Assembly: GCA_000165345.1 (NCBI GenBank)
Contig: CM000434.1
Span: 1,184,001-1,248,000 of the forward strand
Direction of reading: 5' to 3'
Length of the DNA: 64,000 nt
Made by a program: the position numbers and the translations under genes. How positions within the stretch are numbered: position 1 is the stretch's first letter; each line of letters opens with the position of its first letter. This document shows positions 1 through 64,000 of this stretch, piece by piece. The notes under the pieces are model-generated. The model was not told the DNA's origin and ran no database searches. It saw only the letters and a program-made list of their open reading frames with translations.

Positions 1-43
1 ATCCTCCAATTCTTATATACACACGCACACACACAAATTAACA

Positions 44-280
44 GACTAAAGTCTCACTTTCTCCTTATTCTCGCCCCTTTTTAATATTTGTAATGAAAAT
101 TCTTTCAGCTTTAGTTCCTCTTCTTCTCTTTCTACAGCTCCCTCTTACTCTTCTCTTCCCTTTCTGTCTATTTCACTCTACCACTACCACTCCTTGCACC
201 TTGTTTAATTTTAATCCACCTATTTTTTTCTCTCCTTTACATTGTCCTCCCAATTATATTATCCTTCCTTTAAAATAAAA
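44..280. repeat. Polypyrimidine (CT-rich) low-complexity tract, preceded by a short (CA)n run at 18-38
   Basis: Direct reading: the + strand is almost exclusively C/T (ctttctcc..., ctcttcttctctttctac...). The ORF 93-278 is a translation artefact of this tract. Confidence 0.6.
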
Positions 281-320
281 CCCGCCAAAACATGCAAAGC
301 CCGCCCTCGGGCGCGCTCTG
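281..320. promoter_or_regulatory. GC-rich promoter block: CCCGCC, CATGCAAAG, CCCGCCC, TCGGGCGCGC (E2F-like)
   Basis: It is the only GC-rich island in an AT-rich spacer and lies 45 bp upstream of the ATG at 366. The motif class matches the GGCGC(C/G) elements seen in other promoters of this window. Confidence 0.5.
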
Positions 321-365
321 TGAGTTTATTCAATATTTAATTATTGCCAAAGAATAATTAATATT

Positions 366-578
366 ATGGATAATAGTGGTAAAGAAGAACATTCTGCTTT
401 CAGCTCAGAGTTTGATGGGTTCCTCAAGGAATTAGATTTAGCCTTGAAGCAGACAGTAAAAGAACATGAAAAAGAAATTACTAAGACAAGGGTGGATCAA
501 AAGGTTAATGATTATAATGCTTCTATAGAGCTTATATTGAACAAGGCGAAAAAAATCTTAGATTCCATAGAATCCTAG
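366..578 (+). CDS. Small coiled-coil protein (70 aa), function unknown
   Basis: Complete ORF, preceded by a GC-rich promoter-like block. The sequence is K/E-rich and predicted helical. No family recognised. Confidence 0.35.
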   Translation: MDNSGKEEHSAFSSEFDGFLKELDLALKQTVKEHEKEITKTRVDQKVNDYNASIELILNKAKKILDSIES

Positions 579-867
579 AAAGGATGAAGTATATATTTTA
601 TTCAGTTGTAAATCATCCTCTCGTTAATTTTGATAAAATTTTACAAAAAGGAACTATAGAAAACAAAAGATTAATTAGTCTAATTGTTATATATACGTAT
701 AAATATATATATTTTATTACTACAAAAATATTCATTATTAAAATAATTGTCCAGTTCTCTAATTAAAAAGCTTATTAAGTTAAATAAAGAATTAGGTATT
801 CCATTGATTCATTGATTCATTTCATTTCTCTTATACCTTTGTAAATTCATATGAGTTGCAGATGATA

Positions 868-3800
868 TTAAAATAGATCATCAGTTGCAGCTCTAGCAAT
901 ATCGACCATAAAGAAGTTCCTAGTAGCTTCGTGTAGTTTATGATCAAATACTATAGAAGTTTGTTTCTTATCTTGTTTTAGCTTCTGGGAATGGCTTCTT
1001 TGCGTCTTTTTTCTTGGGATTCTCCGAATTTTAACAATTGACTCTGTTTCAGTTATATTCTGGAAGGAGGTATCTGTTCCTGAAGGACAGATAAATTTGG
1101 AATAACTTCTAGGTATTCCTGGTCTATATAGTATTTCTAAGGAATTGACAGAATAAGAAGATTTTGAAGATGAGGAGTCAAATTCCAAAATGCCAGATGA
1201 ATCTCCCTTGGATATGGTCTTTGTTTCTGAATCAAGAGTTGAATTGGGTGATAATGAACCATTCTCGGAAAATTCGGATGATCTTCTACAAACTCCAAGT
1301 CTATATGAGAATAATGCATTGCTATTGGAAAATAAATCAATGTTTGATGGTCCAAATTCTAAACTGCTTGTATCGGAAGCGATTACTGGTGCTAAAGATG
1401 ATATATTCGTGGGAGATGAGTTGGGTCTTACTTCAAGAAGCATCATTTCATACTCCATTGTGAGGTCAGAACAACGCTCAGAAGAGTAAAATGGCTTTCT
1501 AATAATAGAATTGGTATTGGAGAATGCATGTAGACTTGAACCTGGCACATTATCAAGACACCATAGAGATCCTAATACTTCTTCCATATAAAGATTGAAA
1601 TGTTTGATTAAAGGTTGCTGATTCCAAGTAAGGATATCATCATAATTGGCAGTACGGCCAATAATCTCTGTAATATCTTTAACTGATAGAAACTCTACCC
1701 GTTTTAGGGTATTCTTTGGTAAGAATTTGATATTCGTTAAGTATTTGTTGCATTCTTTGTCAAATTCTGATTGGCTCATAAGCTTACAAGCTGCAACAAT
1801 ATTAGCACATTGCGCCAATCTACCAGAATCTTTAATATGAGGTCCAATAACTCTTAACCATGTGGATCGAACATTTCTGATAGGATCAGAAGCAAGTAAT
1901 ATGAGAGGATTAAGGAAATAGGCATAAAAGAATCCTCTAGGAATATCTCTAATAAAGCGATCACACATTTGTATAAACTCTTGTCTATGATGGTATTTGG
2001 TTGAGATTGCAAATGTTTTAAGGATACACCAAATTAGAGCTAATTCATTGAATAACTTACAGTTACCATTTTCTCCGTCTAGAGAAAACAATACTCGAAG
2101 TTTCTCTGAAAATTTGGGGTAAGTATCATTAAAATTTGCATTTGTGATTTGGACCTGATTATAATTATTATTGCTAATAAATCCATTAAATCCATTGATA
2201 ATTTCAGAATTAGTAGCAGAACCAGTAATTTCTCCATTTCCCTTTCTTAAAGCCTTAGATGAACTTGGGGAGAAGTTATAAATAGATGAATATATTATGG
2301 ACGAGTTTTGTTTATGAATATATAGCGGTTGGAAACTCTTATATAGGATATCATTAACATCTTTATTTTGCTTTTCAGAGCCACTGATTGAAGAAGAAAG
2401 ATCTTTGTTCTCCTCTTTTGATTCAAAGGATTTAGAGTTTCCAGTCACATTCACAGTGGTCACGGAGCAAGAGGTATCAATAGGATTGGAAGAGGAAGGA
2501 GTTGGTGAGGAAGCTGAAGTAGATGAAGATGACGTGGAAACTGATGAAATAACCTGAATATCTTTTTTAGGGCCAGAAGTGGATTCTGGAGAATGAATTG
2601 GATTCGGAAGATCGTGGACATTACCCCCATTTTGGAAGAAGTGCCAAAGGAACGGTGAAGATATTCTTAAAAGAGAGGAAATACTGTTTATAGCAGTTTT
2701 TCTAACTTCAGAAACTGGATCAAGAAGTAGCGAAAAAGCTACCGGGGATAAGTATTCTTGAGCAAATCTTCCAGTAAAAAGCTCCTGGGAAGTCTCTGAA
2801 TGTCTCCTAATTTCCATATTCCTTAAGTGGAGATCTATACAAATCTTTCTGATCTGGTTAGCTAAGATATTTCTGCATCTCCAGTCAATTCGGCAAGAAT
2901 TAAGTAGGTCAGGGAACTTTTTAATGAGTGGTTCCACGTGTTCCTTATGAGGAAGGCATTTAATTATGTCTGAAAGACAGCCAAATATGGCTCTTTTTAC
3001 ATAGATGTCGCTATCATCCAATAGTTTCCCAATGATATCATGCAAGAATGGTAGAATATCTGTACGAAGATGACAGCCTTTGGAACATGGAAGCTTGAAG
3101 GGGGAGCCTATTAGAAGACATTTGGCAGGTTCTTGATTAATATTGTTAAAGAACATGTCAGCTCCCTTTTCAATAGTGTTACAAAACTCTTTTTCTTTCT
3201 TAATCTCTGCACTACTTTTCTCGCTTCTCTCCTTGTCCATTGTACCGCTTTTACTCATGTTGGATGAATCTGATAAAGGAATATTCTGCAACAAGGAAGT
3301 GGAGCGAATAAGATGAGAATGAGATCTATCTCCACAAGAAAGTGCAGTTGCTAGAATTAAAGACATAGAAGCGGCAATTGGAAGCCTTACTGAATAATGA
3401 GGGCTCTCAACAAGATGAGCCAAAAGCTTAGAAAACTCAGGCCAGCTGTTGGGGCCCATACGTGAGAACACGGAGGCGAAGCTATAAGAGCAAAAGTAAG
3501 ATGGTCCATTGAACTCAAGCTCTCTAAATGTTAGCCCCAAATTACTCCCAAATGGAAGCAAAGAAATCTCCTCATGCTTTGTTTGAATATCCATTGTCGC
3601 AGATGACTTTCTGCTGCCAAATTTCTCTATATGGTCTCTAGAAGCCTGATCATCCTCTTCTGTGCCCTGTCTATTGCAAACCTGACTATCCTCATCCGTT
3701 TTAGAGACCTTGGAATCAATATCTGAGATCACTATATTCTCATCTGCTTCAGAAGACACTCCCATAGCCAAATATATATCAAGAATCTCCCTTGGGACAC

Positions 3801-4731
3801 ATTCTGGGTCCCTAAATAAAGTAATTAAAGGGCCAACCTGTTTGTTTATATCGTTGATAAGGTCTTTATCAGATATATTCCTCAAAATCTCAATTAGGAA
3901 AGTAGAAAAATCGCTGCTATCAATAGTTTTTATGCTGCTGAAGATGCCAATAATCACTTTTACTGCACATTTCCTAACTGCTTTCGAGTCATATAGTAAT
4001 AAACGCTTGAAAACTGTAAATAGCTCTGAAAAGCTCTGAGTAATTCGAATTACCTCACAAAGATTCATAACTGTAAACATTCGGACTCTCTCACTGTGAT
4101 CATCTGCTAAACATTTAATTTGAGGAACTATAAATTGCATGCAAATATCTTTGCCCATATACTCAGCTAAACCATTCAACATCCAAGATGCTAAACATCT
4201 CGAGTCCTCATTATCTAAGTCATTCGCAAGAGCCAAACTAATAGATAAAATGGAATGAACTCTATCTGAATGCCTTAAATGGGAACATAATGTTATACCA
4301 ACATGGCAAGCAGCCTCTTTAATAGAAATGCTTGTATTTTGAATATCACCCTTCAAAACATCCTTTATTATTGGAATAATAGTCGATAAAACCACATTGT
4401 AACCTTTTTCCAAATCAGATTGTACCAAAAACCCAACTAAATCACCCAAAATACTCAATACTCCTCGCCTTACATCCTCGTCGTTGTCTTTAATTAACCT
4501 CCCTAATATTGGTAACAAAGTACTCGTCGCCTTGGAATACCCAACATCGTGGCAAATATCTATAAACTCTCTAATCAAAACCAACCGTTGTAGAACAACC
4601 TTCGAATTTGAATACTTTATAGCTCTATCTAATGGAGAATAACTTTCTGTTGCACTCCTTAGTAAAGATCTATCGTAGCTCAGTCGCTCCATTGAAGAAG
4701 CCGACGAACTGGCTACTGAGAATTTTGCCAT
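868..4731 (-). CDS. HEAT/ARM-repeat protein (1287 aa) with disordered S/T-rich middle; resembles the PP4 regulatory subunit 1 (PP4R1) class
   Basis: Long uninterrupted ORF. Repeated LLPxxxxLxxDxxxxVRxxxxxxL HEAT-like units occur at both ends (e.g. LLPILGRLIKDNDEDVRRGVLSILGDLVGF, DPVSEVRKTAINSISSLL, DPIRNVRSTWLRVIGPHI). A low-complexity Ser-rich core separates them. The PP4R1 assignment rests only on architecture similarity. Confidence 0.7.
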   Translation of the reverse strand: MAKFSVASSSASSMERLSYDRSLLRSATESYSPLDRAIKYSNSKVVLQRLVLIREFIDICHDVGYSKATSTLLPILGRLIKDNDEDVRRGVLSILGDLVGFLVQSDLEKGYNVVLSTIIPIIKDVLKGDIQNTSISIKEAACHVGITLCSHLRHSDRVHSILSISLALANDLDNEDSRCLASWMLNGLAEYMGKDICMQFIVPQIKCLADDHSERVRMFTVMNLCEVIRITQSFSELFTVFKRLLLYDSKAVRKCAVKVIIGIFSSIKTIDSSDFSTFLIEILRNISDKDLINDINKQVGPLITLFRDPECVPREILDIYLAMGVSSEADENIVISDIDSKVSKTDEDSQVCNRQGTEEDDQASRDHIEKFGSRKSSATMDIQTKHEEISLLPFGSNLGLTFRELEFNGPSYFCSYSFASVFSRMGPNSWPEFSKLLAHLVESPHYSVRLPIAASMSLILATALSCGDRSHSHLIRSTSLLQNIPLSDSSNMSKSGTMDKERSEKSSAEIKKEKEFCNTIEKGADMFFNNINQEPAKCLLIGSPFKLPCSKGCHLRTDILPFLHDIIGKLLDDSDIYVKRAIFGCLSDIIKCLPHKEHVEPLIKKFPDLLNSCRIDWRCRNILANQIRKICIDLHLRNMEIRRHSETSQELFTGRFAQEYLSPVAFSLLLDPVSEVRKTAINSISSLLRISSPFLWHFFQNGGNVHDLPNPIHSPESTSGPKKDIQVISSVSTSSSSTSASSPTPSSSNPIDTSCSVTTVNVTGNSKSFESKEENKDLSSSISGSEKQNKDVNDILYKSFQPLYIHKQNSSIIYSSIYNFSPSSSKALRKGNGEITGSATNSEIINGFNGFISNNNYNQVQITNANFNDTYPKFSEKLRVLFSLDGENGNCKLFNELALIWCILKTFAISTKYHHRQEFIQMCDRFIRDIPRGFFYAYFLNPLILLASDPIRNVRSTWLRVIGPHIKDSGRLAQCANIVAACKLMSQSEFDKECNKYLTNIKFLPKNTLKRVEFLSVKDITEIIGRTANYDDILTWNQQPLIKHFNLYMEEVLGSLWCLDNVPGSSLHAFSNTNSIIRKPFYSSERCSDLTMEYEMMLLEVRPNSSPTNISSLAPVIASDTSSLEFGPSNIDLFSNSNALFSYRLGVCRRSSEFSENGSLSPNSTLDSETKTISKGDSSGILEFDSSSSKSSYSVNSLEILYRPGIPRSYSKFICPSGTDTSFQNITETESIVKIRRIPRKKTQRSHSQKLKQDKKQTSIVFDHKLHEATRNFFMVDIARAATDDLF

Positions 4732-5294
4732 ATGCCTAACAGTTTGAGTTCTTCATCTTTTTTCTCGTTAATTTTAGAGCTATTTGATCATTCACGCTCA
4801 ATTTGTAGCTTTCTGCAAAAATTTACCCTTATTTCCTTCTCTTCTACTCTCCACTGTCTTGGATAAAAGACCCGCCCAAGAATTAAGCCTTAAAAACTTG
4901 CCAAGTGTTCCCAATATGTACACATAAAAAATATATATATATTTATTATATTGATTCCAAATAATTCCCAGTTTTTCAATCTTTAGAAGCCAGAGCTGGG
5001 ATACTCTACCAATTTTTTCACAGCTTTCTTTCCCAAAATTGGTCAAATTCAAATTTGGTATTTTAGTTTTTTTTTTACTGTCGGCCGCTTATTTTTCTAT
5101 ACTATTGGTTAAAGGCCTTCCTTGGCTTCTAAGCTTAATTTTTCTAAATACTTCAATATTGAAATTTTCTTTTATCAAGAACCTCCGTAATTCTTACTTT
5201 TGAGGGTAAAGGCTACTTTGAATAACTGCCAATTCCAATTTTTTCAAATTACTCCGTAAAGCCTCTTAATTTGCTTGTATATTATAATTTGTCA

Positions 5295-5366
5295 ATGCAT
5301 GCTATTTCTGGCCCAAATGCATGCACACTAAAATCCGAGCTTAATTCCCGCTTGCATGCAATGCAG
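5295..5366. promoter_or_regulatory. Cluster of three GCATGC motifs (TGCATGC 5296-5302, ATGCATGCA 5318-5326, TGCATGCAATGCAG 5353-5366) just upstream of, and abutting, the likely DPH7 start codon
   Basis: The motif class recurs in other promoters here. It lies inside the 5' part of the naive ORF (5271), which argues for the downstream ATG at 5361. Confidence 0.45.
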
Positions 5367-6565
5367 ATTCTAAAATTCGAGCATCCAGCTGACTGTATTT
5401 ATATGAATGGCGTGGATAATCGACACTTTGGAGTTGGTCTTTACTGCCTTGAGGATGCAGAGTCTCAACACAGAATTGGGGGAATCAATATATATGACAT
5501 CCAGTCAGTTCTGGAGATTCATGATGGCCACCCAAATTATTCCTCTAAAACTGCAGAAAATGTAGAGCACAAACCCAAAATGTATATCAATGCAGAATCA
5601 GGAGTCGTTAATTTTGAATGGGACCCTAAAGATGTAAACCTTAACAATCCGGACTTTACCCACATTACTTGTCTCTGTTCAGATAAGAGCCTTAAACTAT
5701 TTAGAATAGACTCAGATTTTTGCAGCTATAAGCTTCTTAATTCTGTTAGGTCTGAAAATATAGACAATAACAACCATATAATTGGACTAGACCTGTCTTG
5801 TATTTATTCTAATGGTACCAGGTAAGCTAATATAGGTTGGAGAAAAAGGGGAAAGAGAAAAAACCTTTTTTTTCATCCTAAATTTCCATCCTAATTTCTA
5901 TATCTCTTGAATAACCTAACTCCTTTGAATCTTTGAATTCTAATTTTAGAAAAACCTGCTATAGCATTTCAGACGGAAGAGTTTTCATTATTAGAAACTC
6001 TGAAATCATTGAAAACGAATTCTATGCTCATCCAAATACTGAAGTATGGACAGTGTCATTTCTTGATCCAGAGGGAAATCTCCTGGCAACAGGAGCTGAC
6101 GATTGCTCTTTATCTTTATGGGATCTCAGAACAAGTTGTATTGATGAGCCAATAATGAAGAACAAGAAATCCCATTCTATGGGTGTAACTTGTATCCAAA
6201 AGTCGAATAGAAATCATCAATTTTGGTCAGGAAGTTACGACGAAACCCTTAGATTCTGGGATTTTAGGATGATAAACTCTCCTATTTATGAGCACAAAAC
6301 TAATGGAGGAATTTGGAGAATTAACCAATTTGAAGATTACCTTGGAATGGCACAATGTTATTATGGTCTTGAATACTTGAAATTAGATCCAAATTTGAAT
6401 GTTGAAAAACAATATATTTCTGTCCCAAACGATTCAGAAAGTCAATTTTCTCACAATTCCATAGTATATGGAATTGACACATTTAGAATGAATAACACAC
6501 TTTTTGGTTTTAGTTGTAGTTTCTACGATAAAACTGCACTTATCTTCCAAATTCTGGAAGAATAA
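5361..6565 (+). CDS. DPH7: Diphthine methyl ester hydrolase DPH7/WDR85 (WD40); two exons 5361-5821 and 5950-6565; intron 5822-5949 (GTAAGC...TTTTAG)
   Basis: Exon 2 aligns closely with human DPH7. Examples: KSHSMGVTCIQKS against KRHTMGVCSIQSS; SGSYDETLRFWDFR against TGSYDEHILLWDTR; GGIWRINQF against GGVWRIKWH; VYGIDTF against VYGADWS; SCSFYDKTALIFQ against TCSFYDHALHLWE. Exon 1 is in a different frame and joins with correct phase through a canonical intron. Start codon uncertain (5271, 5361 or 5406). Confidence 0.8.
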
Positions 6566-6716
6566 TGCATATTCACACAATGAATATCTTCATCATTTCA
6601 TTTCCTTCAACTCATTTCATATAAACATCGCTTCCTGAATTTTTCTTATTCACTTATCTTGGGCTGAATTATTTGATTAAATCTTATATATAATTGATTT
6701 ATATTTAACTCTGACT

Positions 6717-6740
6717 TTGGCGCCAAAATGGTCCGGTATT
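6717..6740. promoter_or_regulatory. TTGGCGCCAAAATGGTCCGGTATT: GGCGCC (6719-6724) plus CCGGTA element
   Basis: 85 bp upstream of the ATG at 6825. Same bipartite pattern as in other promoters of the window. Confidence 0.5.
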
Positions 6741-6824
6741 AATAGAAATTACAAAGAATATTAAAATTACCAAGGTAGACAAAATTTGCTAGTACAAAAA
6801 GTTTGACTAAAAAGAGAGAGGAAA

Positions 6825-7352
6825 ATGGGTTCAAGCGATAAGGAACTTTCTGCTCTCAGAAGTAACATTAAGGAAAAGGGAGAATTTAGTTATTATTATG
6901 CTCACAAGAACAATTCTCAAGACCTCAAGGATGCAAAGATCTTTGAAGGACCAGGAATAGTAACGGGAGGACAGCCAATTTTGCTGCATAAAGATGATGA
7001 AAAAGAGCCTGTCTCTGACAAGCCTCGAAGTGTTCAGATTAAAAAGTATTCATGGTCAGACTGTGGAGAAAGTATTGAGATTTATATAAGCTTACAGGAT
7101 CTAGCCGAATTGATATCCAGTAAATCACCTCTTGAAATAGCAGGGAAACCAAATTTGGAAGTAACAAATAATACAATTTCATTGGAAGTTTTATCTGAAA
7201 ATACTAACTTCCTTTTTAAAATTGCAAACCTTTCTAACCCTATAGACTCACAACTTTCTAGAGTCAAAGTTTCAGCTAAAAGAATAACAATTATCTGTTT
7301 CAAAGAAGACTCTGAGTTGAAGTGGAACTCCCTTTGTAGGCCAATGTTATAA
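6825..7352 (+). CDS. CS-domain protein, calcyclin-binding protein/SIP (CacyBP)-like, 175 aa
   Basis: IKKYSWSDCGESIEIYISL...KIANLSNPIDSQLSRVKVSAKRITIICFKEDSELKWNSL parallels the CacyBP CS domain (YGWDQSDKFVKIYITL...[35 protein letters not shown]). Confidence 0.7.
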   Translation: MGSSDKELSALRSNIKEKGEFSYYYAHKNNSQDLKDAKIFEGPGIVTGGQPILLHKDDEKEPVSDKPRSVQIKKYSWSDCGESIEIYISLQDLAELISSKSPLEIAGKPNLEVTNNTISLEVLSENTNFLFKIANLSNPIDSQLSRVKVSAKRITIICFKEDSELKWNSLCRPML

Positions 7353-7651
7353 TTTTAAGTTTTGGATTAAATAAGTTACATTAATTTTCTAAATTGATTA
7401 TTTCTTTTTCTTTTATTAGTTCCTTGCCTTTTCCTCCCTCCTGACTTATTCTTGATTATATTGTGTCAACAAAGATCTTTATGGAATTATTGATCATACT
7501 AATAAGTACTTCAAAACTAATATATATTTTTTCCATCCTCAATGTTTAAGCTACTTAGAGTCTTTTGTTGTATAGGTATTCTTTTCAATCTCGCTCTAAT
7601 TAATTGAGTAAAAATTTGAATAAATAAATTAATAAACATCTTTAAAAAAAC

Positions 7652-8570
7652 TTACCCGCATGTTGAACAGATTGGAGCTTTAAATCTTGAACAAAATATT
7701 GATAAGCAAGATGAGCATACATATCCTATTTCAATTTTCTGATGATGACAGAAACATACAGCCAAACCTGTCTGCTTTGTTTTATTAATAGAAATAAAAA
7801 TCTCCTCACGTGCCTGAATAGAAGGTAATAAATGAAAAATCAAAAAAGGAGTCAATCCCTGATCCAACCAATGATGATCCTCCTTATTTATTTCAATGTT
7901 ACTCTCTGCCAAAGAGTCTACAATTTGAGAATACTTTAAATTTAAACCATTACATATATCAACTAAATTATTCAATAAAGGAGATGGATTCCTTGTAACA
8001 CTCACAACATCAATCACCACATCCTGATTCAAAATATTACAATTAATTCAATGTTTAATAATATATGAATAAATAACTTACCAATTTTTGTGATGCAAAC
8101 CCACAATTCAGCAAAGATACATACTGAGAAATATATTCATCTTTATTTGAAGCATCTAACAGTATAATACGATCTTTTTCTGACCTATTATATCCAAACT
8201 TCTTTCTTGTACTATTAATCTTACACAAACACTTTGAAATGGTTGGGCTCATCTTCATCTCGCCCAATGAAATTCTTTCTGAAATCTCCTCTAACATCTT
8301 TGGCATTATCTCAAATTGTAACTCCTTTGTCAAGCCAGATATAAAACCATCAAACAACAAATTCTCGCCTTTTGAGTCGCATAGATATATATTCAGCTTC
8401 TTTTTCTGACCAGTACTAAGATTATATAGCCTTGTGAATTGAAATATTGAATTCAGTACGCATTCTCCCGAAACCAATAAGTTACTTTGAGCATTTGATT
8501 GACTTTCTCCAGTATCCTCATATCTAAATAAACTTCTTGAATCCAGAATTATATATAAAGTCCCCTCCAT
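7652..8570 (-). CDS. TFB4: TFIIH subunit p34/Tfb4 (GTF2H3); exons 8082-8570 and 7652-8023; 58-bp intron 8024-8081 (GTAAGT...AATCAG)
   Basis: The C-terminal zinc motif [35 protein letters not shown] matches GTF2H3 ([32 protein letters not shown]). The two minus-strand ORFs join in phase across the canonical intron. Confidence 0.8.
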
Positions 8571-8620
8571 AGCCTACTTTTTCATTTATCGTTACTTTGA
8601 AATTACCACTTTAATTCCAA

Positions 8621-8630
8621 ATTGGCGCCA
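8621..8630. promoter_or_regulatory. ATTGGCGCCA (GGCGCC 8624-8629), E2F-like palindrome
   Basis: About 50 bp upstream of the TFIIH p34 start, in a short spacer. Confidence 0.45.
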
Positions 8631-8679
8631 ACATTGGAATGATTTTTGTGATCTCAAGACTATTCTAACTTGAATATTT

Positions 8680-9591
8680 TCATGATTTATCACTATAATA
8701 TTCGCTACTATCATCTTCCTTAATATGTTCTAGCTGACTAAACAGTTCACTTGCATTGCTTGGCTTTGGATTATATATTGATCTAGAAGTAAGTTTTTCC
8801 CTTGATTCAATCAAAGGTGACTGTTCATTCTCATCAAGTTCATTATCTTGACTGTATCCTGCATCTCTCAACTCACTGCTAAGACTTTTGTACTTAGAAT
8901 AACTGTTTCTGGGACTTCTACTGATGAGTGAAATTGGCTTCCTTAGTGAGGGCAAATTGATTCCATAATTATAATCTGTAAATGTATGCATTGTTTGTAA
9001 TCTATTACTAACTAATTTATTAATTCCTTGTTCCATTGCATCACTCTTGTTACTAAATCTCTGCATCTCTGTTACATTAATACTTTGAGAATCACTAGTA
9101 ATACCATTATCTTCTGAAGCCATTTGCAGAATTTCGACCATGTACATTCTTAATTGCTCGGATGAAAGACTTGCATAAGTTGGAAGTAGAGTTCCAACTC
9201 CTTGTACAAAATGAGTTCTTACTTGTGTTTCATCAAAACCACTAACTAGTTCCATTATATCTCTTGTTGGCACAATTTTATCATTAAGACTTTGTACAAT
9301 CATCAGACTTTGAAATCTTTCAGGCTCTAATTCCATTCTACTAAACGTAAATCTTCTAAAGTTTATGATAGATGGAGAAAACATTATCACAGGAACTTTG
9401 CTTATCCTTGAGTTTACCTTGCTCACGCTAACTGCTGAAAAATCTGACGTCATAATTATCTCAGGCTTGAAGGCCAATATATTCTTTTCTATTATATCTT
9501 TTGCAACATTTGCACAACGCTTCAATACTATTATCCCAGTTATTCTATACCCTACAATGATTAGAAAAGCCTTTGATTTTTTTTTGTTTTT
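8680..9591 (-). CDS. Hypothetical protein, 3' exon; 5' end unresolved
   Basis: The reading frame stays open upstream of the TTG that the ORF track used as a start, up to a TAA at 9592-9594. No in-frame ATG lies in this stretch, so an upstream exon is required. GTAAGT donors exist on the minus strand near 9626 and 9750, but the phase could not be reconciled. No family confidently recognised. Confidence 0.4.
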   Translation of the reverse strand, partial: KNKKKSKAFLIIVGYRITGIIVLKRCANVAKDIIEKNILAFKPEIIMTSDFSAVSVSKVNSRISKVPVIMFSPSIINFRRFTFSRMELEPERFQSLMIVQSLNDKIVPTRDIMELVSGFDETQVRTHFVQGVGTLLPTYASLSSEQLRMYMVEILQMASEDNGITSDSQSINVTEMQRFSNKSDAMEQGINKLVSNRLQTMHTFTDYNYGINLPSLRKPISLISRSPRNSYSKYKSLSSELRDAGYSQDNELDENEQSPLIESREKLTSRSIYNPKPSNASELFSQLEHIKEDDSSEYYSDKS

Positions 9592-10204
9592 TTAATCTTA
9601 ATCAAATTGAAAATATTTTAAACTTACCATTAAGATTGGTAACACAATCTTCAATCCAAGATTAAAAGATACCAAGAATTCAACTATTCTGTATTATAAG
9701 AAATATAATTAAATTGTTTTTTTCCTAAATTTATTTAATTTAAAACTTACATTAATACTATAAAAATCAGCAATGATATAGCAACATATGAAGTCTTGGA
9801 CCTTATTATTAAAGTTTGATACCTCAAATCTGGAGACCGAATGTATGAAACTCCAACAATCTCCTCTACTTGCTTCTTTCTATATGACTTATAATTATCA
9901 TAGAATCTGCAAAAAAAAAAAATCATTATTATTATTAGAAAATAAGAAAATATTTCTATCATATATTATTGAATTTAATCAACTTCAAACTCACCCATGA
10001 AGATATAATACTCGAATCCCATTCAAATTATCCATTATTCTCGCTATCTCAGTATATTATTCACACTAATTATCCTAAAAACTTTACTATTTCTTGGCAT
10101 TCCAATTCTTAAACTCGATAAAATCCGAAACTTCAACATAATCCTCTTCTTTTTTATGACTCTATTTTTCCATCAACTACTTTTCACAAGTGCCACAAAT
10201 TTGC

Positions 10205-10232
10205 AATGCATGCAGCCCCCTTTGCATGTTTC
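10205..10232. promoter_or_regulatory. GCAATGCATGCAGCCCCCTTTGCATG: TGCATGCA palindrome plus GC-rich block
   Basis: GC-rich island in the spacer upstream of the 8680-9591 gene. The ORF 10173-10364 (-) over it is probably a GC artefact. Confidence 0.4.
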
Positions 10233-10457
10233 CCTTTTGACTGCTATGCCGTCATTCATGCAATGACATAAGTTTTGCCGCCATACGTGGCAGTGTATGT
10301 AAACCTCCCACATGCACAAAGAATAAACTACATTTGAGAAAATAATAAGAAGAAAATTATTCAATATACTATACTGGGAATCTATGTACTAAATGAGAGT
10401 TGCTAATCAATATAAGATGGATGACTCATCTTTTGTGCAATTCTTATAACTAGAAAC

Positions 10458-12485
10458 TCAATAGTGAAAATTATTGATAAAATGGGGTTGCTTCACAACA
10501 GAACTTTCAACCCCAACAAACTTATGGCCATTGTTTGTATAACTTAGAGTGGCTGCAGAGGAGGTATTCACCTGTTGTTGGTTTCTTAATGATGCAGCAA
10601 ACTCGTTATTATAAACTGAATTGTTATCAGAAGACCCTGACAAAAACTGACTGTTTAGCATTAGTTTATGTTGTTGTCCGTCGTTTTTAAAGAACTTGTG
10701 ACCTATTGGAGGATTTGCAGGCCTTAGAGACGTCCCAACTGACTTATAATAGCTTCTCTGGGATTCTGCTAAGTCTTCAGAAACTGGACTCTGACCGCCA
10801 CTATAATTATTAAAATGTGTAGCATGTGAAACATTGTGAATATTTATCTGATTACTACTATTTATGTTTGCCATTGAACTCTTTCCCATACCAATACTTT
10901 GTTTTCCAACTTCACAATATTGTTTCTCATCTTCTATGAAAGTTTGGTGAGAGCTCACATTGTTAGGTATAATATTTGATTTGATTATAGCAATTACCTG
11001 AGGATGCCATAGAATTGGAAAGTTATTATGGAAACAAAATAAAAGCTGTTGAATACAATCTGGGTGAAACAAAGCCTTCTTAATACTCCACCTTGTATTT
11101 GGGTTGGGGTCAGTAAACCCAATAAAGATCTCCCACATGAAGTACTGGCTCTGCTTTAATTGAGTATTCCCTTTTTGTTTTCCTTTACTCAGAATCTTAT
11201 TATTAAAATCACTTCTGATTAGTTCCACTACTTTTAGAATATAAGGAGCTGCTTCTGTAACATCCAATCCTTTCTGTCTGCAAATAAACCTACCAGTGAG
11301 AAACAACAATAAGTTCATTCCAACTGCATAGTTGTCTATCTTTTCGGTTAAAGGACCTTTAAATGTCAATACTTCCGGGGGATTAATTTCAAGTGTTCCT
11401 GGCCATTCTGAGGGGCTCAAATGTAACTTCTTCGTTTGTTCACTCCACCCAAAATCACCTATTACTATTGTTTTATTTGAATATCTTAAAATATTCGTTG
11501 GTTTCAAGTCTCTATGTACTACCCCCTTGTCTTGGAAGTATAATACGCTCTGAATTAGTTGAATAAAGTGCTGGAAGGCTTCCAATTCGCTTACACAACA
11601 GTTCTCACGCCAAATAGTACCATCATCTACATAATCTTGAACTAATAGGCTTCCTTCTGGGCCTACTACGATCTTGTGCAGCCTAACTACACCTGGACAT
11701 TGGCTTACTATGAGATTCTTTATTTCTGACTGAAACATTCTCTCAATCCTTTCTACTGTATCTGAAGGATAAGTATGAGGTTCTAATAGTTTTCCTGCAT
11801 ATTTCTTCCCCGTTATTTTATCTTTCAAAAGCCAAACTTTAGCATAAGTCCCAGTTCCTATCATTTCAAGTCTTTCATATGAACTATAAACGCTTGTATA
11901 TCTTTCATCAATTATTCTTTCCCAATTTGGAATCTTTTTATACCAATCTGCTTCAGTAAATCCTCCCAAGTTCACCTTCTTGTAGTTTGTTTGGTTCAAT
12001 GAGCTTTGAGATCCACTTTTGCTACTCAATTTAGTGTTCTTATCTACAATTCTGGTATCATATTCATGATCTCTTTTCTCAGTAAATTCTTCACTTATTT
12101 GACGTTTATTAGTTTCTAACTGTTGAATTACTCTTGGGGTTTCTGAAATCTCCATGTTTCTGTCAACATAGCTCCCTTCCATTACTCCAACGCTTTTTTT
12201 ATATTCTGATATATTTTGTCTGATTAAGTTTCCATTTCTTCCTAATATATCATTTCTATTGTTCCCTGTAAATTCCATCTCTTCTCCATGTTGTAGAAAC
12301 TTTTTATCAGAATAACCAGAATTAAAGTTATGCTTGAATCTAGGTGTTGAACTTTCATTCCTCATACCATCAGTACCTCCATTATTGATATCCCAAGTGT
12401 GTCTGTTCGGAGTGTCATAAATCCTTGTGTTCCCTGATATATTACACCCTTCGTGAATAGTATACATGATAACATAATCCAGCAA
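10458..12485 (-). CDS. Ser/Thr protein kinase (675 aa) with low-complexity N-terminal extension
   Basis: Kinase subdomains are present: GTGTYAKV...YAGK (glycine loop and VAIK region), VHRDLKPTNIL (catalytic loop), GDFGWS (DFG), and a C-lobe through DPNPNTRWSIKKALFHP. Confidence 0.85.
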   Translation of the reverse strand: MLDYVIMYTIHEGCNISGNTRIYDTPNRHTWDINNGGTDGMRNESSTPRFKHNFNSGYSDKKFLQHGEEMEFTGNNRNDILGRNGNLIRQNISEYKKSVGVMEGSYVDRNMEISETPRVIQQLETNKRQISEEFTEKRDHEYDTRIVDKNTKLSSKSGSQSSLNQTNYKKVNLGGFTEADWYKKIPNWERIIDERYTSVYSSYERLEMIGTGTYAKVWLLKDKITGKKYAGKLLEPHTYPSDTVERIERMFQSEIKNLIVSQCPGVVRLHKIVVGPEGSLLVQDYVDDGTIWRENCCVSELEAFQHFIQLIQSVLYFQDKGVVHRDLKPTNILRYSNKTIVIGDFGWSEQTKKLHLSPSEWPGTLEINPPEVLTFKGPLTEKIDNYAVGMNLLLFLTGRFICRQKGLDVTEAAPYILKVVELIRSDFNNKILSKGKQKGNTQLKQSQYFMWEIFIGFTDPNPNTRWSIKKALFHPDCIQQLLFCFHNNFPILWHPQVIAIIKSNIIPNNVSSHQTFIEDEKQYCEVGKQSIGMGKSSMANINSSNQINIHNVSHATHFNNYSGGQSPVSEDLAESQRSYYKSVGTSLRPANPPIGHKFFKNDGQQHKLMLNSQFLSGSSDNNSVYNNEFAASLRNQQQVNTSSAATLSYTNNGHKFVGVESSVVKQPHFINNFHY

Positions 12486-12787
12486 TCCCTAAATCTCCAA
12501 ATATTCACCAAATAATTGCTTCTCCTATGTCTGATAACACACTCCTATTATTATCGTAATTAATCTCTGATAGACTCTGGTATATACCACATTCAAGCTT
12601 ATTGACAATTTGATGTACTTCAAGCCTTAAATCTGTATATATTTCTTCTAATTTTAACCAAATTCCATCAAATAAATTACAAAAAAAGAGTTCTCAATCT
12701 CCAAAAGAGCTGGTAAACTCCTTATTTCCTGAATACCTCCTTCACTTGTGTGTCCCCAATTTTCCTATTTTTATTGCACCCTCCATA

Positions 12788-12805
12788 CCCGTCATGTGTG
12801 ACGGG
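12788..12805. promoter_or_regulatory. Perfect inverted repeat CCCGTCA-TGTG-TGACGGG
   Basis: Read directly. It lies about 300 bp upstream of the kinase ATG (12485). It could be a palindromic TF site or a hairpin. Confidence 0.35.
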
Positions 12806-13009
12806 TATGTATTTGCACGCCTGTCACTCTAAAATACCCGTACGGATGAGATACATTTCAAATCATTCCAATAACTCACATTTGTCTACTTAATTATGAA
12901 AGAATTCTCACCTTTTTCGAAAACATCACCTAATATCCAAATAACCCATTTTACTTAAGATTCCGAAATTTGAAGTTTTTTTTATTTGCATGTTTTGCCC
13001 GCCAAAACT

Positions 13010-14473
13010 TTATTCCTTTTTAATTTTGACAGAGTGATTATTAAGTCTTTTAATTAAAATAACAATAAGGAAAGGAATAAAAACGAGGAAAGAAATTAGG
13101 AAAGTTCCTGAAAATGTGATGATATGTGACTTGATTCTGTAATATGCTTGAAATTTGTAGTTGAGTAGAAGATGTTCAGGAATATAGTAGGAACTCATAT
13201 TATACACTAATACTGGTCTAGGCTTCAAAATATCGAGCCAACCAAAATAATGATCCAACTCATCATTTTGTATAAGAGATGGGATATTGTTATTCTTTGG
13301 GAAATCTATAGAAATGTCAGAGGAGCCAGTTGGGAATCTGATTTGTGTGTTGACATTCTCTGAGTATATTCCTTTAGCTGAAGGAATCATAGTAAGATTA
13401 AGCATGTATAGCTTTAGACTTTGATCGTAGAAAACAACAGTTTCTAGAGGGAGATTGTATTCCACAATGTAGTCAAACTGCCATCCACCCATTAAAGGTG
13501 ATCTGGGTTGGATTTGGAGCATTGTGTGAGAGGCCCCAACTCTCCAAGCATTTGAGTATGAAATATTTCCAATCTGGTCATAGTATTCCAGTCCAACAGC
13601 TCTATATGGAAGAACATGATCTACAAATAGACAAACATGTGTGTTATGAGGTAGTACTGTTCCTGGATTTCTCATCCTAGCAAAACCTTGCCCTGAAAGG
13701 ATCATAATTTCCTTTCTGTGGAATTCTCCTTTGTTATGAGCTGCCATATTTATTCCTGAGTATTCTTCTTTAACCTTAACATTTCCCCAGTGGGAAATTT
13801 CAATGATTCTGGAGACTGAGTCAAAGTAAACAAGATGATTGTTTAATGAAAAATGAACCAAAAACTTATCACCTTGTTTGTCCTGGCTCACCAAATGGAC
13901 TACCTTGTTTTCTTGTCGCTTCATATTTGTTGGTATTACTCTCTCTATAATTGTTCCTGCCAAAAACTGAATTACTATCTTTTCTTTAGTAACTTTGTAC
14001 TTGTTTCTAAGCCTGAGTTCATCCTCAAACACCAAAAGCTGGTTTTCTCCAAGTCTTATAGCTTTTGGTAAAGCAGAGTAAGGATTTCCCATATGATATT
14101 CTATAAATATGGTCCTCTCATTATCTGAAAGATGACCAACTTCTATCTTAAATGACTTTTCTGCTTCAATTTTTTCAACTTTAAAGTTATTAGAACTAAT
14201 AGAGGAAGTTCCTGCTGAGATGAATCCAATTCTTGAAAATTGGTCTTCTGGAAGAGCAAAAACGTATTCAAAACTAGAAATCTCGTCTTTAATACTTTTA
14301 AGTTTCACTTCCATAACTACCTTGGCAACCCTCTTTGTCAAGTAAAAAGTTCTGGTAACTTGTGTTGAAACTAGTTCATCTAAGTTTCCTTCTCCTCCAA
14401 TAACTATTGAGATCCAGCTGAATAATACCAAAATACTTAAAAAATACATCTTAATTCCGCTCATTTTGAGCAT
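13010..14473 (-). CDS. OST1: Ribophorin I / OST1 subunit of oligosaccharyltransferase (signal peptide, luminal domain, C-terminal TM)
   Basis: An N-terminal hydrophobic signal is present. The HWGN motif (IEISHWGNVKVKEE) is characteristic of ribophorin I (human ITVSHWGNIAVEE). A single TM (ITFSGTFLISFLVFIPFLIVILI) sits near the C-terminus. Confidence 0.75.
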   Translation of the reverse strand: MLKMSGIKMYFLSILVLFSWISIVIGGEGNLDELVSTQVTRTFYLTKRVAKVVMEVKLKSIKDEISSFEYVFALPEDQFSRIGFISAGTSSISSNNFKVEKIEAEKSFKIEVGHLSDNERTIFIEYHMGNPYSALPKAIRLGENQLLVFEDELRLRNKYKVTKEKIVIQFLAGTIIERVIPTNMKRQENKVVHLVSQDKQGDKFLVHFSLNNHLVYFDSVSRIIEISHWGNVKVKEEYSGINMAAHNKGEFHRKEIMILSGQGFARMRNPGTVLPHNTHVCLFVDHVLPYRAVGLEYYDQIGNISYSNAWRVGASHTMLQIQPRSPLMGGWQFDYIVEYNLPLETVVFYDQSLKLYMLNLTMIPSAKGIYSENVNTQIRFPTGSSDISIDFPKNNNIPSLIQNDELDHYFGWLDILKPRPVLVYNMSSYYIPEHLLLNYKFQAYYRIKSHIITFSGTFLISFLVFIPFLIVILIKRLNNHSVKIKKE

Positions 14474-14571
14474 TATTGAGATTCTTTGACTTTTAAAAAA
14501 CTCTATTTAGACTTTTTTTTACCCCTCTTTTCCCCCTAAAATTTTTTTTATTAAATATTTAAAAAAAAATT

Positions 14572-14610
14572 CCCCTATACCGGCCTTTATTTATTGCCCT
14601 ATACCGGTGT
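14572..14610. promoter_or_regulatory. Direct repeat CCCTATACCGG (14573-14583; 14598-14608), the second copy as ATACCGGTGT
   Basis: About 100-135 bp upstream of the ribophorin ATG. It belongs to the recurring ATACCGGT motif family. Confidence 0.5.
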
Positions 14611-14820
14611 TGCTGCATTAAGTAACTTGGCACACAAAAAATTCAAATTAGCTAAAAATTGCAAAAAATTTGGCAGTAAGCCAATAGAAACGAAACTTAA
14701 AACAGAAACTAACAACTTTCTAATTATCAAAACTTAGTGTTTAGCTAGTTATGCCTCTATTTAAGCCTAACAACAATCTACTAGTACCAATATTAACATA
14801 TAATTTGTGAGTTTCACTCC

Positions 14821-16416
14821 TTAAACTCCTTGCCTTTGTCTAGGAGCGCAACGTATAATATCGTCAACTCTCAAAATCATCTCAGCTGCCTCAGTAGCTG
14901 AACAGATCTGAGAGAGTTTTGATTCAAATGACTCAAGGATGCCAAGTTCCTTCATATCTCCAGGTTGAGCAACTTTAAAATCAATTCCATAGGTACTACT
15001 ACCCTTATAGTGAAGAGCTCTAAGTTTAGTAACAATCTCAGCACTATCATAGCCTCCATTATCCAAGAGAATAGTGGGAATTTGTCTCAATGCATTAGCA
15101 AATGCCTCAATTGCAAGACTCTTTTTTCCTTCAACTCTCTTAGAAAGTTCATCAACCGAGACACTCATTAACATTTCACTACATCCACCACCATAAACCA
15201 CTCTTCCATCACTAACAGTTTGGAAAAGAACTGCCAGAGCATCATGAAGACTTCTTTCAGCCTCATCAAGTATATGAGAAGATGCTCCTCTTAATACAAT
15301 GGTGCATGCTTGGTTTTTAGCACATCCAGAAAAGCGGATAAACTCGTCTTCTCCAATCATAATGGTATCCATAAGTTCACAAGTTCCAAGAACTGTTTTT
15401 TCTGGATTATCAAAAGTACTAACAATATCTGCTCCTAATACAGCTCCAAGTCTCTCAACTCCTTCAAAGTCTGCATGTTCTATGGCAACAATTCCAGCCT
15501 CTTTGAATAATTGATCAGGATAGTTATAAATAAGTTGTCTATTAATGAATACATTACATCCATGCTTGAGGATTTTCTGGACTTTATTATACATTTTCTT
15601 CTTTTCTGCTTGTTCAATTTCCTGAACAGTATCCATACTATCAACAGTGACTTTAGCACCGTAGATCTTAATTTTGTCAGTATCCATTGGGGTATTTGCT
15701 ACCAAGATTTTACAGTTTCTCATAACCTTTGGTTGGCCAACTCCAATCTTCTTTTCAAGAATGAATCCTTCTTCTAAGAAGGAGTCCTGTAGTGATCCTC
15801 CAACTTTTTTGATGATTTGGATGTAGTCCAAATTCATGTTATCTCCAAGTCTAAGAATAGCTTTTAAAGCTAAGTTAGCAAAATGATCCTTCTCAATAGT
15901 GAGAAGTTTTGAACTTAGAGTAGTTCTTGCTATATTTAGTAAATCAGTTTCAAAAGCTGAACGATTTTCACGGTTATTAAAGGAATTTGAGCTTAAAGCT
16001 TTTCTAGCCTCCTCTAAAGCCATTCTATATCCAGCAATAATAACTTGAGGATGAATCTTCTGATCCAATAATCTCTCAGCTTGTTTAAGTAATTCTGAAG
16101 CTAAAATAACAACTCCCGTTGTACCATCTCCACATCTATTGTCTTGTTGTTTACTGATATCAACCAATATCTTGGCAGCTGGATTGTCAATTGAAATAGA
16201 CTTCAAAATAGTAGCACCATCATTAGTTACTATAGGAGTAGAGTCAATTGGGCCTTCCTTTATTGGCTGTAATATTTTATCCATTCCCTTTGGACCAAAA
16301 GTAGTTTTCAAAAGATCTCCTATTGCTATTGCTCCTACAATTGACTGGAGTCTAGCTAATTCACCCTTGCTCTCCTGAGCTCCATCATCCATGATCTTCG
16401 GTACGACTGATGTCAT
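14821..16416 (-). CDS. CCT2: T-complex protein 1 subunit beta (CCT2 chaperonin)
   Basis: Near-colinear identity to CCT beta throughout: [131 protein letters not shown]. Confidence 0.95.
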
Positions 16417-16665
16417 CTTAGTCTTTTCAGTTCACCTCTTTTAAGAAAATTTCCTTTAAAATTGGAAGAAGAACTTTCTGCCCCAAAATACTAGTCTTTA
16501 TTATTTAATTCCTCAATGACATTAAGGATAGTTATTACCCCTCCTTTTTTCTACTTCCCACTTATATTTACCATACAAGTAAAAAAATTTCAAAGCTTAA
16601 GTCTTAATTTCCCGCCTATTTTTTTTTATTTTTGATCTTTACTTATTACTTCTGTCTTTTAATCA

Positions 16666-16703
16666 ATACCGGTACTTTTTGAGGCGGGCAAACTGTGGCG
16701 CCG
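16666..16703. promoter_or_regulatory. ATACCGGTAC ... GAGGCGGGCAAA ... TGGCGCCG (ACCGGT palindrome, E2F-like GGCGGG, GGCGCC 16698-16703)
   Basis: Located upstream of the CCT beta ATG (16416). Three motif classes sit within 40 bp. Confidence 0.55.
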
Positions 16704-16859
16704 CGTGTGTGTAATGAAAATAATATTGAAAGAGGAATGAAAACGAACTCAAAATAAAAAAAAATTAGTGCAACTAAATAAAGAGAGCAAAGTAGATAGG
16801 AATTTACTTTAGTTATTATCATATGAATAGTTGTTTTTGTGTAGGATGATGTTCCTGCG

Positions 16860-18581
16860 TTACTTTTTCATTTTGTGGAAAACAGTAGCAGGTCCAACAA
16901 TTCCAAATGTTTCTTCTAGCTTTAAAGTATCAGAATAGGTATTTTCAGCAAATTTTTTTGCTTCATCATTATCATTTATAGTGGGAACTGACGTTTTGAG
17001 AGTACTTTTAAGTTCTTCGTCCATTTTTTTCATGATTTCATTCAGTTCATCAAAATCAAGTTCACTCAAGTCGCTTTCGAGAGTTATATCACTCATATCT
17101 TCATCATGATATTCTGGAAGTGAATTTGGATCCGAAAAATCTAGGTCTATGCCATCAAAATAAGATTTCTCTTCCAAAATATCTGAGAAATTAAAACATT
17201 GATCATTTTTGAAAGATTTGGAGTCTTCTGAGTAGACTTTTTGAATATCTTCAATTAGCTTTTTAGAGTATTCTTCATTATTCATCCAACTGCTTGAATC
17301 GGATTGATTTTTATCCTCATCATTTTTAGATGATAAAATCATTTTTGATTCTTTTAAATTGTTTGCTAAATGTACCCATAATGTACGAAAATCATCATTC
17401 TTTTGGGATTTTAAGTCTTTCATAAGTTCTAGAGAATCTTTTACAAGAGTTTGAATATCAGACTCTTTATTCTTAATCTCCTCATTTGATTTCAAGTATT
17501 CTGTATTGATAAATTTCCAGATAAATAAATTCAAAGATTTACTTGGATTGATTAAATATACTAGATAAATCCCATAAGTTAATAGACATCCATACAAAAG
17601 CTCAGAATGGAATTTCTTATTTTGAAGATTCTCTGGAAGATGATTTATCCAACTATTTCTTGAAAATTTTGGAGGAAGCATTGTCAAGAGAGCTTCATTA
17701 ATAAATCTCGAATATTGAGTCCTTGTCATGCAAATCTTTACTCGAATCAAGTCTTTTGGTAAAAACATATTAACATTATTATCAGAATCCTCTTTTTTTC
17801 TCAATTTTTTTAGCTCTGAAGAATCATACCTGTTGCAAAGAAGATATTTAAGTGAGATTTCTAACAGATAATGAAACTCAAATATCATCTCTGCTATTTT
17901 TTTTGGAAGTATTACATAGAAATTATGAAATTTCTCTACATGATTAATTTTTGAAATTGAGTCAAACTTATCCATAAAGATCTTTGTAAAGGATTCTTCT
18001 GTATAACAATCATTAATTTGGCATTTTATTATCTCAAGAGCAGATTTTAGAGACAAATTCTCTGTCATATTGTCCATTATTTCTGGAGGAATCAAATAAA
18101 CTCTTCCCTTTAATATAAAACATCTATTTGCTGAATTATTTGGTTTCATCCAATTTGGTAAGATATCAGCCAAATCTATCAAAATCGGATCTCCATCACT
18201 ACTTATTGCTTGAACTACCAGATTCTCCATACTTTCCGTTACTTTATAACAAAGGTATATAGCATACCATTCATCTAAGTGATAAGTACTCAAATTCAGT
18301 GAACATCTTACATAATCCACCTCCTCAACTCTGTCCATCTCAAGAGAAAATGGAATTGTATCCCAATTATAACCAAAAATCCCTAATTCTATGAATTTTT
18401 TATAAAGATCATTTATATACATATCCCCTTTTTCTGGAGAAATACTATTTTTTAAGTCATCCAAATAGAAAAATTTTAGCTCAATTCCTCCATCAATATC
18501 TTCATAATCGTAACCATTCTTAGTCAACTCCAAAATTCTTTCCAATAACTCATTACTGCCTACATTACTAAAACCTTCCAT
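16860..18581 (-). CDS. ECD: Ecdysoneless / SGT1-family (PF07093) protein
   Basis: YHLDEWYAIYLCYKVTESMENLVVQAISSDGDPILIDLADILPNWMKPNNSANRCFILKGRVYLIPP parallels human ECD [68 protein letters not shown]. The C-terminus is an acidic tail. Confidence 0.85.
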   Translation of the reverse strand: MEGFSNVGSNELLERILELTKNGYDYEDIDGGIELKFFYLDDLKNSISPEKGDMYINDLYKKFIELGIFGYNWDTIPFSLEMDRVEEVDYVRCSLNLSTYHLDEWYAIYLCYKVTESMENLVVQAISSDGDPILIDLADILPNWMKPNNSANRCFILKGRVYLIPPEIMDNMTENLSLKSALEIIKCQINDCYTEESFTKIFMDKFDSISKINHVEKFHNFYVILPKKIAEMIFEFHYLLEISLKYLLCNRYDSSELKKLRKKEDSDNNVNMFLPKDLIRVKICMTRTQYSRFINEALLTMLPPKFSRNSWINHLPENLQNKKFHSELLYGCLLTYGIYLVYLINPSKSLNLFIWKFINTEYLKSNEEIKNKESDIQTLVKDSLELMKDLKSQKNDDFRTLWVHLANNLKESKMILSSKNDEDKNQSDSSSWMNNEEYSKKLIEDIQKVYSEDSKSFKNDQCFNFSDILEEKSYFDGIDLDFSDPNSLPEYHDEDMSDITLESDLSELDFDELNEIMKKMDEELKSTLKTSVPTINDNDEAKKFAENTYSDTLKLEETFGIVGPATVFHKMKK

Positions 18582-18638
18582 ATTTCACTCTTTTTTCCCC
18601 ATTAATTATTTCATTTCATTATTGACATTTTTTGTGTT

Positions 18639-18680
18639 GGCGCCTGTTTATTTTTATATACCGGTGTTCCACGTAATTAA
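18639..18680. promoter_or_regulatory. GGCGCC (18639-18644) ... TATACCGGTGT (18656-18666) ... CACGTAATTA
   Basis: 60-80 bp upstream of the ECD ATG, in a divergent spacer shared with PIG-V. Confidence 0.55.
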
Positions 18681-19098
18681 ATTGTCTCAAAAAATACATG
18701 CGAAAAATTTGTTTGAGAAATATTGAAGAAAAATAAGTGATATTACTAAAAATTTTCTATGTTTTCAAATTATTTTATCTTTTATCCTGATTTTATTTTT
18801 GTTTTTTTTGTGTGTTGTTTCCTTCTATCTTTTTAGAATTCATTCATAGCCTAAATTAGTAATTAATTAACATGTTTTTGTTAATGCGCTTAAATCATGT
18901 TTTCAATGGGGTTAATTTTCTTCAAAATCATGAACTTTAGTAATAAAAAAATTTTTAAAGTGGTTTATTTGGAAAAACTAAACATAATATTTAGGAATTA
19001 ATCCAAAAGAGAATTGTCACATTTGAATATATTTAAATATAAAGCTTAAAGAACACATCCAAAAATATTAAGTATAAAATATTTGTATTTATATTAAA

Positions 19099-19118
19099 TA
19101 TATATATATATATATATA
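19099..19118. repeat. (TA)10 microsatellite
   Basis: Direct reading, 45 bp upstream of the PIG-V ATG. Confidence 0.8.
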
Positions 19119-19160
19119 ATTTAAGAAAAGAAATCTCCATAACTTATATTCTTATCACAA

Positions 19161-20483
19161 ATGAAAACAACCATAGGAAGAGTTATATTTCTGGCAATCT
19201 GTTCTCGTCTATTGTGTATTTTCATTTCATTCTTGACAAATGATTTGTTTTCTACCATAAGAAATACAGGAATCCTTCATTTATACTTAGACAATAACCA
19301 AAATTCACAAAATACTGTCACTTGGAAGCTATTTAAATCCTTTATTAATTGGGATGGAGAATATTATTTAAGAATATCATACTATAATGATTATGAATAT
19401 GAACATCAACATGCTTTTTTACCTCTATATCCTATATTAGTTAATCAAATTTCAAAGATTGTTTCTGGTATTAATAAAACAAGTATTTTAGTTAATATGA
19501 TTGTTGGAACAATTATTAGTAATTTGGCATTTGTATTAGCTTCTGTTGGTCTATATCTATTTCAATGTGAATTATTTTATAAGATGAAAATAAAAAATGT
19601 TGTTTTTCCAGGTATATCTACTCTTTTCTTTCTTTTCCCAAGCTCAAACATTTTCAATTCTTCTATGTATACTGAAAGTTTATATTCTTGTTTTAATTTT
19701 TGGGGAGCATTTCTAATTCTTAAAGCCGAGTCCAATTCTCATAAGTTTGGTTTCTTTTCAATTAAGAATTTTATATATTTAATTTTATCAGTACTTTGTA
19801 TGTCAGTAACATGTGGAATAAGATCTAATGGAATCTTAAATTCTATTCCACTCTTTTTCTATTTTGTATCAACTAGTCCAAGCATTAAAAATATCTTAAA
19901 ATTCATATTACATTGGTCTATTGCCTTTATTATGTTCATTTCTACTATTTTTCCTTTTTTGGCTTATCTAATATATTCTTATTTTAGATATTGTGTATAT
20001 ATTTCAGAATCTCGTCCTTGGTGTAAATCTTTAATCCCAAATATTTATTCTTTTGTTCAAGATGAATACTGGAGTAATGGTATATTTAACTATTGGAGAA
20101 TTGAAAAATTTGATAAATTTATTCTTATTATTCCTTTTATACTTGTAACAATTTACTCTATAAAAATTTTCTTTATTAAAAGATCAAAAAAAGATAAAAA
20201 TAATGTATTTTCTATTATTTATCAAATACTTGATCATTTTCAACATTGTTATTCAGTTTTTGGATATTTTTTTCAAATTTACTTTCTTCTTATTTCCATT
20301 CTACTTTATGGTTATGTTGAAGTAATTATCAGATTATTTAACTGTATTCCATTATACTTTACTCTTATGGGTTATTTTTTTCAAAATCAAAATCCAAAAC
20401 TTTCCAATCTTCTTTTAATTTACCAAATATTTACCTTTATTTTTGGTAGTATTTGGTTTCCAAACTTTCTTCCCTGGACTTAA
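19161..20483 (+). CDS. PIGV: GPI mannosyltransferase 2 (PIG-V / Gpi18-like), multi-pass membrane protein
   Basis: About ten hydrophobic segments. The luminal-loop motif WDGEYYLRISYYNDYEYEHQHAFLPLYP resembles the PIG-V family WD(A/G)xxFxxIAxxGY..EHxxAFFP block. Confidence 0.7.
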   Translation: MKTTIGRVIFLAICSRLLCIFISFLTNDLFSTIRNTGILHLYLDNNQNSQNTVTWKLFKSFINWDGEYYLRISYYNDYEYEHQHAFLPLYPILVNQISKIVSGINKTSILVNMIVGTIISNLAFVLASVGLYLFQCELFYKMKIKNVVFPGISTLFFLFPSSNIFNSSMYTESLYSCFNFWGAFLILKAESNSHKFGFFSIKNFIYLILSVLCMSVTCGIRSNGILNSIPLFFYFVSTSPSIKNILKFILHWSIAFIMFISTIFPFLAYLIYSYFRYCVYISESRPWCKSLIPNIYSFVQDEYWSNGIFNYWRIEKFDKFILIIPFILVTIYSIKIFFIKRSKKDKNNVFSIIYQILDHFQHCYSVFGYFFQIYFLLISILLYGYVEVIIRLFNCIPLYFTLMGYFFQNQNPKLSNLLLIYQIFTFIFGSIWFPNFLPWT

Positions 20484-20607
20484 TTTTGTTTAAATTCATA
20501 TTAATCTTTAAAAAAATACATTTATAAGGTATAAAGGACAAATTTTTCTATTGTTTTTTCTTCTCAAAAAAAAAAAAAATTTGTATGGATCTTGAAATAT
20601 TTTCTGC

Positions 20608-20646
20608 ATATACCGGTGTTAAGGTATCTAACATGCAAATGGCGCC
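20608..20646. promoter_or_regulatory. ATATACCGGTGT (20608-20619) ... CATGCAAATGGCGCCAAAC (GGCGCC 20641-20646)
   Basis: About 100-130 bp upstream of the ATG at 20739. Confidence 0.55.
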
Positions 20647-20738
20647 AAACTTTTTATAGCCTTTGAAAAATTAATAAAAAAGAAAAAAAAAATTTTAAGA
20701 AAATAAATCTTGATATCTAATATTCAATATTGAACTAG

Positions 20739-21168
20739 ATGTCTAGTAAACAGATTAAACTTTCTTCTAATGTTTCTGCTGTAAGTTTCTATTTTGAGTA
20801 AAAAATATTAGTATTGATTAATTAATTTAATTTAATTGTTTTCTTTAAATTTTCTATAGTTGAGATTTATTCAAGCAGCTCAAACTAAAGTAAAACATGA
20901 GGAACTAAAGAAGAAACAAGAAAAAACACTTGGATGGTACTTACCAGGTTTTGAAGAGACAAAAACTAGAGGATCAGAACTTGCAAATAAAAATCTTCAA
21001 CTTGAAAATATGTATATTTTAACTAGAAAATCCTTTAATTCTTATAATCAATTAGTAGAGAAACAAAATTCGAATATAATTTCAAGAAGAAAACATTATG
21101 AAAGAGTTAAAGATGAAGAAAGAGAAGAAAAGATTATACAAAATATGTTTAAAAAACATCAAAAATAG
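20739..21168 (+). CDS. Small basic K/E-rich protein (about 116 aa); exons 20739-20780 and 20860-21168; intron 20781-20859 (GTAAGT...TCTATAG)
   Basis: ATG-initiated 14-codon exon (MSSKQIKLSSNVSA) ends exactly at a GTAAGT. The acceptor TATAG immediately precedes the long ORF, whose track start is a TTG. Phase 0/0. Family unknown. Confidence 0.5.
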
Positions 21169-21303
21169 GTGTATAAATTGGTTGATAACAATATTACTAC
21201 TATTAATTAATCGATAGGATCATTAATTATCTTATTTAAGTTTATAAGGGTTGAATATGGAGAGTTTATTTATTAATTCCTTTAAAGTTAGGTTAATCTA
21301 ATC

Positions 21304-30323
<9,020 letters not shown>

Positions 30324-30460
30324 ATAGCAATAGATGAAATATAATTAAGTATATAGAATCCAGAATTTCAGATCAAAAAAGCAATAATAACTGTAATTTT
30401 TTTGGTAAAGTTGTAATGTCTAATTCATTATTATTATTTTTTGACAAAATAAATTTTGAT

Positions 30461-30496
30461 TTTTCGATACCTTATACCGGTATATAAAAAGGCGCC
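30461..30496. promoter_or_regulatory. TTTTCGATACCTTATACCGGTATATAAAAAGGCGCCAACTG: ACCGGT palindrome (30476-30481), TATA-like, GGCGCC (30491-30496)
   Basis: Divergent spacer between the PZP exon (ATG 30323, minus) and Trm5 (ATG 30652, plus). Confidence 0.55.
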
Positions 30497-30651
30497 AACT
30501 GTCAAAAAAGAAAATAAATCTGAAAAATAAAACTGGGTGGGAAAAAGAGTAAATGAAAAAAAAAATAATAATAATAAATAAAAAATAAAAGTAATAATAT
30601 TAGTAATAACAAAATAAATAAAACATTATTATTAATATTAAAAAGTAAAGA

Positions 30652-32046
30652 ATGGAGGAGTTGAGAACAAATATAGAAGATTGTTTTGACACTTCCAAAA
30701 TTTTCAAGAGCTATAAATTGCCGTTTATTAAAGTAAAAATAAATAATTGTAACTATGTACAAAATTTGTTGAAAGAAAATGATATTCTTTTCAAGTTCCC
30801 AAGAGTATCTCCAATTATTAATGATGAAAAGAATAAGGAAAACAAATTAATTTTAATGGGTGAGGATTTATTACGGAATTACTACAAAGTTAGTGATAAA
30901 AGAATGAAATTAGAGGACAGGTCGAATTCAGAATTAGAATCAAATGGAGATTATATTATAGAATTATCAGATGATTTCTTTATAAAAATTCCAAGAAATG
31001 TATTTATTGGCTTAAATTCAATAGATTTTGCAGAATATGGAATAATGGATTTTAAGATAGAATATAAGTATCTTTCATATATTGAATGTGCTAGACAATG
31101 TATTCCAAATAACATTGAGATAGTATCAAGTTTTGAGACAATTGGACATATAGCTCATTTAAATTTGAATGAGGATAACTTCCAATATAGATATATTTTA
31201 GGAAAGATTTTATTAGATAAGAATCCAGGGATAAAAACGGTAGTAACGAAAACAGGAAATATTGAGAGTACATTTAGAACTTATCCTTTGGAGGTAATTG
31301 GTGGAGAAAATAATTTAAAGGCAAGACTTAAGGAACAGGGCATAATTTATAATATTAATATTGACCAGGTTTACTGGAATTCTAGACTTTCTAATGAGAG
31401 ACAAAGAATTGTTGAGCTGATTCCAAGAAAATCAATAGTCTTCGATTTAACTTGTGGAGCAGGAGCATTTACTCTTCCTCTAATAAAGATTAAGGATTGT
31501 ACTTTATTTTCTAATGATTTAAATCCAGATGCAATAAAATTATTAAAGGAAAATATGATCTCAAATAAACTCAAAGATGATAAGGTAATAACTTCACAAA
31601 AAGATTGTATTGAATGTATTCATGAAATTTTGAATAGAAATTTAGACCCAGAAAAGATCTTTAAGATTGAGAAGAATGCTCTAAATTTAATTTCTCATGA
31701 AAACGATGTATTTTACTGGATTTGCAATCTTCCTGAACTTTCCCTTAATATGTTAAAAGGATTTGTACAAGGGAAAAAAACTTATCTAGAAAAAAAAATT
31801 CAAGAAAACTCCTCTTTTAGAAACACAATGAACCATTTTTTCTTTTATTGCTTTTCAAAAGATCCCAATCCAAAAAAAGATATTGAAACTAGGATCTTTA
31901 CTTTCCTAGAATCGGATCCAACTACTATAAATTCAGAATATTTCTCTCCAATCAATCTTTCTATTCATGAAGTTAGAGATGTTTCCCCTAATAAAAAAAT
32001 GTATTGTGCTCAATTCTCCATGGTTATCCCTATTCAAGTAAATTAA
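30652..32046 (+). CDS. TRM5: tRNA (guanine37-N1)-methyltransferase Trm5/TRMT5
   Basis: SAM-MTase motifs typical of Trm5: VFDLTCGAGAFTLP (motif I), FSNDLNPDAIKLLKEN (the NDLNP catalytic motif), and the upstream D1/D2 region. Confidence 0.8.
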   Translation: MEELRTNIEDCFDTSKIFKSYKLPFIKVKINNCNYVQNLLKENDILFKFPRVSPIINDEKNKENKLILMGEDLLRNYYKVSDKRMKLEDRSNSELESNGDYIIELSDDFFIKIPRNVFIGLNSIDFAEYGIMDFKIEYKYLSYIECARQCIPNNIEIVSSFETIGHIAHLNLNEDNFQYRYILGKILLDKNPGIKTVVTKTGNIESTFRTYPLEVIGGENNLKARLKEQGIIYNINIDQVYWNSRLSNERQRIVELIPRKSIVFDLTCGAGAFTLPLIKIKDCTLFSNDLNPDAIKLLKENMISNKLKDDKVITSQKDCIECIHEILNRNLDPEKIFKIEKNALNLISHENDVFYWICNLPELSLNMLKGFVQGKKTYLEKKIQENSSFRNTMNHFFFYCFSKDPNPKKDIETRIFTFLESDPTTINSEYFSPINLSIHEVRDVSPNKKMYCAQFSMVIPIQVN

Positions 32047-32086
32047 ATTGTATAAGATTCTTACTAATGCCATTAACTGCATTTCA

Positions 32087-32135
32087 GGCGCCATTAAGAG
32101 GCGCCATGTGTGTAATCATGTAATACCGGTATACG
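32087..32135. promoter_or_regulatory. GGCGCCATTAAGAGGCGCCATGTGTGTAATCATGTAATACCGGTATAC: two GGCGCC copies (32087-32092, 32100-32105) plus ATACCGGTATAC (32124-32135)
   Basis: Located between the Trm5 stop and the lectin gene ATG (32444). Confidence 0.55.
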
Positions 32136-32443
32136 AGACAGGTATCAATGAATAGATATTTAAAATGATAAAAAAAAGAAAAAGAATTTAGAAATTTTTT
32201 AGTTGGTGGTGGGGTAAAGTTTTACAGAAAATTAACCGTAGAAAAAATTCGAGAAATTCTTGAATTTATCAAAATTGAGATTTGGCGAATAAAGGTATAT
32301 ATGGGAATTGAGGTTTTATGAATCTCTGAAATAACCTAGAATAGAGAGAAGATTTAATATAAAGCTTTAAAAGGGTTTTCTTTTCTTATCTTTGAAATTA
32401 TTTGTATTTTTTTTAAAATAATTTTTATTAAATTTCAAGACAT

Positions 32444-33865
32444 TTGGTATTTACTATGGTTGTGAGAATACTTTACTTCTTGATTATATGTATCTGGAAT
32501 GTGAATATTGGATTTGGTCATAATGATGACCCTGCATCTGCAGCTCATCCTTCTCATGATAGTATTAAACAACAAAAAGTTGACAGAATAGTTATGATGA
32601 GACATTCATTTGAATCTCCTTTAACTCTCGATACAACTCTTTCTGAATGGGATTTAGCTATGGCGACAATTCCTGTTAGAAAAAGCGTGGTATTAGTTCC
32701 TGGTGTTAAGAACCGAACTGGTCAATTTTGGAATAAATCTCCACTCAATACTTCTCATTTTGAAATCACTTTCACTTTTGAAGTTGTTGGTACTCCAAAT
32801 AGTTCACAAGAAGGAGAGGGCTTTGCTTTTTGGTTTGTAAGCGAAGCTTATGGATCAATTTATCCAAAATCAAATGAAGATCTTGAATTATGGAATCTTT
32901 TAGGTTACAAAAACGCCCCAAAAGGTTTGGGAGTTATGTTTTCCTTCCTAGATCGTAATAACAAAAAGAATCCTTCTATCTCACTTCTTCTTTCAGATGG
33001 AGAGAAAACATTTTCTTCACATACTGATATCCCTACACATCTGGGAGTATATTACAACTTTATAAATTCAGAAGGTCCTACAACATTCAAACTTTATGTT
33101 TCTCCAGAAACAGGAATTATTGGTCAAATAAGAACTTCTCCGACTTCAAAGTGGATTGATTGCTTTAAATCAGATGCAAAATCAATTCCCTCTTCTATCA
33201 AGAATGGTGGTTTTATTGGTTTTTCTTCATATACTGGTCCTGAAGTTCCAAATCAACCAAAAGTTGCTGATCGAATTTCCATAATTTCTTTGAATGTTTA
33301 CAATTTGGACCTAACTAGAGCTGGAGAAGAGATTCCAGATTCACTTAAACATGATTCCAATACTGAACAAGTTGAAGTCACTGACTTGTTGAGAGATACT
33401 CACGTACATGGGGACAAAGATGTTGCTGAAGCTCTCAAAGCATTTTCACAAATTCTATACAAACATATTACAGAAGCAACTCCAAGAGAACAAGCAATTC
33501 ATAGAACTTTGAATTCACTACTTTCTCAGGTCCAAAAACTTACTACTGAGATTAAGGAGGTGCAACGCATTCTTTCAATTAATTCAGGAACAAACCACAG
33601 TGAGACCTTAAACACTGTCCAAACAGAAATTGTTGGACTTAAGACATTATTTGATAGACATTCAAAATATCAAACTAATACACTTATTGGGTTGGAAGAT
33701 ACCTTAAAGAATAAAGAGGATGTAGCATCCCAAGTACATAAAGCAATTAAAAGCCAGTCTTCTACGACTTCCATTGTATCTATTGCATTAATTATCATTA
33801 TCGTAGTTTTTGGACTGGTTGTATGGAAGAAAGTTAAGGATATTGAGAAGAAACATCTCTTATAA
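32444..33865 (+). CDS. L-type (legume-like) lectin cargo receptor, ERGIC-53/VIP36/Emp47-like; signal peptide, lectin domain, coiled coil, C-terminal TM
   Basis: The signal peptide is MVVRILYFLIICIWNVNIG. The lectin-domain blocks GEGFAFWFVSEA, LGVMFSFLDRNNKKNPSISLLL and GGFIGFSSYTG parallel ERGIC-53 (ADGLAIWYAE, VGIFFDSFDNDGKKNNPAIVII, GHFGISAATGG). The C-terminal TM is IVSIALIIIIVVFGLVVW. Confidence 0.8.
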   Translation: MVFTMVVRILYFLIICIWNVNIGFGHNDDPASAAHPSHDSIKQQKVDRIVMMRHSFESPLTLDTTLSEWDLAMATIPVRKSVVLVPGVKNRTGQFWNKSPLNTSHFEITFTFEVVGTPNSSQEGEGFAFWFVSEAYGSIYPKSNEDLELWNLLGYKNAPKGLGVMFSFLDRNNKKNPSISLLLSDGEKTFSSHTDIPTHLGVYYNFINSEGPTTFKLYVSPETGIIGQIRTSPTSKWIDCFKSDAKSIPSSIKNGGFIGFSSYTGPEVPNQPKVADRISIISLNVYNLDLTRAGEEIPDSLKHDSNTEQVEVTDLLRDTHVHGDKDVAEALKAFSQILYKHITEATPREQAIHRTLNSLLSQVQKLTTEIKEVQRILSINSGTNHSETLNTVQTEIVGLKTLFDRHSKYQTNTLIGLEDTLKNKEDVASQVHKAIKSQSSTTSIVSIALIIIIVVFGLVVWKKVKDIEKKHLL

Positions 33866-33954
33866 TTATAAAGCTATTCTTAAAGAGTATTTCATTATAG
33901 TTTATATTTCAGATTTTTTCCTGATTTTAATATATCTTTTTTGAGTTTAATCTT

Positions 33955-35334
33955 TTATTCATTAATCTCAGAATGGGATTCAGATTCTTCATGTTTACAT
34001 TTTATACCCAAACTTGATAACTTGTTTATTAGTGTAGTGAAAAAGTTTGGATCTGGAAATCCGTGTAAAGCTGGCCCTCCACAAGTTGAAATCTTATGTG
34101 GAATATTGCCCCATTGAACAATTTCCATAGATGATCCTGTTGAAGGATTAGTAATACTGTTCACTTTGAATGTATGGCCAAGTTGGAAAGCTTTAGCAAG
34201 TCCATCAAGCATTATGAGACCTTTTTTATTAAATGGTAAATATGCAATTTTGTATGTTCCTGTATATAACTTATTTGGACTTGGATGTCTCTGATTTTGG
34301 ATACCACTTGGAATAAAATATTCAATTTCAATCACATTTGTATTAGGATAACTTTCTATCTCAATATTTCCAGATTTATAAACAATATATCTCATTTTCC
34401 CAGGAGGTGAATTTCCTCTTCCAAAGCATTGTGGAGTCATACAAAGTGGGCATAACAAAGCTGTTTTGTTATTCAGATGACTTATCATATCATTTAAACA
34501 CTCTGAATGGAAAACATGCGAACATTTATTCAGCTTGACTAAATCCCTATTCAGAGCATCCAAACATAAACAACAATCATCATCCACTTGTGCTTGTTCT
34601 AGTAACTTGGATACAGTAAAGTCAATTTCTTGCTTAGTGAATGCATTAGAGTATCCTTCACAATTAAATTCTCCAGTCTCAACAATTATTGAAAGTGCAT
34701 CTTGGATTTGAGGTTTACTAGTATCAGTAAATTCCCATTCCAAATTAAAATCATTTTCCTTATCTGAATCTTGAGAATTGTCAGTAACTTCGTATTCTAC
34801 CTTCTTTAAATATCTTCTATAAATCTTTCTTTCTTTTCCAGTAATTCTATTCACTTGAACACATTCTATTGGGTAGATATCATACTGGTTCCAAACAACG
34901 CACTCTCCAGATTTTGGTCTTTTAACCAATTCATTATTAATAGCTGGTTGTAGGGCGTCAGAACCTTTGCATGATTTCTGACAATTATTATGACTATGAT
35001 GACTATTCTCATCATTTTGCGATTCTTTATAAAGGTTCCATTGAATATGCAGATAAAATCTCTCAATTTGAGCAGATACATTTGGTTGGTAAAGGTTTAA
35101 CTGATCATCATTATCTGTCCAGAACCATACAGCTGAAGAAATATCTCTACTTATCCTTCTGTGACGTTGAGTAATGAAGTTAAATTGGTAAAAGTGCCGG
35201 AGATTAAGTAGAAATGGTATTCCTCCAACATTGATGATTATGTTAACTTCTTTTTTTCTCCATGATTTCTCAATAACAGCAGAGTTTTCCAAAGAATAAT
35301 AAACCCATCCTTCATCTGACCACCAACGCCACAT
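33955..35334 (-). CDS. Deltex-like E3 ubiquitin ligase: two WWE domains, RING-H2, Deltex C-terminal (DTC) domain
   Basis: WWE 1 is WRWWSDEGWVYYSLENSAVIEKSW...QRHRRISR. WWE 2 is VWFWTDNDDQLNLYQPNVSAQIERFY. The RING is CCLCLD...CSHVFHSEC...CPLC. The DTC matches human DTX1 closely: SPPGKM against QPPGKM; YFIPSGIQNQRHPSPNK against YDIPTGIQGPEHPNPGK; AYLPFNKKGLIMLDGLAKAF against CYLPNNEKGRKVLRLLITAW; IVQWGNIPHKIS...HGFPDPNFFTTLINKL against VVWNEIHHKTEF...HGYPDASYLDNVLAEL. Confidence 0.85.
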   Translation of the reverse strand: MWRWWSDEGWVYYSLENSAVIEKSWRKKEVNIIINVGGIPFLLNLRHFYQFNFITQRHRRISRDISSAVWFWTDNDDQLNLYQPNVSAQIERFYLHIQWNLYKESQNDENSHHSHNNCQKSCKGSDALQPAINNELVKRPKSGECVVWNQYDIYPIECVQVNRITGKERKIYRRYLKKVEYEVTDNSQDSDKENDFNLEWEFTDTSKPQIQDALSIIVETGEFNCEGYSNAFTKQEIDFTVSKLLEQAQVDDDCCLCLDALNRDLVKLNKCSHVFHSECLNDMISHLNNKTALLCPLCMTPQCFGRGNSPPGKMRYIVYKSGNIEIESYPNTNVIEIEYFIPSGIQNQRHPSPNKLYTGTYKIAYLPFNKKGLIMLDGLAKAFQLGHTFKVNSITNPSTGSSMEIVQWGNIPHKISTCGGPALHGFPDPNFFTTLINKLSSLGIKCKHEESESHSEINE

Positions 35335-35806
35335 CCTTGATAAAGTTCATGCGATTTCCACCTCTGAGATATTCTTGATTAATTAGCTATTCTGCTAATT
35401 TTTTTAAGAAAATGTAAGATAATCTTTTCTCACATTCCAGCATAAATATGTGGGATTTTTCTTTGTAAATTCTATAAAAAGACTCTCCACAAACGACTTT
35501 TACTCTTAAAATAAGAAAAAGAAAAACCTCACTAATAGTCCATTTTTTACATTTGAGAAATTTTCCACACTATTTTTGCTGACATTTTTACATTTTAAAA
35601 TGTTTACAAATTTACTTCTTCAAACGTTTTCAAAGAAAAAACAATATGATTTGGTCTTTTAGAAACTTATGCAGGAGTTTATTCTTATTTTATCACTTCA
35701 AAAATTCCCATAAATCTCCAAATTACACAAATTTTCTCTCATTTTTACATCTTCACCTTTTTGACTGTTTTGCAAATTAAACTCCCCACACTGTATGACT
35801 ATTATT

Positions 35807-35848
35807 GGGCGCCTAAAACACTTGCAAAGTGGTTGCATGCATGCATGC
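35807..35848. promoter_or_regulatory. GGGCGCCTAAAACACTTGCAAAGTGGTTGCATGCATGCATGCAA: GGCGCC plus (GCAT)3GC
   Basis: Divergent spacer between the Deltex-like gene (ATG 35334, minus) and the CKK-domain gene (ATG 36015, plus). Confidence 0.55.
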
Positions 35849-36014
35849 AAAGTTTGTAAATTGTCAATTACGTGGAGGCATAGCAAAAAAGTAGTGTAAA
35901 TATATTGAAAAGGTATCACAAAAAAAGATTTTTTTGTAAAGATTGTAGTAATCTTAATTTATTATTTTTTTTTAAATAAAGTTTGTTTAGGACCATTATT
36001 TAAAGAAAGTTAGT

Positions 36015-37046
36015 ATGGCAAGTATGAGCAGACATTACAACAATATATCAGAACTTCCATATATTGATTTAGATAGAATTGAAGAGTTGAGAAGACAGAA
36101 TGATAGATGCTGCTGCAATTCCAGAGGGGAGAAGTTATACCAAAGAAATTGCATGGATTATCAATACTCGAAAAGAGAAGGTTGTATAAGAGAAAGGAGA
36201 GGATATTGTGATTTTGAGTTGGATGAACTTAGAGAAGATGATGGATGTATTCATGGAATAAGATTCTATAAAGACTCGAATTTGGATCAAAATTACGATT
36301 TGGGATTTGAAAAAAATTGTAATAGACTTCCAATCTTACACTCAAATTGTAAATTAAGAACAATGAACGATAGTAACTACTATTCTAACAATGGTAATAA
36401 TTGCATATATTGCAATGCTAGTCTAGAAAGAACTTCAAATACCAGAGAACGGGATTTTTTTAATGGACAGGATAGAAGAGTGCATTCTTATAGTAAACAG
36501 TGTTTATCAGAAGATTCAGATACTAATGATTACAAAGATATAGGACAAGAATATAATTCAGATTATGAATATAGAAGAGGCCAAAACGTCTCAAGAAACA
36601 ACTGTGAAAGACAGTTTTCAGATGAGTATTCAGATTTATCAGAGGATATGGAAGTGGTTATCAAAAGAAATAATAGAAATGTAATATCTCTAGCATTAAA
36701 TTGGATCAGTCTTTCAGGAGAACACAATAAAAAAATTAGAAAGTTTGTAATGGATTCAATGAACTCTATTGAGTTAAAAGATTTAAATCACTTTATAATT
36801 TTATTCCAGTACGATGATCATAAAGGTATACGCGGACTTTACTCATTTTTCCAGAAAGAAAACAATTGGCAATGTGTAGTTGAAATTGTACCAAATTGTC
36901 CAAAAGTTATACGCAAAGAAATGGTGCATACATTGTATAAGTTTGACACTAGTCAGAAACTATTCAAGCCTATAAATAGATCAAAAAAGATTACAGATAT
37001 TGTTGATGGATTAAGTATAAAGAATGAATATTTAAGTACTCAATAA
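36015..37046 (+). CDS. CKK-domain protein (CAMSAP/Patronin-type microtubule minus-end binding domain) with Cys-rich N-terminal half
   Basis: C-terminal NHFIILFQYDDHKGIRGLYSFFQKENNWQCVVEIVPNCPKVIRKEMVHTLYKFDTSQKLFKPINRSKKITDIVDGLSI parallels the CAMSAP CKK sequence NHFLILFRDSSCQFRALYTLSGETEELSRLAGYGPRTVTPAMVEGIYKYNSDRKRFTQIPAKTMSMSVDAFTI. Confidence 0.7.
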   Translation: MASMSRHYNNISELPYIDLDRIEELRRQNDRCCCNSRGEKLYQRNCMDYQYSKREGCIRERRGYCDFELDELREDDGCIHGIRFYKDSNLDQNYDLGFEKNCNRLPILHSNCKLRTMNDSNYYSNNGNNCIYCNASLERTSNTRERDFFNGQDRRVHSYSKQCLSEDSDTNDYKDIGQEYNSDYEYRRGQNVSRNNCERQFSDEYSDLSEDMEVVIKRNNRNVISLALNWISLSGEHNKKIRKFVMDSMNSIELKDLNHFIILFQYDDHKGIRGLYSFFQKENNWQCVVEIVPNCPKVIRKEMVHTLYKFDTSQKLFKPINRSKKITDIVDGLSIKNEYLSTQ

Positions 37047-37052
37047 TAAAGG

Positions 37053-39530
37053 CTAAACCATTAGCTTTAATTCCGACATTTGACTTTGGAACAAGTTATA
37101 GTTGGCCTGGACTCCTACAGTTCCTACAAGTCTTTCAGGATGCAATGCAGGAAGGCCAAGAATTTGTTCAATACTTGGAATTTGATCAATATTTGGATTC
37201 AACATGGCATTCAAAAGTTCCTTCACATGACTAGATAACTTTAAGTATAGGTTATCATTTTTTGATTCAAAGCTATAATATTCTCCAGTTAAGCAAAAGT
37301 ATAAAAGAACACCAATCATATAAATATGTATTTTTTCAAAAATGTCACAAAAGCGTCCAATGTCCATTAGTTTATTCTTAAGGAGCTTAATGTTATCTAT
37401 ATTAAATATATAACCGTCAGAATTAATGGTATCTTTAATAATTGGAGGAAAATAATTAACAATATCATCATTTTTTTGGCCTTGAGTAAAGCTACTACAT
37501 CGCATCAAGTTTGTTGGATATTTCTTCTTAAAAACAATATCGTCTTGTAGTGAGTCAACCTTCGAGTCTAAATCAATTAGATCCAATGGCCCTAATAATA
37601 AACAACTCTCTTCTTTTCTAATGTATACTCTACTTGCTTTTATTGGGAAAATAAAACTTTTCATTTTTTGTTTACCATTATCTTCTTTGAAGGAGGAGAA
37701 CAAAAAGAAAAGCCTTAGAAGAGACCTAATATACATTAAAGACGTGGACTCTCCAAGAACTCCATTTAAATTTATATATGAAAGGATATCATAGCATTCC
37801 ATATGAGGATAAATCTCAACAATTGTAGAGTTTAAAGACAAAGGAGTATACCATTCAAATATTCCAGAGCATAATACAATATCAGAGACTCCTTGATTCA
37901 TTTGCCTGTTCCTAATACTTTTCGAGTTTAACAAAGAATGGACATTACAATTTTGTTTGAGAAACGAAATAATTTCTAAAGGAACTTCTTTTTCTTTCAT
38001 TTGGCTAATTTGTGAGTTGAAGGCATTCTTAATAATTCTCAATCTTTCAAATGATTCTTGCATCACTACTTTCAACTTGTGAGTATTGGAGGAAATGGAT
38101 ACATTAGAAGAGAACATTGATTCCCTCTGGATTTCATTCTTTGCTGAAAAATCCAGTCTATATAGCTTCAGTACACAGGGAACTAGTTCAGTAAAGTCAA
38201 AAGCTGTCCAGCAGATACTCCTTCTTCCAATACCAATGGGATTTAGGAACATGTGGCGATTATTCACAGTAGAAGGAAAGTTCGAAAGAGGCGAAGATTC
38301 CAAAAGCTTTAGAATATTTGATAATTTAATCAGTAAATTCCTTTTTGTCTTTAAGGCTGACTCCTTTTCTTGAAGTTTATCACTAAGATACCTGGAAAGA
38401 ACTGACCTACAATGCAGACTAAGCTCACTATCGTCGTTAATCATCTTGTTTTCAAGATTCCGATAATTACTATATGATTCATCATCCTCAAAACCCATTT
38501 CATTAAAAGATGAAGAAAAGATGGAGTTATTATCTTGGCTATTCAAATGACTCCGTATTAACTTCCCTTGTAATTCTGCTATTTTATGATGCTGATTTAC
38601 CAAGTCCATTGCATCTGCTCCCATATACCAAGAAGTATTCTTAATATGAACAATCTCCTTATCTTGGCTCATTCCAACATCATCCATAGTTTGGATATCC
38701 GAAAATTTGTCTAATCTCGGAAATCCTACTTGAGAAGTCAAATAATTAATGCAAATGTGCAAAAGTTTTCTTTCTGAGATCGTTAGTTGTCTAAGTCTTG
38801 GTTTAAGAAGGCGAATACCTCTCTCAAGCTCATTTTCTATTGAAAGTTGAAGTTCAATATTAATCTTCATCTCTTGTTCAAGACAATCTATTTGGTTCAT
38901 ACAATCTTGCCAATTTTCCATGAAAGCATTAAAATCTTCTTCATTTACCTGCTCAATCAACTCCTGAGATAACTCTACTGTTTCATAAAGCTTCGATGAA
39001 GCTGGCTGGGTATTTGCAAAGAATATTGGACTCTCAAAGTTGTCAGTTAATCCAATAGGACAAGATCCTGTTGCATTTGGTTCAGAAAACCGTCTTTCAA
39101 ACATTTCAAACTTTTCTGGATTAATCTTTGACCAAAGCATTCCTCTTAAACCTCTGAAATCAATTGGATCTGGGGCTTCACCCCTTTGGCTATCTAATTC
39201 ACCATTATTCATTTCAGAATCTTCTCCTAGACTGTCTTTTGATTGGAACTCTTGGCTTGCAGGACAAGCAACAATATCACCACATCGACACATTCCATTT
39301 TCAAAGTCATTACAGCATTCTCCTTTCAATTTCTTATGACTAATGGCTTCGAGAACTCTTGGCTCTCTAAAATTCTGTGGATAAATTAAAACACCAGGAA
39401 CTGGTCTATAACCCGTTCTTTTGGGGGCATTTCTAAGAAACAGCTTTCTTATATCTAACTGGTTGGATCTTTTTAGTTCATCTCCCAAACCAGAATCCTT
39501 ATTTTTTCTGGATCGCTTTCTTTTGCTCAT
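37053..39530 (-). CDS. Protein kinase-like protein (probable pseudokinase or atypical kinase) with basic N-terminus and Cys-knuckle
   Basis: The N-terminus has a KRKRSRK NLS-like stretch and CCNDFENGMCRCGDIVACP. The C-terminal region shows a recognisable kinase C-lobe (YMIGVLLYFCLTGEYYSFE; ELLNAMLNPNIDQIPSIEQIL). The catalytic motifs are degenerate (NIDNIKLLKN in place of HRDLKxxN; DIG in place of DFG). Confidence 0.55.
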   Translation of the reverse strand: MSKRKRSRKNKDSGLGDELKRSNQLDIRKLFLRNAPKRTGYRPVPGVLIYPQNFREPRVLEAISHKKLKGECCNDFENGMCRCGDIVACPASQEFQSKDSLGEDSEMNNGELDSQRGEAPDPIDFRGLRGMLWSKINPEKFEMFERRFSEPNATGSCPIGLTDNFESPIFFANTQPASSKLYETVELSQELIEQVNEEDFNAFMENWQDCMNQIDCLEQEMKINIELQLSIENELERGIRLLKPRLRQLTISERKLLHICINYLTSQVGFPRLDKFSDIQTMDDVGMSQDKEIVHIKNTSWYMGADAMDLVNQHHKIAELQGKLIRSHLNSQDNNSIFSSSFNEMGFEDDESYSNYRNLENKMINDDSELSLHCRSVLSRYLSDKLQEKESALKTKRNLLIKLSNILKLLESSPLSNFPSTVNNRHMFLNPIGIGRRSICWTAFDFTELVPCVLKLYRLDFSAKNEIQRESMFSSNVSISSNTHKLKVVMQESFERLRIIKNAFNSQISQMKEKEVPLEIISFLKQNCNVHSLLNSKSIRNRQMNQGVSDIVLCSGIFEWYTPLSLNSTIVEIYPHMECYDILSYINLNGVLGESTSLMYIRSLLRLFFLFSSFKEDNGKQKMKSFIFPIKASRVYIRKEESCLLLGPLDLIDLDSKVDSLQDDIVFKKKYPTNLMRCSSFTQGQKNDDIVNYFPPIIKDTINSDGYIFNIDNIKLLKNKLMDIGRFCDIFEKIHIYMIGVLLYFCLTGEYYSFESKNDNLYLKLSSHVKELLNAMLNPNIDQIPSIEQILGLPALHPERLVGTVGVQANYNLFQSQMSELKLMV

Positions 39531-39785
39531 ATATTCAATATTTTAATATAATTAATCCTATTTATTCTTCGGTTTAACTTAAATATACCCCACTATACAT
39601 ATTATTTCTCAATTTATACTCTTTCAAATTTACCTCGAGAAATCAAAATGGATCAAATTGCTCAATTCAAAAATTAAATTCGTCAAAGCTGGCAAATAAT
39701 CATCTTCTGTTTTCGAAATCTTAAAATATAAATTTCTAAACCCCTCTCACAATTAAAAAAAAGAACAAAAAAATTATAAAAGCTT

Positions 39786-39844
39786 TCCGGTACCCAAAGT
39801 CCGGTATATAAAGAGAAAAAAATGTAACACACTTTGGCGGTAAA
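39786..39844. promoter_or_regulatory. TTCCGGTACC ... GTCCGGTATATAAAG ... TTTGGCGGTAAA (CCGGTA elements x2, TATA-like, E2F-like TTTGGCGG)
   Basis: About 260-310 bp upstream of the ATG at 39530 (minus). Confidence 0.45.
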
Positions 39845-39921
39845 GTGTGGGGAAACGCTATTAAAAACAATATTAATAAAATGCAAAGGGAGAAAAAACA
39901 ATATAAACTGGTAATATTATT

Positions 39922-39939
39922 AAAAAAAAAAAAAAAAAA
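39922..39939. repeat. Poly(A)18 homopolymer
   Basis: Direct reading. Confidence 0.9.
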
Positions 39940-40122
39940 TGATTATAAACTTAAAATATGTAAATCCTAACCTTATGACAATATTTGAACTACTTTAGGT
40001 AACTTATCATTAATAGATGATACTTATATTTTCAACCATTGTAAATTCCTGATAGCTTTAACTTGTTTTAAAGAGCATAATATTGTTATTCATATTATTA
40101 TTTTGTAAATTTTATTCTGTTC

Positions 40123-42330
40123 TCATTTTGAAGAGATCTCTACCTTAAGTCTGGAGTTTTCCAGAGTGCAATGTGAAGGGATAAGTTGATTTGAATTTAG
40201 TACGTAGTTTGCAGCAATTTGGTTGACTATCACACTATTTAGTAGGAATTCTGCTCCAAATTCCCTATTACAAAACCAAGTAACTTTAATTGGACCATTA
40301 TATGAAGTTTCATCATGATCAGATTCTCCTAAATGTATCAGTTGAAGAGTGATTTGTGCTTGGAAGATGCCATCTTTAACTTGGAATTCAAGAATTTTTG
40401 GTAGGAAACTAAACATTTCCAGCTCAATTTTGGATTGATCAATATTCTTAAATTCTGTATGTTGGCCAGTAAAGAAGGACCAACTAGACAGTATTTGGAT
40501 GTCTTTTGCATTGATTAAGCCTTTCTGACTATTTAGAAGTGATGATTTTGAGAAATCATCGAATAATAATTCAAGATTGATTGGGACTTCTAAATTGTCT
40601 GTATATGGTGATATAGTAATAGTACTATGTGGAATTCCATCATTCATATTATTTACATTATTTGAGGAACCTTCTAAGCTTTGATTAACTCCTGGAATAA
40701 TAGTTTCCCTTTCTGGAGGAGGTATTGCTTCTGGAAAATGAGAAATTGAAGATCCAGATTGATGCATGATTCCAATATTTTGATCTAAAGAAGTAATAGT
40801 AAATTGCCCTCCATCATTAAGTAACCCTTTAATACTTAGAGCTTCCATCTTTGGAGTCTCATTATTGCTAATTAAATACCCATAGAAGGTTGTTCTTAGT
40901 TTTCCTCTAATTTGAACCATTAGTTGAGGTGTAATAACCAGAGATTCAACAGAAATGCTTGGCATAGGGATTTGTCTTAAAGGAGGTGGTGGCAGTACTG
41001 CCAAATTTAAATTAGTTTTTGCTGATCTAATTGCAGAATCCATTAATGGAGAAGAACTTCCTACTCCATGCAAATCTAGATCAAAACTCTTGATAGGTAT
41101 GTGATGGCTTGTATTTTCTCCAAAATCTAATGATGGCCTTAAACTCTTTAAAATTACTTCATCCTTAATAAGATTATGCATATTTAAAGTACCTTTAAGG
41201 CTCATTTCAGACTTTCTTCCTATTAATATATCCGAATCATCAATTTTTACGATACCAAGATAGTTATTTCGGTGAAATACTCCCAAGAAGATTTTTCCTA
41301 AATTATTTACAAAGATTCTTCCTCTATAATCATAATTAACCTTGGAATTAAATATAATATTGGAATTGTGACCAACTTCTCTATCAAAAGATATATCAGA
41401 AAGTTGTACATTTGTAATAAGCTCTTTTAATGGCATTGAAATTGTGAATTTTTTTGACATGATTTGGTTTTCATCATTATTTTGTATTCCTGGAACAACC
41501 ATTTGAGTCTTTACCATTACATCTGTAAATCCTTTTGTAATAATATCATGTATTATTCCACTAATACCTACCATATGTGTAGCATTTGAACTTGCATGAA
41601 TCATTACATTCAATTTATCAGATTGAAAAATATCTAAAGAATGAGGACTACTTATTCTCGCAATTGGAATAGAATTCCATTCAACTTTTGCATTTTCTAA
41701 TGGTAAAACCACCTTTGCATTTCTAATTTGTAAACCTTCTTTTGGTGGTGCATTAATATTGACCATTAAAGATGTTTCCAATTTCTCTTGTCCATGATCT
41801 GTTCCAAAATCCACAAATATATCTTCTACATTAAATTCTAAATCTTTAAGTAAAGTTTCATTCCACCCTTGGCTTTTTCCCAAATAAAAGAAAGCTCCTA
41901 GTATTCCAATAATAAAGATAAATCCAATTAGTATTGTGAATACTACATAAAACAACCTATTGGAAGTAAATATTGGTCTCCTTTCATAATTATTGGATTC
42001 TATGTTTTCATTTGGATGACTTTTGTAATAAGCATCACTTTCTTTCATCTCTTCACCTTGTATTCCACATGTATTGTTTCCATGTGTTTGCGGAGTTTTA
42101 ATATCTACAATACTATTTGGGGATCCAATAATGGTGCTGGGACTAAACTCTTCATCTAGATATAGTTCACTTGCTGGAGATTGAATTCTTAGAGAAATTA
42201 CATCTCTATTCTCTTCCCATGATCTTGCATCAAAGTATCTTGCTGATGGATGAGAAACTGTTGAAATAGATGGAGTTCTTACTGTATTAATTACATCCTT
42301 ATTTTCTTCGGCATTATTATTGGCTTCCAT
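40123..42330 (-). CDS. Type II single-pass membrane protein (735 aa) with large beta-rich ectodomain/luminal domain; possibly LEA_2/NDR1-HIN1-like repeats; paralog of the 43175 gene
   Basis: The N-terminal 125 aa are hydrophilic, followed by one TM (LFYVVFTILIGFIFIIGILGAFFYL) and about 580 aa C-terminal to it. The motif PPKEGLQIRNAKVVLP right after the TM is shared with the neighbouring gene (PKIAEIQIRNSKMDIQ). Confidence 0.65.
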   Translation of the reverse strand: MEANNNAEENKDVINTVRTPSISTVSHPSARYFDARSWEENRDVISLRIQSPASELYLDEEFSPSTIIGSPNSIVDIKTPQTHGNNTCGIQGEEMKESDAYYKSHPNENIESNNYERRPIFTSNRLFYVVFTILIGFIFIIGILGAFFYLGKSQGWNETLLKDLEFNVEDIFVDFGTDHGQEKLETSLMVNINAPPKEGLQIRNAKVVLPLENAKVEWNSIPIARISSPHSLDIFQSDKLNVMIHASSNATHMVGISGIIHDIITKGFTDVMVKTQMVVPGIQNNDENQIMSKKFTISMPLKELITNVQLSDISFDREVGHNSNIIFNSKVNYDYRGRIFVNNLGKIFLGVFHRNNYLGIVKIDDSDILIGRKSEMSLKGTLNMHNLIKDEVILKSLRPSLDFGENTSHHIPIKSFDLDLHGVGSSSPLMDSAIRSAKTNLNLAVLPPPPLRQIPMPSISVESLVITPQLMVQIRGKLRTTFYGYLISNNETPKMEALSIKGLLNDGGQFTITSLDQNIGIMHQSGSSISHFPEAIPPPERETIIPGVNQSLEGSSNNVNNMNDGIPHSTITISPYTDNLEVPINLELLFDDFSKSSLLNSQKGLINAKDIQILSSWSFFTGQHTEFKNIDQSKIELEMFSFLPKILEFQVKDGIFQAQITLQLIHLGESDHDETSYNGPIKVTWFCNREFGAEFLLNSVIVNQIAANYVLNSNQLIPSHCTLENSRLKVEISSK

Positions 42331-42929
42331 ATTTATTATTCCTCTTTATTTTTCTAACTTTCTTATTTACCCAGTATGACACAAGAAAAATGGTCAATTC
42401 TCAAATACTAACAAAGTTAATTCAGATAATTATATTCAGTTTTCTGCATGGATTAATTCGAATATTTTAATCTAAAAAAAAACTTCTTTTTATCTCCTGA
42501 ATGTACTGATATGCCCCCTTTTATTTCTGTTATCTTAATATTTTGGCCTTACAAATTTTTGCAAATTTCTCTCTTGGGTTGCACATTTTGCTCCAATTTT
42601 GGAAAAAATTGTATTCTGACTTCATTTATAACTTTTTATTGATGATGCATTTTATAAAAACTTCATAAACCGCTATAGTATAATGCATATTCCAAATTTC
42701 CGCCTTTCCTCATGCTCTAAGCTGACATTTTGGTCAGTTTCCTCTTGATTATTATATTGTCCACATGAAAAAAATGTGAAAATTTTAAAAAATGGCGAAT
42801 AAAACAGAACAATAATAGCTGTAATGAATGAGTGAGTTAGAATGATTATAGCGTGTCAATTTCAAGTTTGATTAGTTTTTAGAATTTCCCCCCACACAAA
42901 AACTCCAGAAAATCTCCACGTCATTGCCG

Positions 42930-42967
42930 GCATGCATGCGTTTGAATGAATGCATGAATGCATGCAC
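42930..42967. promoter_or_regulatory. GCATGCATGCG TTTGAATGAATGCATGAATGCATGCAC: GCATGC cluster in divergent spacer
   Basis: The only GC-containing island in the 844-bp spacer between the two paralogous membrane-protein genes. Confidence 0.5.
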
Positions 42968-43174
42968 TCAGAATCGTTTTTTAAATAAAAAAAAATAAAT
43001 AAAAAAGTAGAAAGGATTGAAAAGCAAAAAGACAAAAAATAAGGAAAACTTCGAAAAAAAGAAGTTTGTTGGGATTTCTTCAAAGTCATTAACTTACAAT
43101 TTAGAAGAGTCAGTATTGAAAAAATAGACATTGAAAAAAGTACTAGGAAATTGAATAATATGATTATGTAAATT

Positions 43175-44214
43175 ATGACAGATTTTGTGACAAAAAAACT
43201 AGAAGTAGAAAATAAAGCTTCTAAAAGTGAAAATAGTGAGGAAATCGATTTAAATAATAAGGAAACATTTGTAAATCAAGTAGTTAGTGATGAAAATACA
43301 ATTTGTACAAGAGGAACAGAATCTTCGATTTTCACAATCTTGAGGAATTCAAGGAGAGAACATTTCTTTGATGCTCGTATAAAGTTATATAAAGAGAAGC
43401 TTAGTTTAATGGAGAAAGAAGGTAAGATGAAGTTCAGTAAGGGGATAAACTCTCGAAAAAGTATGCAAAGATGTTGCAAAATGAATAAATATCAAATATA
43501 CCGTATATTGATTACTATTTTGGGAGTTTTTTTTATGTTATTAGCATTGTTTGGTGTATCATTCTTATTGTTGCTTCCAAAGATTGCTGAAATTCAAATA
43601 AGGAACTCAAAAATGGATATTCAAGAAATCAATGTTTTTCAGATTAGTAGGCAGAATGGAGAAACTTCATTTGAAGTGGATTCAATATTGGCTATAGATA
43701 AAGTATCAAAGTACAAGACTGAGTTTATTCATTCATTAATGCAGATAAGCTATGGAATAAAAGGAGAAGAAACTAAATCTTTGGGTGAATTATATATTTC
43801 ACAGATGTCTGTGAATGAGGATGGAATTTTAAAAGCAAGAGGAAGATTTACAATAAGGAATAATGAATCACTTAATGAATTGATTAATTACATGACATCA
43901 AGTTTGAATGTTAATAACAAGGATGAAGCTATAGAGAAGAATATCACATTTTATGGGAAAGGTTTAATGTCTCTAAGGATCTTTGGAATATTACTAAATA
44001 ACATAAATGTGGATAGAGAACTGAGCTATTCTTCAGTTTATGGATTGAATGGAACGTCTGAAAGAAGTTCTATTAATGGAAAGGAGGTTAGAGACAGAGT
44101 TTCTTCTGATAATGCCCCACTTTCGAACAAAAATGGATTAAAAATTCATAATATTTGGTTAAACTCTCACAAAATGGGTGGTATGAGATTGAATCTAGAG
44201 CTTGAACTTGATTT
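43175..44214 (+). CDS. Type II membrane protein paralog (5' part; ORF continues into N-masked region)
   Basis: Cytoplasmic N-terminus, then one TM (IYRILITILGVFFMLLALFGVSFLLLL), then the shared QIRNSK motif. There is no stop before the masked stretch. Confidence 0.6.
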
Positions 44215-47175
44215 TCANANANNNANNGNTNANAATNGNANANNANNNNNNTNNAANNAGNTNTTNNNNNNNNNNNCNNNANNTNGNNNATANNGNNNNC
44301 TNANNNNANNNNTNNNAATANNNANAATNNNANNTNNNTANTGCANANTCNNNTNGTNNNATGNAANNNTNCNNNTTCANNTNNANNANNTTNNNNNTAN
44401 TNNNTNNGNTTTATTNNNNGNGNANNNNANNANNNNNNATNNNNNNNNNNNNCNATAANNANNNTNTTNNAAAANNNGNNANNTCCNANNNNNTTNNNNN
44501 ANNNAAANNNNNNNNNTNNNGANNNGNNNNCNNNNANNNNNNNNNNNNNTNATNNNNNANTGAANNNNNNANTTNTNNNTNNTTTAAGNNGTNNNNTNNN
44601 ANNNNNATNNNNNNNNNTNNNTNNNNNNNNNNNNNNNNNNNNTNTCNNTNNNNNNNTCTNTCTNNNNTNNNTNNNTNTNTNNNNNTNTNNNNNTNTNTNC
44701 NNNNCTCNGATNANNNNNNNNNTTACTNNCTNNNANNCNTAAANTNNNNTTANATTNANNNNNTGNNCNNGATTANNNNNNNNANAANNNTAANNNCNAN
44801 NNNNNNTANNNCNNNNNNNACTNNNNNAANNNACCNGANNNTNNNNANNNNNNNTTNNNTNNNAAAGNNNNAAAAAAANNNNNNNCTTNNTCNNTNANAA
44901 ANNTNNNNCNNANCNCNNNNNAANNNTGNTNCNNNANNNNCNNNNNCGNNTNNTNNNTNATNANNNNNNTNNNTNNNNNNNNANNGNTANNNNNAATNNA
45001 NNNNNNNTNNTGNNNNNNATNTANAAAANNNTNNNNANTTNTNTCANNANNTNNNNNTNNNNANNNNTNNNNANTNNNNGNTNTNNATNNANNNAANNAN
45101 NNTNTNNNNNTCANNNNANNNNNNNNTNTNNNGGANNATNNNNNNNANNNAAANANNNNCNNNNATAANGNNNNNCNAAANNNTACANNNNTNGNNNNTT
45201 NNANANTNNCTNNNNTTANTTANTNNNNANTNCNANAANTTANNTNATTNNNANNNNNATANANNNNNCNNTNACAAGNATNNTNNGNNNNNCTNNNTNN
45301 AATNNAANANTNANACNANNNNNNNNNNTNNNNANACNNNNNNAANNNCCAANTNAANNNNNATNNANNNTNNNNNATNNGNANATGATGANNNTAANNN
45401 NNANGANNTANNNNANNNNNNNTNNNANNTNANNNNNNNNNNANTNCNNANNNNTNTNNTNNNNNNNNTNNNNCANNTTNTANNTCNNNTNNCANNNNNN
45501 NNNANNANNNTTNNGANNNGNNNNNAAANNNTNNTTATNNNTTNCTNNNNNNNNNNNANCCNNANTNCTANAGANANNCNNNNNNANACNATNNGNANNN
45601 NATTNNANCTNNATGNNNGNNNACNNNNNNNTNNTNNNGNANTNTNNNNNNNNNNTNNTNTNNNANTNANNNNNNNNNGNANANNNTTNATNNNTNNAAN
45701 ANNANATNNNNNNNTNNNTTANTNNNANNAANTANANNANNTNTTGANNNANNTNCNNANNNNNTANANTNATNNTNTNANNNANTNTNANNNNNTTCNT
45801 TNTNANNNNNGNTAAATNNNNNATNNNNGNNNNANNANNTNNNNTNGNNNTTANNNNNANTGAANNNNNAANNNATTNNTNTNTNNANTNNTNNAATTAT
45901 NCTNAATNNTTATNNGAANANNNATNNNANNTTTTGGANANNNAATNNAAAAGNNNACNNCNNATNNNNNANNANNNNNNANCNNNTAATAANAANATAA
46001 NNNNANNANNNATNNNNNNNTANATTTAANNNNTNNNNNNNTNNNNNTANNTNNNNCTATTNTTNAACTNNTTTTNNCNNNNNNNANTNNNNNNAATANT
46101 TNTNTCANTNNTAAANNNNNGNNNANNNANTNNNATNTNANNNNAGNCNANNNNNNNNNNANTCNAATNNCNNNTNTNATNATNANNNNNNANNTGAAAN
46201 TNGNNTNNATNNTGANANANAANAAANANNAAANANAANNATGNNNNNNNNAATNNNANNNNANANAAATTANANTNNATNNNNNANTNNNNNTTNTTNN
46301 AGNNNAATTNATNNNNNANNNNNANTNNTGANNNANANTNANNANTNNTNNNNNGNNNTANGNTNTANGTNTNANTNNCNATTATNNNNNNNTNNNNTNN
46401 NNNANNNNNTNNNNGNNNNNTGNTGNCNTGNNATNNTANNNNTNNNATNATNTNAANNNANTNNNNNANNNNNTNTNNNANNNNNTNATANNANNNNACN
46501 AANNNNNNNNNNNNNNNNNNNTNNNANNNNNNTNNTCNNANNNCATNNNANNNANGNAAAGANTNNANANTNNNNTNNNNNANNNAANNTNACNNNATTN
46601 NANNNTNNNNNTNTANTNNNNAAANNAATNNANTNGNTNNNANNNTTTNNNNTNNANNNNNNTNNNNNTAANTNAATNANTNNANNANNNNNTNNNCNGN
46701 NNNTNAANNNNNNNNTNNNTANNNGGNGNNANNNNNTNNNNNNNANNNTNNNNNNNNNATNNNNTNNNANNNNCANNANANNNNNCNNATNNNTNNATNN
46801 NNGNNNNNTNATNNNTNNNNNAANTNNNNNANTANANNNAATGTANTNATNNNNNNNNANTTGNANGANNGNNTANATNNNTNNNANANNNNNNNNNNNN
46901 NNTTNATANNTNCTNNNANANNNNTTGATATACAGTNGNNTATNAGNTNTCAATANNCNANANTATGTTGAAANTATGNAANTTNNTNTAANNANGGNTN
47001 NACTGNNTNTTTNNNTTGGAAAAGATGTCNANANGANCNNNTANTCAGCNNTNANNNAGANTCNNAGANANGCNTATNNTTCNGCNNACNAAGTNGANTG
47101 TATCGNAGTCAGNNTGTNATGNTNTTGNTCCNNNTGNAGTTCANGNNNTCNNATGANGNANTNGATCNNGAANTA
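44215..47175. other. Heavily N-masked interval (about 70-75% N interspersed with single residual bases); not annotatable
   Basis: Direct observation. The X-filled ORFs in the track are artefacts of N translation. Confidence 0.95.
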
Positions 47176-47334
47176 GANNAANATNANGAAGAAAAATTAC
47201 ATATTAAAGCTATTAATACTCCTCATGGTATACCATATTGGCTTGTTCCAGTATTTGAATTTCTCAAATTACCAGCTTCCAGTACTTTAAGTAGTCTAGA
47301 TTCAGCAGAGTTTGGATCAGTTACTTTTTCATAA
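47176..47334 (+). CDS. 3' end of a gene emerging from the masked region (...EEKLHIKAINTPHGIPYWLVPVFEFLKLPASSTLSSLDSAEFGSVTFS*)
   Basis: Clean ORF tail with a stop at 47332-47334. It may be the C-terminus of the 43175 gene or of a separate gene. Confidence 0.4.
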   Translation, partial: XXXXEEKLHIKAINTPHGIPYWLVPVFEFLKLPASSTLSSLDSAEFGSVTFS

Positions 47335-47541
47335 TTTTATATTATATAATGCAAATATATAGATTTTGTAATATTGCGCCAAGATAACCACTTTCATGTT
47401 AATACTCACAAATTCAAATTATCATTTTTGGAATAAAAAAAATAACAGGTGTGAATTTGAAAAACAAGTAAAATCCTTGTTATTACATCATTAAAGGAAC
47501 TCATATATTTCCAAATTTATTTTAAAAGAATTTATAACTTC

Positions 47542-49470
47542 ATGGATGATATTTATTTGGCAGAATTTCATGGTTTTATTGATGAAAAAACATGGGAAAT
47601 TGCTAAATTAAGTATACATTATCTTCATACACTTAAAGAAAATATAATAAAAGTCTTGGAAAATGGAGGTACACTTGAGAAATATTCTCATTTAAGAGAT
47701 TTAATTGAAATTGTAAGAATATGTATTTTACATGGTATTTTAATTGGAATAAATTATTTAAATAAATCAGAAGATAATTACAAATATGATTATGGTTCTT
47801 TGTATCATTTTGTAAGAATATTCCCAGAACTTAATGAATTAGGAAAAGTTGATGATATGTGTTTTTTATCATTTTTATTAATGAATAAAGTATTTACTGG
47901 ATTTCTTGAATCTATTAAAAATCCTTCATCAAAATGGAATCAAAGAATAACAATGTATTATCATCATGCTAGTATTTTGAGATATAGTGAATTCTTGAAA
48001 GAGTTTATTTTAATAATCAACAGTTTTGAAAATTGTCTAAGAATCAAAAATTTCCATATTCCTAATAATTGGATGACTTATTTTGCAAAATTATCATTAA
48101 GATGGAATAATTTTGGAAATGATCAAACAACAGAAATATCAATTATTAATGAGAATTTTAAGAATATTAAATATAAAACAAAACAATATAATCATCATGA
48201 TCAAAAAATTCTTAAAAATCTTACAAATATTAATGATATAGAAATTGATTCTAAATCTACTTTAAGTATTTTATTAAAGCAAGAATTTGAACAAAAGATC
48301 AATTTTAAAGATTATAATATATTTGATGATAGAGCTTTTATTTCAAAATCAAGTATATTAAATTCAAATAATGAATTGGATCCAGATATATTAAGTGATA
48401 ATAATGATCATATTGTTGTATATAATGAAAGAAATATTCAAGATATTGAAGATTTATTGGGGGATATGTGGTGTCCAATGTTTGATTATTCTCCTATATC
48501 TGAAAAACTTTATTTAGAAAATGAAGAAGAAAATTTTGTAAATTATGATAATGAAAATAATAATAATAATAACAATAATGACAATAATAATGAATATAAT
48601 AAATTACAAGAAAAAGATGAAAAAAATAATATAGAGTTAAATAATATTTATAATTATGAAGATATTAATCATTATATAAATATTAATAATGAATCAGATT
48701 TATCTAATTTCAAGATTAATTATGAATTAAAATTGATAAAAAATGATAATAATGAATTGAAAGAAAGGTATTTATCTTATTATCATATTCCATTAAATAA
48801 ACAAGAAGAAAGGTTAATATTAGAATTACAAGATTATAAATGTTTTACAAAACATTGTGAAAATATATTAGAATTTGATCAAGAATCTAAATTGAATTTC
48901 TGTTGTTTTACTGGTTATTATTATTGTGATTATTGTTATGGATCAAATACATGTTCAATTTTACCAGGTCTTCTTGCAAAATATGGAAATTTAACACCAG
49001 TTCCAGTATCAATTAAATCTAAAGAAAAATTAAAAAGTCTTGAAAATATACCATTGATTAAGATTCATTCATTAACAGCTGAAATATGGGAATCTAATAA
49101 GTATATTAAACAATTGGTATATTTGAAATCATATTTATCATCATTATTAATTATGAATGATAATAATAATAATAATAATAATAAATGTCAATATAAAGAA
49201 TCAATAAAAAGAAGATTATTAAGAGAATATGATATAATATATCAATTTGGTAGATATGAATATTTTTCAGTAAATCAATTAACAGAAATAGCTTATGAGA
49301 TATTTTCACAAGAGGTTACAATGTATTCAAATGAAACAAATATTCAAATTACTGTAAGAGAAATGAAAAATATTGCAATCAATTGGAGAAAACATTTATT
49401 AAAATGTATACATTGTCAATATCAAAATAAAAATTCAAAGAAAGATTTAATTTTATCTTTAAAAGAGTAA
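47542..49470 (+). CDS. RUN-domain plus Rubicon-homology (RH/DUF4206) zinc-finger protein (Rubicon/PLEKHM1/DEF8 class)
   Basis: The N-terminus is RUN-like (LHTLKENIIKVLENGGTLEKYSHLRDLIEIVRICILHGILIG...FLSFLLMN). The C-terminal Cys/His cluster (CFTKHCENI...FCCFTGYYYCDYCYGSNTCSILPGLLAKYGNLTPVPVS...IPLIKIHSL) is followed by the helical tail typical of RH domains. In between is a poly-N/D low-complexity region. Confidence 0.6.
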   Translation: MDDIYLAEFHGFIDEKTWEIAKLSIHYLHTLKENIIKVLENGGTLEKYSHLRDLIEIVRICILHGILIGINYLNKSEDNYKYDYGSLYHFVRIFPELNELGKVDDMCFLSFLLMNKVFTGFLESIKNPSSKWNQRITMYYHHASILRYSEFLKEFILIINSFENCLRIKNFHIPNNWMTYFAKLSLRWNNFGNDQTTEISIINENFKNIKYKTKQYNHHDQKILKNLTNINDIEIDSKSTLSILLKQEFEQKINFKDYNIFDDRAFISKSSILNSNNELDPDILSDNNDHIVVYNERNIQDIEDLLGDMWCPMFDYSPISEKLYLENEEENFVNYDNENNNNNNNNDNNNEYNKLQEKDEKNNIELNNIYNYEDINHYININNESDLSNFKINYELKLIKNDNNELKERYLSYYHIPLNKQEERLILELQDYKCFTKHCENILEFDQESKLNFCCFTGYYYCDYCYGSNTCSILPGLLAKYGNLTPVPVSIKSKEKLKSLENIPLIKIHSLTAEIWESNKYIKQLVYLKSYLSSLLIMNDNNNNNNNKCQYKESIKRRLLREYDIIYQFGRYEYFSVNQLTEIAYEIFSQEVTMYSNETNIQITVREMKNIAINWRKHLLKCIHCQYQNKNSKKDLILSLKE

Positions 49471-49511
49471 AATATATTTATATTTATTTCAAGATTCAAA
49501 CTTTCTTTATA

Positions 49512-49585
<74 letters not shown>

Positions 49586-49850
49586 GCTGAATAAATATCC
49601 AAATATTTCCCCTCATGGTGCCATTTTGGATTTAATAATTATTGCAAAAATGCATTTATTGAATGGAAATCAATTATTAATATTATAATTTCTAATTGGA
49701 AATTCTTTTTTTGTTCTTGAAGAAAAAAAACTCTCAAATCACTCAGTTATTTAACTTTATTATTATTTTTCTCAACTTATTTTAATTTTATATTTAAACA
49801 AAAAAAAAAAAAAAGAAAAAGTTATCAAAAAGTTAAATACTTAATTTTGA

Positions 49851-51558
49851 ATGTGGAATTTTTATAAAAAAATACCAAATATTAATTCATTTTATTCAGT
49901 TGGAAATGGAGAAGAAATAATACAAAGATTAAAAGTCAATAAGAAAGCATTATTAGTTTCAGGAGAAACTGAAGATTATAAAGGATGTACAAATGATATT
50001 ATAGAATATGCAGTAATACTTTCAAATATATATAAATTTAAAGAAATAAGAATTTTATTAAGTGAAAGTATCAGAAATTTTATATGGAAATTTTATATCA
50101 TTATCATTAAGTAGAATTAATGGAGCAATAATACAAATAGTAAGATTGTCAAAAAAATCTCTCAAAGAAGGATTTCAATGGTTAATTTCTATGGAAGAAA
50201 ATACAGGAAATGAAAACTATTACTCAGAATTTTCAAATATATATAGAGGAAATGATAATTTTGGGATGAATTTCTCAAATAATATTTATGATTTAGTATT
50301 TGTTTATTCTGGTCCAGTAAAATTTTCAAAGAATGATATTAATATTGATAATAATACAAATATAGAAAATGAAGCAGTTAACGGTCCATTTTTTTTAATT
50401 TCAAAAGGAAAAAAAAATGATAAAGATGAATATGATTATGATGATTATATAAGTTTTTCAGATTTTGATAGAATGATATTAGAAACAAATTCAAATAATA
50501 AAGGCAATTTGACATGTTTTTTGGATTGTAATTATTCATATATGTTTTTATCAGATTATACAAAAGGAGAAGAATATTGTAATAATAATAATAATAATAA
50601 TAATAGTAATTATGAAAATATTCGATTTAATCATCATCGAATATCAACAATGCCAGAAATAAATAATAATAATAATAATAAAGATCTCTTAAATATTAAT
50701 CCAAATAAGACATCTTATTACAAAAAGAGAGATCTTTCTGTAATAATATTAGCATCATGTTCTTCTTCAATACAAGATTCACAAGAAATTAAATTATGTT
50801 CAAATAATGGTATAGGATTATCAATAATATATAGAAGATTATTTTCATATTTTATTCAATCAATAATAAGATATCATTTTGAAAATATAATAAATAAAGA
50901 TAATAATCAAAATTTTCAATTAATTCCAAGAATTACTTTAAAATCTTTAATTGAAGAGATTTCAAGAAATATGTTTCATTATTTAACAAAAAATCATTTA
51001 AAGAATCAAATTCCAATATTATTAGCATCAGTTGGAATTTCAACACAAGATAATATATTATTAAATAATGATATGAATAATATAAATATGATGAATTATT
51101 TAAATGATGGTGATTATATTATTGGTAATTTTGATCAAAAAAATAAAATTAATTCTAATATATCATTATCATCATCAAATAATATAATGAATTTTAATAA
51201 ATTTCCAATAAAGAATTTAAATATGGGAAATAATAAAAGAATATATAATAATAATAATAATAATAATTGTTATATGTATCAAAGAAATATTCCAAATATT
51301 AGTATTAGTCCAAATTCTAATTCTAATTTGATTCAAGAGATTAATCAATTAAGATCAGAATTATCTTATTTAAAACAAACTATCAATTCTGAAAATATTG
51401 CTCGAAATTTCAATTATAATGAAAATAATTATAATAGAATAAATAATGGATATAAAAGTTATTGTCCTGTTCAAATTTTCAATTCAGATACTATTTTTAA
51501 AAAAAGTGTAAAACCATCATCAACTATAACTCATCATAGAACATTCACATCAAAGTAA
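49851..51558 (+). CDS. Metacaspase-like (peptidase C14 fold) protein with degenerate catalytic dyad (pseudo-metacaspase); exons 49851-50067 and 50141-51558; intron 50068-50140
   Basis: Exon 1: KKALLVSGETEDYKGCTNDI matches the metacaspase start KxALLIGINYxGxxxxLxGCxNDV. Exon 2, in another frame: FQWLIS...DLVFVYSGPV (in place of the LFFHYSGHG His motif) and LTCFLDCNYS (in place of LTAxFDSCHSG). A GTATCA...AAATAG intron joins the two in phase. The long N-rich C-terminus is low-complexity. Confidence 0.55.
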
Positions 51559-51862
51559 ATCAATTAATAAAAGAGAAATAAATTGATGAAAAAATATATA
51601 TATTAGGCTAAGAATTTATATTATTGGGAATTTTTAATACAGATACATATACAATAGTTTTTATTTATTAATAGCTTTTAAACAAAGAAAAAATGAAATA
51701 AAATAAAAGAAAAATGTATTTATAAATAGGACAAATAACTAAATAGAATAATAAAATTATATATAATTTTAATTTTTTTGAAAATAAATAGAAAAAAATA
51801 AAATATTTGCAATATTAACTCTATTAGGGTCAATTTTATAGATTTAATTGTATTAAATACAT

Positions 51863-51886
51863 TACGTGTAAATTACGTGTAAATAA
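51863..51886. promoter_or_regulatory. Tandem duplication TTACGTGTAAA-TTACGTGTAAA (ACGTG core); a third inverted copy GACACGTAATT at 52150-52160
   Basis: Direct reading, 370 and 95 bp upstream of the Aurora-like kinase ATG. Confidence 0.45.
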
Positions 51887-51904
51887 TATTATATTATTAA
51901 ATTT

Positions 51905-51922
51905 GCATGTGCATGTGCATGC
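51905..51922. promoter_or_regulatory. GCATGTGCATGTGCATGC repeat
   Basis: Direct reading, same spacer. Confidence 0.4.
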
Positions 51923-52184
51923 GAATGAGCAGAAACATATTGTAAATGTATTTATTATATTGGAATTAAAGAGGTTTATAGTTCGTGAGAAGAAGTAGGT
52001 ATTGTGTACATTTTTTTTATTTATTTCTATTATTTTAAGAGAAACAAATTATCGGTAAAAGTTGAGTTAAATTTACGATTTAAATACCCAGAATTTTGTG
52101 TTACAAATAAATTCCAAGTTGCAATTTTAATTCAAATTTATAAGTAAAGACACGTAATTCCGAGGGGGAAGTGGTAACCTTTTT

Positions 52185-52215
52185 GGCGCCAATTGTGGGG
52201 AAATAATGGGCATGC
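52185..52215. promoter_or_regulatory. TTTTGGCGCCAATTGTGGGG...GGGCATGCAGGG (GGCGCC 52185-52190; GCATGC 52210-52215)
   Basis: 40-65 bp upstream of the kinase ATG at 52251. Confidence 0.5.
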
Positions 52216-52250
52216 AGGGAAAAAAAAAATGTGTGTAAGTATGAGGAATA

Positions 52251-54305
52251 ATGAGAGAGGAGTATAACTATGATAGTTATAAGTACAGAGAGGGTGGAAT
52301 TAAAAGAGAGGAGTTGAAACAAAATAAGTTTGGTAGAGCAGAACTTTTAAAAAAGGAAAATGAATTAAGCAAACGAGAAGGAGCAGTGTTAAAGTCCAAA
52401 AATGTTCCAAAGCTTGCTTTGGAATCTGTGGATCCAAAAAGCAAATGGAAACAAATAACATCTAGTACATTCTACGGTGACTCGGGTCCATTACTTTCAA
52501 AGTTACACTCAGTTCCAGAGGAATTACAAAGACACTTTGAGATTTATGATGGAATTGAGGGAGTATTAGGTAGAGGAGCGTATTCAAGCGTATTTAAGAT
52601 CAGAAGTAAAAGAAGTGGTAATATATATGCATTAAAAGTTATGAGCGTAGAGCATTTTACTTGTAGAGGATTGTCAGGACAATTAAGAAGAGAAATTCAA
52701 CTTCAATCACAATGTTTTCATCCTAATATTGTTCAGTTATATAAATGTTTGGAACATAATGGGTATGTATTTTTGATTCTAGAGTATGTAGACACTAATT
52801 TATTCAATATTCTTCATAGAAAAAAGAAGAACCATGTAATTAGAGCTGGAGCTAGACGAAATAGATATATTCCAAGTGACGAAGAATATCAAGAAGAAGA
52901 ATCGTCTCTTTTTGCAAGAAATGAAGTGGTGAGTTATTTAACCCAAATACTCAAGGCTATTAATTATCTTCATGAAATGAGTATAGTTCATAGAGATGTT
53001 AAGCCTGAGAATATTTTAATTTCTTGTGAAGGAAGAGTTAAGCTTGGAGATTTTGGGTGGTGTGGAGATTTATGTAGGAGATGTAATTCAATGGCAGGAA
53101 CATTCTGTTATATGGCTCCAGAAATCCTTAAAGGTGAAAGACAAACAGCTAAAGTGGATTCTTGGAGCGTTGGAATTTTAATTTACGAGCTTTATATGGG
53201 AAATGTACCATTTATTCCAAATAACTCATCTGGAGGAGGAGGGAGAGGAGGAAGAGAGGGAGAATGTGATGGAAATACTAATTCTCAAGTAATTTCAATG
53301 CTAAATTCTATTAGAGAAATCTCCAAGGATGCAAGACCCAGTAGATTTCCACCAGATGCCTGGCATCTTTGTTGTTGGCTACTAAGGAAAAACTCCAACG
53401 AAAGAGCTTCTCCAATTCAAGCTCTCAACCATCCATTTCTAGCTGATGGCAACCTTACTTCTCCCATTCCTATTACTCCTTTCAGAAGGCCTGAATTTCA
53501 ATTAAATTCTACTCCAAAGACTGTCAGGCAAGATATATCTTCCCCTAAAGTACAAAATTCCACTACTTTTACTACCCTTCCTCTTGTTGCAGTTCCCACT
53601 CCAAGAAAAGCCTCCGAGAAGGAAAAGTTGAGGCCAGAAACCCAAATTAAAAGAATGGTAACTGAGATACCAACTAATATGTATAACTATAACTATAACT
53701 ATAACTCTGAAAGAAGTTCTGGTTTGCATGCCAATAATAACTATCTCTCGCAGAAAACTGCTTTGAATGCACCTGTTGTTGGAGTTGGACCAGGAATTAA
53801 TGTTGTTTCTGTCCAAACTGATCACTACAAACAACAAAATCCTAGTTCTGAAACTAGGTACTATCAATATCAACAGGCCCGTGTCGCAAATACCAAAAGA
53901 GCAGATGAACCTCAGAGAAGAGATCTTTCTGTTGTTAGGAATCCTCTTCCCAGAGATCATTTTGGCCCAGGATACTTACAAAAGATTCCTCAACAGTATC
54001 CTATTGATCAAAACCCTAGAATCAATTATAATGAAAACTTCCAGGTTTCATCAAGGCCTGTATTTGATAGAAATCAGTTATATGGACAAGCACCACCTCA
54101 GCCTCAAGGAATCATCTCTCGTGATATTTATATGCCTCCTGTTCCACAAATGGGATCAGGATTTCCCCAAAATCAGCCCAACAAACCCATATTAAGGCAA
54201 AATACACCTCCAAATAGATATGTCAGTCAACCTCCCATATATTACTATGAACAACAACCATCACAAGTAAGAAGGAATCACTACATATCACAAAACCACC
54301 ATTGA
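52251..54305 (+). CDS. Aurora-family Ser/Thr kinase with long Q/P/N-rich C-terminal tail
   Basis: Kinase motifs: LGRGAYSSVFK...YALKVM, HPNIVQLY, VHRDVKPENILIS, GDFGW (the Aurora-typical DFGWS), GTFCYMAPE, DSWSVGILIYELYMGNVPF. There is a kinase-insert region. A (TATAAC)4 repeat at 53684-53710 encodes NYNYNYN. Confidence 0.8.
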   Translation: MREEYNYDSYKYREGGIKREELKQNKFGRAELLKKENELSKREGAVLKSKNVPKLALESVDPKSKWKQITSSTFYGDSGPLLSKLHSVPEELQRHFEIYDGIEGVLGRGAYSSVFKIRSKRSGNIYALKVMSVEHFTCRGLSGQLRREIQLQSQCFHPNIVQLYKCLEHNGYVFLILEYVDTNLFNILHRKKKNHVIRAGARRNRYIPSDEEYQEEESSLFARNEVVSYLTQILKAINYLHEMSIVHRDVKPENILISCEGRVKLGDFGWCGDLCRRCNSMAGTFCYMAPEILKGERQTAKVDSWSVGILIYELYMGNVPFIPNNSSGGGGRGGREGECDGNTNSQVISMLNSIREISKDARPSRFPPDAWHLCCWLLRKNSNERASPIQALNHPFLADGNLTSPIPITPFRRPEFQLNSTPKTVRQDISSPKVQNSTTFTTLPLVAVPTPRKASEKEKLRPETQIKRMVTEIPTNMYNYNYNYNSERSSGLHANNNYLSQKTALNAPVVGVGPGINVVSVQTDHYKQQNPSSETRYYQYQQARVANTKRADEPQRRDLSVVRNPLPRDHFGPGYLQKIPQQYPIDQNPRINYNENFQVSSRPVFDRNQLYGQAPPQPQGIISRDIYMPPVPQMGSGFPQNQPNKPILRQNTPPNRYVSQPPIYYYEQQPSQVRRNHYISQNHH

Positions 54306-54614
54306 TTGGAGTATTGGGTCTTAAAGGGTTTTCTCTCCCCTTAAAGAGAGGGCTTTTCTTAAGCGTCTAGCTAGATTCAATTAGATCATCTAGTAGGAGT
54401 ATAGAGTTTAAGGATATATATTAAACATTCTCTCGAGTAAGGAAAGAAAGAAAAAAATATCGACTAATGTTAAGTCTTTTCTAGTCAATTTGTTCGATTT
54501 CTTGTACTAAAAATACGGTGAAAGTAATAAAAAGTAATATTTAAAAGCTCGAGTCTTTTATGATAAATCATCAGAAATACTATCTCCTCTGTTTCCTAAG
54601 TAGTGAGGGAGGAT

Positions 54615-57600
54615 TCATCTCCTCGAGTACCTATAATTGCCTTGGAAGCTAGATTCATAAGGTTCAGGAGCAGGAGGGTAATGGTGAGCCGATCCACCCT
54701 CCATCTGAGGAGGAGGATATCCGTGGAAGGATTTCCTGAATCCTCCAGAGTGGGAGTGGGATCCATATTGGGATGCTCCCCCTCCAGACTTGCTATGGCT
54801 TCCACCTGTCTGACTCCCAAAGTTGTCTGCTGCATGATTATGTCTAGAGTGAGAATAATTGCTCGAATGTTGGCTCTGGTATCCTCCACTTCCTCCTCCA
54901 CCACCTCCACCACCAGAATTATAATGATAACTGTTATGATGAGAAGTTCCGAACTTTCTGGATCCAAAATCGTCCTCTGAGTTCGCTTTCCCTTGCTTCT
55001 GTCTCACCATGTATTCCTTATACCTCTTATAATCCTCCAAATGTTTAGATCTCTTAAAGAATCCCTCAGTCTTCCACCAGTTCAACAGCTTTCTCAAAGT
55101 ATTCTCGGATTTCCTCCATAACTGAAACCCTTTATGATTTACATAAATCCCATCTTCAAAGTGTATCCTAGCTCCACTTGAACCTACTCTTGAATTTGGT
55201 GGAACTGAAATTAGATGAAATCTACAAGGAATCTGTTTATCAGCTGTTATACCCCAAACTATCGAGTTACCACTTGTAGAGGATTCCACTAAAAGCTCAG
55301 TAACCAGATTCTGATATTCCATATTAGATCTATACTTTGGATGACTAAATACATTTGAAAGGTGTACCTTCAAAGGATGTACATATTGAATCAATATTTG
55401 ATCAATATCATTAAAATCTGAATCATCTATTCTTAATCTTCTTCCTAGCTCTCCAGGAAGCCTTTGGTCAAACTCATCTATGTTAATCACCTTAAACATA
55501 AAGGGATTTTCACAAACTTTTACATACATATTCAACTTATCTATATATTTAGTTGATGATTTAATTATTACTTCTCCCAAAGGTACTGTCTCACTCTTCA
55601 TATGCTCAATTATCTGCTCATGAGTCCAACTCCTAAAGTTTGGATGATGAATTGTACGTAATATTGTTCCACGATACTTGTTATCACCCCTACTCTCTCT
55701 GTCCCAAAGTCTGTCTCCTGATCCAATACCATTCTTGCCTAATCCAGAGTTGAGATTCAGTCCTGAGCTTGTAGATAATACATTCAAGTTCTTTTTGAAC
55801 AATATAAAGGCAAAGTGACGAATATCTGTCCAAATTAAAGCAGATAGATCATCTTGTAATAAGTTAAAGTCATTTCTTTGGTATTCTTGAATTGCTATAT
55901 TATGCATAGAAATCGATGATGAATCTGTATTGTTTGTTTGTCCACCTTGAGATTGTGAAGATCCTCCAGAATTACTATCATATCTATGTTTCTCTATCAT
56001 ATCAAGACGATACTGTTGTTGTCTCCAAACTCCATCAATTAAGTAATTTAATATATTACAAATCTTACTCTGAGATAAATTAACAAATACACAATGTTGA
56101 GAAAAATCTATATTTGTAACAATAGCTTGTAAAGGAGTATTCAATTTAAATAAATTATCAAATGAGACGGATTGAAGCTTAGGAAACTCGTCAAGGAGTT
56201 CTTCCCATAATGTATCAAAATCTTCAAGCACTACTTTCATATTATATTGATCAAACCAAAGTGTAATTGGACATCTAGAAGGTCCTCTAACGTTGTTTAA
56301 AACTCCTGTAATTCTGCATGTAATCTCACAACCAATAAATAAATCTTCTTTAGAAATCTCAAAAGATTCTCTGAGTTGTCTAGACTTTTCAATACCTCTA
56401 AATTCTCTTGAAACAAATGAACAGTCATAAGGCTTCTTAAGTTCTCTAAGCATTCTATTAAGATATGGAAGAAGTCTTGGTCTATCTTGGTTTTCATACA
56501 TAAGCTTTGCATAAGCTTCAAGATCAAGTGTCTCAAGCTTTGAGCTTCTTTTTGAAATCCAAGTCCAAAGTACTGTCTCATCCTTTTCTTTAGACTTTTG
56601 TCTAATTCCAGATACACTTTCCTCAGAAACTTGATCACGAATATTACCTAGAATTGTCAAAACTAGCTCCTTATCCTCCACATCGCTAAGTCGACTAATA
56701 TCAAATATGTTCAAATTCCTATTGTATTCTCTTTCATTACAGCTTTCTTCATCAACTCTAAGAAAGACTTGAGCATTCAAATAGACATTCTTTGTGAGAC
56801 AACCATCTTGATGTTGTTCACCTTGTCTAAAGTCGTATTCATAATGATTATTATCAATAGATGATGATTTTCTATGGTTTGTTGTTTCATTATGGTTGTC
56901 ATCTTGTCTTAATTGGCTTCTGGTAGAAATTGGTCCTGGATGAGAGTCTAAATAAAATGCCAAAGATTTGGCTTTTCTTGGTCCTAAACCACTCACAAAC
57001 TTAAGTGGGGACTGTAAATGAGAGTGACCTTTCATTCTGTTGATCTGCACTCCAAGATTAGCAACTACAGAGCGGATAGCCAAAAGTAAGTGGAATTGGA
57101 GCATTTTCGGATCTACACTGTCTTGAAGTCTGTGTAATTTTAGGCATGTAATAGGATTAAACCAATCTTTTGCTCCAGTTGAAGAGGATGAGCTAATAGC
57201 TCCGAGTTCATTATCTAAACCAAAAATATTGGCACTTAGCTCACTTTCAATTTCATTTCCTGAGTCCTCCCAAAGCTGTAATTGTTCAGCTAAGGGATTT
57301 TGAACAAGTCTTCCAACAGAAACTGCTAGACTGACATACATTGGATACTCTGATTGAAGACCTTTTGGTTTTTGTGACCCAGAAGTCTTTTGATCAGAAC
57401 CTGATCTACGTACTAGAGCTCTTGAGACATCCATAGAAACAAATAGAAATCCTGGAGTAAACTTGTGATCCTTTCTTTTAACTTTCTTGAGAATATTATT
57501 CCAAAGACCTGCTAACTCTAAGCTCTTTCTATCTGAAATCCCAACACAAATATAGTGAGGATAGTACATTTTTGTGAATCGAATTAGATTCTCCATATCC

Positions 57601-60600
57601 TCTTCAAAGCGTTGAGATTCTAAAGATCCTGAATTATCTCCTTTATCATTATATCTACTATCATTATGTCTAGAATTTCGATGAGACATATTACCTAATA
57701 AATGATCCATTACTAAAAAGTCTCTAAGCTCTCCAAAAATATCTAAAGAAACTACACAGACTTTAAATCCATTCTGAGCTTTCTCAACCACACAAGATAT
57801 TACATTAAGACCCCAATTTGTATTATATTCTTCTTTGATTGTATTAAAATTGTCTTCAGAGGCTCCTCTCCATCTGGAATTTCTAGATCTTCTAGAAATA
57901 AAGTTTTCATCATCACTTTCAATAGTATTTCCAGAATAATCATTATCAAAATCATCTTCATCTGAGTCATAATCATCGTCTTTCTTAGTTTTTTCTCCTT
58001 TATGATTTTCTCCAGATCTACCATTTTGGGTATCCATTGTTTCATCTTTTCCAGGATGCTTTGGGGGAAGAACCCGGAGTCTTTTTTGAAGATTAAGTGA
58101 ACAAAGCTCAGCAATATATTCCTGAGATCTCATTTTGAGGTAATTAATTACCTCAATTCTAAAGCTTGGAAAAAGTTCTTTTTCAATTAATCTATGTAGA
58201 ATTGGAATTTGGATAAGCTTACTCCAAATTGAGCCTGAAATACTAACATATCCATATTTTAATTCATCCAATATATTTCTTACAATTCTGTTATCAATAT
58301 TATCACTATTAACATACATTCTGAACTCCTGGTCAAATCTATTCATGATTGGAGCTGGTAAAGATCCTTTTTGAATCGAATTTGATTCTATTCCAGAATC
58401 TAGGAGTCCAATTTCATGTAAGAAACGCTCTTTGATTCTAGCTTCTCCATCTGATCCTCTCCATGGAGCAGGATCATCTATACAAAGAGGATGGACAATA
58501 AGCTCAATCAATCCACGTCTCTCAAGTTCGAGAACTTCAGAGCATAAACATCCGTCAAACAATGTGTTAGAATTAGAGTTTTGAGCATCCAAACCTGAAT
58601 CATCATTCAAAGGAAGATATGTTCCAGGTAATAAAGTATTAACAGGTTTTCTAAATAGCCTTCTTGCAAGCCAAAAAACTCCATTAGGACTTAATGTCTT
58701 TTCACCCTTTGTAGTTGTAACTGTAGTAATACAAGCATTAGAAAGGAAGTACTCAAATATCTTGGCTCTAATTGCTGGAAAGCTTGCAAGGCGTCTAGAT
58801 TCATATACAATTAACGAATCCAAGATTTTCTCGCTACTTGAAAACATCGGATTATCCTGTCTAACCAATTTTTCTAACCATTTATGAAGAGCTGTCTTAG
58901 AATTCTCTAAAACAGGACCTCCTGGAGGAAGTAGACTAAATGTATTTGGAAGGCCAGGAATAGTTCCAGATGGTGTAGAACAATGAAATTGTGGAGATGT
59001 AAAGCTCTTTAAATATAGAGATAAAACATAAGGAGAAACAATATGTGGACTCCAAACTTTAAAGAGCTCATTTGTTTCAATGTACTCAAATAGCTCAATC
59101 ATATAGTTCCTCCTTTGTTTTCTGTTAGAATATCCCATATTATCTTTTCCAATTTGTGTAGATTGTATAATATTTGATGATTCTCCAATAGAAGTTTCTT
59201 CAATTTGCTTAAATCTTGGAGTGTCGATATGATAAAGGAAATAAGATCTAATATTATCAATATCTCTGGATGAATCAAAGTAATAGCTAGATTGGAGTGT
59301 TTCCTGTAAGCCTGAGACAGTAAGGAATGCCTGGATTATATGATCTTCAGGAAGTTCATACAATTCAGAGATTCTAAATATATCAGAAATAGATTTCTTT
59401 TCTCGAATAGATAAAAGTTTCTGTTGGAAGCTTTCAATTGATAATTTGAGTTTATAATATATAGAATCTAAGAAAACAATCTTTCCCAAAAGAAAGTCAT
59501 TAAGAGGAGGCTGTATCAGATGCATTTTATGTAGGGAAATATATGGGACATCCAATCTTTCATTTAGAATCCAGTCCAAAACTAAAAAGACAGCGTTAGA
59601 AACCACCTGCATTACACCTCCGTTTGAGACATATGGGAAAGATGTTTTAAATTCCAGATTGTGGGATCTTCTTAAAAGCTCCTCCTTAAAAAGTTCTGGG
59701 TAAGTTTGAAGGAATTTCCTTGAAATCCATAAAGCCTCTTGTTGTAGCTCCTGCTTACTAATCTTCCTTTCTTTAAGTGACTTCCAACGGCTTCCATATA
59801 ATAGATATAGTCTCTCAGGTATATCAGCATATTTAACTTCGCCATCAAAGTCAGTAAGAAACTGTCCTTGCAATTGAGCTGGTTCAGAAATACTATGCAA
59901 AGTTTGAAGGGTAGTTTTCTTCATTTTATCCTGTATATTCTCCACTTCACCTTCTTCTCTTTCAATTCCCTCACCAAAGAGCTCCTCATCAATATCATCT
60001 ACCATATCAATTTCGTGATCTCCACCTACAATAGTCTTTTCACTGTCAAGCTCTTCTGATACTTTGGGAAACTTTGTGTTGTTATAATTTTCAGAATCAA
60101 GCATAGGACCACCTTCTAATACATCTTTACTTTTTGAAACCTTGTTCATAAGTATATCCATAACCGTATCATAGTCACCAAATACTGATTGAATAATGTT
60201 GAACTCGTCTCCTCTAAGACCCTTTTCATCCATATCATCGACCATCCAATCATCAGCATCTTCAGAATTCTCTGAATCAAATCCAGGAACAGGATCATAA
60301 TCTCTAGGTTTATAAGATGAGTCCTCCTCTTGATCAGCACCAGTATTAAAAAGAAGATCTTCCAAATCTCCAATATCCTTACCGACAAGTGTCTTATTGG
60401 GAGAATCAAGAGCTTCAGAGACTTTCTTTAAACGGTGTTTCTGAGAATCTTTGTTGAGACGTATTCCAGTATTTTCCTCAATTAAAGCTAAGTCATCCTC
60501 TTCTAAGCCTCCTCTAAGAATCTCGTCGTCATCGTCATCCTCTGAACTCTCATTACCTGCTTCAGGCATGCCATTTGAAGCAAGTAGATCTCCTTCACCT

Positions 60601-61313
60601 TGGCTGGCTGAATGAGACAGAATATGTGGACCTCTGTACACCAAACTATCATCAATACCATCCTCTTCGACCTCATCAGCAATAAAATCCTTCAATTCAT
60701 CGTAACCCTCTTCGTCATCCTCATCTTCATCTTCTGATGATGAGCGAGAGTCTCTTTTTCTACGATTAGGACGTTCTTGGCTTCCCTCTCTAGCTTTTTC
60801 TTCCCCATCCTCATCATCTTCTTCGGCCTCGTCATGAATATACATTTTGTATTTTTCGCGATTCTTCTTTTGGCTTTTAGAGACAGAAGACTTCCTCTTA
60901 CGGCTTCGCTTTTCTGACCTAGAGTCATCAGAAATTTCAGAAGAATCGCTTTGAGAAGAATGATTGTCAGATGTGGTAGCATGTAACAGAGCTTGTAAAG
61001 ATCCTCCTCCTATTATAGATCCCTGTTGACGACGCTTCTTCTTTTTTGGTCTTTGAGCCCGAGAATTTTCTGTGAGTTTATTAGCGGAACTCAAAATCTT
61101 AGTGGAATCATCTTGAGTATCTTCTAATTCATTCTTATCAGTATTACCGACTAATTCATCCTTATCCTCAGTAAAAGTCTTTTCATTGGCCTTATTAGCA
61201 TCAAAGACATCTAAATCCTGAGAACCAGACTCTTCTAAGCTTTGAAAAACCTTGTCAGTAGCTTCATTAGTGTTTGACCCTCCTTCATGAGAGCTCCTTG
61301 ATTCTTGTTCCAT
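54615..61313 (-). CDS. SPT6: Transcription elongation factor SPT6 (2232 aa) with acidic N-terminus, YqgF/HhH/S1 core, tandem SH2 and G/S/Y/H-rich C-terminal tail
   Basis: The N-terminus is D/E/S-rich. The SH2 region HPNFRSWTHEQIIEHMKSETVPLGEVIIKSSTKYIDKLNMYVKVCENPFMFKVINIDEF matches Spt6 (HPLFKNFNSKQAEEYL...GDVVIRPSSKG.DHLTVTWKVADGIYQHIDV). The YqgF-like block GLNVISCVVEKAQNGFKVCVVSLDIFGELRDF and the overall order fit Spt6/Tex. Confidence 0.8.
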   Translation of the reverse strand: MEQESRSSHEGGSNTNEATDKVFQSLEESGSQDLDVFDANKANEKTFTEDKDELVGNTDKNELEDTQDDSTKILSSANKLTENSRAQRPKKKKRRQQGSIIGGGSLQALLHATTSDNHSSQSDSSEISDDSRSEKRSRKRKSSVSKSQKKNREKYKMYIHDEAEEDDEDGEEKAREGSQERPNRRKRDSRSSSEDEDEDDEEGYDELKDFIADEVEEDGIDDSLVYRGPHILSHSASQGEGDLLASNGMPEAGNESSEDDDDDEILRGGLEEDDLALIEENTGIRLNKDSQKHRLKKVSEALDSPNKTLVGKDIGDLEDLLFNTGADQEEDSSYKPRDYDPVPGFDSENSEDADDWMVDDMDEKGLRGDEFNIIQSVFGDYDTVMDILMNKVSKSKDVLEGGPMLDSENYNNTKFPKVSEELDSEKTIVGGDHEIDMVDDIDEELFGEGIEREEGEVENIQDKMKKTTLQTLHSISEPAQLQGQFLTDFDGEVKYADIPERLYLLYGSRWKSLKERKISKQELQQEALWISRKFLQTYPELFKEELLRRSHNLEFKTSFPYVSNGGVMQVVSNAVFLVLDWILNERLDVPYISLHKMHLIQPPLNDFLLGKIVFLDSIYYKLKLSIESFQQKLLSIREKKSISDIFRISELYELPEDHIIQAFLTVSGLQETLQSSYYFDSSRDIDNIRSYFLYHIDTPRFKQIEETSIGESSNIIQSTQIGKDNMGYSNRKQRRNYMIELFEYIETNELFKVWSPHIVSPYVLSLYLKSFTSPQFHCSTPSGTIPGLPNTFSLLPPGGPVLENSKTALHKWLEKLVRQDNPMFSSSEKILDSLIVYESRRLASFPAIRAKIFEYFLSNACITTVTTTKGEKTLSPNGVFWLARRLFRKPVNTLLPGTYLPLNDDSGLDAQNSNSNTLFDGCLCSEVLELERRGLIELIVHPLCIDDPAPWRGSDGEARIKERFLHEIGLLDSGIESNSIQKGSLPAPIMNRFDQEFRMYVNSDNIDNRIVRNILDELKYGYVSISGSIWSKLIQIPILHRLIEKELFPSFRIEVINYLKMRSQEYIAELCSLNLQKRLRVLPPKHPGKDETMDTQNGRSGENHKGEKTKKDDDYDSDEDDFDNDYSGNTIESDDENFISRRSRNSRWRGASEDNFNTIKEEYNTNWGLNVISCVVEKAQNGFKVCVVSLDIFGELRDFLVMDHLLGNMSHRNSRHNDSRYNDKGDNSGSLESQRFEEDMENLIRFTKMYYPHYICVGISDRKSLELAGLWNNILKKVKRKDHKFTPGFLFVSMDVSRALVRRSGSDQKTSGSQKPKGLQSEYPMYVSLAVSVGRLVQNPLAEQLQLWEDSGNEIESELSANIFGLDNELGAISSSSSTGAKDWFNPITCLKLHRLQDSVDPKMLQFHLLLAIRSVVANLGVQINRMKGHSHLQSPLKFVSGLGPRKAKSLAFYLDSHPGPISTRSQLRQDDNHNETTNHRKSSSIDNNHYEYDFRQGEQHQDGCLTKNVYLNAQVFLRVDEESCNEREYNRNLNIFDISRLSDVEDKELVLTILGNIRDQVSEESVSGIRQKSKEKDETVLWTWISKRSSKLETLDLEAYAKLMYENQDRPRLLPYLNRMLRELKKPYDCSFVSREFRGIEKSRQLRESFEISKEDLFIGCEITCRITGVLNNVRGPSRCPITLWFDQYNMKVVLEDFDTLWEELLDEFPKLQSVSFDNLFKLNTPLQAIVTNIDFSQHCVFVNLSQSKICNILNYLIDGVWRQQQYRLDMIEKHRYDSNSGGSSQSQGGQTNNTDSSSISMHNIAIQEYQRNDFNLLQDDLSALIWTDIRHFAFILFKKNLNVLSTSSGLNLNSGLGKNGIGSGDRLWDRESRGDNKYRGTILRTIHHPNFRSWTHEQIIEHMKSETVPLGEVIIKSSTKYIDKLNMYVKVCENPFMFKVINIDEFDQRLPGELGRRLRIDDSDFNDIDQILIQYVHPLKVHLSNVFSHPKYRSNMEYQNLVTELLVESSTSGNSIVWGITADKQIPCRFHLISVPPNSRVGSSGARIHFEDGIYVNHKGFQLWRKSENTLRKLLNWWKTEGFFKRSKHLEDYKRYKEYMVRQKQGKANSEDDFGSRKFGTSHHNSYHYNSGGGGGGGGSGGYQSQHSSNYSHSRHNHAADNFGSQTGGSHSKSGGGASQYGSHSHSGGFRKSFHGYPPPQMEGGSAHHYPPAPEPYESSFQGNYRYSRR

Positions 61314-61636
61314 ATCCCTTAGGATTTCTCCCTTAAGCTTAAGAAAACTCTTGCCAAGACAAAAATTTTCCTGTTAATTCCTAATTCCTATTTCAAACAT
61401 AACACGATCCAACAATTTTAATAGCCTTATTTTTTCTGTCTTACGGAATTCCTAATATTAGGAGTACTAGTTCAAATTTACTCTATTTGCCTTTCAATTG
61501 ACCTTCTAGAAATACGATACTCTTTTTTTTTTACCTAACTTTCCCCCTTTTTTAATTAATTTTTCTGGCTGCCTTTTTTTACGCGGAACAATTCATATAT
61601 TGAAAAAAAATACCTTTATTTTTCGATACCTCTTTT

Positions 61637-61642
61637 GGCGCC
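61637..61642. promoter_or_regulatory. TTTTGGCGCCAAAAT palindrome (GGCGCC)
   Basis: Divergent spacer between SPT6 (ATG 61313, minus) and the ABC-F gene (ATG 62064, plus). Confidence 0.45.
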
Positions 61643-62063
61643 AAAATAAATCTAAAAAATTTTGAGATAGCTGAATAGAAACAAAGCAGTATAAATTATC
61701 ATTTCGTTGAAGGTTGAACATTTCTTTTACAGTAAGACTGTAATTTGATTCTAAACTTATATACTCTAATGGAATTTCTACTTGAGTATTTTTTATATTA
61801 TGAATATTGATCCAAGCATTGGCTGAATATTGGTAACTGTTTGTTTTTAATAGCAACTAAAGTGAGTGCTTGAGGATTTGTGCCAATTTGGTTGGTGATC
61901 TTAACTATATACTTGCTGCAAATTTGTCAATATTCTTTTATAGATAAACTTTACAATAATTAAAGAATTTGGCTTGGCAGACATTGATTTTGGCGGCAAC
62001 TTCTTGAATATTACGGCATTTAATCAACAATTGGTAGAACTACTATTAAACGGAGTTTTAAAT

Positions 62064-64000
62064 AATGTGGGAGGACAAAGGCATGCTGATCATTGATAAG
62101 AATGAGTCAGGGACGTTTCCAAATCAAGAAGATGTTGCAAAGCACATCGAACAGGCTTGCAGTTCAAAGTTGGAAGACAAAGTTGTGTTAGAGTACTTAG
62201 TAAAGGTAGTTTATGCTGAAATTCTTGAAAATAAAGGAAGAATGTCTAAAGATAGACTGTTTGAAATAATGGATACTTTCTTGAGGCAATATGGTGATTT
62301 TGAAAATATTAATTCAGTTGTGAATAATATATATGAAGAATTAGGTATTGAACCAGAGGAGTCCAATGAACTTGCTGGAGTATTGAAAGTTATTGAACCA
62401 ACAAAAATTCTCAAATCCGAGGTTGAAACAGACAAACTTAAGTACGATCCTCTTCTTGATCTAGATGTGGGAGGAAGTGGGAACTTCAACAAAAATATCC
62501 CTATTGGGGAAAGTATTAAGCTTCAAAAGGCTGCAGCAAAGGAGAAAGAGAGACAGCTTAGATTATTAAAGCAATGGGAGAAGCAAAAGTTGGAGGTACC
62601 TGTTCCTGTGTGTCAACATCCAATTGATAGGTCTAGACGAAAGCTAACAGACATTCAAATTCCCAATATTACTATTTTTATTTCTGGAAGAGCTCTTCTT
62701 AGTGATGCATCATTAAATCTGACTCTTAAGCATAAATATGGACTAATAGGTAGGAATGGAATTGGGAAATCAACTCTTCTGACTTATATTGTAAGAAGAG
62801 AGATACCAGGAATTCCTGCTGATGTTTCTATTGCTTGTGTTGAACAAGAGTTACATTACAGACCTGAAGAAACAGTCTTGGAAGCAGTTTTAAGTATAGA
62901 TACTGAAAGATTTGAGCTTTTAGAAGAAGAGAAAAGACTTCTGGCTGGAAATGATGAGGAATCTGGGAATTCAGAACTCCTTAAAGAAGAAAACACTGCA
63001 CGTTTAAGTCAAATATATGAAAGATTAACAGAAATTGATGCATATACTGCTGAAAATAGAGCTTCTGTCATTCTTGTTGGCTTAGGATTCACTCAGGAAA
63101 TGCTTAAAGAGAAAGTTATTCGACTTTCGGGAGGATGGAGAATGAGAGTTGCTCTTGCGAGGGCAATATATGCTAATCCTGATATCTTACTCTTGGATGA
63201 ACCTACCAACCACTTGGATATACTTGCAGTTACTTGGCTTGAAAATTTCCTTAAAGAATGGGATAAAATTTGTGTCATTGTTAGCCACTCAAGAGATCTT
63301 CTTAACCAAGTTTGTTCTGATATTATCCATTTTAATGACAATAAACTTACATACTACAAAGGGAATTACGATACATTCGAGGAAGTGAGATCTATTGATC
63401 TGATTCTTAAACAAAAACATTTGGAACAACAAGCAGCTGAAAAGGAACGAATTCAGAGATTTATTGATAGATTCAGGTGTAATGCTAGTAGAGCAAGTTT
63501 AGTTCAGAGCCGAATTAAATACCTTGAAAGGCTTCCTATTCTGGAGGAAGTCCGTAAAGACCCCACAGTTGTTTTTGACTTTAATGCCATGGATATTTCT
63601 GGGTCGACAATTACTGGTAAAAGTGATGATACTTATGTATCTCTCATCGAATGTTGTGGTGTCAGCTTCTACTATTCACAGGAATCTAGCAACACAACCA
63701 AACAAATTGTTCATGATTTTAGTATGAATATACAAAGCAATTCAAAGATAGCAATTTGTGGAGGAAATGGAAGCGGTAAAACTACAGTTCTAAAATTAAT
63801 TATGGGACAACTCAACCCAACCAAGGGAATGATCAAAAGAGATCCAAAAATTAGAATAGGTTATTTTGCACAACATCATATTGAATCGCTTGACCTTACA
63901 CTTAACTCTATTCAGCAGTTACAAGCAAGGTATCCTGTAGCTGATATTTCTGATGAAAAAGCCAGGAATTTCTTTGGAAGGTTTGGAATCACAGGCAGTC
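62064..64000 (+). CDS. ABC-F family ATPase (GCN20/ABCF3-like), 5' portion; runs off the window end
   Basis: Not in the ORF track because there is no stop in the window. The frame is open from the ATG at 62064. NBD1 has Walker A GRNGIGKST, signature LSGGWRMRVALARA and Walker B ILLLDEPTNHLD. NBD2 Walker A is ICGGNGSGKTT. LSGGWRMR is ABC-F specific. Confidence 0.85.

What the first reader, a model, noticed from the sequence alone, without database searches (positions are those of the whole stretch)
6717..39844. Recurrent palindromic ATACCGGT(G/A)T element paired with GGCGCC in at least eight promoters
(A)TACCGG(T) occurs at 6732, 14576, 14601, 16666, 18656, 20610, 30474, 32124, 39787 and 39800. 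Every copy lies in an intergenic spacer within roughly 60-320 bp of a start codon. Most copies sit within 10-40 bp of a GGCGCC or GGCGGG motif. For an 8-mer this GC-rich in roughly 30% GC DNA, fewer than one copy is expected in 64 kb. Six of the sites share the longer form ATACCGGT(G/A)T or TATACCGG. GGCGCC itself occurs 11 times and every copy is intergenic, against about 0.7 expected. The GGCGCC (E2F-like) and GCATGC classes are known over-represented upstream motifs in Cryptosporidium. The ACCGGT-core element does not, to my knowledge, correspond to a named motif. It may be a distinct cis-element, a transcription-start or initiator-like signal, or a site for an unknown factor that cooperates with E2F/DP.
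Basis: partly seen in the sequence, partly recalled or inferred. Interest (0 to 1): 0.65.

Follow-up and report, generated by a model that had tools for sequence, protein, structure and literature searches.

The report
Conserved CCGGTAT promoter element in Cryptosporidium
A short DNA word (CCGGTAT, often as the palindrome ATACCGGTAT) sits in gene promoters of the parasite Cryptosporidium parvum, usually 13-29 bases from an E2F site, and has been kept at the same promoters across several Cryptosporidium species, so it is very probably the docking site of a still unidentified gene regulator.

Summary
The window is Cryptosporidium parvum chromosome 6. CCGGTAT occurs 11 times on both strands against 0.75 expected, and every copy lies in an intergenic spacer. 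GGCGCC occurs 11 times against 0.28 expected, also only between genes.

The element is not chance, a dispersed repeat or a known RNA. In orthologous spacers of seven other Cryptosporidium species, CCGGTA is kept at 7 of the 8 C. parvum sites. That is 16 shared spacer-species pairs against 2.1 expected, second only to GGCGCC. It is the only 6-base invariant run in the six-species ribophorin I promoter alignment.

Refinements to the finding:
- The conserved core is asymmetric, (A)CCGGTAT, and reduces to CGGTAT in distant species. The palindrome is optional.
- GGCGCC is not an obligatory partner. Six of eight spacers carry it. Where both occur they lie 13-29 bp apart, and the spacing is conserved.
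- Orientation and distance to the ATG vary, which argues against an initiator or an RNA element.

Best reading: an orientation-independent transcription-factor site in the promoter, factor unknown. It is absent from the Cryptosporidium motif catalogues I could read. The same word is an orphan promoter motif in oomycetes. Genome-wide enrichment and position relative to transcription starts could not be tested.

The parts
6733..6739 (+). CCGGTAT copy 92 bp upstream of the 175-aa CS-domain gene (ATG 6825). Single half only (AATACCGGACC on the other strand).
   Evidence: NOT conserved in C. ubiquitum, C. canis or C. felis, although the adjacent GGCGCC is. This is the weakest member.
6719..6724 (.). 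GGCGCC (E2F-like) site, 13 bp from the 6733 copy
   Evidence: Conserved in orthologous spacers.
14577..14583 (-). CCGGTAT copy, proximal of two direct copies upstream of ribophorin I (ATG 14473)
   Evidence: The two-copy arrangement is kept in C. ubiquitum, C. canis, C. felis, C. bovis and C. ryanae.
14601..14610 (-). ACACCGGTAT copy, distal of the two upstream of ribophorin I, 24 bp from the first
   Evidence: In the six-species alignment (A1) the only invariant run of 5 or more bases is CCGGTA, at the column of the proximal copy (14577-14583). This distal copy aligns only in C. parvum, C. ubiquitum and C. canis.
16666..16675 (-). GTACCGGTAT copy 251 bp upstream of CCT-beta (ATG 16416)
   Evidence: CGGTA is invariant in the six-species alignment of this spacer (C. 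parvum, C. ubiquitum, C. canis, C. felis, C. bovis, C. ryanae). C. serpentis also carries it (CTATACCGGTATAT).
16697..16702 (.). GGCGCC site, 29 bp from the 16667 copy
18658..18667 (-). ACACCGGTAT copy 78 bp upstream of SGT1/ecdysoneless (ATG 18581), in a divergent spacer shared with PIG-V
   Evidence: Kept in C. ubiquitum and C. canis with the same spacing to GGCGCC (21/18/20 bp). C. serpentis has TTTAGGCGGTATC.
18639..18644 (.). GGCGCC site, 21 bp from the 18659 copy
20610..20619 (-). ACACCGGTAT copy 128 bp upstream of MPP6 (ATG 20739). CCGGTAT reads antisense to the gene.
   Evidence: Kept in C. ubiquitum and C. canis (spacing to GGCGCC 29/28/30 bp). C. serpentis has TTTAGGCGGTATA.
20641..20646 (.). 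GGCGCC site, 29 bp from the 20611 copy
30474..30483 (.). Palindromic ATACCGGTAT in the divergent spacer between the large PHD-finger gene (ATG 30323) and TRM5/TYW2 (ATG 30652)
   Evidence: Kept in C. canis, C. felis and C. ryanae.
30491..30496 (.). GGCGCC site, 15 bp from the 30475 copy
30464..30472 (+). TCGATACCT, a possible extra half-site abutting the 30475 copy. The composite CGATACCTTATACCGG is identical in a different promoter of C. felis.
   Evidence: Tentative: the word alone is not enriched in the window.
32123..32132 (.). Palindromic ATACCGGTAT about 320 bp upstream of the ERGIC-53-like lectin gene (ORF from 32444, first ATG 32456)
   Evidence: Kept in C. canis. Absent in C. felis, C. 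ryanae and C. muris.
32087..32105 (.). Two GGCGCC sites (32087-32092 and 32100-32105), the nearer one 25 bp from the 32124 copy
39787..39807 (+). CCGGTAC (39787-39793) and CCGGTAT (39801-39807), 14 bp apart and about 260 bp upstream of the 825-aa gene (ATG 39530). Both are antisense to it.
   Evidence: The pair and its 14-bp spacing are kept in C. canis. C. felis has one copy and C. ryanae three. C. muris has none.
39833..39842 (+). TTTGGCGGTA, an E2F-like half-site overlapping CGGTA, near the 39801 copy
   Evidence: Similar GGCGGTA words occur in C. serpentis, C. felis and C. canis.

Best explanation
The element is a promoter cis-regulatory site: double-stranded DNA recognised by a sequence-specific protein that has not been identified. 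The recognised core is (A)CCGGTAT, with CGGTAT as the minimum. ATACCGGTAT is two overlapping or inverted copies of that core. The site lies in the middle of short intergenic spacers, usually 13-29 bp from an E2F/DP-type GGCGCC site. It therefore probably sits in the same nucleosome-free promoter patch and contributes to the activity of mostly housekeeping genes independently of orientation.

Shown: the over-representation, the strictly intergenic location, the conservation at orthologous promoters, and the conserved spacing to GGCGCC. Inferred: that a protein binds it, that it activates transcription, and that it cooperates with E2F/DP. The family of the factor is a guess. A Myb-type domain is plausible, because TACCGG is one base away from the Myb element TAACGG and plant R2R3 Mybs read YACC cores (my own knowledge, not tested).
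For: - **Enrichment.** CCGGTAT is 11 against 0.75 expected, and no copy is coding. ATACCGG is 11 against 0.43 in intergenic DNA under a Markov model.
- **Conservation.** CCGGTA recurs in orthologous spacers of C. ubiquitum, C. canis, C. felis, C. bovis, C. ryanae and C. serpentis, even though locus G+C ranges from about 26% to 48%.
- **Shared-word test.** CCGGTA is shared in 16 spacer-species pairs against 2.1 expected, and ATACCGG in 12 against 0.69. Only GGCGCC does better, at 17 against 0.44.
- **Alignment.** CCGGTA is the sole invariant run of 5 or more bases in the ribophorin I spacer alignment. CGGTA is invariant in the CCT-beta spacer.
- **Density.** Intergenic against genic density is 1.78 against 0.06 per kb in C. 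ubiquitum and 1.74 against 0.11 in C. canis.
- **Spacing to GGCGCC.** It is 13-29 bp in all six C. parvum spacers that hold both (random placement P about 5e-5). It is conserved per gene: 29/28/30 bp for MPP6 and 21/18/20 bp for SGT1.
- **Orientation.** Mixed orientation fits an upstream factor site.
- **Open chromatin.** E2F motifs mark open chromatin at C. parvum promoters in sporozoite ATAC-seq (bioRxiv 10.1101/2025.01.17.633476). Sites 13-29 bp away are therefore inferred to lie in the same open patch.
Against: - No binding, expression or transcription-start data were available.
- Only about 74 kb of C. parvum and about 190 kb of orthologous loci were examined, so genome-wide enrichment is unproven.
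- In 9 kb of extra C. parvum sequence only one further copy was found. Earlier genome-wide motif screens did not report the word. It may therefore serve a modest gene set or be locally dense here.
- One C. parvum copy (6733) is not conserved.
- The gastric species C. muris has no copy at any orthologous spacer, and C. serpentis has one clear copy.
- Co-occurrence with GGCGCC at spacer level is not significant.
Confidence: 0.7

Rival explanations
1. It is a core-promoter or start-site-selector element. A factor bound to it would fix where RNA polymerase II starts, as the Myb-like protein M3BP does at Motif 3 in Trichomonas vaginalis.
For: - The distance to the ATG is conserved for each gene across species: CCT-beta 256/243/230/254 bp, MPP6 123/145/136 bp, ribophorin I 134/148/119/111 bp.
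- Some copies run into TATA-like sequence, for example CCGGTATATAAA at 30477 and 39801.
- A Myb-like core-promoter factor is a known precedent in a protist (PMC4450334).
Against: - CCGGTAT reads sense at five sites and antisense at three, and two sites are palindromic.
- Distances to the ATG differ widely between genes, from 13 to 349 bp across genes and species.
- Two or three copies occur per promoter.
- No public transcription-start map was available to test the idea. The 2025 preprint states that explicit start-site annotation is lacking.
Confidence: 0.13
2. It is the site of a general regulatory or boundary factor, like yeast Reb1. Such a factor would hold a nucleosome-free gap and block read-through between tightly packed transcription units, rather than activate particular genes.
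For: - The site lies mid-spacer, between the stop of one gene and the ATG of the next, in spacers of 250-590 bp.
- It is orientation independent.
- The genes served have unrelated functions.
- CCGGTAT resembles the Reb1 site CCGGGTAA (my own knowledge).
- C. parvum transcripts overlap extensively and some are polycistronic.
Against: - Only 8 of 16 spacers compared carry it.
- The sequence is not the Reb1 consensus.
- Nothing here tests termination or nucleosome positioning.
Confidence: 0.1
3. It acts at the RNA level, as a 5'UTR element (CCGGUAU) that affects translation or stability.
For: Most non-palindromic copies read CCGGTAT in the sense of the downstream gene, five of eight. The site lies 78-320 bp from start codons, where a 5'UTR could begin.
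Against: - Three conserved sites are antisense: MPP6 and both u825 copies.
- No Rfam family matches anywhere in the window.
- The spacing to a DNA element (GGCGCC) is conserved.
Confidence: 0.03
4. It is chance, base composition, or remnants of a dispersed repeat.
For: The word is short and only one genomic region was examined.
Against: - None of 100 shuffles reached the observed counts.
- The word is conserved across species with very different G+C.
- No longer repeat family includes the copies.
- The flanks are unrelated.
Confidence: 0.01

Closest known systems
Oomycete orphan promoter palindrome: Phytophthora infestans M94 (TACCGGTA; Roy et al. 2013, PMC3597505), Phytophthora motif-9 (GTACCGGTA; Seidl et al. 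2012, PMC3520976), Plasmopara halstedii streme-5 (ATACCGGTAT; PMC10031896)
   Same: The word is identical to the palindromic copies here (ATACCGGTAT at 30474 and 32123, GTACCGGTAT at 16666). In oomycetes it also lies upstream of genes, is abundant (upstream of 1,284 Phytophthora genes and 206 Plasmopara genes) and has no known factor. Oomycetes and apicomplexans both belong to the SAR supergroup.
   Different: In oomycetes it was found through expression correlation and is enriched at effector (RXLR) genes. Here it sits at housekeeping genes beside E2F sites. Here the selected core is the asymmetric CCGGTAT/CGGTAT. Common ancestry of the binding factor is untested, and an 8-mer could recur by convergence.
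Cryptosporidium E2F-like motif (TGGCGCCA / TTTGGCGGGAAA)
   Same: Both are strictly intergenic, strongly over-represented and conserved at orthologous promoters. The two lie 13-29 bp apart in six spacers.
   Different: The sequences are unrelated: a CCGG core against a GCGC core. Each occurs without the other, for example ribophorin I and u825 without GGCGCC, and Tfb4, SPT6 and a kinase gene without CCGGTAT.
Myb recognition elements (YAACKG) and Trichomonas Motif 3 with its Myb-like binder M3BP
   Same: TACCGG differs from TAACGG at one base. Motif 3 is a short promoter-proximal word read by a Myb-like protein in a divergent protist. C. parvum has 16 annotated Myb-domain proteins, several of unknown specificity.
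   Different: The AAC core that defines Myb elements is not present. No binding data exist.
Grainyhead/CP2 site AACCGGTT
   Same: It shares the palindromic ACCGGT core. The C. bovis and C. ryanae copies read AACCGGTA.
   Different: The flanks in the C. parvum clade are TA...TA, not AA...TT. To my knowledge (not tested) the family has been described only from animals and fungi.
Drosophila DRE (TATCGATA) next to E2F sites in replication-gene promoters
   Same: It is a short palindromic housekeeping-promoter word that works beside E2F sites. The possible co-motif TCGATACCT contains TCGATA. This rests on my own knowledge of DRE/DREF.
   Different: The sequence and factor family (BED finger) are different. 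No such factor is known in Cryptosporidium.

Membership tests
E2F/DP binding site | Core (T)TTSGCGCS, with a central GCGC or GGCGG | tested here: not met
   The CCGGTAT copies contain no GCGC. The neighbouring GGCGCC sites do meet it.
ApiAP2 motifs known for C. parvum (AP2_1 TGCATGCA, AP2_2 GCACAC, G-box G.GGGG, GTGTGT, GCGTGCA) | Match to a specificity determined by protein-binding microarray | tested here: not met
   None of the listed primary motifs contains CCGG or CGGTAT. No CCGG string occurs in the AP2 paper's text. Secondary specificities, and the AP2 proteins whose domains gave no DNA binding in the microarray assay, were not testable.
Oomycete TACCGGTA motif (M94 / motif-9 / streme-5) | The word TACCGGTA located upstream of genes | tested here: met
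   TACCGGTA is exact at 16667, 30475 and 32124, and at the CCT-beta promoter of C. serpentis. The other copies carry only one good half.
Oomycete TACCGGTA motif (M94 / motif-9 / streme-5) | Same or homologous binding factor | not testable with these tools
   The factor is unknown in both lineages.
Myb recognition element | YAAC(G/T)G core | tested here: not met
   The sites read (T/C)ACCGG, so the third base is C rather than A in all 38 sites compiled.
Initiator / TATA-type core promoter element | Fixed orientation and a narrow distance to the transcription or translation start | tested here: not met
   CCGGTAT reads sense at five sites and antisense at three, and two sites are palindromic. 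Distances to the ATG range from 13 to 349 bp. The distance to the true transcription start was not testable.
Dispersed repeat / mobile-element remnant | Similarity extending beyond the short word | tested here: not met
   No repeat family of 16 nt or more includes the copies.
Structured non-coding RNA or tRNA | Match to an Rfam model or a tRNA fold | tested here: not met
   No Rfam match at gathering score and no tRNA in the window.
Functional cis-regulatory element (generic) | Conservation at orthologous non-coding positions above background | tested here: met
Functional cis-regulatory element (generic) | Genome-wide upstream enrichment, and an effect on expression | not testable with these tools

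The most novel reading that the evidence does not exclude
CCGGTAT/TACCGGTA and its unknown binding protein could be an ancient promoter system shared by stramenopiles (oomycetes) and the early-branching apicomplexan Cryptosporidium. Like E2F/DP, it would have been retained in Cryptosporidium and lost from other apicomplexans. That would give two orphan motifs in two pathogen groups one common, discoverable factor.
Probability: 0.15. Interest if true: 0.7.

Novelty: new member of a known kind. Interest (0 to 1): 0.5.

Why it matters
Gene regulation in Cryptosporidium is poorly understood. The current list of promoter motifs has six families, and most transcription factors have no assigned site. 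A further motif that is conserved across the intestinal species and sits beside the dominant E2F sites gives a concrete bait for finding a new regulator, by DNA pull-down or protein-binding arrays. It also gives a defined sequence to mutate in reporter constructs. The match to an orphan oomycete motif hints at a wider distribution. The find is incremental rather than surprising: one more promoter element, not a new kind of system.

Tried and rejected
- **Known RNAs.** An Rfam scan and a tRNA scan of the whole window found nothing.
- **Dispersed repeat.** No family includes the copies.
- **Literature.** I searched for the word in Cryptosporidium papers. The only hits were primers, apart from the oomycete papers. 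Bankier et al. 2003, which analysed this very chromosome, is not held. From memory, its abstract reports only two abundant motifs, but I could not check that.
- **A proteostasis/ER regulon.** The motif sits at CCT-beta, SGT1/ecdysoneless, a CS-domain protein, ribophorin I and an ERGIC-53-like lectin. I rejected the regulon idea as unsupported. MPP6, TRM5 and a PHD-finger gene also carry the motif, and a second TCP-1 chaperonin gene 12 kb away lacks it.
- **Strict palindrome or dimer site.** The left half is weakly constrained: A at position -1 in 24 of 38 sites, and no preference beyond it.
- **TCGATACCT as an established co-motif.** It lies next to the element in several species, but it is not enriched by itself in the window (11 against 6.2 expected with one mismatch).
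- **Obligatory E2F partnership.** Not supported at spacer level.
- **Extending the C. parvum sample.** Only about 9 kb more could be fetched. Look-ups were then exhausted, so C. hominis, C. bovis (second cluster) and non-Cryptosporidium alveolates were not examined.


Full report
**Source and gene context.** The CCT-beta ORF at 14821-16416 (minus strand) is 100% identical to the Cryptosporidium parvum protein. The surrounding DNA matches C. parvum chromosome 6 at about 1.19-1.25 Mb of CP044417 and BX526834. Genes are nearly intron-free, so long ORFs plus the public gene calls on the matching loci give the gene map.

The motif-bearing spacers precede these genes:
- a 175-aa CS-domain protein
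- ribophorin I
- CCT-beta
- SGT1/ecdysoneless, divergent with PIG-V
- MPP6
- a large PHD-finger protein, divergent with TRM5/TYW2
- an ERGIC-53-like lectin
- an 825-aa protein with no Pfam match

| Word (both strands) | Observed | Expected |
|---|---|---|
| TACCGG | 14 | 2.14 |
| CCGGTAT | 11 | 0.75 |
| ACCGGT | 6 | 1.07 |
| GGCGCC | 11 | 0.28 |

All CCGGTAT and all GGCGCC copies lie outside long ORFs. The only coding TACCGG is at 2740. Judged against the intergenic DNA itself (13.6 kb, second-order Markov model), ATACCGG is 11 against 0.43 and ACCGGTAT is 8 against 0.10. This word family ranks third, behind GGCGCCA and GCATGCA. The 20611 copy appeared to lie between two converging genes. It is in fact 128 bp upstream of the annotated MPP6 gene.

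**Is it only a local statistical oddity?** I fetched the orthologous regions of seven other species through ribophorin I, CCT-beta and a deltex-like RING protein. The species are C. ubiquitum, C. canis, C. felis, C. bovis, C. ryanae, C. serpentis and C. muris. Gene order is conserved, and locus G+C ranges from about 26% to 48%.

CCGGTA recurs in the same spacers:
- upstream of MPP6 in C. parvum, C. ubiquitum and C. canis
- upstream of SGT1 in the same three species
- upstream of CCT-beta in C. parvum, C. ubiquitum, C. canis, C. felis and C. serpentis
- upstream of ribophorin I, as two copies, in six species
- upstream of the 825-aa gene in C. parvum (two copies), C. canis (two, same 14-bp spacing), C. 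felis (one) and C. ryanae (three)
- upstream of the lectin gene in C. parvum and C. canis
- in the TRM5 / PHD-finger divergent spacer in C. parvum, C. canis, C. felis and C. ryanae

In a six-species alignment of the ribophorin I spacer, CCGGTA is the only invariant run of five or more bases. In the CCT-beta spacer, CGGTA is invariant.

I ran an unbiased test on all 6- and 7-mers present in 16 C. parvum spacers and shared with the orthologous spacers of the six more distant species. CCGGTA is shared in 16 pairs against 2.1 expected, and ATACCGG in 12 against 0.69. Only GGCGCC is both as widespread and more conserved, at 17 against 0.44. Intergenic against genic density of the word is 1.78 against 0.06 per kb in C. 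ubiquitum and 1.74 against 0.11 in C. canis. It is weaker in C. felis, C. ryanae and C. bovis, and zero in C. muris. The copy at 6733 is the exception: it is not conserved, although its neighbouring GGCGCC is.

**Anatomy.** I compiled 38 intergenic sites from all species.
- On the right-hand side, after CCGGTA (fixed by how the sites were selected), the next base is T in 27 sites and C in 8.
- On the left-hand side, only the base before CCGG is biased: A in 24 of 38 sites.

The element is therefore asymmetric, (A)CCGGTAT. The 10-bp palindrome ATACCGGTAT is the special case in which both strands carry the word.

In the more distant species the first C can be lost while CGGTAT stays in place. 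Examples are GTCGGTATAG upstream of CCT-beta in C. bovis and C. ryanae, and TTTAGGCGGTAT upstream of MPP6 and SGT1 in C. serpentis.

Relative to the downstream gene, CCGGTAT reads sense at five C. parvum sites and antisense at three, and two sites are palindromic. Distance to the ATG is conserved for each gene but differs between genes, from 13 to 349 bp. No longer repeat contains the copies. No Rfam family or tRNA is present.

**Relation to GGCGCC.** Six of the eight C. parvum spacers with the element also have GGCGCC. In all six the two lie 13-29 bp apart centre to centre. Random placement within the spacers gives this with P of about 5e-5, and the same holds for the other species taken together. 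The spacing is conserved per gene: 29/28/30 bp for MPP6 and 21/18/20 bp for SGT1. The order and relative orientation of the two words are not fixed.

At the level of whole spacers the association is weak (Fisher 0.07 in C. parvum and 0.03 in C. canis). It is absent in C. bovis, C. ryanae and C. felis, where the element occurs without GGCGCC. The two words therefore share a compact promoter patch when both are present, but neither needs the other. Published ATAC-seq shows that E2F motifs mark open chromatin at C. parvum promoters. By inference the element lies in the same open region.

**What it most likely is.** The element shows strict exclusion from coding DNA and conservation at orthologous positions through large shifts in base composition. 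It also shows copy-number variation within a promoter, independence of orientation, and a conserved short distance to another factor's site. This is the usual signature of a transcription-factor binding site acting from the promoter's nucleosome-free region. I commit to that reading with confidence 0.7.

The factor is unknown. None of the specificities measured for C. parvum AP2 domains fits. The word is one base from the Myb element TAACGG, and C. parvum has Myb proteins of unknown specificity. A Myb-type reader is therefore my first guess, resting on my own knowledge and untested.

The rivals are:
- a start-site selector, like Trichomonas Motif 3 and its binder M3BP
- a Reb1-like boundary factor
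- an RNA-level element

The first and third are disfavoured by the mixed orientation and variable distances. None could be tested decisively, because no transcription-start map is public.

**Comparison with what is known.** The word is absent from the 25 motifs of the genome-wide study of 2013 and from the motif and AP2 tables of a 2025 review. It is also absent from the 2007 and 2010 motif papers, and from every Cryptosporidium paper in the library except as part of primers. The 2003 paper on this chromosome could not be read.

The same palindrome is, however, a predicted and still orphan promoter motif in oomycetes:
- M94, TACCGGTA, in Phytophthora infestans
- motif-9, GTACCGGTA, upstream of 1,284 Phytophthora genes
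- streme-5, ATACCGGTAT, upstream of 206 Plasmopara halstedii genes

Whether this reflects a shared factor or coincidence is open.

**Limits.** I could examine only the 64-kb window, 9 kb beyond it and about 190 kb of orthologous loci. The extra 9 kb held one more copy (GGTACCGGTACC), and its E2F sites were of the GGCGGG type. The density in 6.7-40 kb of the window may therefore exceed the genome average. That would also explain why earlier screens did not report the word. Gene models are ORF-based or taken from public calls. Spacer alignments between distant species are uncertain outside the conserved blocks.

**Verdict.** This is a real, conserved promoter element, new for Cryptosporidium as far as the accessible literature shows. 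It is an ordinary kind of thing: a transcription-factor site. Interest is moderate.

Noticed in passing
window 44218-47187: 1,766 single or short runs of N are scattered through about 3 kb. ORFs called there are unreliable. This also explains the apparent G+C of 10-15%. It looks like a low-quality or masked stretch of the source record.
   Followed up: partly
window 18670, 35868, 51862, 51873, 52151: ATTACGTG / CACGTAAT occurs 5 times in intergenic DNA against 0.10 expected. One copy is 6 bp from the 18659 CCGGTAT site, and two are in tandem at 51862/51873. It has a bZIP-like ACGT core and may be a further promoter motif.
   Followed up: no
window 30464-30472 and 61623-61631; L009 3938, L014 5393, L001 11911, L012 9662, L002 7779, L016 3165 and 13385: TCGATACCT lies next to CCGGTAT/CGGTAT or to E2F-like sites in several species, including the gastric ones. 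The 16-mer CGATACCTTATACCGG is identical in two different promoters of two species. The word is not enriched on its own in the window. It may be an extra ATACC half-site for the same factor.
   Followed up: partly
L016 (C. muris) and L002 (C. serpentis), all spacers: GGCGCC is almost absent from the orthologous spacers of the two gastric species (0 and 1 copies, against 5 in half of the C. parvum set). GGCGG-type words persist. The palindromic E2F form and CCGGTAT therefore seem to be features of the intestinal lineage.
   Followed up: partly
window 21304-30323 (minus strand): The 2,711-aa ORF and the 221-aa PHD-finger ORF upstream of it are annotated as one gene in other assemblies and species (2,897 aa in CP044417; PHD domains at the N-terminus in C. 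ubiquitum, C. canis, C. felis and C. ryanae). In C. muris they are called separately.
   Followed up: no
window 12486-13009 and 9526-10457 (orthologous spacers RPN1|PK and PK|unk): Blocks invariant across six species occur in spacers that lack the element: GGGTGCAA, GTCACAC and AGTGAC in one, and TGGCGGCAA in the other. These are other conserved promoter words or unannotated exons.
   Followed up: no
window 35835-35848, 42930-42965; L017 21711-21720 and 23844-23853: There are tandem runs of GCATGC (GCATGCATGCATGC) in spacers. This is the known AP2_1 word present as arrays.
   Followed up: no
L017 21243-21937: A spacer between two converging genes holds GGTACCGGTACC, GCATGCATGC and GGCGGGAAA. 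Promoter-type words where no promoter is annotated may point to an unannotated transcript.
   Followed up: no
window 22223-22625: A CT-rich imperfect 9/15-nt periodic repeat lies inside the large ORF. It encodes the E/G/R/K-rich low-complexity stretch.
   Followed up: no

Follow-up and report, generated by a model that had tools for sequence, protein, structure and literature searches.

Deltex enzymes are a model for ubiquitin–ADP-ribose hybrid signalling. In the literature, to our knowledge, family and catalytic residues alike are regarded as metazoan and as strictly conserved. A Deltex-like reading frame in the genome of Cryptosporidium parvum, an organism without Notch, raises the question of whether a true family member is encoded there, and if so whether it could carry out the chemistry for which the animal enzymes are known. 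The reading frame lies within the window (the whole stretch of DNA that was analysed, 64,000 nucleotides). It is unbroken over 459 residues, with no N bases within 700 nt, and its product is identical to the C. parvum Iowa II ‘ring finger protein’ EAK90087.1/CAD98332.1, an exact match that bears out the description of the sequence as an apicomplexan-type genome in the first-pass annotation. The start position is common to the Cryptosporidium orthologs, which are 455–504 residues long. The resemblance to Deltex is not new, since in C. hominis, C. bovis and C. ubiquitum the orthologs already carry the name “deltex-related RING finger” protein. The gene and the domains of its product are located as follows.

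33955..35334, minus strand: complete single-exon coding sequence of the Deltex-like E3 (EAK90087.1), 459 codons plus stop
35140..35334, minus strand: WWE domain 1 (residues 1–65); Pfam 41 bits over residues 1–63, profile positions 2–67 of 67
34801..35139, minus strand: WWE domain 2 (residues 66–178), split by a variable low-complexity insert; Pfam WWE
34909..35028, minus strand: genus-variable insert in WWE2 (residues 103–142), 15–55% identity, with flanks at about 90%
34585..34746, minus strand: conserved pre-RING unit (residues 197–250; helix, β-strand, helix), from the AlphaFold2 model
34435..34584, minus strand: RING-H2 finger (residues 251–300); Pfam zf-RING_2 over residues 252–298, E=2.9e-7
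34003..34416, minus strand: DTC domain (residues 307–444); Pfam DTC (PF18102) 98.5 bits, E=4.4e-28, cutoff 25

The locus encodes a genuine Deltex-family protein with the domain order of DTX1, DTX2 and DTX4, as the first-pass annotation had proposed on reading two WWE domains, a RING-H2 and a DTC in succession. The DTC domain follows the RING directly, the arrangement by which the Deltex family is recognised, and the N-terminal WWE domains are in tandem, a trait of the DTX1/2/4 subtype. Pfam WWE matches two stretches of the protein (E=3e-11). WWE1 is the best conserved part of the protein, with 91–97% identity across the genus and a pN of 0.019 against a pS of 0.53 between C. parvum and C. canis. 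WWE2 reaches the full 67-position profile (24.2 bits, gathering threshold 21.1) only after removal of its insert of roughly 40 residues, which is about 50 residues longer in C. muris.

The pre-RING unit matched no Pfam family. In the AlphaFold2 model it packs as an N-terminal extension of the RING, with a pLDDT of 87–94 from around residue 217 and of 54–67 for residues 197–216. It is weakly shared beyond the genus: a Cryptosporidium profile matches residues 225–271 of the Toxoplasma protein and 229–274 of the Besnoitia protein. The RING has the C3H2C3 (RING-H2) spacing C254-x2-C257-x13-C271-x-H273-x2-H276-x2-C279-x15-C295-x2-C298, and all eight zinc ligands are invariant among the orthologs. 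In Deltex proteins the RING and DTC domains are joined by a five-residue linker described as ‘strictly conserved’ (Chatrin 2020, PMC7500938); the linker here is as long as in human DTX proteins, and phmmer alignments to DTX1 and DTX2 run without a gap from C298 to the first DTC strand.

The DTC domain had been thought alignable by eye to human DTX1, and phmmer aligns residues 267–444 with the DTX1 RING-DTC (6y5n) at E=1.2e-24, with DTX2 at 5e-23 and, over the DTC, with DTX3L at 1.5e-21. An AlphaFold2 model of residues 197–459, built from 40 sequences, has a pLDDT of 88.9. When it was submitted to Foldseek, all of the significant matches were Deltex structures, with a TM-score of 0.76 to the DTX1 RING-DTC and of 0.89 to the DTX3L DTC, and an rmsd of 3.4 Å for RING-DTC over 229 columns. 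The DTC fold is intact. A full-length model from 11 sequences was poor (pLDDT 48.6, with the WWE half below 30) and served only as a sanity check for Foldseek. Identity to human DTX1, DTX2 and DTX4 (6y5n, 6y22, 8r5n) is about 28–30% over the RING-DTC, and what is common to them is the domain order, the RING-H2 type, the linker length, the DTC fold and the WWE ligand residues. The C. parvum protein differs from them in the insert within WWE2, in having no proline-rich region, and in the residues that line the DTC pocket, for which the relevant codons are these.

34099..34101, minus strand: Pro412, at the catalytic ribose-binding His (DTX2 H582, DTX1 H581, DTX3L H707), from the alignments
34021..34023, minus strand: Lys438, at the catalytic Glu (DTX2 E608, DTX3L E733), from the alignments
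34063..34251, minus strand: other remodelled pocket positions K362 (Arg534), N396 (Ser566), I415 (Thr584) and H424 (His593), from the pocket table, DTX1 numbering

Pocket residues were assigned from three independent phmmer alignments (to DTX1, DTX2 and DTX3L) and a 159-sequence MAFFT alignment, with the numbering anchored on W578, H594 and E608; the roles of the residues are those given by Chatrin 2020 and Ahmed 2020. The first-pass annotation had singled out a conserved His/Glu catalytic pair as the feature to look for in the DTC. It is absent: in an alignment free of indels, Pro and Lys stand where human DTX1/2/4 have the His and the Glu. Asn, Ile and Lys likewise take the place of the Ser, Thr and Arg that contact NAD+/ADP-ribose in the human proteins, so that the pocket reads K-N-W-P-I-H/Q-K against the canonical R-S-W-H-T-aromatic-E, and the Cryptosporidium protein lacks most of the NAD+/ADP-ribose contacts that characterise the Deltex family. 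The changes to Pro412, Lys438, N396 and I415 are invariant in all Cryptosporidium orthologs. W408 (Trp577) and H413 are kept, and among the DTX1 contacts R534, S566, W577, H581, T584 and aromatic 593, only the Trp is kept genus-wide.

The consequences of such changes are known from the human enzymes. Substitutions of DTX2 H582 and E608, even the conservative E608Q, impair Ub-NAD+ formation (Zhu et al. 2022, PMC7615817); DTX1 H581A and H593A abolish Ub-ADPr while RING E3 discharge is retained (Chatrin 2020, PMC7500938); the DTX2 triple mutant S568A/H582A/H594A was designed to abolish ADPr binding (Ahmed 2020, PMC7442474); and for metazoan DTX3L, strict conservation of H707, E733 and Y719 has been described. 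Since single His or Glu mutations already impair the reaction in DTX1 and DTX2, catalysis of the ubiquitin–ADP-ribose linkage by the Cryptosporidium protein appears unlikely from its sequence.

It could nevertheless be argued that this is a fully functional canonical Deltex, which binds NAD+/ADP-ribose and catalyses ubiquitin ADP-ribosylation with His413, possibly aided by Lys438 as a base of lowered pKa, in place of the His582–Glu608 pair. In favour of this reading, the fold has been maintained together with the geometry of RING and DTC, the residues by which the WWE domains read their ligand are intact, and conservation of the pocket segment is high. Trp408, which stacks on adenine, and His413 are both still present, and the C. 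parvum lineage also keeps His424. However, every Cryptosporidium species has substitutions at five of the seven side-chain contacts at once (R to K, S to N, H to P, T to I and E to K), and in C. ryanae, C. bovis and C. muris the adenine-stacking aromatic at the position of H424 has given way to Gln. The hydrogen bond to the ribose is impossible for Pro, the canonical His583 sits alongside His582 and is no substitute for it, and the human enzymes are already crippled by E608Q or by a single His mutation. We consider an enzyme of this kind very unlikely. We note that His413, which adjoins the lost catalytic His, is the nearly invariant second His of an ‘HHK’ motif. Conceivably it may have taken over part of the role of the lost residue.

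The altered pocket is under strong conservation and is not decaying. Identity across the genus is 84–88% in the pocket segment (residues 405–429), including comparisons with C. muris, and 54–86% in the RING. Between C. parvum and C. canis the DTC has a pN of 0.045 against a pS of 0.758; these values are given instead of dN/dS, which is not computable for this comparison owing to saturation at synonymous sites (pS about 0.76).

Relatives elsewhere in the Apicomplexa were found by an exhaustive profile search; word-indexed homolog searches returned little besides Cryptosporidium or scattered DTC proteins and were uninformative on Plasmodium. The layout of two WWE domains, RING and DTC also occurs in Toxoplasma, in Besnoitia and in the free-living colpodellid Alphamonas, and RING-DTC relatives occur in Eimeria, Chromera, gregarines, Theileria and Babesia. 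The T. gondii ‘WWE domain-containing protein’ (KYK68047.1 and its cluster, 756 residues), Besnoitia XP_029221005.1 and an Alphamonas edax protein from EukProt are probable orthologs, having the same four domains, a weakly similar pre-RING unit and the same neighbourhood in a neighbor-joining (NJ) tree. They differ from the Cryptosporidium protein in their pocket, which is canonical (R-S-W-H-T-Y/H-E), and in DTC scores of 151–164 bits against 98.5 bits in C. parvum; the Toxoplasma protein also has a C-terminal extension of about 280 residues and a WWE2 without the Trp, Gln and Asn ligand residues. The canonical residues are likewise kept in Eimeria, Chromera, Polyplicarium, humans and a cnidarian. 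The proteins named here with a canonical pocket score 144–169 bits with Pfam DTC, and Cryptosporidium, two gregarines and the piroplasms score 78–98 bits. On these sequence comparisons the Cryptosporidium pocket is a derived one. Because chrompodellids and coccidians have the full architecture together with an intact catalytic pair, this combination is older than the animals.

Gregarines (Blabericola and Gregarina) and piroplasms (Theileria annulata TA13580 and Babesia duncani) resemble Cryptosporidium in having degenerate DTC pockets without the His–Glu pair. Their RING-DTC proteins have no WWE domain by Pfam, and the position of the Glu is occupied by Leu, Ser, Asn or Asp; the gregarines have in common with Cryptosporidium the replacement of His by Pro and of Thr by Val or Ile. 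The three groups cluster together with 86% bootstrap support in the NJ tree, and with 61% when the pocket columns are left out, a grouping that may be long-branch attraction. Deep relationships receive little support in the NJ bootstrap: a sister relationship of Cryptosporidium and gregarines was not recovered (3–6%), and the whole myzozoan clade has support of 5% or less.

The first-pass annotation had also raised lineage-specific acquisition of the gene, considered here as lateral transfer from an animal host. Two points could be taken to favour this: vertebrate DTX3L-like proteins rank just under the Cryptosporidium cluster in full-length profile scores, and Deltex has been regarded as holozoan-specific, in a survey whose alveolate sampling was limited to Plasmodium and Tetrahymena (Gazave et al. 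2009). Against it, every nearest relative identified in the NJ tree on RING-DTC is apicomplexan or chrompodellid, and Toxoplasma, Besnoitia and the free-living Alphamonas all have the same architecture. Furthermore, the gene is found in every Cryptosporidium species sampled, C. muris included, its synteny is conserved at the C. canis locus, and its base composition is ordinary for the region. Lateral acquisition is thus extremely improbable. The outcome that the first-pass annotation had named as refuting its reading, simple membership of a widely conserved protist family that is already on record, holds as regards the breadth and the annotation of the family; a literature search found no paper describing a Deltex family in Apicomplexa.

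A conserved pocket that has lost its catalytic pair might now be adapted to some other ligand, such as a different nucleotide, a ribose bearing a phosphate or the end of a nucleic acid, and might still support non-lysine ubiquitylation by a different chemistry. The remodelled residues are genus-invariant and lie within a stretch that ranks among the best conserved of the protein; the replacement of Glu by Lys and of Ser by Asn alters charge and hydrogen bonding where DTX2 faces the adenosine ribose hydroxyls; and His to Pro and Thr to Val are also seen in two gregarines. Glu is missing in about 38% of the best 150 family representatives, implying that alternative pocket types are common, and acceptance of nucleic-acid 3′ ends by DTX3L is known. 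On the other hand, our data point to no candidate ligand, the conservation could equally reflect a protein–protein interface, and activation of a hydroxyl is left unexplained without a general base. We regard this possibility as rather unlikely, while giving it more weight than a canonical enzyme. A more specific form of it, less probable again and put forward as speculation, is that in Cryptosporidium, and perhaps in its gregarine relatives, the Pro/Ile/Asn/Lys pocket accommodates a ligand other than NAD+/ADPr, for example a ribose-phosphorylated adenosine nucleotide or a nucleic-acid end, while the tandem WWE domains still read an ADP-ribose-type mark. If true, this would amount to a second functional class of DTC domains and to a parasite-specific ubiquitylation signal.

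The WWE domains present a different picture from the DTC. A WWE reader has a Gln that contacts adenine, a Tyr and an Arg that contact phosphate, and an N-terminal aromatic residue (PMC11269756). Ligand positions were located by alignment to the WWE domains of HUWE1 and DTX1, with roles taken from the same source. In WWE2 they are W72, Y151, Q160, N162 and R169, all canonical and invariant in the genus. In WWE1 they are W4, F41, Q50, N52 and an Arg (R57–60). The reader residues are therefore present, and invariant or nearly so within the genus; the adenine- and phosphate-binding residues of both repeats are largely intact. Phe41 of WWE1 takes the place of the phosphate-binding Tyr, an observation that runs against a reader-guided E3. 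The ADP-ribose-linked ubiquitylation role originally suggested for this protein finds partial support: the WWE adenine and phosphate residues are kept, and the DTC His–Glu pair is lost.

We therefore lean, by a small margin of confidence, towards a conventional RING E3 guided by its WWE domains, with a DTC pocket of changed specificity and no Ub-ADPr esterification. The gene would be the ortholog in Cryptosporidium of a Deltex-family E3 of ancient myzozoan (apicomplexan plus chrompodellid) origin. Its tandem WWE, its RING-H2 and its DTC fold have all been retained, with strong purifying selection acting on them. The WWE pair would dock on an ADP-ribose-type or adenine-nucleotide mark of the target, and the RING would recruit E2~Ub and direct ubiquitin to protein lysines. 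The DTC, held beside the RING by the conserved short linker, would act as a substrate- or ligand-docking module of changed specificity. Unlike animal DTX1–4 and DTX3L, the protein is predicted to form no ubiquitin ester on the 3′-OH of ADP-ribose or NAD+.

By analogy, the proposed function would follow the logic of RNF146 (Iduna), a WWE-RING E3 that ubiquitylates PARylated proteins, in which a WWE reader of an ADP-ribose-type mark is coupled to a RING and to lysine ubiquitylation. RNF146 differs in having one WWE domain, with Tyr107 for iso-ADPr specificity, and no DTC, and the C. parvum protein lies outside the RNF146 family. At the Tyr107 position Cryptosporidium has Trp, as do HUWE1 and TRIP12, and recognition of ADP or terminal ADPr, not of iso-ADPr, is therefore predicted. 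WWE-guided targeting is something that we infer, because human DTX WWE domains bind isolated ADPr weakly and those of DTX2 are dispensable for substrate ubiquitylation (Ahmed 2020, PMC7442474). The publications that were searched say nothing about PARP or PARG in Cryptosporidium; one sirtuin has been reported in the genus.

Several parasitic lineages, Cryptosporidium among them, have the Deltex scaffold under strong selection with its catalytic pair replaced, and so provide a natural experiment in which the scaffold and reader functions of Deltex are separable from ADP-ribose ubiquitylation. Cryptosporidium is a major diarrhoeal pathogen, and this conserved single-copy E3 has a DTC pocket unlike that of every human paralog. 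The advance is modest, because the gene is already annotated as deltex-related and all of our reading comes from sequence; the protein is probably best seen as a modest variant of a known family.

The flanking genes are unrelated to the Deltex-like gene. They encode a PHD protein, a TRM5/TYW2 protein, an ERGIC-53-like lectin, a CAMSAP-CKK protein and two proteins without a Pfam family, and there is no functional clustering around the gene among its neighbours in the window. Apparent blocks of very low GC near 44–47 kb proved to be an artefact of scattered N bases.

The Deltex-like gene of the window is a single open reading frame:

33955..35334, minus strand: Deltex-like ORF, 459 codons, no interruption, sequence free of N

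Its product is identical to EAK90087.1/CAD98332.1, the 'ring finger protein' of Cryptosporidium parvum Iowa II. The 90% cluster of this protein also includes orthologs of C. hominis, C. meleagridis, C. tyzzeri, C. ubiquitum and a chipmunk genotype; C. canis, C. felis, C. ryanae, C. bovis and C. muris have remoter orthologs. Several of the orthologs are annotated as a 'deltex-related RING finger protein' or a 'WWE domain-containing protein'. Pfam identified two WWE stretches (E=3e-11), a RING (residues 252–298) and a DTC domain (residues 307–444; 98.5 bits, E=4.4e-28). WWE1 (residues 1–65) covers the profile end to end. WWE2 (residues 66–178) is split by a low-complexity insert of about 40 residues (103–142), which differs in length and sequence among species; without it, WWE2 matches 67/67 profile positions and scores above the gathering threshold. 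The zinc ligands of the RING are C3H2C3, that is, RING-H2. In phmmer, residues 267–444 aligned with the RING-DTC structures of DTX1 (E=1.2e-24) and DTX2 (5e-23) and with the DTC of DTX3L (1.5e-21). The AlphaFold2 model of residues 197–459, built from 40 sequences, is confident (pLDDT 88.9, pTM 0.83), and Foldseek matches it significantly to Deltex structures alone (TM 0.76 over 229 columns for the DTX1 RING-DTC, and 0.89 for the DTX3L DTC). The order WWE-WWE-RING-H2-DTC read in the first-pass annotation is therefore correct, far beyond chance.

When 1.84 billion representatives were searched exhaustively with a profile, 2,478 family members reached E≤1e-3, and a wide score gap separates the Cryptosporidium cluster (957 bits) from the next (336 or less). 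A neighbour-joining tree was built from the RING-DTC region of the best 150 of these 2,478, and neighbours were identified by cluster look-ups. The identified neighbours of Cryptosporidium are coccidians (Toxoplasma/Hammondia, Besnoitia, Eimeria), chrompodellids (Chromera, Alphamonas), gregarines (Polyplicarium, Blabericola, Gregarina) and piroplasms (Theileria, Babesia); there are no animals among the near neighbours identified in this set, and it is very improbable that the gene was acquired laterally from an animal. According to Pfam, Toxoplasma, Besnoitia and the free-living Alphamonas have both WWE domains with RING-DTC, Eimeria has a single WWE, and the remaining identified relatives (Chromera, gregarines, piroplasms) have RING-DTC alone. 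The suggestion of a lineage-specific acquisition thus finds no support. Bootstrap values are strong for shallow groups only, and the whole myzozoan clade gets 5% or less; Cryptosporidium, gregarines and piroplasms group at 86%, or 61% when the pocket columns are removed, which may reflect long-branch attraction. The simplest reading is vertical descent, with the full Deltex architecture already in place in a myzozoan ancestor. This contradicts the inference that Deltex is holozoan-specific (Gazave et al., 2009), for which the only alveolates sampled were Plasmodium and Tetrahymena. A conifer protein (P0192, Cryptomeria japonica) with WWE and RING-DTC likewise points away from a holozoan-only Deltex. 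Since database annotations already record the resemblance to Deltex and the family occurs widely among Myzozoa, the architecture itself is not a new finding; no papers on apicomplexan Deltex proteins were found in the literature searched.

In DTX2, a catalytic pair of His582 and Glu608 serves to activate the ADP-ribose 3'-OH, and even the E608Q change impairs the enzyme strongly (Zhu et al., 2022, PMC7615817). In DTX1, NAD+ is contacted at the adenine by Trp577 and His593 (stacking) and by Thr584 (bond to N1), at the ribose by His581, and at the pyrophosphate by Arg534 and Ser566; the H581A and H593A mutants no longer form Ub-ADPr but keep RING E3 activity (Chatrin et al., 2020, PMC7500938). 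The pocket of DTX2 is the same (Ahmed et al., 2020, PMC7442474). We mapped the pocket from alignments to DTX1, DTX2 and DTX3L and from a 159-sequence MAFFT alignment, with chain numbering anchored on Trp578, His594 and Glu608. The alignments concur, and Trp408–His413 is free of indels. In C. parvum, the catalytic His582 is replaced by Pro412 and the catalytic Glu608 by Lys438; Arg534 becomes Lys362, Ser566 becomes Asn396 and the pocket Thr becomes Ile415, and the nearly invariant His583 adjoining His582 corresponds to His413. None of these six residues varies within the genus. The stacking aromatic, His424 in the C. parvum lineage, is replaced by Gln in three species (C. ryanae, C. bovis and C. 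muris). The complete set R-S-W-H-T-aromatic-E (Arg534 to the catalytic Glu) is kept in Toxoplasma, Besnoitia, Eimeria, Chromera, Alphamonas, Polyplicarium, human DTX1/2/3L and a cnidarian. Pfam DTC scores are 144–169 bits with the His-Glu pair and 78–98 bits without it. The check for this pair proposed in the first-pass annotation is therefore negative for Cryptosporidium and, with the canonical pair present in relatives, its loss is derived. It is improbable that canonical activity is retained by way of His413, with Lys438 at the position of the glutamate.

The two eugregarines have His to Pro, as in Cryptosporidium, and Thr to Val; in piroplasms the His is replaced by Glu, and the Glu by Asn or Asp. 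Among the best 150 representatives the catalytic Glu is absent in about 38% (Ser 20, Ala 13, Lys 9, Asp 7), and Pro occupies the His position in 20/159 aligned sequences. Beyond known apicomplexans, most of the representatives looked up, a minority of the best 150 (P0012–P0097), are environmental sequences. DTC domains lacking the canonical pair may form a large, undescribed class.

The C. parvum pocket segment (residues 405–429) shares 84–88% identity with that of each other species, C. muris included, more than the RING does (54–86%); of the twelve segments scored, only WWE1 (91–97%) is consistently higher. In comparison with C. canis, pN is 0.045 for the DTC, 0.019 for WWE1 and 0.091 overall, against saturated synonymous sites (pS 0.76). 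High pocket identity and low pN against saturated pS indicate that the remodelled pocket is functional in some way, and not decaying.

Human WWE domains contact their ligand at the adenine through a conserved Gln, at the phosphate through a Tyr and an Arg, and also through an N-terminal aromatic residue. In RNF146 this aromatic is Tyr107, which gives specificity for iso-ADPr; in HUWE1 and TRIP12, whose preferred ligands are ADP or terminal ADPr, it is Trp (2024 structural survey, PMC11269756). Cryptosporidium WWE2 has the full ligand set (W72, Y151, Q160, N162, R169); WWE1 has W4, Q50, N52 and an Arg cluster, with Phe41 where Tyr is expected. Judged by these residues, the WWE half looks competent to bind an adenine-nucleotide or ADP-ribose-type ligand, probably HUWE1-like rather than RNF146-like. 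Toxoplasma is the opposite case: its protein (P0015, residues ~115–200) has a second WWE without the Trp, Gln and Asn ligand residues and a canonical DTC pocket, whereas Cryptosporidium has an intact WWE2 and a remodelled DTC.

From the domain set, its conservation and the residue states, which are direct observations, we infer how the protein may act. We lean towards a conventional RING E3 guided by its WWE domains: the WWE pair would dock onto an ADP-ribose-like mark, the RING-H2 would supply E2~Ub, and protein lysines would receive the ubiquitin. The DTC, kept beside the RING by a conserved linker, would be a docking module with changed specificity, DTX-style esterification of ubiquitin onto ADP-ribose or NAD+ having been lost. 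The main rival, to which we give roughly half that weight, is a pocket re-specialised for another ligand, which may support a different non-lysine ubiquitylation. The literature searched is silent on PARP, PARG and macrodomain proteins of Cryptosporidium; a single sirtuin is reported for the genus, and a PARP1-like gene in Toxoplasma.

Recent work describes the catalytic residues as strictly conserved and regards the ubiquitin/ADP-ribose link as having arisen in metazoans. The novelty here is modest: Cryptosporidium, gregarines and piroplasms have a DTC that lacks the catalytic pair yet is maintained by selection, and their free-living and coccidian relatives have canonical versions. The His-Glu pair is intact in the WWE-WWE-RING-DTC proteins of the free-living colpodellid Alphamonas edax (P0072) and of coccidians (Toxoplasma P0015). 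The Alphamonas, coccidian and conifer proteins imply that the link is older than animals.

The Deltex-like gene is surrounded by unrelated housekeeping genes (PHD finger, TRM5/TYW2 methyltransferase, ERGIC-53-like lectin, CAMSAP-CKK), whose order is kept in C. canis. A 680-bp divergent intergenic region (35335–36014) separates the gene from CAMSAP-CKK and contains a GGCGCC palindrome and a GCATGCATGCATGC run (35808–35813, 35835–35848), which may be akin to motifs of the E2F-like and GCATGC types that are reported from upstream regions in apicomplexans. Two further ORFs have no Pfam match at E≤1e-3:

37053–39530, minus strand: 825-aa ORF, position kept in C. canis
40123–42330, minus strand: 735-aa ORF

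The stretch 21304–30323 (minus strand) holds a 2,711-aa ORF, in a region of GC 0.18–0.28 with GC skew down to −0.57, and directly upstream of it a 221-aa PHD/zf-HC5HC2H ORF (29658..30323). The C. canis PHD gene is annotated as one product of 2,758 aa, so these ORFs may be two parts of a single gene separated by a short gap or intron. About 3 kb at 44200–47100 is interspersed, base by base, with 1,766 N bases; the apparent GC of 0.10–0.15 is due to these, and ORFs 43175..44458, 44202..45815, 46241..47176 and 46270..46953 are unreliable.

Follow-up and report, generated by a model that had tools for sequence, protein, structure and literature searches.

A conserved Cryptosporidium parvum CKK-domain protein with genus-specific departures from CAMSAP

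INTRODUCTION

Minus-end recognition is the defining activity of the CKK domains of metazoan microtubule-binding proteins, a trait that, according to one proposal, was ancestral in eukaryotes (PMC6868217). Cryo-electron microscopy places CKK domains as wedges between protofilaments at the intradimer junction (Atherton et al. 2019, PMC6868217), and several determinants of their behavior are known from the same work. The N1492A substitution in human CAMSAP1 raises affinity for the microtubule lattice and lowers minus-end selectivity, and two arginines in loop 3, R1528 and R1535 (the latter contacts the β-tubulin tail), add to the affinity of the domain (PMC6868217). The N- and C-terminal flanks of the CKK are needed for affinity and also modulate end preference; their removal “drastically reduced” the affinity of both the human and the Naegleria domains (PMC6868217). 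The CKKs of Naegleria gruberi (NgCKK), which has a loop 3 longer than the human one by one residue, and of Phytophthora infestans bind microtubules without a minus-end preference (PMC6868217). The published assays used mammalian tubulin, a caveat that extends to parasite tubulin and that the authors raise likewise for Naegleria (PMC6868217).

Very little work has been done on the microtubule-associated proteins of Cryptosporidium, a genus with an unusual tubulin cytoskeleton. Sporozoites and merozoites of C. parvum contain two rigid, stable microtubules, one long and one short, in merogony microtubules are rebuilt, a pair to each nucleus, and microgametes contain dense tubulin structures (PMC8464796). 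Cryo-electron tomography has revealed an apical polar ring with 2 to 3 long subpellicular microtubules and a majority that measure only 100 to 200 nm (PMC10412601). The two long microtubules carry γ-tubulin at their anterior ends and support kinesin-dependent trafficking of a microneme protein (PMC10865969). Minus ends therefore lie apically, which makes an apical location for a minus-end-binding protein anatomically possible, although these ends may be γ-tubulin capped and not free. Our literature search found no study of the gene described here or of any apicomplexan CKK protein (Cryptosporidium, Toxoplasma, or Plasmodium).

We analyzed a stretch of 64,000 nucleotides of C. parvum chromosome 6 (here called the window; GenBank contig CM000434.1, positions 1,184,001 to 1,248,000 of the forward strand), in which a first-pass annotation made from the sequence alone had picked out an open reading frame (ORF) with a C-terminal CKK-like region and a Cys-rich N-terminal half.

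RESULTS

A single-exon gene conserved in sequence and position across Cryptosporidium

The ORF occupies positions 36015..37046 (+ strand) of the window and encodes 343 amino acids (aa) followed by a TAA stop codon; it begins with ATG, and an in-frame stop codon lies 27 nt 5′ of that ATG. It is a complete single-exon coding sequence, the product of which is 100% identical to the C. parvum Iowa II entry (EAK90089.1, CAD98333.1; UniProt Q5CWG6; CPATCC_003108), so that the source is indeed a parasite, as first supposed, namely, the apicomplexan C. parvum. The C. hominis orthologue is CHM_6g5160, a locus tag that likewise points to chromosome 6, and we infer that the C. parvum gene is cgd6_5160. 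The UniRef name of Q5CWG6 is “CKK domain-containing protein,” and public records of the orthologues (C. hominis, C. felis, and others) carry the label [quoted passage not shown] Because UniRef already carries the CKK name, the identification is not new: assignment of the CKK domain to this protein is already known through automated public annotation.

Orthologues of 335 to 372 aa are present in nine further Cryptosporidium lineages, including C. bovis, C. ryanae, and the gastric species C. serpentis. The C. bovis and C. serpentis orthologues likewise consist of one exon, and their surroundings match those in the window, the shared order being a TYW2/TRM5 methyltransferase gene, a legume-type lectin gene, a Deltex-type WWE-RING-DTC ligase gene (− strand), the CKK gene (+), an ~820-aa gene (−), and an ~739-aa gene (−). 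The Deltex-type E3 ligase gene (33955..35334, −) and the CKK gene are thus arranged head to head, in C. bovis and C. serpentis as well, and by the ORF coordinates they share a divergent intergenic region of 680 bp (35335..36014) that presumably holds both promoters. On its other side the CKK gene converges with a gene for an 825-aa protein (37053..39530, −) that is conserved in the genus and gave no Pfam match. Only 6 bp separate the two stop codons (9 bp in chipmunk genotype I and 3 bp in C. ubiquitum), and hence the transcripts of these convergent genes must share sequence at their 3′ ends. We concluded that the ORF is a real, conserved C. parvum gene and that its product alone represents the CKK-domain family in Cryptosporidium.

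Several neighbors have features of their own. The ligase carries WWE, RING, and Deltex C-terminal domains (98.5 bits for the DTC), and the gene at 30652..32046 (+) encodes the TYW2/TRM5-type tRNA methyltransferase. The lectin at 32444..33865 (+) is of the legume-like ERGIC-53/VIP36 type; its ORF as listed begins with TTG, the true start probably being a downstream ATG, and aa 418 to 460 give a subthreshold match to a SNARE domain (24.2 bits versus a gathering score of 26.8), an odd combination if real. Farther away lie an ORF of 2,711 aa (21304..29439, −), rich in I, L, K, and N, within a stretch of 18 to 28% GC that has a strongly negative GC skew (down to −0.57); a protein with a Rubicon homology domain and long runs of Asn (47542..49470, +); and a protein kinase (52251..54305, +). 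Between positions 44210 and 47100, about 60% of the letters are N, interspersed individually among the other bases instead of forming one block, and the gene starting at 43175 (+) extends into this masked stretch. We rejected as artifacts of the N masking both the apparent 5 to 10% GC content at 44 to 47 kb and the listed ORFs 44202..45815 and 46241..47176.

The CKK gene is under purifying selection. Nei-Gojobori estimates of omega among C. parvum, chipmunk genotype I, and C. ubiquitum were 0.06 to 0.07 for the CKK (aa 215 to 340), 0.02 to 0.12 for an N-terminal motif (aa 8 to 27), and 0.14 to 0.24 for the variable remainder of the N-terminal half (aa 28 to 200), and there was no amino acid change at all among these three in the acidic stretch directly before the CKK (aa 201 to 214). 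Across the genus, identity is 62 to 93% in the CKK versus 16 to 70% in aa 28 to 200; the N-terminal half is thus fast evolving yet constrained. The protein has a mass of 41 kDa, and its two parts differ in charge, the N-terminal half being acidic (pI 5.0) and the CKK basic (pI 9.6).

The C-terminal third is a CAMSAP-type CKK domain

The Pfam family CAMSAP_CKK (PF08683) matched aa 217 to 335 over profile positions 9 to 119 of 119 (E = 2.5e-19), with 69.9 bits versus a gathering score of 27, and it also matched all nine Cryptosporidium orthologues. A phmmer search of the PDB gave significant E values for CKK chains only, namely, those of human CAMSAP1 (E = 3.8e-8), CAMSAP3 (9e-5), and N. gruberi (3.6e-3). 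From the Pfam and PDB matches and a structural model we place the domain at aa 215 to 340 (36657..37034, +), where the model has two helices and then a β-barrel-like sheet. This model, a template-free AlphaFold2 prediction for aa 205 to 343 made from a family-wide alignment of 61 sequences, has a pLDDT of 78.9 and a pTM of 0.73, and the sheet that follows its two helices has six strands. (A full-length prediction from the nine-sequence genus alignment had a pLDDT of 33 and was discarded in favor of the CKK-only model.) In a Foldseek search of the PDB, all nine significant matches to the model were CKK domains, eight of them with a target-normalized TM score of 0.85 to 0.89 and a root mean square deviation (rmsd) of about 2 Å and the ninth, the nuclear magnetic resonance (NMR) model 1UGJ, with 0.74 and 4.6 Å, and the tenth match reached only E = 0.5; this fold match depends in part on the sequence match, because the alignment used for modeling consists of CKK sequences. 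Residues N220, G235, P296, and F317 are invariant across the 61-sequence alignment and are kept in C. parvum, as are the near-invariant A227, L263, F264, Y276, and D331. The domain call is therefore robust, and the homology proposed in the first-pass annotation held both in the profile search and in the fold comparison, the two checks on which it had been staked.

The same annotation had described the protein as lacking calponin-homology (CH) and coiled-coil regions, and this too was confirmed: PF08683 was the sole Pfam match, no second family being found in the 343 aa at E ≤ 10. The protein did not match CH or CAMSAP_CH at that threshold, nor did any orthologue match them in Pfam (the same tool detected CH plus CKK in a chytrid protein), and at the level of the Pfam scan neither the protein nor the orthologues matched CAMSAP_CC1 or coiled-coil families. 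The 343-aa protein thus does not have the architecture of a full-length CAMSAP/Patronin, with its CH domain and coiled coils.

CKK-only proteins are widespread among protists

Profile searches gave scores of at least 226 bits within Cryptosporidium and of 76 bits at best outside the genus, a fall that marks the Cryptosporidium CKK as a long, separate branch of the family. The relatives identified by name were ciliates (Paramecium and Nyctotherus), the syndinian Amoebophrya, the squirmid Digyalum oweni, neocallimastigid and chytrid fungi, and animals; a broad CKK profile search returned chiefly metazoan fragments and added little. Of the relatives that were scanned against Pfam, the CKK was the only domain, and C-terminal, in Paramecium (381 aa), Nyctotherus, Amoebophrya, Digyalum, and Neocallimastix (258 aa), and the chytrid protein alone had CH plus CKK, as in animals. 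Since the scanned ciliate, syndinian, squirmid, and neocallimastigid relatives also have only a C-terminal CKK, the layout of the Cryptosporidium protein is not unusual, whereas the first-pass annotation had minimal CKK proteins noted in a few protists. To judge by these sequences, a CKK without a CH domain or coiled coil is the common state outside the opisthokonts, and Cryptosporidium is among the shorter examples.

Among the 30 matches identified by name, none came from Toxoplasma, Plasmodium, or Eimeria, and a targeted search with a myzozoan-type (Amoebophrya/Digyalum-type) profile likewise yielded no coccidian or haemosporidian CKK. This hints that Cryptosporidium has kept a CKK gene that its better-studied apicomplexan relatives lost, a suggestive pattern and not a proven loss.

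Residues and flanks linked to minus-end selectivity are altered

We aligned the C. parvum CKK with human CAMSAP1 at the functionally characterized positions, for which the numbering of N1492 was fixed by two CAMSAP1 PDB chains that differ exactly there. The equivalent of N1492 is L226 (codon at 36690..36692, +), which is Leu in all 10 Cryptosporidium proteins; the position is Asn in 42 of 53 other CKKs. The affinity-linked R1528 in loop 3 aligns with Q265 (36807..36809, +), a residue that is Gln in nine and His in one of the Cryptosporidium sequences and Arg or Lys in 44 of the 53 others. The second loop 3 arginine, R1535, is retained as R273 (36831..36833, +), matching the Arg found in 38 of the 53. 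The distance from Q265 to R273 is 8 residues, as between R678 and R686 of NgCKK, versus 7 between R1528 and R1535 of the human protein.

The flanks differ as well. Directly before the CKK core lies an acidic, Ser-rich stretch, FSDEYSDLSEDMEV (aa 201 to 214; 36615..36656, +). All but one of the 10 Cryptosporidium proteins have a 15-residue N-terminal flank with a net charge of −2 to −5, the exception being that of C. serpentis (+4); in 71 other CKK proteins the charge of this flank averages +2.7 and ranges from −2 to +6. Because the gastric C. serpentis has a basic flank, the acidic patch seems younger than the split between the gastric and intestinal lineages. At the other end, the C. parvum protein stops three residues past the CKK; most Cryptosporidium species have a C-terminal tail of 0 to 3 residues, versus a median of 6 in other CKKs.

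Read against the published mutants, these substitutions would favor lattice binding over end specificity; they fall short of proof, Leu being different from Ala. The literature that we searched contains no description of the N1492L and R1528Q replacements, the acidic flank, or the persistent Cys enrichment of the N-terminal half (see below).

A genus-specific, Cys-enriched N-terminal half

The N-terminal half opens with a conserved motif, SELPYIDLDRIEELRR (aa 12 to 27; 36048..36095, +), in which P15 and R21 are invariant. Identity of this motif to C. parvum ranges from 29 to 100% and is at least 50% in all species except C. serpentis. It is predicted to form a short amphipathic helix, and the only helix that the low-confidence full-length model places in the N-terminal half is a short one at aa 19 to 30. 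The motif may be a docking or targeting element.

The fast-evolving region that follows (aa 28 to 200; 36096..36614, +) has no recognizable domain and few hydrophobic residues, abounds in N, S, D, E, R, and Y, and judging from its composition is probably largely disordered. The N-terminal half was originally called Cys rich, which its composition bears out: it has 13 Cys in 215 aa (6.0%), an enrichment of about 4-fold over the 1.4% of the other long ORFs of the window. The enrichment is maintained in all nine orthologues (8 to 15 Cys each; 3.8 to 7.0%), and no Cys position is invariant. What recurs is close pairs, near aa 30 (CxC/CCC/CWCC), aa 65 (CxC/CxxC; a single Cys in C. parvum), and aa 130 to 145 (CxxC/CxC). 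We considered a known zinc finger or other Cys-based domain and rejected it, there being no Pfam match in this half in any orthologue and no invariant Cys. The N-terminal half of the C. serpentis orthologue (L002 5001-6119) contains 16 His residues.

An exhaustive profile search of 1.84 billion representatives, together with local hidden Markov models, found neither the N-terminal half nor its motif outside the genus. By this measure the entire N-terminal half, including aa 12 to 27, is genus specific.

DISCUSSION

We favor the view, with a probability of about 0.5, that this protein is a microtubule-lattice-associated protein acting on the few stable microtubules of the parasite, with its N-terminal half tethering or regulating it. 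Microtubule binding itself would be expected by homology, and we infer the binding mode, the location, and the roles of the N-terminal half. In this model, the basic CKK would insert as a rigid wedge into the interprotofilament groove at the intradimer junction of polymerized tubulin, and with Leu226 it would decorate or stabilize the lattice as a clamp, possibly enriched near the apical origin of the microtubules, instead of serving as a stand-alone minus-end sensor. The genus-specific acidic N-terminal half would supply localization or regulation: the amphipathic helix at aa 12 to 27 could dock the protein, the Cys-enriched linker could be a metal-binding or S-acylated tether, and the invariant acidic, Ser-rich patch could be a phosphoregulated or autoinhibitory element that competes with the acidic tubulin tails for the basic surface of the CKK.

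The points that incline us to a lattice binder are Leu226, at the position where Ala increases lattice affinity at the expense of selectivity, Gln265 in place of R1528, the extra residue in loop 3 shared with the lattice-binding Naegleria domain, and the absence of end preference in the CKKs of both N. gruberi and P. infestans (PMC6868217). The strong constraint on the domain, seen in its omega, its identity across the genus, and its retention of invariant residues, is consistent with this reading, as is a setting of two stable long microtubules (PMC8464796) and short apical ones (PMC10412601). A part for the N-terminal half is suggested by its omega of 0.14 to 0.24, its conserved motif, its Cys enrichment, and its unchanging acidic patch. 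However, the R1528 substitution, the acidic N-terminal flank, and a C-terminal tail of 1 to 3 residues could instead lower affinity for microtubules; moreover, Leu at the N1492 position is not Ala, and Cryptosporidium tubulin may differ from the mammalian tubulin of the assays. The same substitutions and the meager tail, which amount to nonconservative changes at two of three functionally characterized positions and an acidic flank expected to be repelled by the likewise acidic surface of the microtubule, give some footing to the idea that the CKK has lost microtubule binding and become a protein interaction module, with the N-terminal motif and Cys clusters carrying the function, the more so given the need for flanks in the human and Naegleria domains (PMC6868217). 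We regard such a repurposing as improbable, the least favored of the readings considered here, given that no part of the protein is more constrained than the core (omega of about 0.06), which remains strongly basic and keeps the family-invariant residues and R273. Furthermore, the basic flank of C. serpentis suggests that the ancestral activity persists in the genus.

The proposal made when the gene was first noticed, that the protein marks microtubule minus ends at the apical polar ring, would make it a minimal Patronin whose CKK recognizes minus ends and caps or anchors them at that ring or at an apical microtubule-organizing center (MTOC). Minus-end recognition defines the metazoan domains and is proposed to be ancestral (PMC6868217), a polar ring with many very short subpellicular microtubules does exist (PMC10412601), and R273 and all family-invariant core residues are retained. 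On the other hand, Leu replaces N1492 throughout the genus, Gln or His replaces R1528, loop 3 is as long as that of NgCKK, and the flanking segments, which influence end preference and affinity, are acidic or all but missing; in addition, two of the protist CKKs assayed bind only the lattice (PMC6868217), and γ-tubulin sits at the anterior ends, which are perhaps already capped. The proposal thus seems somewhat weakened by the residue and flank substitutions, and minus-end recognition cannot simply be transferred from CAMSAP to the Cryptosporidium domain on the strength of homology; we consider this reading rather unlikely. A role in division or in gametes, on spindle or centrosome-associated microtubules in merogony or on microgamete microtubules instead of at the zoite cortex, strikes us as more doubtful still. 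Drosophila Patronin (ssp4) protects spindle minus ends, the founding insect member being a spindle length factor, and “Short spindle protein 4” is among the names of the CKK family matches. The paired rebuilding of microtubules per nucleus and the dense tubulin of microgametes would offer such a protein a substrate (PMC8464796), but the sequence gives no pointer to nuclear targeting. The alternatives are not all mutually exclusive, and a role in division or gametes is compatible with lattice binding.

Lattice binding can be carried further, to a speculation that we hold to be quite unlikely as a whole, below the division or gamete role and slightly ahead of repurposing. Cryptosporidium might be the only major parasitic apicomplexan lineage that keeps a CKK and might have rewired it as a switchable lattice clamp, tethered to the pellicle or apical MTOC. 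The switch would consist of Leu226 and a phosphorylatable acidic patch that mimics a tubulin tail, and the tether would be made up of an acylated or metal-binding Cys-rich linker and the N-terminal docking helix. If true, this could explain why the genus has just two extraordinarily stable long microtubules in place of a subpellicular array.

The identification itself is ordinary, since public databases already assign the domain and protist proteins with a CKK and no other domain are common; it is the genus-specific deviations that render this one a sensible, if modest, target for experiments. A single conserved CKK protein is a cheap, well-defined handle, a candidate marker or stabilizer of Cryptosporidium microtubules, and the replacement of Asn by Leu together with the acidic flank constitutes a natural variant that bears on models of how CKK domains discriminate between minus ends and the lattice.

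Among described systems, the metazoan CAMSAP1 to -3, Patronin, and PTRN-1 proteins (PF08683; structures 5M54, 5LZN, and 6QUS) have a CKK of like fold and length, also at the extreme C terminus, and the Cryptosporidium protein shares with CAMSAP1 to -3 the family-invariant residues and the Arg equivalent to R1535. In contrast, it lacks their CH domain, coiled coils, microtubule-binding domain (MBD), and other CAMSAP regions, has 343 aa versus their >1,000, and is only about 23 to 27% identical to them in the CKK; it has an acidic instead of a basic N-terminal flank and almost no C-terminal extension, and relative to CAMSAP1 it has Leu for N1492, Gln for R1528, and one more residue in loop 3.

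NgCKK (6QUY/6QVE), which is grouped with the P. infestans CKK, is nonmetazoan like the Cryptosporidium domain and resembles it in its loop 3 spacing of 8, its short C terminus, and its fold (Foldseek TM score, 0.85 to 0.87). It differs in having its own 34-residue insert in loop 4, which is missing from Cryptosporidium, an Arg (R678) where C. parvum has Gln at the R1528 position, and a parent protein of roughly 800 aa; its lattice-only behavior has been measured, whereas lattice binding by the Cryptosporidium CKK is a prediction.

Closest in score are the alveolate CKK-only proteins (Paramecium primaurelia CAD8060295.1, 381 aa; Nyctotherus; Amoebophrya; and D. oweni), which give the best values outside Cryptosporidium (51 to 76 bits) and likewise have the CKK as their only Pfam domain, at the C terminus; the Amoebophrya-type group also shares the Trp aligned with Cryptosporidium W285. 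Unlike the Cryptosporidium protein, however, these relatives keep Asn at the N1492 position and have basic flanks, and their N-terminal regions are unrelated to its N-terminal half.

Follow-up and report, generated by a model that had tools for sequence, protein, structure and literature searches.

An intron-free Cryptosporidium parvum gene, frameshifted in the 2004 reference by one extra A, encodes a probable pseudo-metacaspase

Results

Locus, reading frames and gene extent

The window, by which we mean the whole 64,000-nucleotide stretch of DNA analysed, belongs to chromosome 6 of the 2004 reference of Cryptosporidium parvum Iowa II. The gene described here occupies positions 49,851–51,558, and all of its features lie on the plus strand. 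Its neighbours are a Rubicon-homology-domain, cysteine-rich protein upstream (47,542–49,470; exact match to EAK90091.1) and a protein kinase downstream (52,251–54,305; exact match to EAK90093.1); judged from their locus tags, the gene is probably cgd6_5210. As the original prediction had it, two open reading frames in different plus frames cover the locus: ORF1 (49,851–50,114, 87 aa) and ORF2 (50,062–51,558, 498 aa). The 2004 annotation holds only a 455-aa product (EAK90092.1/XP_627842.1), which starts at the ATG at 50,191–50,193, equivalent to Met114 of the true 568-aa protein.

Deletion of a single A from the window produced a 568-aa protein identical to QOY41409.1/WKS78639.1 (CPATCC_0016850). 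Codons 1–72 are read in the ORF1 frame (49,851–50,066) and are identical to residues 1–72 of QOY41409.1; they contain strand beta1, KKALLVSGE (49,941–49,967), the GCTND motif (49,983–49,997) and the strand EIRILLSE (50,043–50,066). In the repaired coding sequence, codons 73–568 and the stop follow in the ORF2 frame (50,068–51,558). The region 49,851–51,558 is a single uninterrupted coding gene, free of introns. Compared with C. meleagridis and chipmunk genotype I, dN/dS was 0.09–0.26 over codons 1–72 and 0.40–0.48 over the whole gene, suggesting a gene that evolves fast yet is constrained by purifying selection across the genus. The annotations of C. tyzzeri and C. hominis TU502 likewise carry this gene in fragments. 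We found no literature on it under cgd6_5210, CPATCC_0016850, cpbgf_6005210, Q5CWG2 or A0A7S7RG08. Bacterial promoter and terminator scans of the window were discarded as irrelevant to a eukaryote.

A single extra A causes the frame switch

The sole cause of the frame switch is one supernumerary A in the AAA run at 50,065–50,067. Where the window has GTGAAAGTATC, the C. meleagridis sequence is GTGAAGTATC and that of chipmunk genotype I GTGAGGTATC, the difference being the one extra A. This base is missing from both newer C. parvum chromosome 6 assemblies (CP029785.1 and CP141123.1), from two C. meleagridis assemblies and from chipmunk genotype I. The newer C. parvum assemblies, which carry the 568-aa ORF, have thus already corrected it, and its presence in the 2004 sequence explains the truncated 455-aa annotation. 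Over 4,017 nt the window and CP029785.1 differ at two places, the extra A and a G at 50,148. The latter is unique to the window (all other genomes have A), lies 81 nt from the extra A and is synonymous (TTG/TTA, Leu). Programmed ribosomal frameshifting was ruled out, as the extra base is missing in every other genome, other C. parvum assemblies included.

The extra A most likely stems from faulty base calling or assembly of the 2004 Sanger reference. That reference contained 18,558 ambiguous bases, together with indels and frameshifts, and its re-annotation mended 523 genes and 113 fragmented 'pseudogenes' (Baptista et al., PMC8744675). Close to our gene the old assembly is locally poor, as indicated by 1,766 Ns (44,218–47,187) 2.7 kb upstream. 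An 'extremely AT-rich island' at 44–47 kb proved to be an artefact of these N characters.

Indels in runs of A are common real mutations, and the extra base could instead be a genuine change in the Iowa II stock used for the 2004 sequence. The gene would then have been disrupted, leaving an 87-aa stub with possible re-initiation at Met114, and would have been dispensable during calf passage. A single source, sampled years apart, supplied the DNA for the 2004 and IOWA-ATCC sequences, which diverge by 0.07% (PMC8744675); a pair of differences in 4,017 nt is close to this divergence and hence not abnormal in itself. We nevertheless consider a genuine mutation improbable. The 496 codons downstream encode the same protein sequence as in other C. 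parvum assemblies and show no further decay, and the gene is under purifying selection genus-wide. Moreover, the proximity of the two window-only differences (81 nt) suggests one poor read, and the 1,766 ambiguous bases stand just upstream. In a survey of variants among IOWA isolates, frameshift variants occurred only in genes of cgd1, 2, 3 and 8 and none on chromosome 6 (PMC12179316). A sequencing or assembly error remains our preferred explanation.

The proposed intron is coding sequence

The original prediction joined the two frames through an intron at 50,068–50,140. Its description of the DNA was accurate: GTATCA begins at 50,068, AAATAG ends at 50,140 and removal of the 73 nt gives a 544-aa fusion. 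The intron itself did not survive analysis, because these 73 nt are translated and conserved in orthologues and the one extra A accounts for the whole offset between the frames.

The segment encodes residues 73–97 (VSEILYGNFISLSLSRINGAIIQIV), a family-specific insertion that leads from strand beta2 to helix alpha2 of the caspase-like fold and is absent from metacaspases in both the hhalign and MAFFT alignments. Across 50,068–50,142 the ORF2 frame of the window reads SE-VSEILYGNFISLSLSRxNGAxxQIV-RLSKK, and every homologue in the alignment translates it, as do 10 of 10 orthologues for the 'intron' peptide. Within this peptide Y78, G79, F81, L86, G91 and I96 are invariant in 11 species whose overall identity falls to 39%. 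Over its 25 codons the comparison with C. meleagridis gave a dN/dS of 0.14, and that with chipmunk genotype I one of 0.36. In two C. meleagridis assemblies, as in chipmunk genotype I, a single ORF without interruption spans the gene, and its neighbours are those found in the window.

A real 73-nt GT–AG spliceosomal intron, joining the frames into a 544-aa pseudo-metacaspase, would agree with the presence of GT and AG, with the restoration of a single frame and with a spliced product devoid of an insertion that canonical metacaspases also lack. We find such an intron scarcely credible. With a GC content of 19%, the neighbourhood offers twenty other donor/acceptor GT...AG pairs that leave a frame open, so that the splice signal is at chance level and does not discriminate. 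Every other genome is without the extra A, and the same 73-nt removal would therefore frameshift the orthologues. The peptide encoded by the 73 nt is conserved in all 10 orthologues, and an omega of 0.14–0.36 in the downstream frame likewise argues against splicing. The spliced 544-aa protein was in none of the collections searched, and the re-annotation, in which all introns are supported by RNA-seq, models a single 568-aa ORF here (PMC8744675).

Homology to metacaspases

Standard sequence searches gave no indication of a metacaspase. Peptidase_C14 (PF00656) matched neither the spliced model, the repaired protein nor any of the 10 orthologues, even at E<=10. Precomputed Pfam domains were absent from every family member, and neither PHMMER nor a profile search found a C14 signal among PDB sequences. 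A profile search of 5.8 billion proteins found no metacaspase. When 1.84 billion representatives were searched exhaustively with an HMMER profile, the six clusters returned were all Cryptosporidium, and a domain-only profile trimmed of low-complexity sequence returned only Cryptosporidium members at E<=10. No sequence bridge to Plasmodium, Toxoplasma or gregarine homologues emerged from the profile searches.

The closest homologues are all Cryptosporidium proteins and cover the query end to end. They come from C. parvum, C. hominis, C. meleagridis, chipmunk genotype I, C. ubiquitum, C. canis, C. felis, C. ryanae and C. andersoni/muris/serpentis, plus two Logan assemblies. The family is thus present genus-wide, gastric species included, and all members are annotated 'hypothetical' or 'transmembrane'. 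The latter label is probably wrong: by the Kyte–Doolittle scale no 19-residue window exceeds 1.27, and the most hydrophobic stretches are elements of the fold core.

Profile–profile comparison was required to place the family. For the metacaspase set, the Yca1 core used as query was 100% identical to P0033, and the matches all carry PF00656. Aligning the family (11 sequences) to 22 PF00656 proteins with hhalign gave a probability of 94% and an E-value of 1.3e-7 over 235 aligned columns, which run collinearly through p20 and p10 from KALL to the p10 helix. The real comparison reached 64.8, compared with 13.7 for a reversed template and at most 21.2 for twenty column-shuffled templates, the controls as a whole spanning 12–21. 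MAFFT independently yielded the same register from end to end. Both methods confirm that KKALLVSGE...GCTND (49,941–49,997), which had been noted as resembling the start of metacaspase p20, is present and collinear with metacaspases. The columns invariant across all 41 sequences of both families are the signature positions, namely A-L (of KALL), G-C-x-N-D, W-L, Y-x-G and T...D-C, followed by Q, G, S and Q-x-P...S. Judged by these alignments, the metacaspase-like assignment is correct. The protein contains an N-terminal caspase-fold domain of metacaspase type (clan CD, family C14) at about residues 29–404, a kinship that appears to have gone unannotated so far.

Predicted structure and family-specific elements

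AlphaFold2 (AF2) modelling from the family alone (six orthologues) was unusable, with a pLDDT of 30.5. Since the hhalign E-value lies well inside normal inclusion thresholds, we built a further model from a joint alignment of the family's domain region and 33 metacaspases. It had a pLDDT of 76.5 and a pTM of 0.81, but its fold match is partly circular: the alignment included metacaspases, yeast ones among them, so that the model agrees with the homology without being independent of it. With that reservation, the prediction is a caspase/haemoglobinase alpha-beta-alpha fold nearest to the solved metacaspases. The low-confidence parts are two lineage-specific loops.

The likeness to metacaspases could in principle be spurious, reflecting a generic Rossmann-like alpha/beta protein, AT-biased low-complexity sequence and a false profile match. 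Such a reading could point to the lack of any Pfam, PDB-sequence or HMMER match, and to a confident model that depended on metacaspase sequences in the alignment. It could also invoke the Foldseek search of the model against the PDB, which gave no significant match and had dehydrogenases and glycosyltransferases as its best hits (E about 0.05–0.2). We hold this to be very improbable and retain the metacaspase assignment.

Three insertions distinguish the family from canonical metacaspases. The first, of 19–25 residues after strand beta2, is the 'intron' peptide described above; the second, of about 35 residues, follows helix alpha2; and the third is a long, variable p20–p10 linker. In this linker, modelled with low pLDDT, stands the invariant motif H261-x-R263-x-x-T266-x-P268 (50,632–50,655). 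The p10-like half (50,737–51,030) comprises SVIILASCSS, QEIKLCSNNG, the core helix GLSIIYRRLFSYFIQSIIRY, the helix ITLKSLIEEISRNMFHYL and the terminal strand NQIPILLAS. It is collinear with metacaspase SG.KD.QTSAD, TGAMS.AF, SYLSLLQNMR and QKPQLSSS and is modelled at a pLDDT of 87–94.

Outside the caspase-like domain all members share a C-terminal helix (NLIQEINQLRSELSYLKQTINSENIARNF; residues 492–520; 51,325–51,411), probably a coiled coil. It is helical in the family-only AF2 model (overall pLDDT 30.5) and gave a weak TSC22 leucine-zipper-like Pfam match (E 2.5). The C-terminal tail, PVQIFNSDTIFKKSVKPSS..HHRTFTSK (residues 539–568; 51,466–51,555), is near-invariant across the genus.

Catalytic positions

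Aligning the catalytic positions with hhalign and MAFFT placed a Cys in its column, by way of a one-residue deletion, and no His in its column. The His-motif strand and loop, DLVFVYSGPV (50,290–50,319), was compared with Yca1 His220 and TbMCA2 His158, each followed by Gly. The loss of the catalytic His, previously proposed from VYSGPV (50,302–50,319), is borne out by both methods: Pro155 (50,314–50,316) occupies the catalytic-His column. Across the 11 species this column holds Pro in eight, Leu in C. felis, Lys in C. ryanae and Tyr in C. andersoni, and the next column holds Val, Ser or Thr, not Gly.

The Cys motif, NLTCFLDCNYSY (50,506–50,541), contains the FLDCNYS (50,515–50,535) of the original prediction, which had taken the Cys to be displaced or lost. 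Displacement by one residue fits and loss does not, as hhalign and MAFFT both put the Cys in the catalytic column by omitting the residue before it. The references here were Yca1 Cys276 and TbMCA2 Cys213, in the motif D-[SA]-C-H-S-G. Cys226 (50,527–50,529) directly follows Asp225 (50,524–50,526) and reaches the catalytic-Cys column by deletion of the S/A residue; without that gap it falls one residue before the nucleophile position. Both D225 and C226 are invariant in 11 of 11 family members and 33 of 33 metacaspases. The HSG that follows the Cys is replaced by N/D/R/E-Y/F-S/G.

S1 pocket and calcium site

Metacaspases bind Arg or Lys in an acidic S1 pocket formed in TbMCA2 by Cys92, Asp95, Ser156 and Asp211 (PMC4357240). 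This pocket is kept in the family: Cys46, Asp49 and Asp225, the S1-pocket Asp, are invariant in 11 of 11 species, and position 153, equivalent to the pocket Ser and occupied by Ser153 in C. parvum, is Ser or Cys.

The allosteric Ca2+ site of metacaspases consists of four Asp residues (TbMCA2 Asp173, Asp189, Asp190 and Asp220; PMC4357240, PMC9622860). In the 11 species the Asp189 column holds an invariant Phe202 and the Asp220 column an invariant Leu233. The Asp190 equivalent is Ser or Thr in 10 of the 11 and Asp in C. andersoni; the Asp173 equivalent, which falls in a poorly aligned loop, is N, K, G or a gap. With these substitutions the allosteric Ca2+ site is dismantled.

Discussion

Taken together, the data are best explained by an intron-free gene, a one-A error in the 2004 sequence and a product that is a caspase-fold pseudo-peptidase of metacaspase type, an account that we consider likely as a whole. 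The gene combines features expected of a pseudo-metacaspase, namely an apparent metacaspase fold, a substituted catalytic His and purifying selection (omega 0.40–0.48). With the general-base His, its Gly and the Ca2+ switch gone, the canonical Cys–His mechanism would be inoperable, and, given the homology, the protein is, to judge from its sequence, rather likely to be inactive as a peptidase. That the acidic S1 pocket and Cys226 are so strictly conserved points to a cleft still in use. We propose that the preserved pocket may hold basic (Arg/Lys) stretches of peptide, with no Ca2+-dependent cleavage. Such a stretch could come from a partner protein or from the protein's own invariant H-x-R linker motif, and assembly with partners would proceed through the C-terminal coiled coil. 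The protein might then serve as a regulator or scaffold in the manner of TbMCA4.

The same conserved residues also bear on a catalytic reading, in which the protein would be an active Arg/Lys-specific cysteine protease, Ca2+-independent, with Cys226 assisted by a non-canonical base such as linker His261, or by water. Much of the protein varies, yet in 11 of 11 species Cys226 and the four S1-pocket positions are unchanged or carry only conservative substitutions; an active enzyme with an alternative general base would likewise show an invariant Cys and an intact pocket, and His261 is invariant. Le Chat et al. raised the same possibility for Plasmodium MC2/MC3 and took the Cys of rodent MC1, which is shifted upstream, to be catalytic (PMC2075530). 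We judge activity unlikely, however. The His column is freely variable (P/L/K/Y) and the clan-wide Gly is lost, as expected after catalysis has been abandoned; the HSG after the Cys is gone, as is the Ca2+ site that helps to gather the catalytic residues; and His261 sits in a low-confidence loop of the model. The dyad-substituted metacaspase homologues assayed so far are inactive (TbMCA4, PMC3220528).

At a similarly low likelihood we place a more specific proposal, a Ca2+-independent metacaspase derivative that uses its invariant Cys226 and Arg/Lys pocket either as a non-canonical-base protease or as a substrate-trapping receptor. In the receptor version, Arg263 of the linker motif H-x-R-x-x-T-x-P would fill the S1 pocket and act as an internal pseudosubstrate, to be released on displacement by a partner. 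If true, this would add a new mode of regulation to the C14 fold. Our favoured interpretation remains a non-catalytic protein.

That interpretation has precedents. TbMCA4, like TbMCA1, has a metacaspase fold with a substituted dyad that is retained under selection, and TbMCA4 is a non-catalytic virulence factor processed by the active MCA3 (PMC3220528, PMC6657590). The substitutions differ: TbMCA4 keeps its His and has Cys changed to Ser, and TbMCA1 has His changed to Tyr and Cys to Ser, whereas the Cryptosporidium family keeps the Cys and has lost the His. TbMCA4 is also easily recognised by sequence, while the Cryptosporidium family escapes Pfam. Closer in taxonomy are PxMC2 and PxMC3 (PF14_0363, PF14_0160), apicomplexan C14 homologues without the consensus His and Cys; compared by description only, they are much larger and carry the caspase domain C-terminally, in contrast to its N-terminal position in the 568-aa protein here. 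HMMER profile searches found no connection between the Cryptosporidium family and PxMC2/PxMC3. A Cys one residue upstream with no His is seen in PfMC3 and PvMC3 (PMC2075530, PMC3058108), and in rodent-malaria MC1 the Cys alone is shifted one residue upstream and is considered catalytic (PMC2075530).

[quoted passage not shown] It has a one-residue deletion before the Cys, and two Ca2+ ligands have become an invariant Phe and Leu. It adds to the canonical architecture the insertions of 19–25 residues after beta2 and about 35 after alpha2 and the C-terminal coiled coil and tail, and is without an N-terminal Pro/Gln-rich or zinc-finger prodomain. Other caspase-fold pseudoenzymes, such as c-FLIP and the caspase-like domain of Raptor, belong to other subfamilies. 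They are restricted to metazoans or to the TOR complex and lack a metacaspase-type acidic S1 pocket.

The family is therefore not a new kind of system, pseudo-metacaspases being established in Trypanosoma and proposed in Plasmodium; we regard it as a very divergent new addition to an already known kind. The metacaspase reviews consulted make no mention of Cryptosporidium, and we know of no characterised metacaspase in the genus. The relevance is mainly to Cryptosporidium and clan-CD specialists. In practical terms, users of the 2004 Iowa II sequence or of the XP_627842.1 model miss the first 113 residues, and with them strand beta1, the GCTND S1-pocket motif and helix alpha2. The newer assemblies are to be preferred, and repair by an invented intron yields a wrong protein.

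For the genus, a fold can now be given to a protein known throughout as 'hypothetical' or 'transmembrane', namely that of metacaspases (clan CD, C14), and Cryptosporidium joins the apicomplexans that keep dyad-deficient metacaspase homologues. The pattern of an invariant S1 pocket and Cys, a variable His column and a vanished Ca2+ site offers a natural experiment on the metacaspase fold after the loss of catalysis, and leads to the specific hypothesis that the protein may act as an Arg/Lys-binding pseudo-peptidase.

Probable assembly errors and public gene models

Comparison of orthologue records showed that the gene at window 49851-51558 is wrongly modelled in three public annotations. The C. 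parvum Iowa II model (455 aa) covers only residues 114-568 of the repaired product, the C. tyzzeri model (TRY50917.1; 291 aa) residues 267-568, and the C. hominis TU502 model (XP_664879.1; 226 aa), which lies on a contig of 938 bp, residues 1-227. In chipmunk genotype I and in C. felis, the orthologue is annotated under the name 'transmembrane'. This label is probably spurious, because the Kyte-Doolittle 19-residue score peaks at no more than 1.27 and GLSIIYRRLFSYFIQSII, the hydrophobic stretch at window 50815-50874, forms a strand and a helix in the core of the predicted fold (pLDDT ∼90). A C. parvum 'metacaspase' transcript has served as a qPCR marker of apoptosis (PMC6704102); no gene identifier for this marker was found in the text or supplement of that paper.

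Among the genomes compared, a synonymous G at window 50148 (TTG, Leu) was found in the 2004 assembly only; C. meleagridis, chipmunk genotype I and two further assemblies of C. parvum all carry A at this position. As this G lies only 81 nt from the supernumerary A at 50065-50067, its position suggests that both stem from one low-quality read.

Upstream, 1,766 N characters are dispersed over window 44218-47187 (∼60% of positions), within a 1,326-aa gene orthologous to CPATCC_0016830/cpbgf_6005190. Ambiguous bases are documented in the 2004 C. parvum reference (PMC8744675), and these Ns are probably among them. The apparent GC content of 5-7% in this stretch and the listed ORFs at 44202-45815, 46241-47176 and 46270-46953 were rejected as artefacts of the N characters.

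Base composition of the locus

The Rubicon-homology-domain gene and the metacaspase-like gene (together window 47542-51558) have GC contents of 20.0% and 19.2%, respectively, and are far richer in AT than the adjoining kinase gene (36.4% GC) and the remainder of the window (∼30-35%). Asn-rich low-complexity runs occur in both AT-rich genes.

Conserved elements of the metacaspase-like protein

Family conservation delineated a C-terminal helix and tail (window 51325-51555, + strand), both of which lie outside the caspase-like domain. The helix, NLIQEINQLRSELSYLKQTINSENIARNF, is conserved with a coiled-coil pattern, and the tail (...PVQIFNSD.IFKKSVKPSS..HHRTFTSK) is near-invariant. The sole family match of helix and tail is a weak TSC22 leucine-zipper hit.

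A second element, H-x-R-x-x-T-x-P (His261-Pro268; window 50632-50655, + strand), occupies invariant columns of the family alignment, although the linker in which it lies, which joins the p20-like half to the p10-like half, is otherwise hypervariable. Since the Arg/Lys-type S1 pocket is intact, Arg263 of this motif could be a pseudosubstrate or the relic of an autoprocessing site.
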